Assembly: GCA_002104945.1 (NCBI GenBank)
Contig: MCFH01000032.1
Span: 186,001 to 250,000, forward strand
DNA from: Piromyces finnis finn
Taxonomy: Eukaryota > Fungi > Neocallimastigomycota
Direction of reading: 5' to 3'
DNA length: 64,000 nt
Part shown: positions 1 through 64,000 of the stretch, piece after piece
Layout of the letters: every line of letters begins with the position of its first letter
How positions within the stretch are numbered: position 1 is the stretch's first letter
Position numbers and translations under genes: made by a program
Notes under the pieces: model-generated
Databases searched by the model: none
Told to the model about the DNA's origin: nothing
Seen by the model: only the letters and a program-made list of their open reading frames with translations

Positions 1-266
1 AAGAAAATAAAGAATTTCAATTTCACAATGACTTTCTATTTATTTATTTATATATATATATATATATTTTTTTTTTAAAATAATTTTATTAATATATATT
101 TTTATTTTATTTTGATAATATCTAGTTAGGTGACTTTTTATTTCTTTATTTTTTTTTCTAAAAAAGCTTTCTATTCAATGTATTTATTGAATTAATATAA
201 ATACATTTTCATTTTCAAACATTCCAATTTAAATTATTAAAAGTCACTATTATTTAAAAAAAAAAA

Positions 267-2860
267 ATGATGACAAGAAATCCTTATTCCTTCGAATTTG
301 AAGAAAATAACAATACTGTTGATACCAGTTCTGTAAATTCTACAACTACAGAGAATAGAAATGTTAGAAAACATAAATCTTTAATGAATGTAAGAATCAA
401 AAATACAAATTAATTATTTCGTGAATGAATACTTTGAACGCCATTTTTTAATCATTTTAGTTATAGTATATAAAAAATTTCAAAATTAAATTTATGTTTA
501 ATGGAATTTTATACAGTAGTTTTCAAGTTTATAATAATATTAATAATTATATATTAGCATATTATATATATTATTTATTTGTATTCTTTATTTTAACAAT
601 ATATAAATAAAATAGTAATTTTATAAATTAATATTAGTTTTTTTATATATATGATATTAATAAAAAAATATTTTATTATCATAGATGAAGTCATATTTTC
701 ATTCTTCAATCCCTAGAAGATCCAATTCAATTGACAGAAGTAAGACACGTTATTCAACCTCTTTATTTAATGAAGATGAAAAAGAAAAGCTTCAAAGTTC
801 ATCATCTCATTCCACATCATTATCTAATACCTTTAATCATAAAAATACGGAAAAAAACTCTGTAACTATACCACAATTAGAAAAAGGTATAACATAAATA
901 ATATATATATAGAATTTATTCTTAAACGAAAACCTCCATTATTTTAACTTTTTTTTTTTTTTTTTATATCATTATGATTATTATTTCTAGATAAAAAAAG
1001 AGTTGTATTGAAAGAAAAGAAGGATGAATCAACATATTCTTCAGAATCTCTTAAAATTTTATTAGCAAGTTCTTCTAAAAATGTTAAATCATTAGATGAT
1101 GAAAAAGCCAACTACTTATTAAATAAGTATACAAAAAATTTGGTAAGTAGAAAATGAAAATGAAAATAAAAAATAATTATATGAAAAAAAAAAAATCATC
1201 TTGATTTATATATTATAGATCTCTTTTAATATTACTATATTATTCCAATAATAGAATAAATAATAATATTTATAATATTTTTTATTTTAACTTTTTTTTT
1301 TTTAAAAAAAAAAATTAGTTGAAAAAACCAAAAGAGACTTTAATGCCATCAACTGAATCAAAATATTTTAGTTCATCATCAATACCACAACCATCTACTA
1401 TCAATTCAGAAGAATCCATGAGAAAACCATATCATTTTACAGCAAAAAGTGCATCACACGCAATCAATAAAGAAAATATCAATAATTCTGTAAGCGCATC
1501 ATCATCACTTAATAGTCATCATTTAACCTCTCGTTTAAAATATCCAATATCTTTTAATAAGATGAGAACTCCATTATCAGAATTAAAATCAACAAGTACT
1601 AAAAATATTGAAGGTAAAAAGAAAAAAAAATTTAAATATCTATTTCTATTTACAATATATAAATATATTAAAAAGTAACATTCATATTTAGATAGGTTCA
1701 TTCATTTTAAAATGTAATTTAACAAACAACTAAAAAAAAAAAAAATTTTTTTTCTTTATTTTTAATATTTATATGTAATATTTATAATATATTCTCCTAT
1801 TAATCCTAAAAAAAAGAACAAAATAGTATAGGTAGTCAACAAAAATTAAAATTACCACAAAGTATTTTTACTAAAAAGGATATTGAAAAATCTCCTTCAA
1901 TATTAAGTCAATCGGAACCAAAAAAATCGGCAGTAGCAGTAACCCTTCCTGATTCAAACTCTTTAACGACGTCAAAAATAAAAGCCTCCATACCCAACTC
2001 ACCAAAAACACCTCAAACTGAAAAATCAACATCATCCTTAATAACAGATATTAACAGTAACTATCTTTTATCTCTTTCACCATTATCCTCTTCTGGAAAT
2101 GATATAATTCATTCCATTAAAGATTTATCCAAAGAGCAAAATACCGAAACTGAAGAGTAAATAATAAAGCCATAAATATATTCTTTACAATTACTAATAT
2201 AAGTAATACTAATTATTTATTATAATTTTATTTATTATATCTATCTATCCATCTCTCTATCTCTTAATCCTTTAATTATTATTATTTACTATTAATACAT
2301 GGAAATAATAGTAGAAATAATATTGATGATAAAACTATTTTAAATACATTTACTGTTGCTTTTGATAATATTAGTTCATTGTCCACAAAGATTGATTTAC
2401 TTACCGAAATTATAGATAAAAATGAGGTAAGAAAAAAAAACATAGATAATACTTAAAAAAAAGGTTATAAGATTTTTTCTTTTTTTAAAAAAAATACTAA
2501 CATTAATATTTAATATATATTTAATTTTTTAAATATTTTAAATGAATAAATGAATAGGAGAAACAACAACATCAATATAATACAGATATGAATCAAATTA
2601 ATTTTGAACTTTTTGAAATCAAGCAAAAAGTATCTCAATCCATGAAAAAACTTCAGCAAGAATTTGATCCTATTTTAAATACCTTGAAAGAAACTGCAAA
2701 AGTACAAGGTAAAAATGAAGAGCAAAAGATGAATGAAAAGGATAAATTATCATTAAAATCAGAAACTTTTGATAAAAATAGGGATCAAATGGAACAAGAC
2801 CTTGATAGGATAAAATCCCAATTACTTCATCTTACGAATGAAAATCAAATACTTGTAAGT

Positions 2861-2899
<39 letters not shown>

Positions 2900-3362
2900 C
2901 TCCTACCTCCTATTATTATTATTATTATTATTATTTATTATAAATAAATACACAACTATATTTTTCATTACTACCTATGAAATTATTAATCTTTTTTTTT
3001 TTAAAACAAAAAAAAAGAAAAAACGACTTGATATTATTACTAGAAAAATACCCTATTTATTTATATTCCATATGATCACATTTGGTTTTCTTTTATTATT
3101 TTTTATTCATGAAATGTAAGTCAAAAAAAAAAAAAAAAAACATTTTTTTTTTTAATTTAAAATTTAATTAAATGGAAAACTGATTTTTTTTTTTTTTAAT
3201 ATATTCAAAATTTTTAGACCCTCTGATAAGAAACATGAAATTTATCAATTTGGAATTCAAAGTAAAAAATTTATTCTACACTACTTTTTTTTAATACTTC
3301 ATTGGATCACTGGCATTTGGAATCAAATGATAGCCTATCTTAATCATCAATATTATTATTAA
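267..3362 (+). CDS. Uncharacterised 9-exon protein (~582 aa): Ser-rich low-complexity N-terminus, coiled-coil segment, C-terminal hydrophobic segments
   Basis: Hand-built GT-AG model 267-389, 685-886, 991-1142, 1319-1613, 1832-2156, 2315-2426, 2558-2854, 3018-3115, 3218-3362 keeps one open frame (1749 nt) from ATG to TAA. It includes ORF-track pieces 685, 1319 and 2588. No family recognised. Confidence 0.7.
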
Positions 3363-6300
3363 GATTTTCAATGGATATATATATATACCAGGTCATTATT
3401 TTATAAAAATCCAAATAGTAATTGTAAATAGATGATATCGTATTTATATAAATATATTATCTTTTTTAAAGAGTTAAAGAGATTTATATAATATTAATGT
3501 ATAATAGTTATACAAAGAGTTCTAATCATTTCTTATAGGATAGGATAGAGATATATATAATATATATAATATATATAATAATACATTATTTTATCATACC
3601 TCTATAATTTATTATATTTTATAATTTATAATATTCTATAATTACTTTTAATATATTAATCTTTCTTAATCTTTGTTTAAATTAATTGAACCTAGATATT
3701 CATTAATTTATTCTTTTTTTCTAAAATCAATTTTAAGTAATATACAAAATGTATAAATCTAATTTTATCAAATAATAATTTATTTATTTATTTCCATATA
3801 TACATATATTATTGTAATTTATTAAAGATTTATTGTATTTTTTTTTTTCAAAGATGTTCTATTTAATCATATAAACTTTAATAAATCTCTTTATAAAAAA
3901 AAGAGGCATTCAATTGGTATGCCAGTTTTAATTTTCTTTTTTTTTTTTTTTTAAAAAAATTTTAATTAATTTTTTTTTAATTTACAACTTTAAATTTAAT
4001 TTATTCAAGATAAATCAACTTTTTTATTAAACTTTAAAAATATTAATTAGGAAGAAAAAGAAAAAAGTTTTAAAGTCATTCTCATTTTCAATTAACAAAA
4101 AAATAAAGGATAATTCATGCAATTTATATTAAATTTTATTTTAAATAATAATATTAGTAAAAAAAAAAAAAAAAAAAAAAAGGAAACGTAATGCAAATTA
4201 ATTTATATTTTAGGATTTTTTTTTTTACCTAATTTATTGTATATCATAAATGAATAATTTTTAACCTTTATGTCTTAATAAATAGTTTTTAAAAGATCAG
4301 GTGTAGTATACGTAGTATATAATATAGATTAATAGATGATTTATATATTTTATTTAAAAAAAACAATAATGCATAGTATTAGATAGTATAAAAAAAGGTT
4401 TAAACTTTTAATGGATTAAACACCAAAGGTTCATCTTAAATTTCATAATTATAATTAATATATTTATAATAGGGTTACACAAGAAATTAACCAACCAACC
4501 AACCCACAAACTTAAAATTTTTCTTTTTTTTTTTTTTTTTTTTGCAAAGTAACAAAAAGAATGGGATTATAAAAGTTGAGAAAAAAAAGTTTGAATAAAG
4601 GTATAATTGAAGGATACTATTAGCTGTATCCTATTGAAAAAAGGGTAAAATCAATAAATGAGTTTCATTAATAGGGCAATACCTTTTTATTCCTTTATGA
4701 ATAATGATTAGTTTATATTTCTATATATAGGAATTAATCTACTTATTTAATAAGGTGTATAACTTTTTTCCGTTATAAATTTTTTAAAGTATCCACAATA
4801 ATATACATTTCGATAGTAGAAAGGATATAAGATAATGTAACTAGTTGTAACTTTTTTTTAATGTCCGTTTACATTCTCTTTTTGAAATTTTATTATTTAG
4901 TGATATTAATAAAAGTCATCTTTTAAATGAAAAAAAAAAAGAAAACTTTAAAGACATTTAAAATTTGGTCAATGTATTATCATCTATTCCTATTACATAT
5001 TCCTATTACCTTTACTATTAAAAAAAAAAGGTTTGGTAAAATCTACCACCAACAATTTTCTTTTTAAAAATTTGGAAATTAAAAGAACAAATTAATGTAT
5101 TGTACATTATGCATTTCATTTACATTAATGTATTTCATTGAAATAGAAGAAATTCGAAAACAAATTTTATTTTGAAATGTCCATTTTTTATTATTCTTTT
5201 ATAAATTTTTCCTATAAAAAAAGGACTTTAAAAAATGCACATGCCCAGAAGAATAAGCAATGTCCATTTAAAATACATTACTTTATATAAATGAATGATT
5301 GAATAATAACTAAATAAATCAGTACTCGTTTTATTATTAAAACAAAATGATATTTATTTAGTTTTTTATTTATATATTTATTTATTTATTGTATTAATTT
5401 TTATTCAAATTTTATTTTGTTATTTTTCCACTTTTTTTTTTTTTTTTAAAAAAAGCAATGTATAATAGAACAAAAAAAAAAAAAACGATCAATGTAATCA
5501 TAGTAAGTGTAATTCATCATTCAAAGTCAGTTTTGACTTTTAAAGAATATTTTCGATCATGATTCAATTCTACAGTGATTTCTTTCTTTTCATTATTATT
5601 ATTTCTTCTTGCTAGAAATCAACAATTATAAAACTATTTATTTTATAATTATTTTAACTAGGTTTTTTTTTTCTTTTAAAATGGAGACTTTTTTAAATTG
5701 TTAATGGTGAAATTCTAATTGCGATGACTTACCACCATTCATTATTCCATTGTTCATACAATGGACAATTAAAAATTGATGGTTGAATGTTTTTTTTTAT
5801 GGACAATTGTTTATTGCTTTTTTTGTTTTGTGTAGGCCTTGTGACAGTTAAAAAACTTTGATATACCAGTTTTTTTCTCCTATCATTTTACATAGGTGTG
5901 GTTTATTTTTACCAGAATAATGAAGGTCTTTGACATTCCATTTCTTTATCATTTTTTCTATTTTTCTATCCATTTCCTTTTATTATGAATTAAATTTAAT
6001 AGTATTGGGTCATATATTACCATTATAATGAAATTAATTAAAATATACAGACTAAAATACTATTTAATTTAAAAATATAAAGATACAACAAATTGACTTA
6101 GGGATTAACCATACAATGACTTTCAAATATAAATTATATTGGATTATATATTAGAATATAATGTATTTTATATATAATTAAATAGACATTAAATCTTTTT
6201 ATTCTAATGATTCTTTTTTTTATATAAAAACAAATGGATTAGTTTAATTGTAATATATTACTGTATATATTACTGTATATATTAATATTAAATTAAATAT

Positions 6301-6926
6301 TTAATTTAATTTAAACTTTAAATTCTAAATTGATTTTTTTTCAATGAATGGATTATTTATAAAATAAATATTTTGATATATTAAATAAATATATTATTAT
6401 TTATTGTAATATATGATGTATTTAAAATGATTATATTCTTTGTTTATTGATGAATAATTAATAATAATATAAATAAATAAATAAATAAATAAATAGTAAT
6501 ATAAATAAATAAATAATATAAAAAAGTATTAAAAATTAAATGAATGAATTAGATAATAAACTCTTTTTTTTTTTTTCTATTATATTCCATTATTATCTTC
6601 ATTTATTAGAAAATGAATTTCTAAAAAAAATTTTTTTTTTTTTTGGTATTTAAAGAAAATTTTCGACCTTCTTTTTTCACTTTTTTTTTTAAATAATCAC
6701 ATTTACCTTTTATATTTTTAAACTATTTAATTATAAAAAATATTATTAAAAAAAAAAGAGGAATATATATTCTTTTTTTTATTTTAAATAATTTAATCAT
6801 CTAGTGAAAAAATATACCTCATAAAATCAATAAATAATTTTATCATTTTTTTTATATATACATACCTACCTTTTTTTACCTATTTTTTTTTTATTTATTT
6901 TGAATTTATAATAATAATAAACAAAA

Positions 6927-9164
6927 ATGGCTGAATCCGAAACATTTGCCTTCCAAGCTGAAATCTCTCAATTAATGAGTTTGATTATCAACACTTTCTA
7001 CTCTAACAAGGAAATTTTCTTAAGAGAAATTATTTCTAACGCTTCTGATGCTTTAGATAAGATTAGATACCAATCTCTTACTGATGCTTCTCAACTCGAT
7101 TCTGAAAAGGAACTTTTCATTCGCATTACTCCAGACAAGGAAAACAAGATTCTTGAAATCAGAGATTCTGGTATTGGTATGACCAAGGCCGATCTTGTCA
7201 ACAGTAAGTAGTAGCATTAGATTAGAATTTTTTTTATTTTTAAAAATAATAGAAATAAAAAAAATTAGTAATATTATGTTAAAAAATAATAATGATAAGA
7301 AAGAAAATAATATTAAATGTTATTTTTATAATATTATGATTATTAAATAGATCTTGGTACTATTGCCAAGTCTGGTACTAAGGCTTTCATGGAAGCCCTT
7401 CAATCTGGTGCTGATATTTCTATGATTGGTCAATTTGGTGTCGGTTTCTACTCTGCTTACTTAGTTGCTGATAAGGTTCAAGTTATCACCAAGCACAACG
7501 ATGATGAACAATACATCTGGGAATCTGCTGCTGGTGGTAGTTTCACTATCACTCGTGATACCGTTAACGAAAAGATTGGTCGTGGTTCCGTCATCAGACT
7601 TTACATGAAGGAAGACCAACTTGAATACCTTGAAGAAAAGCGTATCAAGGAAATCGTTAAGAAGCACTCTGAATTCATTGGTTACCCAATTCAATTAGTC
7701 GTTGAAAAGGAAGTTGAAAAGGAAGTCGAAGATGAAGAAGAAGAAGCTAAGGAAGAAGATGGTCCAAAGATTGAAGAAATTGATGAAGAAAAGGAAAAGG
7801 AAGAAAAGAAGAAGAAGACCATCAAGGAAATCAAGAAGGAAACTGAAGAATTAAACAAGACCAAGCCACTCTGGACCAGAAACCCAGATGACATCACCAG
7901 TGAAGAATACGGTGCTTTCTACAAGAGCATTACTAACGATTGGGAAGACCACCTTGCTGTTAAGCACTTCTCTGTTGAAGGTCAATTAGAATTCCGTGCC
8001 TTATTATTCGTTCCACGTCGTGCTCCATTCGATATGTTCGAACAAAAGAAGAAGAGAAACAACATTAAGCTCTACGTCCGTCGTGTCTTCATTATGGATG
8101 ACTGTGAAGAATTAATTCCAGAATGGCTCAACTTTATTAAGGGTGTTGTCGATTCTGAAGATCTTCCACTTAACATTTCTCGTGAAATGTTACAACAAAA
8201 CAAGATCTTAAAGGTTATCCGTAAGAACCTTGTTAAGAAGTGCATTGAATTATTCAATGAAATTTACGAAGATGCTGAAAACAAGAAGAAGTTCTACGAA
8301 GCCTTCTCCAAGAACATTAAGTTAGGTATCCACGAAGACAGTACCAACCGTGCTAAGTTATCTGAATTCCTTATGTTCTACTCTACCAAGTCTGGTGAAG
8401 AAATGACTTCTCTTAAGGATTACGTTACTCGTATGCCAGAAAAGCAAAAGAACATTTACTACGTTACTGGTGAATCTAAGGCTGCTGTTGAAAACTCTCC
8501 ATTCCTTGAAGCTCTCAAGAAGAAGGGATTCGAAGTTTTATACCTTATTGATCCAATTGATGAATACATGGTCCAACAACTTAAGGAATACGATGGTCAC
8601 ACTCTCCAAAGTGTTACTAAGGAAGGTCTTGAATTAGAAGAAGACGAAGAAGAAAAGAAGAAGCGTGAAGAAGAAAAGGCTCAATTCGAAGAATTATGTA
8701 AGACTATCAAGGAAACTCTTGGTGACAAGGTTGAAAAGGTTGTTCTTTCTAACCGTATTGTTAACTCTCCATGTGTCTTAGTTACTGGTCAATATGGTTG
8801 GTCTGCTAATATGGAACGTATCATGAGAGCTCAAGCTCTTCGTGATTCTGCTATGTCTGCTTACATGGCCTCTAAGAAGACTATGGAAATTAACCCAGAA
8901 CACTCTATTATCAAGTCTCTTAAGGCTAAGGACAAGAACGACAAGACCTTAAAGGACTTAGTCTTCTTATTATACGAAACCGCTTTATTATCTTCTGGTT
9001 TCACTCTTGAAGATCCATCCAACTTTGCCTCTCGTATCCACCGTATGGTTAAGTTAGGTTTAAGTATTGATGAAGATGAAGAAGCTGAAATGGAAACTGA
9101 TGCCCAAGACGATATGCCAGAATTAGAAGAAGTCGGTGAATCCAAGATGGAAGAAGTCGATTAA
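6927..9164 (+). CDS. HSP90: Cytosolic heat shock protein 90, two exons (6927-7203, 7351-9164; 696 aa)
   Basis: Motifs [32 protein letters not shown] and C-terminal MEEVD. The GTAAGT..TAG intron 7204-7350 rejoins [14 protein letters not shown]. Confidence 0.98.
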
Positions 9165-9841
9165 GCGAATTAATATAGAAAATTTTGGAAACAAAATAGA
9201 CTTTTTTTTTTATTTTATAACCAAAATAATTATATAAAATATAATAATTATGAACCTTTTTCAACTAAACACGAAAATTAAACATAACATCATTAATCAT
9301 GCAAATTCGGAAATAAACCAAAAAGGACTTTAATTTTGGAATAAATTTTTGAAATTAAAAAAAGTTCTTTATTCCTTTTTTAAAAAATTCAAAATAAATA
9401 TTATATACAAAAATAATTATTGAAGTTATAACAACTATCCATATATTTAATATTTATAAAAGTGCAAATATATTTAAAAAATAAAAAAAAAAAAAACACA
9501 ACACACACATATAATAAACAAATTATCATTAATTTATTGTATATATTTAAAAATAAAAATTAATAAAAAAATTTAAAAAAAAATTTTTTTTTTTTTTTTT
9601 GGTGTTTAAACATTTTATTGGTGTATTGAATGTTTTTTGAAAGAAAAGAAATTGGGTTTGGATAAAAAAGTAAAAATAAATATTACTGGTTTTGGGCTAT
9701 TTGAGATGATACTAATAATTGGTTGTATTTTTTTAATGTGAATTTTATTTATAAAGGAAGTCGATGTTGCTTTTTTTTTTGGTAATAGTGGTATCTTAAC
9801 AGACAATATTATATATTCTCACAACATAAAAATTGTAAAGA

Positions 9842-9913
9842 AGCAGCGTAGCGCAGTGGAAGCGTGGTGGGCTCATAACCCACAGGTCGTATGATCGAAA
9901 CATACCGCTGCTA
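9842..9913 (+). tRNA. tRNA-iMet: Initiator tRNA-Met (CAT), copy 1
   Basis: AGCAGCG/CGCTGCT acceptor stem with A1:U72, GTGGG-CTCATAA-CCCAC anticodon arm with three G-C pairs, T loop ATCGAAA (A54/A60), T-runs downstream. Confidence 0.97.
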
Positions 9914-9998
9914 ATAAATTTTATTTATTTTTTTATTTTAACAAAAACCTTGCTCGCCGCGCGTAACGGCAAAAGATCCCTCCTGGGAGTGTAGTTGA

Positions 9999-10438
9999 CC
10001 CTCTTGGGAACGTGCCTTCATTTATTTAATAATGGAGTTTATCAAGGGGGTCTACTCATGCTCATACCCTCTTGGGAACGTGCCTTCATTTATTTAATAA
10101 ATGTAGTTTCTCAAGGGGGTCTACTCATGCTCATGGTACTGAGAGAGTAGAAAGAATTAAATCCAAGTATTGCGCAATGGATGCTTGGTGCCCTCTTAGG
10201 AATGTGCCTTCATTTATTTAATAAATGTAATTTCTCAAGGGGGTCTACTCATGCTCATGGTACTGAGAGAGTAGAAAGAATTAAATCCAAGTATTGCGCA
10301 ATGGATGCTTGGTGCCCTCTTAGGAATGTGCCTTCATTTATTTAATAAATGTAATTTCTCAAGGGGGTCTACTCATGCTCATGGTACTGAGAGAGTAGAA
10401 AGAATTAAATCCAAGCATTGCGCAATGGATGCTTGGTT
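9999..10438 (+). repeat. LINE 5' UTR tandem repeats (one 68-bp partial unit plus three 124-bp units)
   Basis: Units begin CCCTCTT(G/A)GG at 9999, 10067, 10191, 10315. The same units recur at 15844-16123 in copy 2. Confidence 0.92.
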
Positions 10439-11080
10439 AGTCTTCAAGGGAAAATTATTAGGACTAAGCTCATGGTACTGAGCGATTAAAAAACATTTTA
10501 TTCATCAAATTTAAGTATTTGATGAATAAGTGAATGTTTGATTTTTCAGGTAAGTTTGTATAGTATTTAATTAGAAGAGTAATACATTTTGTTGCTGTAT
10601 TTTTTCTTTTATTCATGTATTCATGTAGTACTACTCTTCTCTTGTAAGAATCCAATGTAGTCAACTTTAGCATTTGCATTGTATTTTTATATTCATGTAG
10701 CTATTGTTGTATTGTTTCTTGTAAGAGAATGATTCACTCTACATCATGTAAAAATACTATTCACAAGCTTTCTGGTGTCGACATTCTTGATTCAAATTTT
10801 TTACCAATTTAAATATTTAATGAAAAGTAAAGTCAAACAAGTTTAGTGTCAAAAAGCGAATCGAATTTACTAACAACAAACCAAAACTAGAATTTTTAAA
10901 GAAAATTTACAACTAGAATTCAAAAAAAAGAAACTTTAAACAAAGCATCGTAACAATTTTTGTACTATCCAGTACTTTTAAGAAGAGAGAGAGAGACAGA
11001 TTTTTTTCCATATACGTTATATTTATAATTTTATTAGTATTTATTTTATATTCAATATTTTTTAATTAGAATTTATTATC

Positions 11081-14000
11081 ATGTCAGTCCTTTATATTAA
11101 AGATAAGAATTATATCAGACGTGGTACCCGGTCTTATGGTATCCCCTTAGATGATATTCGCTCCTTCTTTATCCGTGGTATTCGATCATGGTCAGTAAAT
11201 ATGCTATGGGAAAAACTCGAGGTTATTCTAGAAGATAAATTTAATTCAGTTATTAGTGTTAAATATTTTCAAACTTTCAATGATCACTTTTTCTTAGTCA
11301 AGGTTCATGGTTCATCAAAAGATTGTATTAAAATCTTACACATGTTAAAGAAGAAACTTTCAGTTACCTCAATTTCCTTTTCAGCTCGTAGTAGAAGGAA
11401 TCACAAATACACTTTTTCCACACTCAAACGTAAAATTTTAGTTTCTAATAAACATCAACATTCTATTCAACAATCATTTCAACAATCAGTTCAACAATCA
11501 GTTCAACAATCTCACCAACAATCCGATCTTCAACAAGATCTTCAACAAGATCTTCAACAAGTTTCCAATCATGAAAATATTCCAGATCTACAGCAAACAC
11601 AATTTCAATCTCAACATTCAACAATTAATTCTAATAGTTCTATCAACTCTGATAACAGTTCAATAGTTGATAGTTCTTCAGTTTCACAGCCATCTAGTAA
11701 TAGTTCTACTTATTCCTCTGATGCATCATCCATTAATAACGATGACTTTAATAATAATAATAATAGCAACGATTCTTCCTCATCCAACAAGCCTGATAAC
11801 TTTTCTTTTTGTCTTAGTTGGAACACCAATGGGTGGAATCACGAAAAGAGAGATAGTATTAGCTATTTCACAGCTATTTTCAAACCATTATTCTTATGTT
11901 TCCAAGAAACTGGTAATGGTTCTGGTTCAAATACAGATTATCCTTGTCGTGTTACTTTGCGAAACTATAGACACTTTTTCAAGAAAGCTGACGAATCAGT
12001 TCCTGGAATGAGAGGTTTATATTTAGGTTTTCACAATTCGTGTCAAGCCTCACTTGAAAACTTCTCTGGAAAGTATATTATTTCTATTTATACTTTTAGT
12101 CTCTGGAATAGATTCAAATGCTCGATTGGAAATGTTTATGTGCCTCATAGTCATCACAACATCTATGTTGATCATGCAAAGTTAGAAGTTCGCTTGTGGT
12201 TACAAACTCATTCATCCCATCCATCGATTCTTGTTGGTGATTTTAATATGTCTAAAGTAAAATTATCCAACTGGTTATCAACTAATGGATTAGGAGATTG
12301 GGAAATTCTTCCGCTTAGAGGGTCTACTATCTCTTGGACTCGAGGTGATCAATCTTCCGACATTGACCATGCTCTTATCAATTCGAAGATGAAAGATCTT
12401 ATTCACTCAGGATCATTTATAAATAATTTTTATCCTGTATCAGACCATAAGCCACTTCTTATTAATGGTAAAATTATTCCTATGGAAGATTTTTCTAATG
12501 ACTTTAATGTTCCTAAGAAAATTCTGAAATGGAATAGATTAAAATGTATTGAGGAAAAGGAATCTATTCTTAGTCATAATAAATTCCAAATTCTTTCAGC
12601 AAAATTCAACGATCCTAATGTTTCTACAGATGAACTTTCCAAAGAATTTACTTCAACTGCTTTTTCAATTGCAGACGAGCTCAGTATTACCTCAGCAAAT
12701 AATGTTATAAAGTCTTCATTTCATATTTCACAACAAATTTTTAATCTCCAAAAAATCAAAATGAAGTTGTATAAGAGATTTAAAAATGAAAGAATTTATG
12801 ATATAGATGAATTTATTAAAAGAATTAAAATCTACCGTAAGCTCATTGATTACATCCACAAAAGATGTAATGAATTTAGGAAACAAGAATATCTTCATTG
12901 GATTAAAACAGGATGTGAGTATATGAAGAGTCATAATCCTAAGAAGGCCTGGAAATGGATCAAGAAAACTGCAAAAATTGGAAAAGATTCTTTCTTTATT
13001 GCTCAACCAATTAAAAACAAAAATGGAGAATTAGTTGTTGCTACGGAAGAACAACTAGATGTGTGGCATGATCATTTCGAAAAGCTTGCATCAGATCCAA
13101 GTGGTGTAAGTCTTGATTTGGAGCATTGGTATGAAGAACCAACGAATAAACGTTTTTCACTTCCTATGCTTGATGAGTGGGATATCAACCAAGATATTAG
13201 TATTGATGAAGTCAAGTCAGCTATCCTCTCTACTCCGAATTATAAAGCATCAGGTCCGGATGGTATTCCAATTGAATTTTACAAAGCATTAATTCCATCA
13301 AGTAATGATTCTAATAATGCTACAGATAATAATTCTTCCGGTAATACCACTTCAGATAATGACGCTCATGGTTTAAATTTTATTCTTAAATTATTTAACC
13401 GTATTTGGGATGGAGACTTCCCCAACTCATGGAATGAATCCAGTATTGTTTCTATTCCTAAGAAGGGAGATTTGACAGATTGTGATAACTATCGAGGTAT
13501 ATCACTTATCAATAATGGCATTAAGTTGATTTCCAAAATTGTCACCACTAGAATCTCAGAATATGGTTTAAAGAATAATTTCATTAGACCTGAACAATTT
13601 GGTTTTCGAAAAAAGGAAGAAAGTATTAGTCTTTTCATTTCAATCCAAGAAATATGCCGTAGACGTCAATTAGATAATAAAGAGACATATTTGGCCTTTT
13701 TAGATCTCAGGAAAGCATACGATTCAGTCCCAATTGGTAATATTCTCCATAAATTAGATTGTTTAGGAATCCGAGGTAAGAGTTTACAATTCATCAAAAA
13801 TTTATATTTAACATCTAAGGCTAATGTCAAATTAAATGGACAATTCTCGAAATCTTTTGATGTGAAGAAAGGAGTCCGTCAAGGTTGCCCTCTTTCTCCT
13901 ATTCTCTTTAATCTCTTTATTAATGATATATTTAGAGAGTGCGAAGATCTAGGAGTCAGTTTAGGTGACACTCGATGCTGTGGTGGACTTTTTGCAGATG

Positions 14001-15562
14001 ATATAGTTATTTGTGCTCCAACAAGAGGATGCTTAAAAAAGATGCTTAGAAGAGTTAATGAATGGGCCTTGTATAATGAAATGGAATTTGGTATACAGAA
14101 ATGTTCAACGATGGTGATTCGTCCTGAATCAATAGAAAATCAGAACAAGAGAGATCCAACATTTTACTTAGCAGGACAACCCATTCCAACTACTGATTGT
14201 TATACTTATCTTGGTGTTCCATTTGATAAGAATCTGTCCCTTAAACCAGTTATTAAAGCTCTTAATAACAAGGTTTTGAAAGGGCTTTTTTCAGTCAGTA
14301 AATTCTTAAGAAATCCTAATATTCCTATTCCCTTCAAAAAGATAGTACTTAACTCACAAGTGATTAGCAGAGTTTCATACTTTGCACCATTACTTGGATC
14401 CAACAAAGCCAGGTCTAGAATTGCTCAGAAGCATGTTAACAAAGGAATACGATGGGTTGCCGGAGTTCATAAAGCTGTATCGTTTATTTCTTTATACTCT
14501 ATTTCAAAAGATTTGAATATTCCTCCATTGTCAGCCAAATGTGCATTAGCTCAGGTTAGATGTTTTAACAAATGGAAAAACTCAAATTGTATTACCTCAT
14601 ACCTTGTCAATTACATTCCTAAATTTAGAAAATACACGTGGTGCAAATCAAGTAGGACACTTGATAAAAAATTAAAGAAACATGGAGATGTTAAAGCAGT
14701 TAAAAACTTTTATTGGAAAGATCTCAAAGGGAATTCAATCAAAGCGCAATATTATGATGATAATAAATTTATTGAAACTAAAGATTTTATTAAATTATGT
14801 TATGAGTACCCAGGGTTTGCCTATGGCTTCTACTGGCTCTTGAAAGCAAGAAGCGGATACAAGTTGGATGCTAGAGTTGCCAAAGCTGCCAAATTTGTTG
14901 ATCCAGTTTGTCCTAACTACTGTCCATGTTGCAAGTGTGGAGATCAAAGTATTAAACATTGGTTATTAGATTGTCCAACATTTAGAGATATCCGTATTAA
15001 ACATTATGATTCCATAGTCCAGCTACTAAATTTTTTCAGTCAACGTAATTCCAATAGTCCTATCAATAATAATGAAATTGATAATATCAGTAGAGATAGT
15101 AATAACATTAATAGTAATAGTAACAATAGTAGTAATAGAAATAATAATATTAGTAATGATAGCAATAGTGAAGATAATAATTCTAATTTAGATAGTAATT
15201 TAGTTAATGATAGTAATAGTTCTAATAATCCGGTGAATATTAATGTGTATGATTATTCTAGTGTGTGCAGTAAAATATTTAAATTCCTTCTTGGGGGAAG
15301 AAGTTTTAACAATATTAATTACAATTCAAGGGAATGGAAAGAACTTTGTAAGCGTCAGATTCAATCTGGTACTAACGAAGGAACACCATTCTTGACGGTA
15401 ACCGCGGAACTTCTAACCAAAATCATGCCTTTTGCTATTGGCCAGCAATGGACAATGTTCAAAAGGTTTGAAGCAACATCCAAGAGCGTCAATGCTGAAG
15501 AAACAGTAAGACAGGCCAGGAGGGCCAGCGCAACCAATGGAGATCATAATTTTGTCCCATGA
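11081..15562 (+). CDS. LINE polyprotein: N-terminal RRM-like domain, APE endonuclease, reverse transcriptase, CCHC-type zinc motif
   Basis: APE: SWNTNG, LCFQET, GDFN, DHAL, SDH. RT: GPDG, YRGISL, QFGFR, FLDLRKAYDSV, GVRQGCPLSPILFN, LFADD, YLG. Zinc motif: CPCCKCGDQSIKHWLLDC. Confidence 0.95.
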   Translation: MSVLYIKDKNYIRRGTRSYGIPLDDIRSFFIRGIRSWSVNMLWEKLEVILEDKFNSVISVKYFQTFNDHFFLVKVHGSSKDCIKILHMLKKKLSVTSISFSARSRRNHKYTFSTLKRKILVSNKHQHSIQQSFQQSVQQSVQQSHQQSDLQQDLQQDLQQVSNHENIPDLQQTQFQSQHSTINSNSSINSDNSSIVDSSSVSQPSSNSSTYSSDASSINNDDFNNNNNSNDSSSSNKPDNFSFCLSWNTNGWNHEKRDSISYFTAIFKPLFLCFQETGNGSGSNTDYPCRVTLRNYRHFFKKADESVPGMRGLYLGFHNSCQASLENFSGKYIISIYTFSLWNRFKCSIGNVYVPHSHHNIYVDHAKLEVRLWLQTHSSHPSILVGDFNMSKVKLSNWLSTNGLGDWEILPLRGSTISWTRGDQSSDIDHALINSKMKDLIHSGSFINNFYPVSDHKPLLINGKIIPMEDFSNDFNVPKKILKWNRLKCIEEKESILSHNKFQILSAKFNDPNVSTDELSKEFTSTAFSIADELSITSANNVIKSSFHISQQIFNLQKIKMKLYKRFKNERIYDIDEFIKRIKIYRKLIDYIHKRCNEFRKQEYLHWIKTGCEYMKSHNPKKAWKWIKKTAKIGKDSFFIAQPIKNKNGELVVATEEQLDVWHDHFEKLASDPSGVSLDLEHWYEEPTNKRFSLPMLDEWDINQDISIDEVKSAILSTPNYKASGPDGIPIEFYKALIPSSNDSNNATDNNSSGNTTSDNDAHGLNFILKLFNRIWDGDFPNSWNESSIVSIPKKGDLTDCDNYRGISLINNGIKLISKIVTTRISEYGLKNNFIRPEQFGFRKKEESISLFISIQEICRRRQLDNKETYLAFLDLRKAYDSVPIGNILHKLDCLGIRGKSLQFIKNLYLTSKANVKLNGQFSKSFDVKKGVRQGCPLSPILFNLFINDIFRECEDLGVSLGDTRCCGGLFADDIVICAPTRGCLKKMLRRVNEWALYNEMEFGIQKCSTMVIRPESIENQNKRDPTFYLAGQPIPTTDCYTYLGVPFDKNLSLKPVIKALNNKVLKGLFSVSKFLRNPNIPIPFKKIVLNSQVISRVSYFAPLLGSNKARSRIAQKHVNKGIRWVAGVHKAVSFISLYSISKDLNIPPLSAKCALAQVRCFNKWKNSNCITSYLVNYIPKFRKYTWCKSSRTLDKKLKKHGDVKAVKNFYWKDLKGNSIKAQYYDDNKFIETKDFIKLCYEYPGFAYGFYWLLKARSGYKLDARVAKAAKFVDPVCPNYCPCCKCGDQSIKHWLLDCPTFRDIRIKHYDSIVQLLNFFSQRNSNSPINNNEIDNISRDSNNINSNSNNSSNRNNNISNDSNSEDNNSNLDSNLVNDSNSSNNPVNINVYDYSSVCSKIFKFLLGGRSFNNINYNSREWKELCKRQIQSGTNEGTPFLTVTAELLTKIMPFAIGQQWTMFKRFEATSKSVNAEETVRQARRASATNGDHNFVP

Positions 15563-15800
15563 CAAAATTTTGATCTTTGGCTCGGTGTCCCATTGGAAGT
15601 CAAATACAATTATTATACTTTAGTATGATAGTGGCTTTCTTACTTTAATTAAAATTACTAGAATACATTATACCCAATTTTTATTCATTTGTGTTTATTT
15701 AAACATATTTTTTTTTATTATTATTTTTATTTTTTAATTTTTTATTACATGTATTATAATTTTAATTAAATTAATAATAAAGTTTATAATATTTGATGCC

Positions 15801-15843
<43 letters not shown>

Positions 15844-15846
<3 letters not shown>

Positions 15847-18800
15847 ATGCTCATGGTACTGAGAGAGTAGAAAGACCCTCTTGGGAACGTGCCTTCATTT
15901 ATTTAATAAATGTAGTTTCTCAAGGGGGTCTACTCATGCTCATGGTACTGAGAGAGTAGAAAGAATTAAATCCAAGTATTGCGCAATGGATGCTTGGTGC
16001 CCTCTTAGGAACGTGCCTTCATTTATTTAATAATGGAGTTTATCAAGGGGGTCTACTCATGCTCATGGTACTGAGAGAGTAGAAAGAATTAAATCCAAGC
16101 ATTGCGCAATGGATGCTTGGTTAGTCTTTAAGGGAAAATTATTAGGACTAAGCTCATGGTACTGAGCGATTAAAAAACATTTTATTCATCGAATTAAGTA
16201 TTTGATGAATAAGTTGAATGTTTGATATTCAGGTAAGTTTGTATAGTATTTAATTAGAAGAGTAATACATTTTGTTGCTGTATTTTTTCTTTTATTCATG
16301 TATTCATGTAGTACTACTCTTCTCTTGTAAGAATCCAATGTAGTCAACTTTAGCATTTGCATTGTATTTTTATATTCATGTAGCTATTGTTGTATTGTTT
16401 CTTGTAAGAGACTGATTCACTCTACATCATGTAAAAATACTATTCACAAGCTTTCTGGTGTCGACATTCTTGATTCAAATTTTTTACCAATTTAAATATT
16501 TAATGAAAAGTAAAGTCAAACAAGTTTAGTGTCAAAAAGCGATTCGAATTTACTAACAACAAACCAAAACTAGAATTTTTAAAGAAAATTTACAACTAGA
16601 ATTCAAAAAAAAGAAACTTTAAACAAAGCATCGTAACAATTTTTGTACTATCCAGTACTTTTAAGAAGAGAGAGAGAGACAGATTTTTTTTTCCATATAC
16701 GTTATATTTATAATTTTTATTAGTATTTATTTTATATTCAATATTTTTAATTAGAATTTATTATCATGTCAGTCCTTTATATTAAAGACAAGAATTATAT
16801 CAGACGTGGTACCCGGTCTTATGGTATCCCCTTAGATGATATTCGCTCCTTCTTTATCCGTGGTATTCGATCATGGTCAGTAAATATGCTATGGGAAAAA
16901 CTCGAGGTTATTCTAGAAGATAAATTTAATTCAGTTATTAGTGTTAAATATTTTCAGACTTTCAATGATCACTTTTTCTTAGTCAAGGTTCATGGTTCAT
17001 CAAAAGATTGTATTAAAATCTTACACATGTTAAAGAAGAAACTTTCAGTTACCTCAATTTCCTTTTCAGCTCGTAGTAGAAGGAATCACAAATACACTTT
17101 TTCCACTCTCAAACGTAAAATTTTAGTTTCTAATAAACATCAACATTCTATTCAACAATCATTTCAACAATCAGTTCAACAATCAGTTCAACAATCTCAC
17201 CAACAATCCGATCTTCAACAAGATCTTCAACAAGATCTTCAACAAGTTTCCAATCATGAAAATATTCCAGATCTACAGCAAACACAATTTCAATCTCAAC
17301 ATTCAACAATTAATTCTAATAGCTCTATCAACTCTGCTAACAGTTCAATAGTTGATAGTTCTTCAGTTTCACAGCCATCTAGTAATAGTTCTACTTATTC
17401 CTCTGATGCATCATCCATTAATAACGATGACTTTAATAATAATAATAATAGCAACGATTCTTCCTCATCCAACAAGCCTGATAACTTTTCTTTTTGTCTT
17501 AGTTGGAACACCAATGGGTGGAATCACGAAAAGAGAGATAGTATTAGCTATTTCACAGCTATTTTCAAACCATTATTTTTATGTTTCCAAGAAACTGGTA
17601 ATGGTTCTGGTTCAAATACAGATTATCCTTGTCGTGTTACTTTGCGAAACTATAGACACTTTTTCAAGAAAGCTGATGAATCAGTTCCTGGAATGAGAGG
17701 TTTATATTTAGGTTTTCACAATTCGTGTCAAGCCTCACTTGAAAACTTCTCTGGAAAGTATATTATTTCTATTTATACTTTTAGTCTCTGGAATAGATTC
17801 AAATGCTCGATTGGAAATGTTTATATGCCTCATAGTCATCACAACATCTATGTTGATCATGCAAAGTTAGAAGTTCGCTTGTGGTTACAAACTCATTCAT
17901 CCCATCCATCGATTCTTGTTGGTGATTTTAATATGTCTAAAGTAAAATTATCCAACTGGTTATCAACTAATGGATTAGGAGATTGGGAAATTCTTCCGCT
18001 TAGAGGGTCTACTATCTCTTGGACTCGAGGTGATCAATCTTCCGACATTGACCATGCTCTTATCAATTCGAAGATGAAAGATCTTATTCACTCAGGATCA
18101 TTTATAAATAATTTTTATCCAGTATCAGACCATAAGCCACTTCTTATTAATGGTAAAATTATTCCTATGGAAGATTTTTCTAATGACTTTAATGTTCCTA
18201 AGAAAATTCTGAAATGGAATAGATTAAAATGTATTGAGGAAAAGGAATCTATTCTCAGTCATAATAAATTCCAAATTCTTTCAGCAAAATTCAACGATCC
18301 TAATGTTTCTACAGATGAACTTTCCAAAGAGTTTACTTCAACTGCTTTTTCAATTGCAGACGAGCTCAGTATTACCTCAGCAAATAATGTTATAAAGTCT
18401 TCATTTCATATTTCACAACAAATTTTTAATCTCCAAAAAATCAAAATGAAGTTGTATAAGAGATTTAAAAAAGAAAGAATTTATGATATAGATGAATTTA
18501 TTAAAAGAATTAAAATCTACCGTAAGCTCATTGATTACATCCACAAAAGATGTAATGAATTTAGGAAACAAGAATATCTTCATTGGATTAAAACAGGATG
18601 TGAGTATATGAAGAGTCATAATCCTAAGAAGGCCTGGAAATGGATCAAGAAAACTGCAAAAATTGGAAAAGATTCTTTCTTTATTGCTCAACCAATTAAA
18701 AATAAAAATGGAGAATTAGTTGTTGCTACAGAAGAACAACTAGATGTGTGGCATGATCATTTCGAAAACCTTGCATCAGATCCAAGTGGTGTAAGTCTTG

Positions 18801-21540
18801 ATTTGGAGCATTGGTATGAAGAACCAATGAATAAACGTTTTTCACTTCCTATGCTTGATGAGTGGGATATCAACCAAGATATTAGTATTGATGAAGTCAA
18901 GTCAGCTATCCTCTCTACTCCAAATTATAAAGCATCAGGTCCGGATGGTATTCCAATTGAATTTTACAAAGCATTAATTCCATCGAGTAATGATTCTAAT
19001 AATGCTACAGATAATAATTCTTCTGGTAATACTACTTCAGATAATGATGCTCATGGTTTAAATTTTATTCTTAAATTATTTAACCGTATTTGGGATGGAG
19101 ACTTCCCCAACTCATGGAATGAATCCAGTATTGTTTCTATTCCTAAGAAGGGAGATTTGACAGATTGTGATAACTATCGAGGTATATCACTTATCAATAA
19201 TGGCATTAAGTTGATTTCCAAAATTGTCACCACTAGAATCTCAGAATATGGTCTAAAGAATAATTTCATTAGACCTGAACAATTTGGTTTTCGAAAAAAG
19301 GAAGAAAGTATTAGTCTTTTCATTTCAATCCAAGAAATATGCCGTAGACGTCAATTAGATAATAAAGAGACATATTTGGCCTTTTTAGATCTCAGGAAAG
19401 CATACGATTCAGTCCCAATCAGTAATATTCTCCATAAATTAGATTGTTTAGGAATCCGAGGTAAGTGTTTACAATTCATCAAAAATTTATATTTAACATC
19501 TAAGGCTAATGTCAAATTAGATGGACAATTCTCGAAATCTTTTGATGTGAAGAAAGGAGTCCGTCAAGGATGCCCTCTTTCTCCTATTCTCTTTAATCTC
19601 TTTATTAATGATATATTTAGAGAGTGCGAAGATCTAGGAGTCAGTTTAGGTGACACTCGATGCTGTGGTGGACTTTTTGCAGATGATATAGTTATTTGTG
19701 CTCCAACAAGAGGATGCTTAAAAAAGATGCTTAGAAGAGTTAATGAATGGGCCTTGTATAATGAAATGGAATTTGGTATACAGAAATGTTCAACGATGGT
19801 GATTCGTCCTGAATCAATAGAAAATCAGAACAAGAGAGATCCAACATTTTACTTAGCAGGACAACCCATTCCAACTACTGATTGTTATACTTATCTTGGT
19901 GTTCCATTTGATAAGAATTTGTCCCTTAAACCAGTAATTAAAGTTCTTAATAACAAGGTTTTGAAAGGACTTTTTTCAGTCAGTAAATTCTTAAGAAATC
20001 CTAATATTCCTATTCCCTTCAAAAAGATAGTACTTAACTCACAAGTGATTAGCAGAGTTTCATACTTTGCACCATTACTTGGATCCAACAAAGCCAGGTC
20101 TAGGATTGCTCAGAAGCATGTTAACAAAGGAATACGATGGGTTGCCGGAGTTCATAAAGCTGTATCGTTTATATCTTTATACTCTATTTCAAAAGATTTG
20201 AATATTCCTCCATTGTCAGCCAAATGTGCGTTAGCTCAGGTTAGATGTTTTAACAAATGGAAAAACTCAAATTGTATTATCTCACACCTTGTCAATTACA
20301 TTCCTAAATTTAGAAAATACACGTGGTGCAAATCAAGTAGGACACTTGATAAAAAATTAAAGAAACATGGAGATGTTAAAGCAGTTAAAAACTTTTATTG
20401 GAAAGATCTCAAAGGGAATTCAATCAAAGCGCAATATTATGATGATAATAAATTTATTGAAACTAAAGATTTTATTAAATTATGTTATGAATACCCAGAG
20501 TTTGCCTATGGCTTCTACTGGCTATTGAAAGCAAGAAGCGGATACAAGTTGGATGCTAGAGTTGCCAAAGCTGCCAAATTTGTTGATCCAGTTTGTCCTA
20601 ACTACTGTCCATGTTGCAAGTGTGGAGATCAAAGTATTAAACATTGGTTATTAGATTGTCCAACATTTAGAGATATCCGTATTAAACATTATGATTCTAT
20701 AGTCCATCTATTAAATTTTTTCAGTCAACGTAATTCCAATAGTCCTATCAATAATAATGAAATTGATAATATCAGCAGAGATAGCAATAACAGTAATAGT
20801 AATAATAACAATAGTAGTAATAGTAATAATAGAAATAGTAATAATAACAATAGTAGTAATAGAAATAATAATATTAGTAATGATAGCAATAGTGAAGATA
20901 ATAATTCTAATTTAGATAGTAATTTAGTTAATGATAGTAATAGTTCTAATAATCCGGTGAATATTAATGTGTATGATTATTCTAGTGTGTGCAGTAAAAT
21001 ATTTAAATTCCTTCTTGGGGGAAGAAGTTTTAACAATATTAATTACAATTCAAGGGAATGGAAAGAACTTTGTAAGCGTCAGATTCAATCTGGCACTAAT
21101 GAAGGAACACCATTCTTGACGGTAACCGCGGAACTTCTAACCAAAATCATGCCTTTTGCTATTGGCCAGCAATGGTCAATGTTCAAAAGGTTTGAAGCAA
21201 CATCCAAGAGCGTCAATGCTGAAGAAACAGTAAGACAGGCCAGGAGGGCCAGCACAACCAATGGAGATCATAATTTTGTTCCATGACAAAATTTTGATCT
21301 TTGACTTGGTGTCCCATTGGAAGTCAAATACAATTATTATACTTTAGTATGATAGTGGCTTTCTTACTTTAATTAAAATTACTAGAATACATTATACCCA
21401 ATTTTTATTCATTTGTGTTTATTTAAACATATTTTTTTTTATTTTTATTTTAATTTTAATTTTTTTATTACATGTATTATAATTTTAATTAAATTAATAA
21501 TAAAATTTAAAAATATTTGATACCGTTAAAAAAAAAAAAA
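15844..21540 (+). mobile_element. Near full-length LINE, copy 2, fused head-to-tail to the poly(A) of copy 1
   Basis: Begins inside a 5' UTR repeat unit directly after the copy-1 poly(A). Near-identical to copy 1. Poly(A) 21528-21540. Confidence 0.95.
16766..21286 (+). CDS. LINE polyprotein, copy 2 (1506 aa, intact)
   Basis: Same motifs as 11081-15562; 13 aa longer in the Asn/Ser tract. Confidence 0.95.
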   Translation: MSVLYIKDKNYIRRGTRSYGIPLDDIRSFFIRGIRSWSVNMLWEKLEVILEDKFNSVISVKYFQTFNDHFFLVKVHGSSKDCIKILHMLKKKLSVTSISFSARSRRNHKYTFSTLKRKILVSNKHQHSIQQSFQQSVQQSVQQSHQQSDLQQDLQQDLQQVSNHENIPDLQQTQFQSQHSTINSNSSINSANSSIVDSSSVSQPSSNSSTYSSDASSINNDDFNNNNNSNDSSSSNKPDNFSFCLSWNTNGWNHEKRDSISYFTAIFKPLFLCFQETGNGSGSNTDYPCRVTLRNYRHFFKKADESVPGMRGLYLGFHNSCQASLENFSGKYIISIYTFSLWNRFKCSIGNVYMPHSHHNIYVDHAKLEVRLWLQTHSSHPSILVGDFNMSKVKLSNWLSTNGLGDWEILPLRGSTISWTRGDQSSDIDHALINSKMKDLIHSGSFINNFYPVSDHKPLLINGKIIPMEDFSNDFNVPKKILKWNRLKCIEEKESILSHNKFQILSAKFNDPNVSTDELSKEFTSTAFSIADELSITSANNVIKSSFHISQQIFNLQKIKMKLYKRFKKERIYDIDEFIKRIKIYRKLIDYIHKRCNEFRKQEYLHWIKTGCEYMKSHNPKKAWKWIKKTAKIGKDSFFIAQPIKNKNGELVVATEEQLDVWHDHFENLASDPSGVSLDLEHWYEEPMNKRFSLPMLDEWDINQDISIDEVKSAILSTPNYKASGPDGIPIEFYKALIPSSNDSNNATDNNSSGNTTSDNDAHGLNFILKLFNRIWDGDFPNSWNESSIVSIPKKGDLTDCDNYRGISLINNGIKLISKIVTTRISEYGLKNNFIRPEQFGFRKKEESISLFISIQEICRRRQLDNKETYLAFLDLRKAYDSVPISNILHKLDCLGIRGKCLQFIKNLYLTSKANVKLDGQFSKSFDVKKGVRQGCPLSPILFNLFINDIFRECEDLGVSLGDTRCCGGLFADDIVICAPTRGCLKKMLRRVNEWALYNEMEFGIQKCSTMVIRPESIENQNKRDPTFYLAGQPIPTTDCYTYLGVPFDKNLSLKPVIKVLNNKVLKGLFSVSKFLRNPNIPIPFKKIVLNSQVISRVSYFAPLLGSNKARSRIAQKHVNKGIRWVAGVHKAVSFISLYSISKDLNIPPLSAKCALAQVRCFNKWKNSNCIISHLVNYIPKFRKYTWCKSSRTLDKKLKKHGDVKAVKNFYWKDLKGNSIKAQYYDDNKFIETKDFIKLCYEYPEFAYGFYWLLKARSGYKLDARVAKAAKFVDPVCPNYCPCCKCGDQSIKHWLLDCPTFRDIRIKHYDSIVHLLNFFSQRNSNSPINNNEIDNISRDSNNSNSNNNNSSNSNNRNSNNNNSSNRNNNISNDSNSEDNNSNLDSNLVNDSNSSNNPVNINVYDYSSVCSKIFKFLLGGRSFNNINYNSREWKELCKRQIQSGTNEGTPFLTVTAELLTKIMPFAIGQQWSMFKRFEATSKSVNAEETVRQARRASTTNGDHNFVP

Positions 21541-21611
21541 GTCGATGTTGGTTTTTTTGGTAATAGTGGACTCTTAATAGATAAGATTATATATTTTTCC
21601 AATACACAAAA

Positions 21612-22190
21612 TGATATTAATCTTAAATTTAAAATTTAATTCAAAAAGTGATTATTACATTATATCTTACTGTATAACTGTAATAAAATCAATAACTATA
21701 TGCAATAAAAGGAATAAAAGTAATTAGAAATAACAATAAAAGAAATAATTAAAAGCTAAAAAATATAAAAAGTTGTTTATTTTACAATTAAAGTAATAAA
21801 TATTTTAAATGTTTATTTTACAATTAATTAAAGTAATAATTATTTTTAATATTTTAATAAAAGTGTTTAATTATACTATTTTATAACATGAATTATTATA
21901 TTTGTTTACTTTTAAAGTGTAATTTACTAAAGAAATTATTAAATATTTAATTTAACAATTAATTTAACAAAAGTTATATATTTTGATCTCGATTAATTAA
22001 AGTTTATTATTTTCTTTCAATAATCAAAATATATGCAGTGTTAAGGATTAATTTTATTTTAGAATTTTGGTACAGTAATTAGTTAAACTAGAACTTATTT
22101 TAAAGTTACTTTTAGGGTTGACTTAAAAATCAGGTTTAATAATAATTTTATATTTATTAATTTTATATTTATTAATTTCATTATTTATCA
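21612..22190 (-). mobile_element. Solo LTR, family A/H (shorter variant)
   Basis: TGATA..TATCA ends flanked by A-runs. Both ends match the 802-bp H LTRs at 53681 and 62061. Near-identical copy at 36623-37198. Confidence 0.75.
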
Positions 22191-22193
22191 AAA

Positions 22194-24764
22194 TGATGCG
22201 TTGACCGATATATTTTTGAATAATATAATATTTTTAATAAATAATAAATTCTATATTATTATGATGAAACAATAAATTTAAAATAAAATAAAAAAAAATA
22301 TGTTTTATAATTAACAAATAAATCACTCAAAACTCGAAAATAAACTCTTATTATGTTTTAAATTAAATCTTTATTATATTTTATAATTTATTTATTATCT
22401 ATTTATTGTCCCTTTTTATGAAGAAGAATTTTATCTTCCTTTTATACATTTTCATTTATTACATGTATTATTATTATTACTATTGTTATTATTTATTAAA
22501 ATTAAAAGAATAAATTAAAATTATGTTTTAGTAATATAAAATATTATAGAATATTATTTATTTAATTTCCTTATTACTTCAAAATGTTTAAATTTGGAAA
22601 ATTATTATAAATTATCATTGACTATCATTAAATGTATAATACCTTGAATAAAATAATTAAAATTTAAAATTAAAATAAAATTAAAATAAAATTAAAATAT
22701 TAAAAGTATCAATTATTATAAATACTCATTTTATACAGAAACATAAAAGAGTTCTGTATTTTATCTTTAGAATTGTTATTATTGTTCTATTTCCAGGTTT
22801 TAAGTTTATCATTTTAGTAATAATTACTCAATCAGTTATTTATTAATTTATATATATAAATTTAAAAGAATTTCTAAAGAACACTTGGATAAAACACTAT
22901 ATTTTATTTAAAGAATATATATAATAATAAGATTATTTAATAGTAATACTTATTAAGTATTAATAAGATAATTATCTTTACAAAGATTTAATTTCATTAA
23001 ACTATTCTAAACTATTTATACTATTTGTAAAATAACTTTTTAATACATTATTATATTCATAATATATTTTATAATACTAAAACTAAACTTAAGACTTATT
23101 ACTAATTATTAAAAATAACTATTGTTTATATATTTATAATATTAATTATTTCTTAATTATAATATAATTCATTGCATATAATATTAATAATTATAATCTT
23201 CTAATTCAAAGATTATAAGTTATCTTATTGAAATAATTATTATAAAATAAAGTTAATTAGTTCCGGAAAATAATTTTAATTTAATTAAAACAATAATTTA
23301 TATCCTTTTGAGTGAATGATCTATGTTTGATGCATCAAGGGGATCATTCTCTGAATAAACAATTAATCATTACTACAAAGTATCTTTAAATTGGAATATC
23401 TCGTGAACTAACAGAGATATTGACCTTATTTTAAGATATGTTGTTTATCTCAAGCGTGGCTATCTAATGAACCCATAATCTCCCAAAACACAATTATCCA
23501 AAATCGCTATTCGTTGAGGAGTTACGATTGTTTTTCCTCATTAAATTATGACGATAAGGGTTAAAGTTATTTATTATAAAATTATTAAGGGTTAAGGTCA
23601 TATCTTAACCTTTTCTAAATTTTTTAAATATTTCTTAATATAATTTTATAATTTATTTGAAAATAGAATATTATTGATTTTGAAATTTTATAAGTAATTT
23701 CACAATTTCAAGTGATCTTGAAATTGTAGATTTCACTAGTATTCGTGACATTATTTGTTAAGTTTTTGGATTTGGTTATGCGGCCAGGTCAGAATGTTAT
23801 CAATTATATAGTAAATATGTTTTTTAAGAAATTAAATTTAAATGTATAATAACACTTTAAACTTCCAAATGAAAAATTAATATTTATTCTTTAGAATAAC
23901 TTTTTTATAAAATTTTATTTATTTATTAATAATAATATAAATGATAATATATTTAATAACTATATAATTAAGATTATAACTATAATCTTTACAAAGAATT
24001 AAAATCGAATTCAATTCATTCTATTTTATATTCTTTGTTCAGATTATTAAATTGATAAAAATAAAGTATTACATGTAATATATTAATAACATAATAAGAT
24101 TGTTTGTTTGTTTGTTTGTTTTGTCATAACATAAAATAAAATAAACATATGATTAATCATTTAAACACTTGATCCATTAACCTATTTTATAATAATTAGA
24201 ATTACTTAATTTATAAATGTTAACTGTTACACCTAAATGGTTTAGTTCTATTTTTAGTAACAGTCACTATCATTAATTAAATTAATATAATTAGAATTTC
24301 TATTGATATCTTTTTAATTTTCGTCAAGTCATAAGAAATGTCTATGATCCATACTTGATATCATATTAATTTTAATTTACTTATTAAAATCTTCAAATGA
24401 TCATATCTTCCTTAAATGACCAGTTAGAAGAACCGCGATTATACCAAAATATAGCTTTTCCCTTAAGCTTTCTAATAAACTTGGTTTCACAACCGTAGCA
24501 CTTGTTTCGTGTTTGTTTATTTTTGGCTAAGGGTTATAGTGTATTGATATTAAATTTTTTGAAATCATAACCCTTTCACTGAACCAAAATTTAAAAGGTG
24601 ACTTTTAAAGGTGTTTTAAAATAATTATTGGGATTATTTAATTCTAATTATTATGTTTAATTAATTATAGATATTATCTGAATTTGTTTTAAATCCAGTT
24701 AATATCTTCACATTAAAATCAGCTATTCTATTAATTCATTATTTATAAATTTCATTCTTTATCA
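22194..24764. mobile_element. Composite LTR block: family-B start, with nested E-like and G solo LTRs
   Basis: Start TGATGCGTTGACC matches 59173 for ~530 bp. E-like segment ~22905-23750 lacks its left end. Block ends CTTTATCA then AAAA. Confidence 0.6.
23756..24712. mobile_element. Solo LTR, family G, copy 1
   Basis: TGTTAAG..CTTCACA; homologous to 50711-51670 and 63319 onward. Flanks TTATT/TTAAA are not a perfect TSD. Confidence 0.75.
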
Positions 24765-24768
24765 AAAA

Positions 24769-25285
24769 TGATACGAAGAAAAATATTATCTTAATTCTAT
24801 AAATGAATATAGAAAGTGATAATATTTGTATCTAAAATTTAATAAATAAAAATAAATAAGAAAATAAAAATAGAATAAATGATTTTTATACTTGTTCATT
24901 TGCAAGTCTTTGTTAGTTTAAAATATAAAATTATTTTATTTAATTATAAAGTTTTAATATTTAATAACTCTTGTATTATTAAATATATATATGTTATGGT
25001 TTAATACATCTTGAATGTATGTAAATATAATCACAACTATTGTTTTAATAAAATTTAATATTATTATCTAATTTTACTGGATTATTAGGAACAATTTTAA
25101 AATAAAATGATTCTATCACTATTTATACAAAATTATTATTTTAAAGTATAATTATAAACAAATATAAACTATTTAATTTAAAAATAAATAAACAATTAAA
25201 TAGACAAAAAGTTTACATTTATAGTTTTTAATTTAATAATTTTATACAAGTTAATTATTTTAATTTTTAACTATCTGTGTTTTAA

Positions 25286-25328
<43 letters not shown>

Positions 25329-25360
25329 AATTCATAATTTATAAATTTAATTATTTATCA
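24769..25360 (-). mobile_element. Solo LTR, family D
   Basis: TGATACGAAG..ATTTATCA, flanked by AAAA/AAA. Matches the paired LTRs at 54487 and 55860. Confidence 0.8.
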
Positions 25361-25363
25361 AAA

Positions 25364-26151
25364 TGTAATAATTATTATATATTTAATAATAATTATTATC
25401 TACAATATAATAATACAAATCGTAATATGTATTATTAAATTGAGAAGTTTCTTAATAGTAAATAAAAATGAATACTTATCTTAAAGAGTTTATTATAAGT
25501 GAATTATAATAACAAACACAAAATATTAAGACTATCTTTAATGTAAATATTTTTTATGAATATAGTTTTTGAAAGGGTTATTTATTATAATTGTTTTAAA
25601 ATAATAACTCTGGATTCTTTAGTGGAATTCCAGAGTCCTTATATTTATAATTTGTTGATAATTTAAAGTTTAATAAAGAATTTCTAATCTTAACAAATAA
25701 TCTTTTTAGGAAAAGACTAGAAGAAAAACCTAAAAAGATATTCGATTGATAACTAATATATCAATCATCGTAATATTAAGTAAAACCGATTAAAATTCGG
25801 AAAAACCTTAATATCCGATTGTCCTAATATGTATTTATATTTTCTAATTGTTTCTATAAGTTATTTCAAGATACGATACATAAATATAAAATACAAACGT
25901 AAAATAAAATATATAATGTTTCTTATAAAATGTAATACAAAAATTATTAATTAAAAAATAAATGAATGTTTACTATTATTTTAAATATATTACTAAATTA
26001 AATAAATAAATAATTAATATAGTAATTAAATAAATTTTAAATTAAGTAAATGGAATAATTAATATCAATATAGATAAATGTTTATAGTAATTTAAATGAA
26101 TGTATGCTAATAGTTTAAATAAATAATTAATTTAATAATTAAAAAATAATT
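25364..26151. mobile_element. Putative solo LTR, family F, missing its last ~44 bp
   Basis: Starts TGTAATAATT after AAA. Reverse-complement match to 27208-28031. Cut off by E at 26152. Confidence 0.65.
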
Positions 26152-27151
26152 TGTAAAAGTTTTACTAAACTTATAATTTAATATTAAAATATTAAATTAA
26201 ATAAAAGGTTAAAAGATAACTAGGTTAGAAAAAAAATGTTTTATTAAAATAATCTTAATTGATTTATAAATGAATAATTATATTATGTATTATAGTTAAA
26301 ATAATTCCTTTTTATTTTATTTAAAGAATATATATAATAATAAGATTATTTAATAGTAATACTTATTAAGTATTAATAAGATAATAATCTTTACAAAGAT
26401 TTAATTCATAAAACTATTCTAAACTATTTATACTATTTGTAATTTTACATTTAATACTAAAATAACTTTTTAGTACATGATTATATTCATAATATATTTT
26501 ATAATACTAAGGCTAAACTTAAGACTTACTACTAATTATTAAAAATAACTATTGTTTATATATTTATAATATTAATTATTTCTTAATTATAATATAATTC
26601 ATTGAATATAATATTAATAATTATAATCCTCTAGTTCAAAGATTATAAATTATGTTATTGAAATAATTATTATAAAATAAAGTTAATTAGTTCCGGAAAA
26701 TAATTTTAATTTAATTAAACAATAATTTTTTATACTTTGAGTGAATGATTTATGTTTGATATATCAGGGGTGATCATTCTCTGAATAAACAATTAATCAT
26801 TGCTAACAAAATATCTTTAAATTGGAATATCTCGTGAACCAGCAGAGATATTGACCTGATTTTAAGATATGTTGTTTGTCTCGAGCGTGGCTTTCTAACG
26901 AACTTAATTATAACCAAAAAAGATACGCGTGTTTTTTCTTATTCCATTTTAACGATAAGGGTTAAAGTTATTTATTATAAAAATTATTAAGGGTTAAGGT
27001 CATATTTTAACCTTTTCTAAATTTTTAAATATTTCTTAATAAAATTTTATAATTTATTTGAAAATAAAATATTTGTTGATTTTGAATTTTCATAAGTGAT
27101 TTCACAATTCCAAGTGATCTTGAAATTGTAATTTCACTAGTATTCGTGACA
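26152..27151. mobile_element. Solo LTR, family E (1000 bp)
   Basis: TGTAAAAG..CGTGACA; near-identical to 56391-57976 once the SINE is removed. Left flank is family F, right flank is a family D end (27152-27203). Confidence 0.8.
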
Positions 27152-28031
27152 TTATTATTATTATTATTATAAATTCATAATTTATAAATTTAATTATTTA
27201 TCAAAAATGTAAGAATTAATAATTATTTTTTGTATAAATTAATTCTTATTTAATTATTTTTTAATTATTAAATTAATTATTTATTTAAACTATTAGCATA
27301 CATTCAGTTAAATTACTATAAACATTTATCTATATTGATATTAATTATTCATTTACTTAATTTAAAATTTATTTAATTACTATATTAATTATTTATTTAT
27401 TTAATTTAGTAATATATTTAAAATAATAGTAAACATTCATTTATTTTTTAATTAATAATTTTTGTATTACATTTTATAAGAAACATTATATATTTTATTT
27501 TACGTTTGTATTTTATATTTATGTATCGTATCTTGAAATAACTTATAGAAACAATTAGAAAATATAAATACATATTAGGACAATCGGATATTAAGGTTTT
27601 TCCGAATTTTAATCGGTTTTACTTAATATTACGATGATTGATATATTAGTTATCAATCGAATATCTTTTTAGGTTTTTCTTCTAGTCTTTTCCTAAAAGG
27701 ATTATTTGTTAAGATTAGAAATTCTTTATTAAACTTTAAATTATCAAAAAATTATAAATATAAGGACTCTGGAATTCCACTAAAGAATCCAGAGTTATTA
27801 TTTTAAGACAATTATAATAAATAACCCTTTCAAAAACTATATTCATAAAAAATATTTACATTAAAGATAGTCTTAATATTTTGTGTTTGTTATTATAATT
27901 CACTTATAATAAACTCTTTAAGATAAGTATTCATTTTTATTTACTATTAAGAAACTTCTCAATTTAATAATACATATTACGATTTGTATTATTATATTGT
28001 AGATAATAATTATTATTAAATATATAATAAT

Positions 28032-28852
28032 TGTAAAATATTGTATTAATAGAATAATGTATTTAATACGTATTTAAAATAATGTACAATGTATTGAATT
28101 AATGTACCGTAAATCTTTACAATATTTATATCACAATACATTAACATAAATTTATGTAAATCTAATTTTATGATAAGATAAAGTTTTTGATGATAAAATA
28201 AATTTTTTAAATTAAATAATTTTTAACCAATAAATATTTAGATGAGAAAAAATTTTTTTTTATAAACTAAGCCTCAAAACTCAAAATTAGAAATAAATAA
28301 ATTAAATATATGTTTGAAATATAATCAACCATATAGTAAATAAATCAAAACTTTATTTTAAGTTTAGAAAATTCTTTAGTAAATAAATTGAATTTAAATA
28401 GTTTAATACAAATAATTTCTTTTAATAAATGTATAAATATAAACAATGTAAAATTATAATATTAAAACATGTATATTAGAATTTATTCAATTTATTTAAA
28501 AAGTATAAATAAAGAAAATTTTTCAACTATTGAAACGATAGTTGGAAAATCGTATAGTTTAGTTATATAGTTAGTTTAGATTATTAGTTTTAATTTAATT
28601 AGTTAATAAGTGATTACCTAGTGAGGGCTCTGGTGAAATAACCTTCACGGTAAAGTAATCAACGGTTGTTTTAGTTTTAGTTTAGTTTAGTTTAATATAA
28701 TTGAATAAATAAATAAAGTTTAATAATAAATAAATTTATAACTAGTGTTAGTTTGATTTAGTGTATACAAACCTGAACTTAGAATAGAATATTTTACAAT
28801 TTTCCAACTTATTAGAATAGAAAGTTCACCTTTGTATACGAATAGTAATAGA

Positions 28853-28885
<33 letters not shown>

Positions 28886-28943
28886 TTAATTATAGTGAGA
28901 ATTTAATAATAGATTAAATTCGGGGATTATATAAAAAATATTA

Positions 28944-28979
<36 letters not shown>

Positions 28980-31900
28980 TTTGTTAGAAATTAATTTTAG
29001 TTAATTTCGGGGTATTTTATAATTATTTGGTATAGAACAATTTGTTGTTAAAATAGTTTAATAGTTAATAATCAATAAATAATAATAATAAAAATATATT
29101 AGTTTGGTTAATAACTAGTTGTTAGTTTAGTAGTAGTAAATAATAAAAAGGTTAGTATAGTATAATAATAAGGTTGTTAAATTATTTATTTAATATAAGA
29201 ATAAAATAATTAGGAATAGTCAAGTTGAATAGTATAAATAATTGGGATATTAAATATTGGTTGACTATTTGTTGTTTATTAAGTAGTAATATGAATACTA
29301 GATATAGAATGTTAGACAACCGTGACGATGGAATAGCTGGAGTCAGTGACGCAGGCTCTGAGGCGAGTTCCATGATGGATATTGAGGATGAGACTGGTAA
29401 AAGCGTTAACACCAGGGGAAAACTCATCCCAAAACCTCCAAGATTTTCGGGAAAAAGAAGTGAACTTCTTTACTTCCTGGCAAGATTGGAGAAATACTTT
29501 AAATATAACTTGGAAGAAGATGCTACCGACGCCTACAAGCTGGATATATTGGGATGCTACCTGGAAGGAACCGCCGCCGAATGGTTTGCCGACTTGGAAA
29601 GAGAAGAAAGCCCCCTGTTGAACTCCTATGAAGATTTTATTGAGGCAATGAAGGCTCGCTATAAAACCTGTAACAGTGCCGATGTAGCCAACAGTCGACT
29701 TGCAAAGTTAAAATCAAGCCAATTCAAGAACGTCATGGACTACTGCGAGGAATTTGAAAAGATGGCTAGAGACTCGTCCTTTAATGATGAAGCAAAGATC
29801 CATTTCTTTATGGAAGGTTTACCAACTTCAGTCAAGGAAAAAGCGAAGCTCCTTTACCCAAGAATTAGAAAGATAACTGAGTTAATTAATGTTGTTGCTG
29901 CCAATGTAGAAGTAGAATGGAAAGTCTTCGGAAAGGATCCTATGGATGTCGACGGAAAGAAGAACCGAAGATATAACAGAGACTTAGGAACAAGGTACCT
30001 CTCTTATGGTGTAAAATATAGAAATTATGTAGATCAAGAAACCCTTACAACCTCAGCTAAGCCTAGAAAATGTTTCTTCTGCAAAAGGACTGGACATATT
30101 AAGAAGGATTGTCCTCAACTTAAGGATAAGGTTATAAATAGACCAAAAGCGTTTATGGCTACTACCGCTGGAAGAAGAATGTTAAATGTTTATGACATTC
30201 TATTACAAGTCAATAATGGAGTGTATCTTAAAGCTCTTGTGGATTCTGGTTCGGACTTAGACTTTTTGGATTGGAAAGCCGTGGACAAGTACAAGATCCC
30301 ATTCCAAAGAATGTTTAAGGATAAGTTTGTTGAAGGTATAGGTGGTAATGGATTCTTGAAGTATGAAACAATTCCTTTAATCATGAACATCAAGAATCAT
30401 AAAGAATCCATTCAATTCTACCTTACTGATCTTCCTTCTGGTATTTCTGTCATTCTGGGTAAGAATTGGTTAAGAAAACACGATCCTACAATTAGCTTTA
30501 AGGATCAAACTCTTGAATTCAAATCCGAATTCTGTTCTTTGAATTGCTGTGCTACTCCAGAAGACATGAAAAGAAGAAATCAAGAAGCGCAATTGGCCAA
30601 AGAAGAAGAAAGAAGAAAAGAAAAGGAACTCGTACAAGAAATACTTAACAATTATAAGAATAGTTTAAAAATTAGAGAAAGTGAAATTAGGAATAAAGAA
30701 AATAGAAAAATTATAGATAAAAATAAAAATTCATGTATTAAAAAGAAATGTAGTAAAAATTTAAAATTAAATAAAAAGAATGTTCAAAAGTATATTGTAT
30801 GTAGTGTTCTTTCAAATGATGAAAATAGTGGTGAAGATGTTAGAGAAAATGTTATAGAAATTCCAGATGTATATAAGGAATTTGAAAGTGTATTTGATGA
30901 AGTTGAGTGTAATGAACTACCTCCACATCGAATATACGATTGTAAAATAAGATTGAAAGATAAAGATAACTTATTTTATGGTCCTTTATACCCTCTAACA
31001 GAAGAAGAAAGGAATACGTTAAAGGAGTATATTTCTGAAAATTTAGAAAAAGGATTTATTAGACCGTCTACTTCACCTGCCGGAGCACCTGTGTTGTTCG
31101 TTAGGAAAAAGGATGGGACTTTAAGATTGTGTGTTGACTACCGAAGACTCAATGAAAACACAATCAGAGATTCATATCCGTTGCCTCTCATATCAGAATT
31201 ATTCGATAGATTAAGGGAAGCAAAAGTATTTACTAAACTTGATCTCAAGTCTGCTTATAATCTAGTTCGAATAAATGAAGGTGATGAATATAAGACTGCA
31301 TTTAGGACAAGATTTGGTCACTTTGAATATCTTGTCATGCCGTTTGGATTAAAAAACGCTCCTGCAACTTTCCAACATTTTATCAATGATGTTCTCGGGG
31401 AATACTTGGATGAATTCGCCTTTTCTTATATTGATGATATTCTTATCTATTCGAAAAACTTGGAAGAACACCGAAAGCATGTAAAGAAAGTTCTTCAAAG
31501 ATTAAAAGAAAATGGTCTTTATGCGAAACTTAGCAAATGTGAATTTGAAACTTCAGAAACTACTTTCTTAGGGCATGTTATCTCAGATAAGGGAATCTCT
31601 ATGGATCCAAAAAAGGTTAAAGCTATTATGGAATGGCCTGTGCCAACATCTGTTAAAGAAGTTCAGTCGTTTATTGGATTATGCAATTATTATAGAAGAT
31701 TTATTCCAAACTTTGCTGGTATTGCTAAACCGTTACATAATCTAACTAAGAAAGATGTCAATTTTCATTGGCCAGAAGAATGTAATGAAGCTTTTTGTAT
31801 ATTAAAGAAATTCTTTACCGAGGAACCAATTTTAATTCATGCTGATCCTGCATTACCTTTTGTGGTTGAGACAGATGCAAGTAATTTTGCAATCGGTGCT

Positions 31901-34571
31901 GTATTGTCTCAAAGGTTACCGAATAATAATGAACTTCATCCAATTTGTTATTATTCAAGGGGATTGACTAAATCGGAAAAGAATTATCCTATTTATGATA
32001 AGGAACTTTTGGCTGTTATTGAAGCTTTGAAACAATGGAGACATTACTTAGAAGGAGCTAAGCATCAATTTATGATCTACACAGATCATAAAAATCTTAC
32101 TTTTCCAAGGAAGCCCGAATTATTATCGCAAAGACAAATTCGATGGAATTTGTTCTTAACACGTTATGACTTCAAAATACAATATAGACCGGGTAAAGAA
32201 GGTGGAAAACCTGATGCTTTTTCAAGACGCCCTGATTATGAAAAGGAAAAAATTAATAAAGAAGATGAAGAAGCTTATTCCTGTTTGACAGTTAAAGAAA
32301 TCGAAGATACTTTATGTCTTGTGTCTATTCAAGGGAATCTTAAAGAAGATTTAGTTAAAGAAATTAAAGAAGATGAAGAAATTAAAGAGTTAATAAAAAT
32401 ACTACAAGGAAAATCTACCGCAAATAAGAAGTATAAGAAATTAATGAAAAATTTTAAGTTAAGCGAAGAAGGAATTCTTTTGTATAAAAGTTTAATTTAT
32501 GTACCAAAGAAAATGAGAGATATAATAATCTCAATGCATCATGACAATCCAATTCATGGTCATTTTGGTATTATTAAAACAAAAGAATTAATTACAAGAA
32601 ACTTTGTTTGGATAAACATGACTCAAGATATAGTTAAGTTTATTGCTTCTTGTAAAGTTTGTGGAGCTGCTAAGGTTGATCGTCATAGACCTTATGGATT
32701 TTTACAGCCGTTACCTACTCCTGAAAGACCGTGGTCTTCTGTTTCAATGGATTTTATAACTGATTTGCCAAAGTCAAAGGAAAAAACAGTTATAATGGTT
32801 GTTGTGGATAGATTAACGAAGATGGCTCACTTTATTCCGTTTAGAATGATTCCTACTGCTCAAATTGCTGCTGATGTTTTCTTTAGAGAAGTTTTTCGTT
32901 TACATGGTCTACCTGATGAAATAATATCGGATCGAGGAACCCAGTTTACTTCAGAATTTTGGCAAAGATTATGCACTTTGTTGAACATAAAGCACAATAT
33001 TTCGAGTGCTCACCATCCTCAAACAGACGGGCAGACTGAACGTGTAAATAGTATATTAGAACAATTTCTTAGATGTTACATTAACAAAAGAAAAGATAAC
33101 TGGATGAATCTTCTGCCTTATGCCGAATTTGCGTATAATAATACACTTCAGCAATCTATAAATCAAACACCATTCTTTGCAAATTATGGGCAAAATCCAA
33201 GATTTAATACCGATATTCCTGCTGATAGTGACAACAGAAGAGCTAACAGGCACGCCTCTCAGATGCAAGATAATATTAAATTTTTAAAGAAGAACTTAGA
33301 AAAAGCCAAGGAAAGATATAAGAAGTATGCCGATTGTATTAGACTTATTGGACCTAAGTTAAAGGTTGGTGACTTAGTTTGGTTAAAGCGTCCTGACTTA
33401 CTTCCTAAAGGACCTCCAAAATTAACAAATAAGAAACTTGGACCATTTAAGATTATTGAAAAAACAGGACCCGTTTCTTATAAATTGGAACTACCAGAAA
33501 GTTTAAGATGTCATCCCGTTTTCCATATTTCGAACTTAGAACCTTATGTTGAAAGAGAAGTTGAAGTGAATGAATCAACTTCTAGAATTCCAAACATTGC
33601 TACCGATTCTGTTGAAGGAAGAATTCCATTGAAGATAGTTAGTGAAAAAGTTGTTAATGGAATTAAGTACTACTTTATGGTTTGGAAAAACTTATTACCT
33701 TCAGAAAGTACATGGCTTAAAGAAGATGAAATCGATGACCCTCAAATGATCCAGGAATACCTTAAATATAAGTCGCTCAGGGGCTCGACTTAAGAAGAGG
33801 GGCATGTAAAATATTGTATTAATAGAATAATGTATTTAATACGTATTTAAAATAATGTACAATGTATTGAATTAATGTACCGTAAATCTTTACAATATTT
33901 ATATCACAATACATTAACATAAATTTATGTAAATCTAATTTTATGATAAGATAAAGTTTTTGATGATAAAATAAATTTTTTAAATTAAATAATTTTTAAC
34001 CAATAAATATTTAGATGAGAAAAAATTTTTTTTTATAAACTAAGCCTCAAAACTCAAAATTAGAAATAAATAAATTAAATATATGTTTGAAATATAATCA
34101 ACCATATAGTAAATAAATCAAAACTTTATTTTAAGTTTAGAAAATTCTTTAGTAAATAAATTGAATTTAAATAGTTTAATACAAATAATTTCTTTTAATA
34201 AATGTATAAATATAAACAATGTAAAATTATAATATTAAAACATGTATATTAGAATTTATTCAATTTATTTAAAAAGTATAAATAAAGAAAATTTTTCAAC
34301 TATTGAAACGATAGTTGGAAAATCGTATAGTTTAGTTATATAGTTAGTTTAGATTATTAGTTTTAATTTAATTAGTTAATAAGTGATTACCTAGTGAGGG
34401 CTCTGGTGAAATAACCTTCACGGTAAAGTAATCAACGGTTGTTTTAGTTTTAGTTTAGTTTAGTTTAATATAATTGAATAAATAAATAAAGTTTAATAAT
34501 AAATAAATTTATAACTAGTGTTAGTTTGATTTAGTGTATACAAACCTGAACTTAGAATAGAATATTTTACA
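28032..34571 (+). mobile_element. Full-length Ty3/gypsy LTR retrotransposon (chromovirus-like) 1
   Basis: 767-bp LTRs 28032-28798 and 33805-34571 (TG..CA, no differences seen by eye), TSD ATAAT, PPT AAGAAGAGGGGCA, single gag-pol ORF. Confidence 0.97.
29290..33793 (+). CDS. Gag-Pol polyprotein (Gag, CCHC, protease, RT, RNase H, integrase, chromodomain-like tail)
   Basis: CFFCKRTGHIKKDC, ALVDSGS, YIDD, VETDAS, HDNPIHGH..CKVC, SMDFI, SDRG, QTER, YFMVWKN..ESTW. First ATG at 29290; the ORF track starts at an upstream TTG. Confidence 0.95.
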
Positions 34572-34598
34572 ATAATTATTACAAAAAAATTGTAAAGA

Positions 34599-34670
34599 AG
34601 CAGCGTAGCGCAGTGGAAGCGTGGTGGGCTCATAACCCACAGGTCGTATGATCGAAACATACCGCTGCTA
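34599..34670 (+). tRNA. tRNA-iMet: Initiator tRNA-Met (CAT), copy 2
   Basis: Identical to 9842-9913. Confidence 0.97.
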
Positions 34671-34732
34671 AGAAATTTTAATTTTATTTTTTTTAACAAA
34701 AGCCTTGTTCGCCGTGCGTAACGGCAAAAGAT

Positions 34733-36551
34733 TGAATGGGCATTGTATAATGAAATGGAATTTGGTATCCAGAAATGTTCAACAATGGTGATTCATCCTG
34801 AATCAATAGAAAATCGGAACAAGAAAGATCCAACATTTTACTTAGCAGGAAAACCCATTCCAACTACTGACTGCTACACTTATCTTGGTGTTCCATTTGA
34901 TAAGAATTTGTCCCTTAAACCAGTTATTAAAACTCTTAATAACAAAGTTCTGAAAGTATTCTTTTCAGTCAGTAAATTCTTAAAAAATCCTGATATTCCT
35001 ATTTCTTTCAAAAAGCTAGTACTTAACTCACAAGTGATTAACAGAGTTTCATACTTTGCACCATTACTTGGATCCAACAAAGCTAGGTCTAGGATTGCTC
35101 AGAAGCATGTTAACAAAGGAATACGATGGGTTGCCGGAGTTCATAAAGCTGTATCGTTTATATCTTTATACTCTATTTCAAAAGATTTGAGTATTCCTCC
35201 ATTGTCAGCCAAATGTGCGTTAGCTCAGGTTTGATGTTTTAACAAATGGAAAAACTCGAATTGTATTATCTCACACCTTGTCAATTACATTCCTAAATTT
35301 AGAAAATATACATGGTGCAAATCAAGTAGGACACTTGATAAAAAACTAAAGAAACATGGAGATGTTAAAGCAGTTAAAAACTTTTATTGGAAAGATCTCA
35401 AAGGAAATTCAATCAAAGCACAATATTATGATGATAATAAATTTATTGAAACTAAAGATTTTATCAAATTATGTTATGAGTACCCAGAATTTGCCTATGG
35501 TTTCTACTGGCTATTGAAAGCAAGAAGCGGATACAAGTTGGATGCTAGAGTTGCAAAAGCTGCTAAATTTGTTGATCCAGTTTGTCCTAACTATTGTCCA
35601 TGTTGCAAGTGTGGTGTTCAAAGTATTAAACATTGGTTATTAGATTGTCCAACATTTAGAGATATCCGTATTAAACATTATGATTCCATAGTCCAGCTAT
35701 TAAATTTTTTCAGTCAACGTAATTCCAATAGTCCTATCAATAATAATGAAAATGTTAATATCAGTAGAGATAGCAATAACAGTAATAGTAATAGTAACAA
35801 TAGTACTAATAATATTAACAATAGTAATAGTAACAATAGTAATAATAACAATAATAATAATAACAATAATAGTAATAGAAATAATAATATTAGTAATGAT
35901 AGCAATAGTGAAGATAATAATTCTAATTTAGATAGTAATTTAGTTAATGATAGTAATAGTTCTAATAATCCGGTGAATATTAATGTGTATGATTATTCTA
36001 GTGTGTGCAGTAAAATATTTAAATTCCTTATTGGGGGAAGAAGTTTTAACAATATCAATTACAATTTAAGGGAATGGAAAGAACTTTGCAAGTGTCAGAT
36101 TCAATCTGGCACTAATGAAGGAACACCATTCTTGACGGTAACCGCGGAACTTCTAACCAAAATCATGCCTTTTGCTATTGGCCAGCAATGGTCAATGTTC
36201 AAAAGGTTTGAAGCAACATCCAAGAGCGTCAATACTGAGGAAACAGTAAGACAGGCCAGGAGGGCCAGCACAACCAATGGAGATCATAATTTTGTTCCAT
36301 GACAAAATTTTGATCTTTGGCTCGGTGTCCCATTGGAAGTCAAATACAATTATTATACTTTAGTATAATAGTGGCTTTCTTACTTTAATTAAAATTACTA
36401 GAATACATTATACCCAATTTTTATTCATTCGTGTTTATTTAAACATATTTTTTTTATTTTTATTTTTAATTTTTTTTTATAACATGTATTATAATTTTAA
36501 TTAAATTAATAATAAAGTTTAAAAATATTTGATACCGTTAAAAAAAAAAAA
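34733..36551 (+). mobile_element. 5'-truncated LINE, copy 3 (non-functional)
   Basis: Starts within RT (EWALYNEMEFG), in-frame TGA at 35232-35234, same 3' UTR, poly(A). Begins 62 bp after tRNA copy 2. Confidence 0.93.
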
Positions 36552-36622
36552 GTCGATGTTGGTTTTTTTGGTAATAGTGGACTCTTAATAGATAAGATTA
36601 TATATTTTTCCAATACACAAAA

Positions 36623-37198
36623 TGATATTAATCTTAAATTTAAAATTTAATTCAAAAAGTGATTATTACATTATATCTTACTGTATAACTGTAATAAAAT
36701 CAATAACTATATGCAATAAAAGGAATAAAAGTAATTAGAAATAACAATAAAAGAAATAATTAAAAGCTAAAAAATATAAAAAGTTGTTTATTTTACAATT
36801 AAAGTAATAAATATTTTAAATGTTTATTTTACAATTAATTAAAGTAATAATTATTTTTAATATTTTAATAAAAGTGTTTAATTATACTATTTTATAACAT
36901 GAATTATTATATTTGTTTACTTTTAAAGTGTAATTTACTAAAGAAATTATTAAATATTTAATTTAACAATTAATTTAACAAAAGTTATATATTTTGATCT
37001 CGATTAATTAAAGTTTATTATTTTCTTTCAATAATCAAAATATATGCAGTGTTAAGGATTAATTTTATTTTAGAATTTTGGTACAGTAATTAGTTAAACT
37101 AGAACTTATTTTAAAGTTACTTTTAGGGTTAACTTAATCAGGTTTAATAATAATTTTATATTTATTAATTTTATATTTATTAATTTCATTATTTATCA
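36623..37198 (-). mobile_element. Solo LTR, family A/H, second copy at the same flank position
   Basis: Near-identical to 21612-22190, with the same 71-bp left flank. Confidence 0.75.
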
Positions 37199-38136
37199 AA
37201 ATGATAACGGATTGGTAGTTATATTACAACTTTTTAACTACTTCTTCTGTTATCTTATATTGTTTTATCTCGACAGTTATTGTACGAGCTTTAACAATAT
37301 CTACTAATTTTATTTAATATATTTAATTTGTTTTATAATTTTAATAGTTTTATTATTTAATAATATTTATATAGAATAATAACACCAGATTTATTCTATA
37401 AAATATTATTTATTATTAACACAATAATCACAAATTAGACAAGTTTAATTTCGTTTTTATATTTTCTTTTATTTATTGTTTTTACACTCTTTTTAACAAT
37501 AATTTTATTATATAAAAACTTATTTTTGTCTTTTAAATATTATTATGTATTAACTAATTAATTATATCAACTATCATTAAAATTTAACTTATTATTAATA
37601 GTCAAAGTCTTCCCATTTTCTACTAAAAATTATTATTATTCTTTATATTAAAAATTATTTTTATAATTTAACCCAATCAAATATATAAATTTATAAAATA
37701 TTTGATTTTATGTAAATTATATTTTTATAATAAACTATATAAAATTATTTAATAATTATTTTATAATAAAATTTTCTACTTGTGAACATTTATGGACACA
37801 TAATTTTATTTATTTATATCATATATTTATTACACACGTGACTATTTTATAAAAACATAAACATGTATTAAAAGTGTTGTAAACGTAATGTCTACGTGTT
37901 GTAGAGAAAGTTATTTTTTATTTATTTTATTTTATTTTCTATGGTCACATGACCTTACATCTCATTATATAACTGTAATATTTACAATGTAACTTTTTCT
38001 CTTTGTTAACCTTATTAATAAAATTATTTATTAATTAAATTTATTTCACAGATTAAGAGTCTCAAACTCTAATCAATAATAAAATTTCTTAAGAAAAATT
38101 TAAAGCAAAAATTTTTGTGTGTTTAAAAATTTTAGT

Positions 38137-40293
38137 ATGTCCCAGCAATTAATTTTAGCCAATAATCAACGTCTTCATGGAAAATCCAACTTTGACACTT
38201 GGAGTCTTTTAATCAAGTCAGCTGCTTCTAGACAGGGTCTAACTAGCTATCTTGATTATGACATTGTTGGAACCATCAAAGACGACAGCTTTAAGATAGA
38301 CTTTAATCTTAAAGATGTTTACACTATGGCTATTGTAAAAATTATTGCTAACTACCGTACTAATAACTTACTCGCGTCCGTTTACAAAACCTTCACTAAA
38401 GCTATGGGGGAGGACGCAAACCCAAGCAGCAACATTAATAACATTAATGTTGTAGCCGCCAATAAATTGGCAAACTCGCCAATTTATAAGGCCGAGATAG
38501 TATCAGCAGCTGAAAGTCTTAATGCTGATGCACACCTTATGATCATTCAAAATGTGGATGAGAAGATCCTCAGAGAGATTGGTCATAATACTAGCTGTTA
38601 CCAAGTATTCAAGAAGTTGAATACAAAATACGGTAACGCTAATGCAGACATCGAATACTGGCTAAAAAAGTTAAGAAAATTACATACTGAAGATGTAAGC
38701 AAAGTCAGTAAAACCATTGATAATGTCAGGGAAATCTTCCTTGAGATGTCTGAACAAAGAATGTCCTTAAGTGAAAGGGAAAAACTAAAATATATGTACA
38801 ATTCCCTTCCAAGAAGTGTCAAGAACCAAGTAAGTGTAACCTTAGATGAAACTTATGATCAGCTCTATGAGAAGGTCAAAAGTTACATCAACGCCAAATC
38901 CTACTTCGAAGATTGGACCAACAACGACCAAGATGAAGATGACGAAGTTGATGATCCAATGGATGTTGATTTTGTTAGTAGAGAAAACAAATCAACAAAG
39001 AATAAAAGCTACGGTAATAGAAGAAATATAAACAGAAGCCACCGTACCTACTGCCATATCTGCTGTGAACATGGACACTCTACCGAAATGTGTGAATACA
39101 ACCAAAAGGCCAAAATGGAAAGGGACCAAAGAAAAAACAACAACAGGGCCTTTAACCAAAGTAAACAAAAGAGAAATTCACAACAAGGGAGGCAAGTTCA
39201 CAAGAAAAAACAACAAAAGAAATTCGAACAAGAAGTAGATTTCGTCGAAGACTATGACGATAATGAAAATTATGGAATTAACGTAGAATTCGAAGATATC
39301 AGACCTCTGACAGAAAGAAATATCTACCTAATTGAAAAGGATGAAGTTACAGAGGAAGACACTCCTAACACAAAGGATATAGATTATGTGTATGGAGAAA
39401 ATAAATACGACGAATGGTTCTATGATACTGGTGCCGCCGAACATATCGTTAATAATAAGGACATTCTAGAGAACTTCACAGAAGAGCACATTCAACTTAG
39501 ATGTGCAAATGGAACTACATGTGAATTTAGTGGTTATGGTTCATATGAGTTTAAGGTAAAAGACAAAACTTACAAGTTAGAAAAAGTTTTGTACTCAGAC
39601 AAAGTTAGCAAGAATTTAATTAGTGGTGTAGGACTTGCTAAAGTTGGTTTAAGAAGCATTATAGATATTACTGATGATGGAAAAGTCAGGCTTATTTTCA
39701 AGGACTCTGAAAATAAAAATATAATGCAAACGTATTCAAATGAATTAAATCAATTTAAAATTAAGCTCATAAACATTAATAAAAAGATAAATGAACCATT
39801 TATTGCAAACTTTGAAGATGATTTAGGTATATGGCATAAGAGATTAGGCCATTTCTACCAGAAGGATCTGAAGAAATACCTAAAACAACATAAAATTAAA
39901 GTAACTCCTTGCCTAGACTGTAAAATATCTAAAATGAAGAAGTCTCCACATAACAAAACCGTACCCAAAGCCGGAAGAGTTCTAGAGACTATTCACTCCG
40001 ATATTTCAGGCCCGTTTAATTCATCCGTCAATAATAAGAAGTATTATATGACTATGCTGGATGAATACTCAAGAAAACTCTGGATTTATACTCTCAAGTC
40101 AAGGTCTGAGGCACCGGACATTATTATTGAATTCCTAAAGAATGCCAATAATACTTTTGACAAATATAAAGTCAAAACATTCAAGACAGATGGTGCAAAA
40201 GAGTATAATAGTAGTAAAGTTATAAAATATTGTAAGGAAAACGGTATATCTAAGATAAATTCACCTCCTTACATACATGAATTAAATGGTAAA
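38137..40293 (+). CDS. Copia Gag-protease-integrase (5' part, interrupted)
   Basis: CHICCEHGHSTEMC, WFYDTGAAEH, WHKRLGH..CLDC, IHSDISGP, KTDGAKEY, HELNGK at the insertion point. Confidence 0.92.
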
Positions 40294-43200
40294 TGTAACG
40301 AATCTATTAGAAAATTAATATTGTCTTAATGGTTAGTATTTAAGACATTAATCTGGATCACTCGGGTTCGACTCACACCTTGATCCAAAATTTATTTTAA
40401 ATTATTTATTTAACAATTTAATTTATGACTCATAGAAACTTATAGAACTTATTCGAAAAAGAATAAGTTCGAATATTCGAAAAATTAAATATTTTATGTA
40501 TTTTTATCACGAGATTCATTTTATGTAATTTTTAATTAATTTAAAGAATAATTTAGAAAGAAAATTTAATTTTTGATTTAGCCACATCAGATTTAGAAAA
40601 AGTATAAATAGAAGTGGTTTGAATCGAAAATTAAAAAATTGTGTTTTTATTAACTATTAACTTTTAACTTTTAAATTTTAAAAAAAAAAATATTTATTAT
40701 TAAAAAATAATTTAAATAAAAAATAATTAAAAATTTTAATAAATAAAATTAATTGACTTATTGGGATCAAAATTATTATCTATATAAAGTTTATTAATTA
40801 CCACATTATTAAATACTTATATAGATACGCGTTACAATAAAAACACCAGTTGTAACATATTCCCTTTACCTTAATTAATTTGTTTATTTTTCCTACCTGT
40901 TATAGTGTCTACCCTTGGTTTAAATATCCACTTGTATATTAGTATCTACCTGACTTTTGTACTTTTCTGTTTTGCTACTTTAGATACTACTTCTGTTTAC
41001 TCCTTTATTTTTTCTCTAGGCAATAGACACTACCTTTGTATATTGTTTTACAACTCTTTTGGACTCTCTTGGACTCTTGGACTCTCTCGGATTCTTTTGG
41101 ACTCTTTTGGACTCTTTTGGACTCTCTTGGATATATTATACGATTAAATTGAATTAAAATTAGATATTTTCAATAAAATAAAGAATATGGATGAAGAATT
41201 GATGAACCATGCTACGTTGAAGGATGGTTTCGCTGGAAATCGTCGTTTCTTTAAGGGTTTTCTCGCCAAAATAGAATTAATCTTTATGGTCTACCCAGAG
41301 CGCTACGCGGATGACGAAGCAAAAATCGTCTATATTATTTCAAGACTATATGGTGAAGCCTTGAATTGGGCTGCATCATTAATTCACAACCATGACGAAT
41401 GCCTATTAAATTATGACTCATTTGTTGCAAAGCTTAAATCTGTGTTTGGCAACAACGACTCAACATTTGTGGCTAATCAAAAGCTTCGAACTATAAAGCA
41501 AAGGAAAATCGGAGAAATTCAAAAATATATTCTTGAATTTAACCGATACTCTGATGACTCCTCTTGGAACGAAAGTGCAAAAATGGACGCCTTCTTAGCT
41601 GGACTACAAGATCAAGTCGCCAATAGAATTTTAGAAATGTTTCCCGGTCCACAAACGCTACTAAATTTACAAGTTATAGCATCAAGAATCGATTCTAGAA
41701 TCGATACCAATAGAAGATTTTTCAACAACAATCACTCTAATAGCACCAATCAAAACCGAAGAACTGAAGCAAATAGAAAACCTTTCACTTCGAGAAATAA
41801 GAAAACTTACGGACCGCTTACCTCAGAAGAAAAGGCTAGAAGAATTAAGGAGAATCTCTGTTTATATTGTGGTTCTCCAGATCACAAGTTAAACAACTGT
41901 CCAAAAAGAAGTAAAAATGAAAAAACAGCTGGGACTCATATTTCTAATTCTATGCCTGAAAAGAAACCTAGAATAAGATTCTCCGATAATCCCCATTTGA
42001 AACAACCAGTTTTTGAGTTCCAACTCAATACTTCCGACGTCTCCGTTAACACTAAACTACTAATTGATTCAGGATCCCAACTTAACCTAATAGATGTGGT
42101 CTTTGCAGAAGAAAACAACATTCCTTTTGATAAATCCGTCTCTCTCGACAAAATCTCTGGTATTGGTGGGGAACAACAAGTCTTAGGTAAATCCATCCCA
42201 ATTTCAATTAAATACAAAAACCACCAATGTAAAACTATATTTTATATTGTAGACCTCCCGGGATATTGTGGTATCTTAGGTGCTGAATGGTTACATCAGC
42301 ACAACCCTATTATTAACTTCGTTGAAAAAGAATTATCTTTTAATTCAAATTTCTGTTTGTCACATTGCTCTGTCATTCCAAATGTTGCCCCTACTTATGT
42401 TATTTCTTCTATTTCTAATGATTCCAAACCTTCTTGTAGCACTTCAACCAATTCTTATATCCATGATTCTGTAACAAATCTTCCAAAAAGTCAAGATTCC
42501 ACCACTAACACTTCTAGTAATCAAGAAGTTATTCTACCCGCTGAACTTCAAGCCTTTGAAGATGTATTTAATGAAAAAGCCGCTGAACAATTGCCGCCAC
42601 ATAGGCAATACGATTGTGAAATCCGTCTTAAGCCGGACTCCAAACTTTTCTATGGACCAATTTATCCTTTAACGGATAAAGAATCAATGGTATTGAAGGA
42701 ATACATTGATGAAAATTTGCGAAGAGGTTTCATCAGACCTTCGAAGTCTCCGGCTGGTGCCCCAGTGCTTTTTGTCCCGAAGAAAAATGGTGAACTACGT
42801 CTATGTCAAGATTATAGGAAATTAAACGAAATCACAATCCGTGATTCATACCCTTTACCATTAATTATTGACATGTTGGAACATCTAGGTAAAAGCAACA
42901 TCTTCTCCAAACTTGATTTAAGATCCGCTTACAATCTTGTGAGGATAAAAGAAGGTGATGAATTCAAAACTGCTTTTACTTGCAAATATGGACACTTTGA
43001 ATATACTGTAATGCCGTTTGGTTTGAAGAACGCGCCTGCAGTATTCCAACATTTCATTAATGATGTGCTTGATGGAATCTTGGGAGTATTTGTCTTCAGT
43101 TATATTGATGACTTAATTATTTTTTCGGAAAATTTTGAAACACATGTTATGCAAGTCAAAGAAGTACTTAACAGACTTAGAAAAGCGGGACTTTATGCAA

Positions 43201-46200
43201 AACTTGAAAAATGTGAGTTTTTTGTCCCATTTATCGATTTCTTAGGTCATCGTATATCGTCTGATGGTATTTTAATGGATCCTAAGAAGATTGCATCTAT
43301 CCTGGAATGGCCAACTCCTAGAAACGTTAAAGAAGTTCAAGCGTTTCTTGGGTTAGCTAATTATTATAGAAGATTCATTGCCGGTTTTGCTGAGATCGCA
43401 CAACCACTGAATGCGTTACTTAAGAAGGATGTTAAATTCTGCTTCTCTCATCAGTGTGAAAATTCTTTTAGTTTAATCAAATCCAAATTTGCTTCTTCCC
43501 CTGTTCTTGCATACCCGAATCGTGATATACCTTTCATAGTTGAAACGGATGCAAGTAATTTCGCTATAGGAGCAATCCTTTCACAAACGAATCCAAAAGA
43601 CAAGTCGGTTCATCCAGTGGCATTTTTCTCTAGATCGCTTAGTTCTTCTGAAAGGAACTATCCGATCTACGATAAAGAACTTTTAGCAATTGTAGCTGCT
43701 TTAGAAACTTGGCGACATCTACTCAAAGGAACTACTCAGCCTTTCAAAATTTTCTCGGATCACAGGAATTTGCTCTACCAGAAGAAACCCGAAAAAATGA
43801 CCCAAAGATTAGTTCGTTGGTCTTTGTTTCTTACCGAGTTTAACTTTATCATCGTTTATCGGTCGGGTTCTGCTAATGGTAAACCTGACGCTTTATCTAG
43901 AAGACCAGATTACTTAGAAAATTTTAAGTATAACAATGACATTCCAAATTCCGTCCTTAGACCCGAAAACTTTTGTGCCATGGTTCTGGATAACAATCCC
44001 CTTATGGATAAAATCATTTCAAATAGCAAAGATGATAAATTTTACTTTGAAGTATGCAAATATTTAGAAACTCAAATTCCCCCAGTCCCTCATTCACAAA
44101 TCGAAAACTTTAAAATTCAAGATGGTGTATTATTATTCAATGATAGGATCTATGTCCCTCATGATTGTCGTTTGGAAGTTCTTAAGATTTGTCACGACTC
44201 ACCCTCCGCTGGACACTTCAGATTAAAGAAAACTACTTCCCTTATTGTTCGTGACTTTTGGTGGCCTTTTCTCTCTGTTGATGTTAAAGAATATGTAAAG
44301 TCTTGTGAAATATGCTGCCGTTCAAAGGACTCTCGACACAAACCTTATGGATTTCTTTCTCCTTTGGAAATTGCTGAACGTCCTTGGTCTTCCGTATCTA
44401 TGGACTTTATTACAGATCTTCCACCTTCTCAAAAGTATACTTGCATTCTCGTTGTCACTGATAGATTAACTAAATTATGTCATTTTATTCCTTTTGAGAA
44501 CATTCCTTCTGCCTCCGATACTGCTGATGCTTTCATGATCAACGTTTTTCGTCTCCACGGATTACCAAATGAAATTCTTTCGGATAGAGGTACTCAATTT
44601 ACCTCTAAATTCTGGAATTCAATTTGCAAATCTTTTGATATAAACCTAAAATTTTCTTCTTCCTACCATCACCAAACAAACGGGCTGACGGAGAGGGTAA
44701 ACTCCGTTGTAGAACAATACCTAAGGTGTTACTCAAATTATAAAGGCTCTAACTGGTACAAGTTCTTACATCTTGCTGAATTTAGTTACAATAATGCCGT
44801 TCAAGAATCTACCAAAACTTCACCATTTTTTGCTAACTATGGCTATAATCCAAAACATTCTCCCATTTTACCAAGTCGTACCGAGATACCAACTGCGGAT
44901 GAATTCACAAGAAATTTCAAAGAAATAATTAAAACTCTTAAAGATAACTTGAAGAAATCCATTAATCAACAAGAAAAATTCGCAAACAAACACAGAAGTA
45001 AAGCCCCTGAACTCAAGGTAAATGATAAAGTATGGATCAACAGTTCTTTAATAATGCGTAATGGTAATAAGAAGTTAAAACCTAGAAAACTTGGTCCGTA
45101 CAAAATAATTGAAAAAATTTCTCCAGTTTCTTTCAAATTGGAGTTACCAAAGGAAATTCGTATTCATCCAGTCATCCACGTTTCAGAATTGGAACCCTAC
45201 CATGAAGATAAGTTCAAAAGAAAGCAACCGCCACCTCCACCAGTTATTGTAGATAATAATGAAGAATTTGAAGTTGAGGAGATATTGGACAAAAGAAGAT
45301 ATTATGGTAAAGTTCAATACCTAATTAAATGGAAAGGATATCCGATATCTGAAGCATCTTGGGAGCCAGAAAATAATTTAAATTGTCCAGAGCTACTTAA
45401 GGAATTCAACGAAAAGAAATGATTTCAACGGAAACTTTATTTTAATTTATCTTAATTTTATTTTTAATTTTATTCTTAAAAAAAAAAAAAAAAAAAAAAT
45501 TATTTTCTTAAATTTTAAATTTACTTTAAGCATGTATTTAATATCAAATATATAATATAAAAAATTATTTTTATTGTAATTCAATTAGTATAGTTTAAGT
45601 TTATAGTAGTTATATAGCCTAAAAAATTAATTTAATAAAACATAAAATGAACCCAAAGATTCGTCTGGTATCCGAATCCTGGAGGAGGACCATGTAACGA
45701 ATCTATTAGAAAATTAATATTGTCTTAATGGTTAGTATTTAAGACATTAATCTGGATCACTCGGGTTCGACTCACACCTTGATCCAAAATTTATTTTAAA
45801 TTATTTATTTAACAATTTAATTTATGACTCATAGAAACTTATAGAACTTATTCGAAAAAGAATAAGTTCGAATATTCGAAAAATTAAATATTTTATGTAT
45901 TTTTATCACGAGATTCATTTTATGTAATTTTTAATTAATTTAAAGAATAATTTAGAAAGAAAATTTAATTTTTGATTTAGCCACATCAGATTTAGAAAAA
46001 GTATAAATAGAAGTGGTTTGAATCGAAAATTAAAAAATTGTGTTTTTATTAACTATTAACTTTTAACTTTTAAATTTTAAAAAAAAAAATATTTATTATT
46101 AAAAAATAATTTAAATAAAAAATAATTAAAAATTTTAATAAATAAAATTAATTGACTTATTGGGATCAAAATTATTATCTATATAAAGTTTATTAATTAC

Positions 46201-46235
46201 CACATTATTAAATACTTATATAGATACGCGTTACA
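40294..46235 (+). mobile_element. Full-length Ty3/gypsy chromovirus 2 nested in the copia integrase
   Basis: 543-bp LTRs 40294-40836 and 45693-46235, TSD GTAAA, PPT GGAGGAGGACCA, intact ORF. Confidence 0.97.
41187..45422 (+). CDS. Gag-Pol polyprotein with C-terminal chromodomain (1411 aa)
   Basis: [68 protein letters not shown]. Confidence 0.96.
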
Positions 46236-46240
46236 GTAAA

Positions 46241-49200
46241 GCAGAAAGAATAAACCAAACTATTCAAAATTCTGCTAAAACGCTTTTATATTGGGCTAAA
46301 TTATCTGAAGACTTTTGGAGTTTTGCTGTTAAATATTCTTGTTATATTTACAACAAAATACCACACCAAGGAAACGATAACTTAATTCCTGATGAAGTGT
46401 TTACGAACGAGGAAGCCGATCTAAAATACCTAAAGGTATTTGGATGCATATGCTACTTTAAGGACTATTCTCTTAAAAAGTCAAAATTCGCGCCTAACTC
46501 GAAGGAAGGAATATTTCTTGGGTTCAGTGAAGCACATCACTCATATATCGTCATGGAGATATGTGGTGATAAACTTAAAATCCACTATTCTAGGGAAATA
46601 GAATGCTGTGAAGATAAGCCGGCACATTATAATTATAAAAATAAAAATATAAACGATCCGTATTTCTCTTTTAATGATTCATATAATATCAATAATTACG
46701 ACAGAAAGGACCCCTCAGAATCATCAAAGAACAACAACAATACGGATACAAATTCAATCATAAATAAAGAAAATAATAACACAGAAAGGACTACTTCCAA
46801 GAAAATGGTGAATATCCACTCCGATAATAATGATGAAGAAGAAATAGAAAAAGAAGAAATAGAAAAAGAAGAAATAGAAAAAGAAGAAGTAGAAGAAGAA
46901 ATGGTTGAAGAAGGTAATAACAACAATATGGACGAGGACCCAGCTTATGAAAATACCAAATATAAAGACGAAGAGATAACTACCAAAGAAAAAGAAGAAA
47001 CTAATATAAGGACTAATATTAATTCCAAAATTGAAGAAAATTCAAAAAACAATTTAAACAGTAATTTAAAAAGCGACACTCAAACCAATAACAAAAATAA
47101 TAATTCAAATTCGAAATTTAATAAAAATAAATTTACAAATGACATTTTAAAAGTTTTAGAAGAAATTGCAAATGACAATTGCAATTTCGAAAAGAAAAAT
47201 TACAAAATTTCTAATAATATTGACGAAAATAATAAATACCAATATCCTGTAACTCCTGGTCCCGATTACGTTTGTTCTGGTAATACTCTTGCCGACAAAA
47301 ACAAAAATGAAATCATTAAAAATCCTGAATATTATAAAAATTCTCCTACTGAATATTTTATCACCGAAAATATTTCCTATACCAAAAATACTGGTGAAAA
47401 TACTACTGAATATCCTAATACTGATCATAGTGAAAAAATTTTTATTAATAAAAATTTTTCAAAAATTCAAAATAAAAATGATGACATTCTATTGGATGAT
47501 AAACCAAATAATCCACGTCATAATTCTAGCAAAAATTCTAACGTTACACAAGATAATTCTATCTACTCTGATAATATGGATATTAATCATAATAAAAATT
47601 TAAATTCAAAAATTTCTGATTCTCCTGATATGACACGTGATTCCCATTATTATATCTCAGATGACAATAAATCTATGGATGATCCTGATCCAAACTTGGA
47701 AGATGAAAATGATATCATGGATGATATCATGGCCGATAAATCTGATGATTCCTACCATCCTGAAAGAAAAAGGCCTTGCAGTCCTACCCCTCTGAATGAT
47801 TCCAGTACTCCTAAGAAGCACAAAAACAAATTTATAGCTACCGTTTTTACTGATGCTCCCACTACGTACAAAGAAGCTATGTCTTGCACGAATTCTAAAT
47901 ATTGGAAAGCAGCCATTCAAGATGAATTAAATAATTTACATTCTAACAAAATTATGTCCCTGGTTAAAAATATCCCAAAAAACAAGAATATTATATCTAC
48001 CAAATGGGTTTTTGCTGTTAAAAGGGACAGCAATAATAATATAGTACGTTTTAAAGCTAGACTTGTCGCTAGAGGTTTCCGTCAAAAACAAGGTATTGAT
48101 TTTGACTTAACCTATTCCCCTACATTAAATATTGACAGTCTAAAATTTATTATTGCTATTGCTGCAAAATTTAAGTGGGATATATATCAGCTTGATATAA
48201 AAGCTGCCTACCTCAATGCTCCATTGGATACAGACATTTATACCACAATTCCGCTTGGAGATAGCAACTTTGGGGGAGGATACTGGAAGCTGAATAAAGC
48301 TCTTTATGGTTTAAAACAATCAGGAAGACAATGGAATAAAACAATAGATAAATTCCTGAAAAATAATAACTTTAAACCATTAAAATCCGAACCATGTATT
48401 TATACGTTAAAAGAAAATAAATACGTAAAATGTATAATTGGTCTATATGTAGACGACATGGTTATAATTGGAAAAACAAATACAATAGAGAGAGTAATAA
48501 GCAAAATTAAAAGTAGATTTAAAATATCAAATAGCGGCCCTATTAGTTACATTCTAGGAATAAAGATTGAAAAGAAAGGATCCAAATACATTATTTCCCA
48601 AGAGAATTACATTAATAATGTATTACAAAGATTTCATATGGAAAACGTACGTAGAAGAAATACGCCATGTACAACAACCGACAAGAACACCTCAAATAAT
48701 AACCAATTTGATAAAACAAAATATAAAAGTGCAATAGGTGCATTAATATATCTGTCAAAATGTACAAGACCGGATATAGCGTTTGCAGTAAACAAAGCTG
48801 CAAGAAAATCTGAAAATCCAACAATATCTGACTGGAATACAATTGTAAATATTTTCAGATACATATCTACTACCAAACATTACAAAATCGAATACAGTGG
48901 AGAAGGAAAAATACAAGGATACACTGATTCGGACTACGGAGGCGCAGAAGACTTTAAATCTACCTCTGGAGGGATAATCCTAATGGGAAATAGCCCAATA
49001 TGCTGGTTATCCAAGAAACAAACTTGTGTGGCAACATCTACCGCTGAGGCTGAGTACATTAGTACGTCCATGAATACGAAGAAAATCTTATGGATCAAAA
49101 ACATGGTGGACGAAATTTTTAATTACAACAAAAATATAACTTTATTCACCGACAACAAAGCAAGCAAGAAAATAATAGAAAACGGTGAAATAAACACAAA

Positions 49201-49372
49201 GTTAAAACACATAAATATACACTACCACTTCATTATTGACAACATAGAAAAGAACAATATAAAAATCGAATATGTAAATACTAAAGAAATGTTAGCTGAC
49301 CCTCTAACTAAAGATCTACCTGGTCCAAGAATGTTTGATTATACAAATAAGATATTCTTAAAGAAAATCTAA
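46241..49372 (+). CDS. Copia integrase C-terminus, RT and RNase H (3' part)
   Basis: Resumes in frame as AERINQTIQN after the TSD. KARLVARGF, QLDIKAAYLN, LYGLKQSG, LYVDD, YTDSD, STAEAEY, LADPLTK. Confidence 0.93.
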   Translation, partial: AERINQTIQNSAKTLLYWAKLSEDFWSFAVKYSCYIYNKIPHQGNDNLIPDEVFTNEEADLKYLKVFGCICYFKDYSLKKSKFAPNSKEGIFLGFSEAHHSYIVMEICGDKLKIHYSREIECCEDKPAHYNYKNKNINDPYFSFNDSYNINNYDRKDPSESSKNNNNTDTNSIINKENNNTERTTSKKMVNIHSDNNDEEEIEKEEIEKEEIEKEEVEEEMVEEGNNNNMDEDPAYENTKYKDEEITTKEKEETNIRTNINSKIEENSKNNLNSNLKSDTQTNNKNNNSNSKFNKNKFTNDILKVLEEIANDNCNFEKKNYKISNNIDENNKYQYPVTPGPDYVCSGNTLADKNKNEIIKNPEYYKNSPTEYFITENISYTKNTGENTTEYPNTDHSEKIFINKNFSKIQNKNDDILLDDKPNNPRHNSSKNSNVTQDNSIYSDNMDINHNKNLNSKISDSPDMTRDSHYYISDDNKSMDDPDPNLEDENDIMDDIMADKSDDSYHPERKRPCSPTPLNDSSTPKKHKNKFIATVFTDAPTTYKEAMSCTNSKYWKAAIQDELNNLHSNKIMSLVKNIPKNKNIISTKWVFAVKRDSNNNIVRFKARLVARGFRQKQGIDFDLTYSPTLNIDSLKFIIAIAAKFKWDIYQLDIKAAYLNAPLDTDIYTTIPLGDSNFGGGYWKLNKALYGLKQSGRQWNKTIDKFLKNNNFKPLKSEPCIYTLKENKYVKCIIGLYVDDMVIIGKTNTIERVISKIKSRFKISNSGPISYILGIKIEKKGSKYIISQENYINNVLQRFHMENVRRRNTPCTTTDKNTSNNNQFDKTKYKSAIGALIYLSKCTRPDIAFAVNKAARKSENPTISDWNTIVNIFRYISTTKHYKIEYSGEGKIQGYTDSDYGGAEDFKSTSGGIILMGNSPICWLSKKQTCVATSTAEAEYISTSMNTKKILWIKNMVDEIFNYNKNITLFTDNKASKKIIENGEINTKLKHINIHYHFIIDNIEKNNIKIEYVNTKEMLADPLTKDLPGPRMFDYTNKIFLKKI

Positions 49373-50710
49373 TTTGAGGGGGAGTGTGAACATTTATGGA
49401 CACATAATTTTATTTATTTATATCATATATTTATTACACACGTGACTATTTTATAAAAACATAAACATGTATTAAAAGTGTTGTAAACGTAATGTCTACG
49501 TGTTGTAGAGAAAGTTATTTTTTATTTATTTTATTTTATTTTCTATGGTCACATGACCTTACATCTCATTATATAACTGTAATATTTACAATGTAACTTT
49601 TTCTCTTTGTTAACCTTATTAATAAAATTATTTATTAATTAAATTTATTTCACACTACTAATATCAAATGTATAATATATTTATAATTATTATTTATAAA
49701 TATAAAAATATATTGATAAAATTATTATTAATAATAAAATATAACTTTCCTGAAATAATAAAAATAAACAATAAATATTATTTTCTTATATAATTAATAT
49801 TTTAAACTGAATTAAATATAATAAATACTAAATAAGTAATTATTAACCTAAAACTAACTTAAACTAAAACTATTAAAATAAAATGAAATAAAATAAAACT
49901 TATACTTAAAACTAAAATATCAAATATTATTTATAAATGAAAAGTTCTCTCTTTTTAATATCTTATTCTTTATCACTATTTTTATATCTTTTCATTTCTT
50001 GTGTAATTAATATTCTAATGTATGTGTAACTTTTGCGTCATAATAATTTATACTAATATAGTTTAATTATTATTAACACTAGTAATTGATATACAATTTA
50101 TAAAAGGATTAGATATTATTCATAAAATATTTAAAATATTATATTTTTCTATGCATCTTGTATCATAAAATGATAAATAATTAAATTTATAAATTATAAA
50201 TTAATAATAATAATAATAACAATAATTAAAATACAGATAAAAATTAAAATATTTAACATGTATGAAATTATTAAATTAAAAATTATAAATGTAAACTTTT
50301 TGTTTATTTAATTGTTTAATTCTTTTTAAATTAAATAGTTTATATTTGTTTATAATTATACTTTAAAATAATAATTTTATATAAATAGTAATAGAAAATG
50401 TTCTTTTTAAAAGATGTTCCTATGTTCCTAATAATCCAGTAAAATTAGATATATACTTTTAAATATTAAATTCAAAAAATGATTTTATAATAAAACTTAT
50501 TTTTAAAAGGGTTACTAATAATCCCTAAAAATTAGAATATAAAACATACATTTTTTTTATTTAATAATACTAGAGTTATTAAATAATGATATAATTTTAT
50601 AATTAAATAAACTTTATATTTTTAAAAATTAACTAATACTTGCAAATGAACAAGTATAAAAATCATTTATTTTATTTTTTTTTTATTTTTTTTAGATACA
50701 AATATTATCA

Positions 50711-51670
50711 TGTTAAGTTTTGGGATTTGGTTATGCGGCCAGGTCAGAATGTTATTAATTATATAGTAAATATGTTTTTTAAGAAATTAAATTTAAATGT
50801 ATAATAACACTTTAAACTTCCAAATGAAAAATTAATATTTATTTTTTTTGAATAACTTTTTATAAAATTTTATTTATTTAGTAATAATAATATAAATGAT
50901 AATATATTTAATAACTATATAATTAAGATTATAACTATAATCTTTACAAAGAATTAAAATCGAATTCAATTCATTCTATTTTATATTCTTTGTTCAGATT
51001 ATTAAATTGATAAAAATAAAGTATTACATGTAATATATTAATAACATAATAAGATTGTTTGTTTGTTTGTTTGTTTGTTTTGTCATGACATAAAATAAAA
51101 TAAACATATGATTAATCATTTAAACACTTGATCCATTAACCTATTTTATAATAATTAGAATTATTTAATTTATAAATGTTAACTGTTACACCTAAATGGT
51201 TTAGTTCTATTTTTAGTAACAGTTACTATCATTAATTAATTTAATATAATTAAAATTTCTATTGATATCTTTTTAATTTTCGTCAAGTCATAAGAAATGT
51301 CTATGATCCATACTTGATATCATATTGATTTTAATTTACCTATTAAAATCTTTAAATGATCATATCTTCCTTAAATGACCAGTTAGAAGGACCGCGATTG
51401 TACCAAAATATAGCTTTTCCTTTAAGCTTTCTAATAAACTTGGTTTCACAACCGTAGCACTTGTTTCGTGTTTGTTTATTTTTGGCTAAGGGTTATAGTG
51501 TATTGATATTAAATTTTTGAAATCATAACCCTTTCACTGAATCAAAATTTAAAAGGTGACTTTTAAAGGTGTTTTGAAATAATTATTGGGATCATTTAAT
51601 TCTAATTATTATGTTTAATTAATTATAGATATTATCTGAATTTGTTTTAAATCCAGTTAATCTCTTCACA
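50711..51670. mobile_element. Solo LTR, family G, copy 2
   Basis: TG..CA with perfect 5-bp TSD TATCA. Confidence 0.85.
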
Positions 51671-51676
51671 TATCAC

Positions 51677-52386
51677 TGTCAAAATCACAATTCATGAAAT
51701 TTGACATTTCATGAAATTTCATAATTTTGAATTATTAGTTAAATTAATTAAAATATTAATTTAATAATATTTTACTAATAATAGTTTATTTAATATAAAT
51801 ATTAATTGGAAAGCTATTTATTATCCGGAGATAAATAGTGTAACAATTAATTAATATTAAACAAACCAATTAGTAAAATAAGATTCATTTAAATAATTAT
51901 TAATATTATTTTTAACAACTTATTAATATCGATATTTAAAGAAAATTATATTATTATTATTATTATATTTTATTAATATTTATATTTATATTATTATTAT
52001 ATTTTATTAATATTTATATTTATATTATTATTATATTTTATTAATATTTATATTTATATTATTATACATGTATAACTTAAATTATATTATTATTATACTT
52101 TATTAATATCAACATTATATTAAAAATGAAAGTATAAATAAGTTGAACAAAGAACAACTTTAAGAAGTTCTTTGTGAGATTATTATACTCATTTTTATAT
52201 AGTAAATTCAATATTTAAAATTAATAATTATCATTTATTTATATTATAAAAATTAAATAAAATATTTCTTAAAAAACTATATTTATTACTCTTTTATTTA
52301 TAAAAATTTATTATTTACTATATAATTAAGCCTATCCTAACCTAGTAGACTTAATTATAGTTCTAAATCCACTCTAACTCTTGACA
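51677..52386. mobile_element. Solo LTR Ia (710 bp)
   Basis: TGTCAA..TTGACA with 5-bp TSD ATCAC. Confidence 0.8.
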
Positions 52387-52392
52387 ATCACT

Positions 52393-53623
52393 TGTAAAAT
52401 GGGCTAGGATTGGTATGTAACTTGGTCAGAATGTTGTATATAATATAACTTAATTTACCAATAAAATATTAAACTTATTTATTATTAAATCTTTTCTCAA
52501 AACTTATTAAATATTAAAGAATTTAAATAATACTAATTTAAAAATTAAATAGGTTTTTATATTTAAAATAAAAATTTTAATATAATTTAATTATGAAATT
52601 TGTTTATTAATTATTTATTTATTAAGATAATATTTATTAAGTTATATTATAGTTAATAATTAATAATTAATAATCTTACAAAGAATTTCAAAATTGATTT
52701 TAATTCTTTGTTTAAATACTTTTTTCTTACATATAATAAAATTACATTGATATTAATATTGATATTAATAATAAAGATAAAAATAAAATAATTTTAAATT
52801 AAAATATTAATAATTGATATTGATATTAATAATATGAATTCATATGATAGATCTTAAAATTAATCTTTTAAATTACTTTTAAAATAAAAGTATTGTTTTA
52901 ACCATTTTAAATTGTAAATATTTAATATTATAAATTGAGAATAACAATTACTGATACTAATTATATATTCTCATGATCAATTAATTAATAATTATAACTA
53001 ATGATTTTTGATCCAAAGGCTTTTTGGTTTGATTATGATTGAGGTTATTAATCAAAATTATTTGAAAAATTATTAATTGATTTTTATAATTGATTAGGTT
53101 TGTAATCGAAATTATTTATTATCTAACCTTATTTAATAATAATGGAGAATTTTTAAATTAAATTATTTATAGAAAGTTGGATGACTTGAATAATGACTTT
53201 AATTATATAAATTAATATTAATCATTTTAATATATATTATTATATATTTATTGGAACTAATTAAATCTTTAAATAGCTATATCTCAAGAACTAATGGTCT
53301 AAATTAGCTGAAAATTTGTGAGAATATAGATCTCAACTAGTACTTTCTAATAAATTTAATTTGAAGTCTCTAGAAAAGGAAAATAGGACACGAGATTCAG
53401 AAGTTATCACTAGTTTCGTATAGCACATTTTCTTCTCAAGGGTTAATTTATTGAAATTTAAATTTTTGTAATCCTTAACCCTTTTCAATATTAAATTTTT
53501 CCAAGTAAGTGATCTTTTTAATTATTTTTAAAAGTGTTTTATAATTTTTGAAATATAAATTTGATTTTTAAATTGTTTATTTGAATATTTAATTTATTTT
53601 TTAATCGTCTTCTATTCTTGACA
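52393..53623. mobile_element. Solo LTR Ib (1231 bp, related to G)
   Basis: TGTAAAATGG..TTGACA, 5-bp TSD TCACT. Shares TTGG(T)TATG..GGTCAGAATGTT with G. Confidence 0.8.
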
Positions 53624-53680
53624 TCACTTTCTATAGTAAAATATAGAATTAAGATAATATTTTCTATTGTTTAAAAAAAA

Positions 53681-54482
53681 TGATATAATTTGATAATAAT
53701 CTTAATTTTGAATTTTACTTCAAAAAGTGATTATTATATTATATCTTTTGTTATAACTATATAAGTTATATTGATTAAGATTTAAGATCGTTTTTATAAA
53801 AATTAATAAAATTGTTTTGTTAAAACACTAAATTGTTTTATTAGAAACACTTGTTTTTCTAATATTTAAATATTTAAAATTTTATTTATTTAAGTATAAA
53901 AGTGATTATTAAAATTATAAAATATTAATCTAACTATATAATATTTCTTTATTAATAATAATAATAATGATTAAAATAAGAATATTTACATGTATTTATA
54001 TTTTCTTTTAGATTTAAACTATTTACATTAAAACAATAAAATTAATAACTATTTACAATAAAAGTAATTAGAAATAACAATAAAAGAAATAATTAAAAGT
54101 TAAAGAATATAAAAAGTTGTTTATTTTACAATTAATTAAAGTAATAATTATTTTTAATGTTTTAATAAAGGTGTTTAATTATATTATTTTATAACATGAA
54201 TTATTATATTTGTTTACTTTTAAAGTGTAATTTACTAACGAAGTTATTAAATATTTAATTTAACAATTAATTTAACAAGAGTTATATATTTTGATCTCGA
54301 TTAATTAAAGTTTATTATTTTCTTTTAATAATCAAAACATATGCAGTGTTTAGGATTAATTTTATTTAAGAATTTTGGTAAAGTACTTAATTAAACTATA
54401 ACTTGTTTTAAGTTACTTTTATGGTTAACTTAAAAATCAGGTATAATAATAATTTTATATTTATTAATTTCATTATTTATCA
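53681..54482 (-). mobile_element. Solo LTR, family H (802 bp)
   Basis: Near-identical to 62061-62862, which abuts a PBS. Confidence 0.82.
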
Positions 54483-56390
54483 AAAATGATACGAAGAAAA
54501 ATATTATCTTAATTCTATAAATGAATATAGAAAGTGATAATATTTGTATCTAAAATTTAATAAATAAAAATAAATAAGAAAATAAAAATAGAATGAATGA
54601 TTTTTATACTTGTTCATTTGCAAGTCTTTGTTAGTTTAAAATATAAAATTATTTTATTTAATTATAAAGTTTTAATATTTAATAACTCTTGTATTATTAA
54701 ATATATATATGTTATGGTTTAATACATCTTGAATGTATGTAAATATAATCACAACTATTATTATAATAAAATTTAATATTATTATCTAATTTTACTGGAT
54801 TATTAGGAACATCTTTTAAAATAAAATAATTCTATCACTATTTATACAAAATTATTATTTTAAAGTATAATTATAAACAAATATAAACTATTTAATTTAA
54901 AACTAAATAAACAATTAAATAGACAAAAAGTTTACATTTATAGTTTTTAATTTAATAATTTTATACATGTTAATTATTTTAATTTTCAACTATCTGTGTT
55001 TTAATATTATTATTATTATTATTATTATAAATTCATAATTTATAAATTTAATTATTTATCAATATCTTCGCCCTTAAGATATAACTTCGTCCCTTGAAGT
55101 TATGAAAAGAAAAATAATAGATAAAGAATTAAATTTTATAAATAATTAAAGATCTTCATTTTATTACTTCTTCTTCTTCTTAGGATTTTCTTCTTTCTTT
55201 CTTTATATGCATGTTTAATTTCTAATGTCCTCAATTAATTTATTTTTAATATATAATTTTCCGGATATTTTTTTTATAGTAGCTGCAGTGTCTTTTTCAA
55301 ATAAATTTATTCTTCATTTATATCCACATCAAATAAAGCTTACTTAAGGTTTATTATTATTTAAAGTTTATTTTCTGATACTTTTATTCCATTATCCACA
55401 TATTATTTTGAAATTCATATAAGTTTTTAGAAGAGCGGAGCAGTGGGAATATAATGTTTTTCATTCAGGTGAAATATACATTATAATTTTATTATTTTAT
55501 AATATATAATTGGTATATTATAATTGATTATGGATTTATAATTGAATTATATTATAATGTTTTTGTATTATAATATTGATTTTATTTTAAATAATTTGAA
55601 TATTTAAAATTTTGATATTAATGTTGTTTATTTAATTATTGGAATTAAATATTTGTGAAATTTTTTTTAATATATATTAATAATATATTGGAATATATTA
55701 ATATATATTGTTGAAGTATTGTTAATTCCGATTTTAATTAATTTTGAAATTAATTAAATTTGAAGTAGCAGTAGTTTCCTATGGGGAACAGAGAGGTTCG
55801 CGTAATTCCCTCCGGCCTTAAGACTAGCTACGCAGTAGATTTTTGGATTCTCCACCATTTGATACGAAGAAAAATATTATCTTAATTCTATAAATGAATA
55901 TAGAAAGTGATAATATTTGTATCTAAAATTTAATAAATAAAAATAAATAAGAAAATAAAAATAGAATGAATGATTTTTATACTTGTTCATTTGCAAGTCT
56001 TTGTTAGTTTAAAATATAAAATTATTTTATTTAATTATAAAGTTTTAATATTTAATAACTCTTGTATTATTAAATATATATATGTTATGGTTTAATACAT
56101 CTTGAATGTATGTAAATATAATCACAACTATTATTATAATAAAATTTAATATTATTATCTAATTTTACTGGATTATTAGGAACATCTTTTAAAATAAAAT
56201 AATTCTATCACTATTTATACAAAATTATTATTTTAAAGTATAATTATAAACAAATATAAACTATTTAATTTAAAACTAAATAAACAATTAAATAGACAAA
56301 AAGTTTACATTTATAGTTTTTAATTTAATAATTTTATACATGTTAATTATTTTAATTTTCAACTATCTGTGTTTTAATATTATTATTATT

Positions 56391-56774
56391 TGTAAAAGTT
56401 TTACTAAACTTATAATTTAATATTAAAATATCAAATTAAATAAAAGGTTAAAAGATAACTAGGTTAGAAAAAAAATGTTTTATTAAAATAATCTTAATTG
56501 ATTTATAAATGAATAATTATATTATGTATTATAGTTAAAATAATTCCTTTTTATTTTATTTAAAGAATATATATAATAATAAGATTATTTAATAGTAATA
56601 CTTATTAAGTATTAATAAGATAATAATCTTTACAAAGATTTAATTCATAAAACTATTCTAAACTATTTATACTATTTGTAATTTTACATTTAATACTAAA
56701 ATAACTTTTTAGTACATGATTATATTCATAATATATTTTATAATACTAAGGCTAAACTTAAGACTTACTACTAA

Positions 56775-56821
<47 letters not shown>

Positions 56822-57976
56822 TTCCGAGTGCATTTCTCCCATCGATCAGAGTTAGCTCCAATGGTGGTTCTTAGAGAAACGTTGGCTCATTCCTATTGCT
56901 AGGTGGTTGTGACCCTCCTGGTCTGTCATACTGTTTCTTCAGCTTCGACGCTCACTTAATCCATGTACATTAGATGCATGTCGTTGTACGATATTTCACA
57001 ACTACAATGCTAAGCCTCTTATAGTCAATTTGATCACGTGTCAACCGCCCCCTAATGTTTACACTTAAATTGATTAAGGAATATTATGTGTTTTTGGCAT
57101 AGCCTAAGTCACCACTTATTAAGTTCTAATTTGGAATGTACCATGTACACTAGACCCTCTCAGGCCGGCTAGACGAGTGTTATTATCATAGTAGTAAATT
57201 AGAAAGTTCATTTATACTTACCTGAATATCATAACCCAACCCATGGCAAACCCAGTGGGAAAATCCACAGGCACTGACATCTGCGGGGTCGAACCAGAAG
57301 CCTTATGTATGCTAAGGAAACGCCTTAACAACCAGGATAAAAACTGGAACGATACTACTAATTATTAAAATAACTATTGTTTATATATTTATAATATTAA
57401 TTATTTCTTAATTATAATATAATTCATTGAATATAATATTAATAATTATAATCCTCTAGTTCAAAGATTATAAATTATGTTATTGAAATAATTATTATAA
57501 AATAAAGTTAATTAGTTCCGGAAAATAATTTTAATTTAATTAAACAATAATTTTTTATACTTTGAGTGAATGATTTATGTTTGATATATCAGGGGTGATC
57601 ATTCTCTGAATAAACAATTAATCATTGCTAACAAAATATCTTTAAATTGGAATATCTCGTGAACCAGCAGAGATATTGACCTGATTTTAAGATATGTTGT
57701 TTGTCTCGAGCGTGGCTTTCTAACGAACTTAATTATAACCAAAAAAGATACGCGTGTTTTTTCTTATTCCATTTTAACGATAAGGGTTAAAGTTATTTAT
57801 TATAAAAATTATTAAGGGTTAAGGTCATATTTTAACCTTTTCTAAATTTTTAAATATTTCTTAATAAAATTTTATAATTTATTTGAAAATAAAATATTTG
57901 TTGATTTTGAATTTTCATAAGTGATTTCACAATTCCAAGTGATCTTGAAATTGTAATTTCACTAGTATTCGTGACA
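56391..57976. mobile_element. Solo LTR, family E, copy 2 (contains the SINE)
   Basis: TG..CA with 5-bp TSD TTATT. Confidence 0.85.
56782..57352 (-). mobile_element. tRNA-derived SINE (~570 bp)
   Basis: 37-nt poly(A) (T-run 56782-56818), 16-bp TSD TACTACTAATTATTAA, B box GGTTCGACCCC (57295-57285), CTTAGCA loop resembling tRNA-Ala(AGC). Confidence 0.85.
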
Positions 57977-58039
57977 TTATTATTATTATTATAAATTCAT
58001 AATTTATAAATTTAATTATTTATCAAAAAATTGTAAAGA

Positions 58040-58111
58040 AGCAGCGTAGCGCAGTGGAAGCGTGGTGGGCTCATAACCCACAGGTCGTATGATCGAAACA
58101 TACCGCTGCTA
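58040..58111 (+). tRNA. tRNA-iMet: Initiator tRNA-Met (CAT), copy 3
   Basis: Identical to copies 1 and 2. Confidence 0.97.
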
Positions 58112-58177
58112 AGGAATTATTATTCTTTTGTAAGAAAATCTTGTATCTGATCAAGTGGTGCAAGTTTGATTTTGGTC

Positions 58178-59060
58178 GTGCGCATTAGTTCAGATTAAGT
58201 GTTTTAACAAATGGAAAAACTAAAGTTGTATTATTTTGCATCTTGTTAATTACATTCCTAAATTTAGAAAATATACATGGTGCAAATAAAGTAGGATTCT
58301 TAATAAAAAATTAATGAAGCATGGTGATGCTAAAACTTACTTCCTGAAATGGAGGTAAGAAAAAACCATTTATAATCATATTTTTAAGTTTCTTCTTGGT
58401 GGAATTTTAGCTTATGATGAGCTACAAATCGATAAGGCGGAACAAAGACATTTGAATGAACAGCTTTACAGTTCATAGGGGTTTCATGTTCCATAAGTAG
58501 AGGCTCTCGCGGTTTTTCTTACTAAAACAATCCCTATTATTAGTAGTTCAATGAAGTTTTTTTTTGATAGGTTTAGTAAGACACCTAACGTAATCAAGAG
58601 CGCCGACGTCGTACCGATATGGCAAAGGAGCATTCCTAATATTCCGTACACTGGGTTTAATGTTAATATTTCTTCGAATGAAAACATTATGAACTCATAG
58701 GAGAGTTTAGTGAACATCACATTATCATTCCTGATGTTACTTCTCTTTTTTATTTCATTTAACTTATTAGGTAGGGACCAATCCCACACAGTACGAATTG
58801 CAGAGTTCATTGAACTTTTATGCAATTTTAATAATTATTTTATTATATATATATATATATTATTATTATTATTATTATTATTTATTATTTATTTATTATA
58901 TCAATATGTATTATTACCTAATATAATGTAATATTTCAAATTAAATAAATAAATATAAGAAGTGTATTCTCTTTCCAGTTTAAAAAAAAATGGTGATGCT
59001 AAAGTAGTTAAAAACTTTTAATGGAAAAATCTCAAAGGAAATTTAATCAAAGCTTAATGT
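58178..59060 (+). pseudogene. Decayed 5'-truncated LINE remnant of the same family (58178-58334 plus 58990-59060)
   Basis: Aligns to the CALAQVRCFNKWKN..KKHGDVKAVKNFYWKDLKGNSIKA coding region with many substitutions. Confidence 0.8.
58335..58989 (+). mobile_element. 3' fragment of a second, divergent LINE family
   Basis: 14-bp TSD ATGGTGATGCTAAA, short poly(A). Translation IFKFLLGG..LAVFLTKTIP..FDRFSKT resembles the C-terminus of the main LINE. Confidence 0.75.
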
Positions 59061-59172
59061 ATTTAAATAATATATTTAAATAATGAATAATAAAAATTAT
59101 AATAAATATTAATTAATTAATAAGAAAATAGATAAATTATATAGAATTTATCCATATTTCTTACAAACAAAA

Positions 59173-59951
59173 TGATGCGTTGACCTATATATTTTTGAAT
59201 AAATAATAAATTCTAGGATTTAGATGAAACAATATATTTAAAAATAAAATATGTTTTATAATTAACAAATAAGTCTCTTAAACTCAAAAAAATAAATTAT
59301 GTTTTTAAATTATTTCTTTATTATATTTTTATTGTCTGTCTTTTTAAAGAAGAATTTTTTTCTTTTTTTTATACATTTTCATTTATTACATACATTATTA
59401 TTTTTAGCTATTAAATATTACTATTACTATTGTTATTATTTATTAAAATTAAAAGAATAAATTAAAATTTTGCTTTAGTATTATAAAATATTACTTATTT
59501 GATCTTCTTTTACTTCAAAATGTTTAAACTTAAAAAAAAGTATTATAAACTATCATTAAATATATAATACCTTAAATAAAATAATAAAAATTTAAAATTA
59601 AAAAAATATTAAAATAAAATTAAAATGAAATTAAAATAAAATTATAACAAAATTAAAATATTAAAAGTATCAATTATTATAAATATAAAAACGAAATTAA
59701 ATTTGTCAAATTTAGAATTATTGTATCAATAATAAATAGTATTTTATAGAATAAATTTGGTGTTATTATGTTATTATTCTATATAAATATTATTAAATAA
59801 TAAAACTATCTAAATTATATAATAGAAATTAGATTTATTAATAAACAAGTAGATATTGTTAAAGCTCGTACAATAACTATCGAGATAAAACAATATAAGA
59901 TAACAAAGAAGTAGTTTAAGAATTTGTAACATAGCTACCAATCCATTATCA
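59173..59951. mobile_element. Putative solo LTR, family B (779 bp)
   Basis: TGATG..TATCA flanked by AAAA/AAAAA. Confidence 0.7.
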
Positions 59952-59956
59952 AAAAA

Positions 59957-61644
59957 TGATATAATTTGATAATAATCATAATTTTGAATTTTACTTCAAA
60001 AAGTGATTATTATATTATATCTTTAGATATAACTGTATAAATTATATAAGTTAAAAATTGTTTTATAATAATACAAATTGTTTTATTAGAAATAAATATT
60101 TATTTAATTGTTTAAAAAAATGATTATTAAAATTATAAAAATATTAACTAAACTATATAATATTTTCTTTATTAATAATAATAAGATATTCTAACTTTTC
60201 TTGTTCTGGTACCTTATATAAATTACACCAATGTTTGAAAGAAAATTCCCAATCATCAAATTCAACCTTTGTTGAACCCAAAATAGATATTCTATTAAAG
60301 GTAATACCTTTAGTAGTATTATCCATTATTACTTTTTATTTTTATTTTGTTTAATTTTATTTTAATATTTTATTTAAAAACTCAATTTTTATTTATTCTC
60401 AATAATTTAGTTATAAGAACAATAATATGTTTTTATTTACAACAATCTTTATTTACAATAATTTAGTTATAAGTACAGTAATATGTTTTTATTTACAATA
60501 GTCTTTATTTACAATAATATAATTTTATTTACAGGTATTTTATTTATTATACTTTTATTAAAATAATCTTATATAACGTCTATATAATGTAATATAAAAG
60601 GAGTAATCGGTTGTTACTTGTAGACACTTGTTTTAGTTTTATTGTAATTAAGAAGATTTTATTTTTGAGAAAATGTTAAGAATATATTTTATTTATATTA
60701 AGTTATTTATATATTAGTATTGTAAAAAAAAAAATTTAATTTAGAGTAGGATGTTTATTTTTATTTCTTTATTATAAAGCAGAAAATAATATTGATTATG
60801 TTATTATAGTACCTTCAGAGTACCCGACAGTTTCGTCACCGTGCCTTTCGACCTCCACTAACTAACCGTCATAAATATTAAGTGGTGTAATATTTACTTA
60901 TTAGTTAGCGCTCTACTCCCCCACGATATGTGATAAAACTGCACTCTTACTAACTTACTATAAAACACTTTAATTATCTTAGTAATTAATTAACCGAAAA
61001 GATAAACAAAAGTTATTTTTCGCTGAAAATTAACTAAAAAGACAACTCAATATTATTGCTTTTATTATTTAAAATTTATAACAATACTTTTAATTTTATT
61101 TGACCGATGATTATATTTTATAATTAAATAATTTTTATCTTTAATTTATAAATTATAATTATTAATTTATAATTATAATTTATGTATTTCTTTTTCTTTT
61201 AAAAAAAATAATTAAATATAAAACTTTATTTACAGGATTTATTTTTCGCTTTTTAGTGCCTTACAACAATTTAATTAACCGGCAAAAGCTACTAACTAGA
61301 GGTGATATACTAGACCTCAAAATAAATTTAAACTATATATTTTTATGTCGCTTTACCTTCACGACAAACCTTTAGCCTTCGGTGACTAAAGTTCCTTATT
61401 CGCCAGAGTTCACAAAAGTATTCAACTTGAGAGTCCTGTATTGCGTGCTTTTTATCACACTAACAATCCCTTCCCCCAAGTAAGCGTTCTATTCACACTC
61501 GTCCTACTTTTACAAATACTTCAGTGATTAACAGCTATAGTTTCTAACCAACTGAAACTAGTTAATTATACACTGAAACTCTGTATATGAGCTCTATACG
61601 CTCCTAGTATATTTTTACAAGTATTTTTATTTATAAAGTTTTAT

Positions 61645-61683
<39 letters not shown>

Positions 61684-62862
61684 CTTTTCTTATTTAAAAT
61701 ATCTATATATTTTATCTAATATATAATGTTTATATATCAATTTACTATATTAATACTATACTATTAAGTATTATAATTTATTTATTTTATTTTAATATTG
61801 ATTTAATAATATTTAAATAATATTTCAATATTGAATATTGATTTATTATTTTAATATTATTTTATTATTTAATAAGTTATAATTTCTAAATAGATAAAAT
61901 ATTGAGAATATTTAACTATTCTATTAACTATCTATTCTATACTATTATAACTTAATTATTTAATTAATTTCATAGAATATTTTACTATTCTATATGAAAT
62001 TTTTATATAAAGAAAATTTATATATTTACCTTATTTTGATTCTCCGGTTCGAAGGACCATTGATATAATTTGATAATAATCTTAATTTTGAATTTTACTT
62101 CAAAAAGTGATTATTATATTATATCTTTTGTTATAACTATATAAGTTATATTGATTAAGATTTAAAATCGTTTTTATAAAAATTAATAAAATTGTTTTGT
62201 TAAAACACTAAATTGTTTTATTAGAAACACTTGTTTTTCTAATATTTAAATATTTAAAATTTTATTTATTTAAGTATAAAAGTGATTATTAAAATTATAA
62301 AATATTAATCTAACTATATAATATTTCTTTATTAATAATAATAATAATGATTAAAATAAGAATATTTACATGTATTTATATTTTCTTTTGAATTTAAACT
62401 ATTTACATTAAAACAATAAAATTAATAACTATTTACAATAAAAGTAATTAGAAATAACAATAAAAGAAATAATTAAAAGTTAAAGAATATAAAAAGTTGT
62501 TTATTTTACAATTAATTAAAATAATAATTATTTTTAATGTTTTAATAAAGGTGTTTAATTATATTATTTTATAACATGAATTATTATATTTGTTTACTTT
62601 TAAAGTGTAATTTACTAACGAAGTTATTAAATATTTAATTTAACAATTAATTTAACAAGAGTTATATATTTTGATCTCGATTAATTAAAGTTTATTATTT
62701 TCTTTCAATAATCAAAATATATGCAGTGTTTAGGATTAATTTTATTTAAGAATTTTGGTAAAGTACTTAATTAAACTATAACTTGTTTTAAGTTACTTTT
62801 AGGGTTAACTTAAAAATCAGGTATAATAATAATTTTATATTTATTAATTTCATTATTTATCA
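59957..62862 (-). mobile_element. Internally deleted LTR retrotransposon, family H: 5' LTR 62061-62862, PBS, 1.7-kb leader, gag start, partial 3' LTR 59957-~60182
   Basis: Minus-strand PBS TGGTCCTTCGAACCGGA (62059-62043). Gag-like start at ATG 60326. Flanks AAAAA/ATAAA. Confidence 0.78.
60183..60326 (-). pseudogene. Truncated gag N-terminus
   Basis: MDNTTKGITFNRISILGSTKVEFDDWEFSFKHWCNLYKVPEQEKLEYL, downstream of an LTR and PBS; below the ORF-track length cutoff. Confidence 0.6.
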
Positions 62863-62869
62863 ATAAATT

Positions 62870-63318
62870 TGTAAAAGGTGTTTTTATAATATTAGTTAAT
62901 AAGTTGTATAGTTTAGTTAATTAAGTTAGTTATTACCTCTCTATACGAGTTAATAACTAAATAAAGTTTTATAAAAAATAATAAAAGAAATAAAATAAAT
63001 ATTATAACACTAAAATAATTACAAACAAATGTATAAAGATTTTATGAAATAATGTTTAATTAAATAATTCTATATTAATTATATTTTTTATTTATTAATT
63101 ATAATTATATACATTAATTATTATTATAGTTACTAATTTACTTTAATACTAACGCTAAAGTATTTAACGTTAGTTTTAACTATACTATTTAACTATATTA
63201 GTTTATTTTCTTTACCACTTGATTGGGTAAAGCAAATAAACTTCCTATTTAATTAATAACCATTAATATATGGTTATACATATATCTGGCCAATAAATGG
63301 TGACCAGAATATATGGTT
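62870..63318. mobile_element. Probable further LTR (K), interrupted by G
   Basis: Begins TGTAAAAGG 7 bp after the H LTR. Right end not visible in the window. Confidence 0.35.
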
Positions 63319-64000
63319 TGTTAAGTTTTTGGGTTTGGTTATGTGGCCAGGTCAGAATGTTATTAATTATATAGTAAAAATGTTTTTTAAGAAATTAAAT
63401 TTAATTATAAAATAACACCTTAAACTCCCAAATGAAAAATGAAAAATTTATATTTACTTTAAAATAACTTTTTATAAATTTTTTATTTATTTAATAATAA
63501 TAATATAAATGATATTATAAGTAACTATATAATTAAGATTATAACTATAATCTTTACAAAGAATTAAAATCGAATTCAATTCATTTTCTTTTATATTCTT
63601 TGTTCAGATTATTAAATTGATATTAATAAGAATAAAGTATTACATGTAATATATTAGTAATATAATTAAATAAGTAATAAGATTGTTTGTTTGTTTGTTT
63701 GTCATGACATAAAATAAAATAAACATATGATTAATCATTTAAACAGTTGATCCTAATTAGTAATTATAAAAACTATTCAATTAATAATTCATCATTATTA
63801 ATTGATATTACCATAACATATTTGTTATAATTAAATAATTATTATTTTCAAAATTATTTCTAATAAAACTTGCCGTTAACCTATTTTATAATAATTAAGA
63901 TTATTTAATTTATAGGTGTTAACTGTTACACCTAAATGGGTCTAGTTCTATTTTTAGTAACAATCGTTATCATTAATTAAATTAATATAACTAAAATTCC
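63319..64000. mobile_element. Solo LTR, family G, copy 3 (runs off the window)
   Basis: TGTTAAGTTTTTGGG..GGCCAGGTCAGAATG, colinear with 23756 and 50711. Confidence 0.75.

Follow-up and report, generated by a model that had tools for sequence, protein, structure and literature searches.

The LINE that lies behind tRNA-iMet genes in this 64,000-nucleotide stretch of the Piromyces finnis genome (the window, that is, all of the DNA analysed here) is an ordinary, young and very abundant L1-like element, with a single ORF for APE plus RT, a poly(A) tail and 124-bp repeats that make up its 5′ UTR. Insertion, by target-primed reverse transcription, goes into essentially arbitrary sequences with TSDs of 11–13 bp, and the element is not site-specific. 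The window contains three paralogous tRNA-iMet units, each followed at 62–66 bp by a LINE of different lineage and age. A 3′ junction common to two of these LINEs belongs to a copied patch, and a 5′ nucleotide common to two may mark a favoured spot that was used twice.

Organization of the tRNA-iMet locus

The features of the window are listed below, with positions counted from its first letter.

7389–9164, forward strand: HSP90 coding ORF (Pfam HSP90, E 2e-234), given as context
9760–9841, forward strand: U, the 82-bp region upstream of tRNA gene 1, about 80% similar to what follows copies 2 and 3
9842–9913, forward strand: tRNA-Met(CAT) gene 1 (ARAGORN; Rfam RF00005, 61.8 bits)
9914–9977, forward strand: S1, a 64-bp spacer with the shared 16-mer at its end
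9978–15843, forward strand: LINE copy 1, full length
15844–21540, forward strand: LINE copy 2, with its 5′ start inside a 5′ repeat unit
21506–22197, forward strand: patch A, made up of ~22 nt from the end of the LINE tail, where a private G-to-A variant lies, then poly(A), U′ and an LTR-type repeat
21541–21611: U′, within patch A
21612–34573, no strand assigned: LTR stack 1, between U′ and tRNA gene 2
34599–34670, forward strand: tRNA-Met(CAT) gene 2 (ARAGORN; Rfam)
34671–34732, forward strand: S2, a 62-bp spacer and paralogue of S1
34733–36551, forward strand: LINE copy 3, 5′-truncated
36517–37205, forward strand: patch B, comprising LINE tail with the private variant of patch A, poly(A), U″ and an LTR-type repeat
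36552–36622: U″, within patch B
58040–58111, forward strand: tRNA-Met(CAT) gene 3 (ARAGORN; Rfam)
58112–58177, forward strand: S3, a 66-bp spacer with weak similarity to S1 and S2 (equalled by 28 of 2000 shuffles)
58178–59055, forward strand: relics of an older LINE relative

The three tRNA-Met(CAT) genes are identical in sequence, and over the 154 bp of tRNA plus spacer units 1 and 2 differ by 7 mismatches and 2 gaps. The G+C-rich last 23 nt of S1 occurred in S1 and S2 only in a whole-genome search. LTR stacks between the tRNA genes are colinear at 95–99.5% identity; stack 1 contains a Ty3/gypsy element (28032–34573) with identical 769-bp LTRs, which ends 25 bp before tRNA gene 2. The decayed relative that the first-pass annotation had noticed was recovered behind tRNA gene 3, starting 66 bp after the gene (58178–58334, 85% identical); the relic at 58178–58337 matches LINE nucleotides 4563–4718 at 85% and amino acids 1154–1206, and that at 58980–59055 matches amino acids 1198–1222.

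An Rfam scan of the spacer and U regions returned no match besides the tRNAs, and hairpins at the spacer ends revealed no consistent structure (z = −2.5 for S2, 0.1 for S1 and −0.3 for S3). We rejected a preserved empty site behind tRNA gene 3: taken as a whole, S3 resembles S2 plus U only marginally (28 of 2000 shuffles), with no significant similarity past the junction. The LINE array starts 814 bp past the HSP90 stop codon and shares its orientation with HSP90.

Architecture and abundance of the LINE family

Copy 1 carries an intact ORF (11081–15562, 1493 aa) encoding APE plus RT, three 124-bp units in its 5′ region (10067–10437) and a poly(A) tail of 40 (15804–15843); at its start, a non-canonical 21 nt and a 68-nt partial repeat unit precede the canonical 5′ end. 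Copy 2 directly adjoins this 40-A tail and has its own intact ORF (16766–21286, 1506 aa) and a poly(A) of 13 (21528–21540). Copy 3 begins at LINE position 4082, with a broken ORF and a poly(A) of 12. Domains in the LINE ORF comprise Pfam Exo_endo_phos (245–456) and RVT_1 (792–1047), with a weak hint of zf-RVT (E 0.022).

Across the 56-Mb genome, the family numbers about 390 full-length copies (389 candidate 5′ regions) and more than 1100 copies in total (candidate 3′ ends). Its traits include poly(A) tails of 12–58, truncated copies and TSDs (11–12 and 13 bp in genomic copies L015 and L019), and copies very often stand head to tail with one another. In copy L038, 12 nt of the LINE start and LINE nucleotides 4049–4167 lie in front of the canonical 5′ end; the family makes such 5′ add-ons by template jumps.

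This design resembles that of human-type L1, an APE-class poly(A) LINE: APE precedes RT in one polypeptide, whose best solved-structure matches are to human L1 ORF2p (E 5e-34), and the poly(A) tail, frequent 5′ truncation, short TSDs of 11–13 bp, dispersed insertion and 5′ template-jump add-ons are likewise shared. Unlike L1, the fungal LINE has no separate ORF1 (none precedes the APE-RT ORF, and the 5′ 1.1 kb contains no further ORF of at least 70 aa), its protein carries an N-terminal extension of ~240 aa, its 5′ UTR is built of 124-bp repeats, and its copies are frequently arranged head to tail.

A copied patch accounts for the common 3′ junction

As first described, poly(A) is followed by GTCGATGTTGG at 21541 after copy 2 and at 36552 after copy 3; the matching motif at 9760, 82 bp before tRNA gene 1, has one mismatch. 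Rather than a second independent junction, this is a copied patch of ~680 bp with its left edge inside the LINE tail. Homology after copies 2 and 3 extends over 657 bp past the poly(A) at 99.4% identity, compared with the 11 bp reported earlier, whereas the LINE parts of the two copies are 94.7% identical. The differences between them end after 21505, within the LINE tail, and the private G-to-A tail variant that both carry is absent from 19 other full-length rows. One substitution, a 3-nt indel and the length of the poly(A) still distinguish patches A and B. The patch probably arose by recent gene conversion or local duplication.

Two other origins were considered and rejected. Had copy 2 or 3 carried U′-LTR along by 3′ transduction, its LINE part would match the identity of the flank; it is less identical. 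A copy 2 composed of a new 5′ part and an old resident 3′ part is at odds with a 3′ part that is young and has only 2–4 variants in common with copy 3. Among separate lineages, the 5′ junction is common to two and the 3′ junction is common through the copied patch only.

Two LINE lineages begin at the same target nucleotide

Copies 1 and 3 do abut the same 16-mer, CGTAACGGCAAAAGAT, which has exact matches at 9962–9977 and 34717–34732, two occurrences compared with 0.04 expected by chance. At both loci the 16-mer ends 62–64 bp behind the tRNA-iMet gene, and directly downstream come the LINE 5′ end (at 9978) and LINE position 4082 (at 34733). The earlier statement that no TSD is visible also stands, on comparison of the junctions of the window copies.

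The three copies differ in lineage and age. In a tree, copy 2 pairs with L023 of another contig (support 94/91), copy 1 falls in a different clade, and copy 3 stands alone on a long branch. Differences among the three copies are concentrated at positions that vary across the family; column-majority states from 19 genomic copies served for counting differences. The best genome-wide match is 96% for copy 3 and 99–100% for the searched ends of copies 1 and 2, whose ORFs are intact where that of copy 3 is broken; copy 3 is older than copies 1 and 2. With LINE bodies that belong to separate lineages and differ in age, simple duplication does not account for the shared 5′ target nucleotide. The first-pass annotation had reasoned from independent 5′ ends to a precise target: two separate events do look likely, given these lineages and ages, but a precise sequence target is not supported.

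We also rejected a microhomology-mediated deletion as the origin of the second locus, since the join has no microhomology and an AAAAGAT repeat lies 15 nt off the needed place, as well as a long TSD in which insertion duplicated a 218-bp tRNA unit, since the units have diverged by 10–20% where copies 1 and 2 lie about 1% away from the family majority, and S3 fails to match S2.

The family has no precise sequence target

R1/R2 and Tx1-clade elements such as Dewa have nearly all copies in one target sequence. Within the window the fungal LINE resembles them, in that full-length and truncated copies abut the same target nucleotide. Elsewhere the resemblance ends: most copies do not occupy one target, the flanks of ~20 canonical 5′ ends of other copies are unrelated, and their 3′ flanks are likewise unrelated. 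Such random flanks are the observation that the first-pass annotation had itself named as speaking against a site-specific LINE. A search for empty sites found the junction motifs only at the two filled, paralogous loci of the window and nowhere else in the 56-Mb genome, so that outside this cluster there is no empty site. An endonuclease that recognizes a precise spacer sequence between tRNA genes, as in Tx1/Dewa or R2 elements, would explain why the target nucleotides are identical on both sides of LINEs differing in length. Given that dozens of copies, sampled from hundreds in the genome, have unrelated flanks and ordinary TSDs, that the supposed target is present at two filled loci only and that the 3′ junction was copied, we consider that proposal almost certainly wrong.

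A weak, co-oriented association with tRNA genes

No tRNA gene lies within ~1 kb upstream of 29 other full-length copies (0 of 29) or at other 3′ loci (0 of 29). A pattern search of the genome nevertheless found co-oriented canonical LINE 5′ ends 35, 36, about 50–79 and 94 nt behind tRNA 3′ ends, with Rfam confirming two of the four tRNAs. These four hits, set against ~390 full-length copies, place roughly 1% of them 35–94 bp behind tRNA genes, where ~0.4–1.2 hits would be expected by chance on a rough estimate. In the opposite orientation 0–1 copies lie near tRNA genes, though 3′ ends are about three times more numerous. The data support in part a modest, co-oriented excess of full-length copies 35–94 bp behind tRNA genes, a weak directional bias whose basis is four pattern hits and a tRNA gene count that is itself uncertain. 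The surroundings of tRNA genes in this genome are full of transposons, which could inflate the association. The genome has 22 tRNA-iMet matches, including several duplicated sequences, and a LINE lies behind the three window loci only.

Dictyostelid elements Dd_TRE3-A/B/C insert 14–305 nt downstream of tRNA genes, and 60 of 67 Dd_TRE3-A copies are tRNA-associated (PMC5006619). The comparison with TRE3 drawn in the first-pass annotation survives as to placement: both are non-LTR elements in a broad window downstream of tRNA genes (35–94 nt for the fungal LINE), both occupy the same tRNA flank repeatedly, and LTR elements pile up upstream of those genes. The resemblance is otherwise loose, with ~1% of copies tRNA-adjacent here as against essentially all TRE3 copies, which lie nearly without exception within a few hundred bp downstream of tRNA genes. 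TRE elements also have two ORFs, with APE, RT and a zinc finger in ORF2, whereas the fungal LINE has a single 1493-aa ORF, and its host is a fungus rather than an amoeba.

Explanations for the shared 5′ nucleotide

We tentatively favour the view that the identical 5′ nucleotide of copies 1 and 3 reflects re-use of a favoured spot in paralogous spacers. One favoured break position would have served in both spacers, and its re-use may be part of a weak co-oriented preference that the LINE has for the ~100 bp immediately behind pol III genes. Several observations fit this poorly: neither window locus has a TSD, though the family makes 11–13-bp TSDs elsewhere; a non-specific endonuclease would not be expected to hit one nucleotide twice; the tRNA association comes from four pattern hits in transposon-rich surroundings; and the spacer end and U start coincide with the limits of homology between tRNA units, which hints at a LINE-linked rearrangement rather than insertion into a pre-existing array. 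The main rival, shared descent with rearrangement, takes up that hint but strikes us as doubtful. Here one ancestral LINE behind one tRNA-iMet gene would have been followed, without targeting, by tandem duplication of tRNA-spacer-LINE-U-LTR, for example through unequal exchange between identical tRNA genes, with a later deletion in the second unit and newer copies in the first. Both flanks are paralogous with motifs unique to the two loci, the LTR stacks are colinear at 95–99.5% identity, the patch proves that copying between units occurs, and a missing TSD is easier to accept once than twice. Yet the LINE bodies are of different ages and do not group together as closest relatives, the deletion would have had to break exactly at the first nucleotide of the element without microhomology, no route swaps a truncated copy for a full-length one at the same nucleotide, and the spacer after tRNA gene 3 and its LINE relic misfit a simple repeat unit.

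The constant partner end joined to variable LINE positions also recalls U6-L1-type chimeric retrocopies, formed with template jumps at a small pol III gene region. In such a scheme, RT would copy LINE RNA to the 5′ end or to position 4082 and then jump to the 3′ end of a U-tRNA-spacer RNA, so that the inserted unit is U-tRNA-spacer-LINE-poly(A) and the constant spacer end is the RNA 3′ end. It would account for the TSD missing around the LINE and for unit limits at the LINE junctions, and both L038 and the odd extra 5′ pieces of copy 1 show 5′ add-ons in this family. We nonetheless judge it improbable: unlike the U6 partner, this one would carry 82 nt of leader and 64 nt of trailer, several T runs in the spacer should terminate pol III, and we know of no RNA spanning U, tRNA and spacer. 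Moreover, the divergence between U and U′, and between S1 and S2, far exceeds the age of the LINE copies, no copies occur outside the window cluster, and a TSD flanking a whole unit was not found. An assembly artefact, in which mis-joining or consensus polishing across repeats created the near-identical patch and perhaps part of the unit structure, would suit the abrupt step from 94.7% to 99.4% identity in a region almost wholly made of repeats; it is highly improbable, given the one substitution, the 3-nt indel and the poly(A) lengths that set the patch copies apart, and flanking structures that are distinct and coherent on both sides.

Implications

These results remove a false lead, in that the LINE is no new sequence-specific element. 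The locus also shows clearly how a junction can be carried from one repeat unit into another, here probably by gene conversion, and it calls for caution when target specificity is deduced from junctions, as converted junctions can mimic independent insertions.

If confirmed, the weak but directional link between an otherwise promiscuous LINE and the region just behind tRNA genes would be of significance. In the literature searched, downstream-of-tRNA targeting by non-LTR elements is described for dictyostelids only (PMC5006619, PMC5911963). Two TSD-less insertions at one nucleotide point to a break not made by the element, and it is conceivable, if rather unlikely, that besides ordinary endonuclease-driven insertion the LINE exploits DNA ends which the host makes repeatedly at a fixed position just behind active pol III genes. 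Such ends might arise where a replication fork or a transcription complex stalls at the tRNA gene, and would yield co-oriented TSD-less insertions, re-use of the same nucleotide and head-to-tail arrays. If true, it would represent a facultative mode of tRNA-flank targeting, convergent with that of dictyostelid TRE3 and mechanistically different from it.

A retroelement nest around three tRNA-iMet genes

The source genome (56.46 Mb, 232 contigs) is very AT-rich, and the window is a dense retroelement nest surrounding three identical tRNA-Met(CAT) genes, clustered downstream of an HSP90 gene (7389 onward). This gene is co-oriented, and the LINE array begins 814 bp past its stop codon, at 9978.

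Features of the window
9842 (start), tRNA-Met(CAT) gene 1
9978-15843, LINE copy 1
15844-21540, LINE copy 2
28032-34573, intact Ty3/gypsy element (gag, RT, RNase H, integrase, chromodomain; ORF 29225-33793)
34599 (start), tRNA-Met(CAT) gene 2
34733-36551, LINE copy 3
37781-49654, Copia-type element with identical 270-bp LTRs, interrupted by a nested Ty3/gypsy element
40293-40841 and 45692-46240, LTRs of the nested Ty3/gypsy element (99.8% identical; ORF 41187-45422)
58040 (start), tRNA-Met(CAT) gene 3

The intact Ty3/gypsy element, whose 769-bp LTRs are 100% identical, ends 25 bp upstream of tRNA 2 and looks like very recent tRNA-upstream targeting. The LTR stacks preceding tRNA 2 (21612-27207) and tRNA 3 (36623-58029) share their repeat families and the order of these, at 95-99.5% identity. 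They represent either duplication of one segment or LTR families targeting tRNA genes that arrived at each gene in successive waves.

A young, high-copy LINE family

The LINE encodes a single ORF, intact at 1493 aa in copy 1 and 1506 aa in copy 2, with APE endonuclease and RT domains; the best solved-structure matches of its protein are human L1 ORF2p, and a search of the element for ORF1 found none. Its 5' UTR consists of 124-bp repeats and its 3' end is poly(A). A first look at the genome gave 389 candidate 5' regions and 1142-1365 candidate 3' ends, with the best-matching copies 97-100% identical; the family is young and high-copy. Canonical 5' ends (about 20 examined) always open on the first base of a repeat unit. 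Most copies begin cleanly with two units; the start of copy 1 (9978-10066) is atypical: a non-canonical 21-mer, similar to a mutated LINE start, and after it a partial unit of 68 nt come before the usual repeats.

Copy 2 directly adjoins the 40-A tail of copy 1. Such head-to-tail pairs are common, occurring at about 6 of 29 other LINE 5' loci and 2 of 29 other 3' loci, and in them the second copy begins where the poly(A) of the first stops, a pattern suggestive of insertion into poly(A) tails or some other self-association.

Head-to-tail LINE pairs and arrays at sampled genomic loci
L034, L037, L039, L046, L056, L011, L013
G000:C1 at 1521750, 1527263 and 1532884

The family is not site-specific

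The junctions described in the first-pass annotation are real. An identical 16-mer precedes copy 1 (9978), which is full length, and copy 3 (34733), which begins at LINE position 4082; it has exactly two occurrences in the window, where chance alone would give 0.04. Poly(A) followed by a common 11-mer lies behind copies 2 and 3 (at 21541 and 36552), and a counterpart of the 11-mer with one mismatch sits 82 bp before tRNA 1. The decayed relative, a much older LINE relic at 85% identity, begins 66 bp behind tRNA 3, past a spacer only weakly similar to the other two. From these junctions the annotation had proposed a site-specific LINE with a precise target, naming unrelated flanks at other copies as the refuting outcome.

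Other copies have such flanks, and the proposal is refuted. The sequences preceding about 20 canonical LINE 5' ends are unrelated to one another, as are the 3' flanks among sampled copies, and two truncated copies with both ends recovered (L015 and L019) carry ordinary target-site duplications (TSDs) of 11-12 and 13 bp. ARAGORN was run on 29 further 5' loci, each with about 1.2 kb upstream of the LINE, and on 29 further 3' loci, and detected no tRNA in any of them. With up to three mismatches allowed, a genome-wide search placed the final 23 nt of the spacer and the 29 nt that follow the poly(A) only at the two window loci, and among 22 genomic tRNA-iMet matches, several of them duplicated sequences, this LINE lies behind only the three in the window. 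The LINE family is not site-specific.

Origins of the shared junctions

Within the LINE, copies 2 and 3 share 94.7% identity, with 64 mismatches and 11 gaps, the differences being evenly distributed as far as 21505. Beyond that point, across the poly(A) and a 657-bp flank, identity rises to 99.4%, and the two differ by one substitution, one 3-nt indel and one A in tail length. Because this identity, together with a G-to-A variant 9 nt before the poly(A) that is common to both copies and found in 0 of 19 other full-length rows, extends into the LINE tail, the left edge of the identical tract lies inside the element; on the right the tract stops where an LTR-type repeat ends. Such a tract is the signature of one unit being copied to the other, by gene conversion or a local duplication, and not that of a single site hit by two insertions. 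Our verdict is that gene conversion pasted one junction in the tRNA-iMet cluster.

Each of the three LINE bodies is a separate event. A maximum-likelihood tree was built from the final 1.8 kb of the LINE in the window copies and in 19 further genomic copies; it groups copy 2 with one that lies on another contig (support 94/91), places copy 1 in another clade and leaves copy 3 solitary on a long branch. Differences among the three cluster at family-polymorphic sites in linked combinations, indicating different source lineages rather than random decay after a duplication. The best genome match of copy 3 reaches 96%, and its neighbours are absent from the 40 best matches; the searched ends of copies 1 and 2 have matches at 99-100%. 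With the ORF broken in copy 3 and intact in the others, tree and match levels indicate that copy 3 is older than copies 1 and 2 and that no copy is a recent duplicate of another.

The claim of independent 5' ends at the same nucleotide therefore survives in part: LINEs of different lineage and length do abut it in two paralogous spacers (7 mismatches and 2 gaps over 154 bp including the tRNA), but a precise sequence target does not hold. Attempts to derive locus B (tRNA 2 with copy 3) from a locus like A (tRNA 1 with copies 1 and 2), or A from one like B, considered deletion, unequal exchange, gene conversion, 3' transduction and a long TSD; each ran into ages that conflict or called for a breakpoint of improbable exactness. 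The simplest account is apparently re-use of one favoured break position behind paralogous tRNA genes, although the junctions fall just where homology between the tRNA units runs out, and no TSD was found at the copy 1 and copy 3 junctions, in agreement with the annotation but atypical for the family. Nor do these 5' junctions show microhomology. A minor rival, in which template switching created the tRNA-spacer-LINE joins, draws on the capacity of LINE 5' ends to bear template-jump add-ons: in a full-length copy at L038 (reverse complement, 1120-1251), 12 nt of LINE start joined to LINE nt 4049-4167 precede the canonical 5' end, which looks like the product of reverse-transcriptase template jumps.

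Modest directional association with tRNA genes

We measured the tRNA-LINE association by pattern counts in the genome. At four other loci, pattern matches placed co-oriented canonical LINE 5' ends 35, 36, about 50-79 and 94 nt behind tRNA 3' ends, with two of the four tRNAs confirmed independently by the Rfam tRNA model; by a rough estimate, chance would give 0.4-1.2 matches in windows of this kind (about 390 full-length copies, 1000-2900 tRNA-like genes). The opposite orientation gave 0-1 match, though 3' ends are about threefold more numerous. The LINE thus shows a modest directional enrichment behind tRNA genes, 5- to 15-fold and involving about 1% of copies. At G000:C170:245996-246128 (minus), an Rfam-confirmed tRNA has about 40 consecutive Ts immediately behind it, possibly the tail of an inverted retroelement; AT-rich sequence comes next, and then, about 94 nt from the tRNA, a LINE 5' end in the same orientation.

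The suggested likeness to Dictyostelium TRE3 is loose: 60 of 67 Dd_TRE3-A copies are tRNA-associated, a near-obligate relationship (PMC5006619), whereas the association here concerns about 1% of copies. The Piromyces LINE is an ordinary dispersed L1-like element inside a repeat-rich tRNA-iMet cluster, and its residual interest is that it may use tRNA 3' flanks facultatively and directionally, leaving no TSDs.
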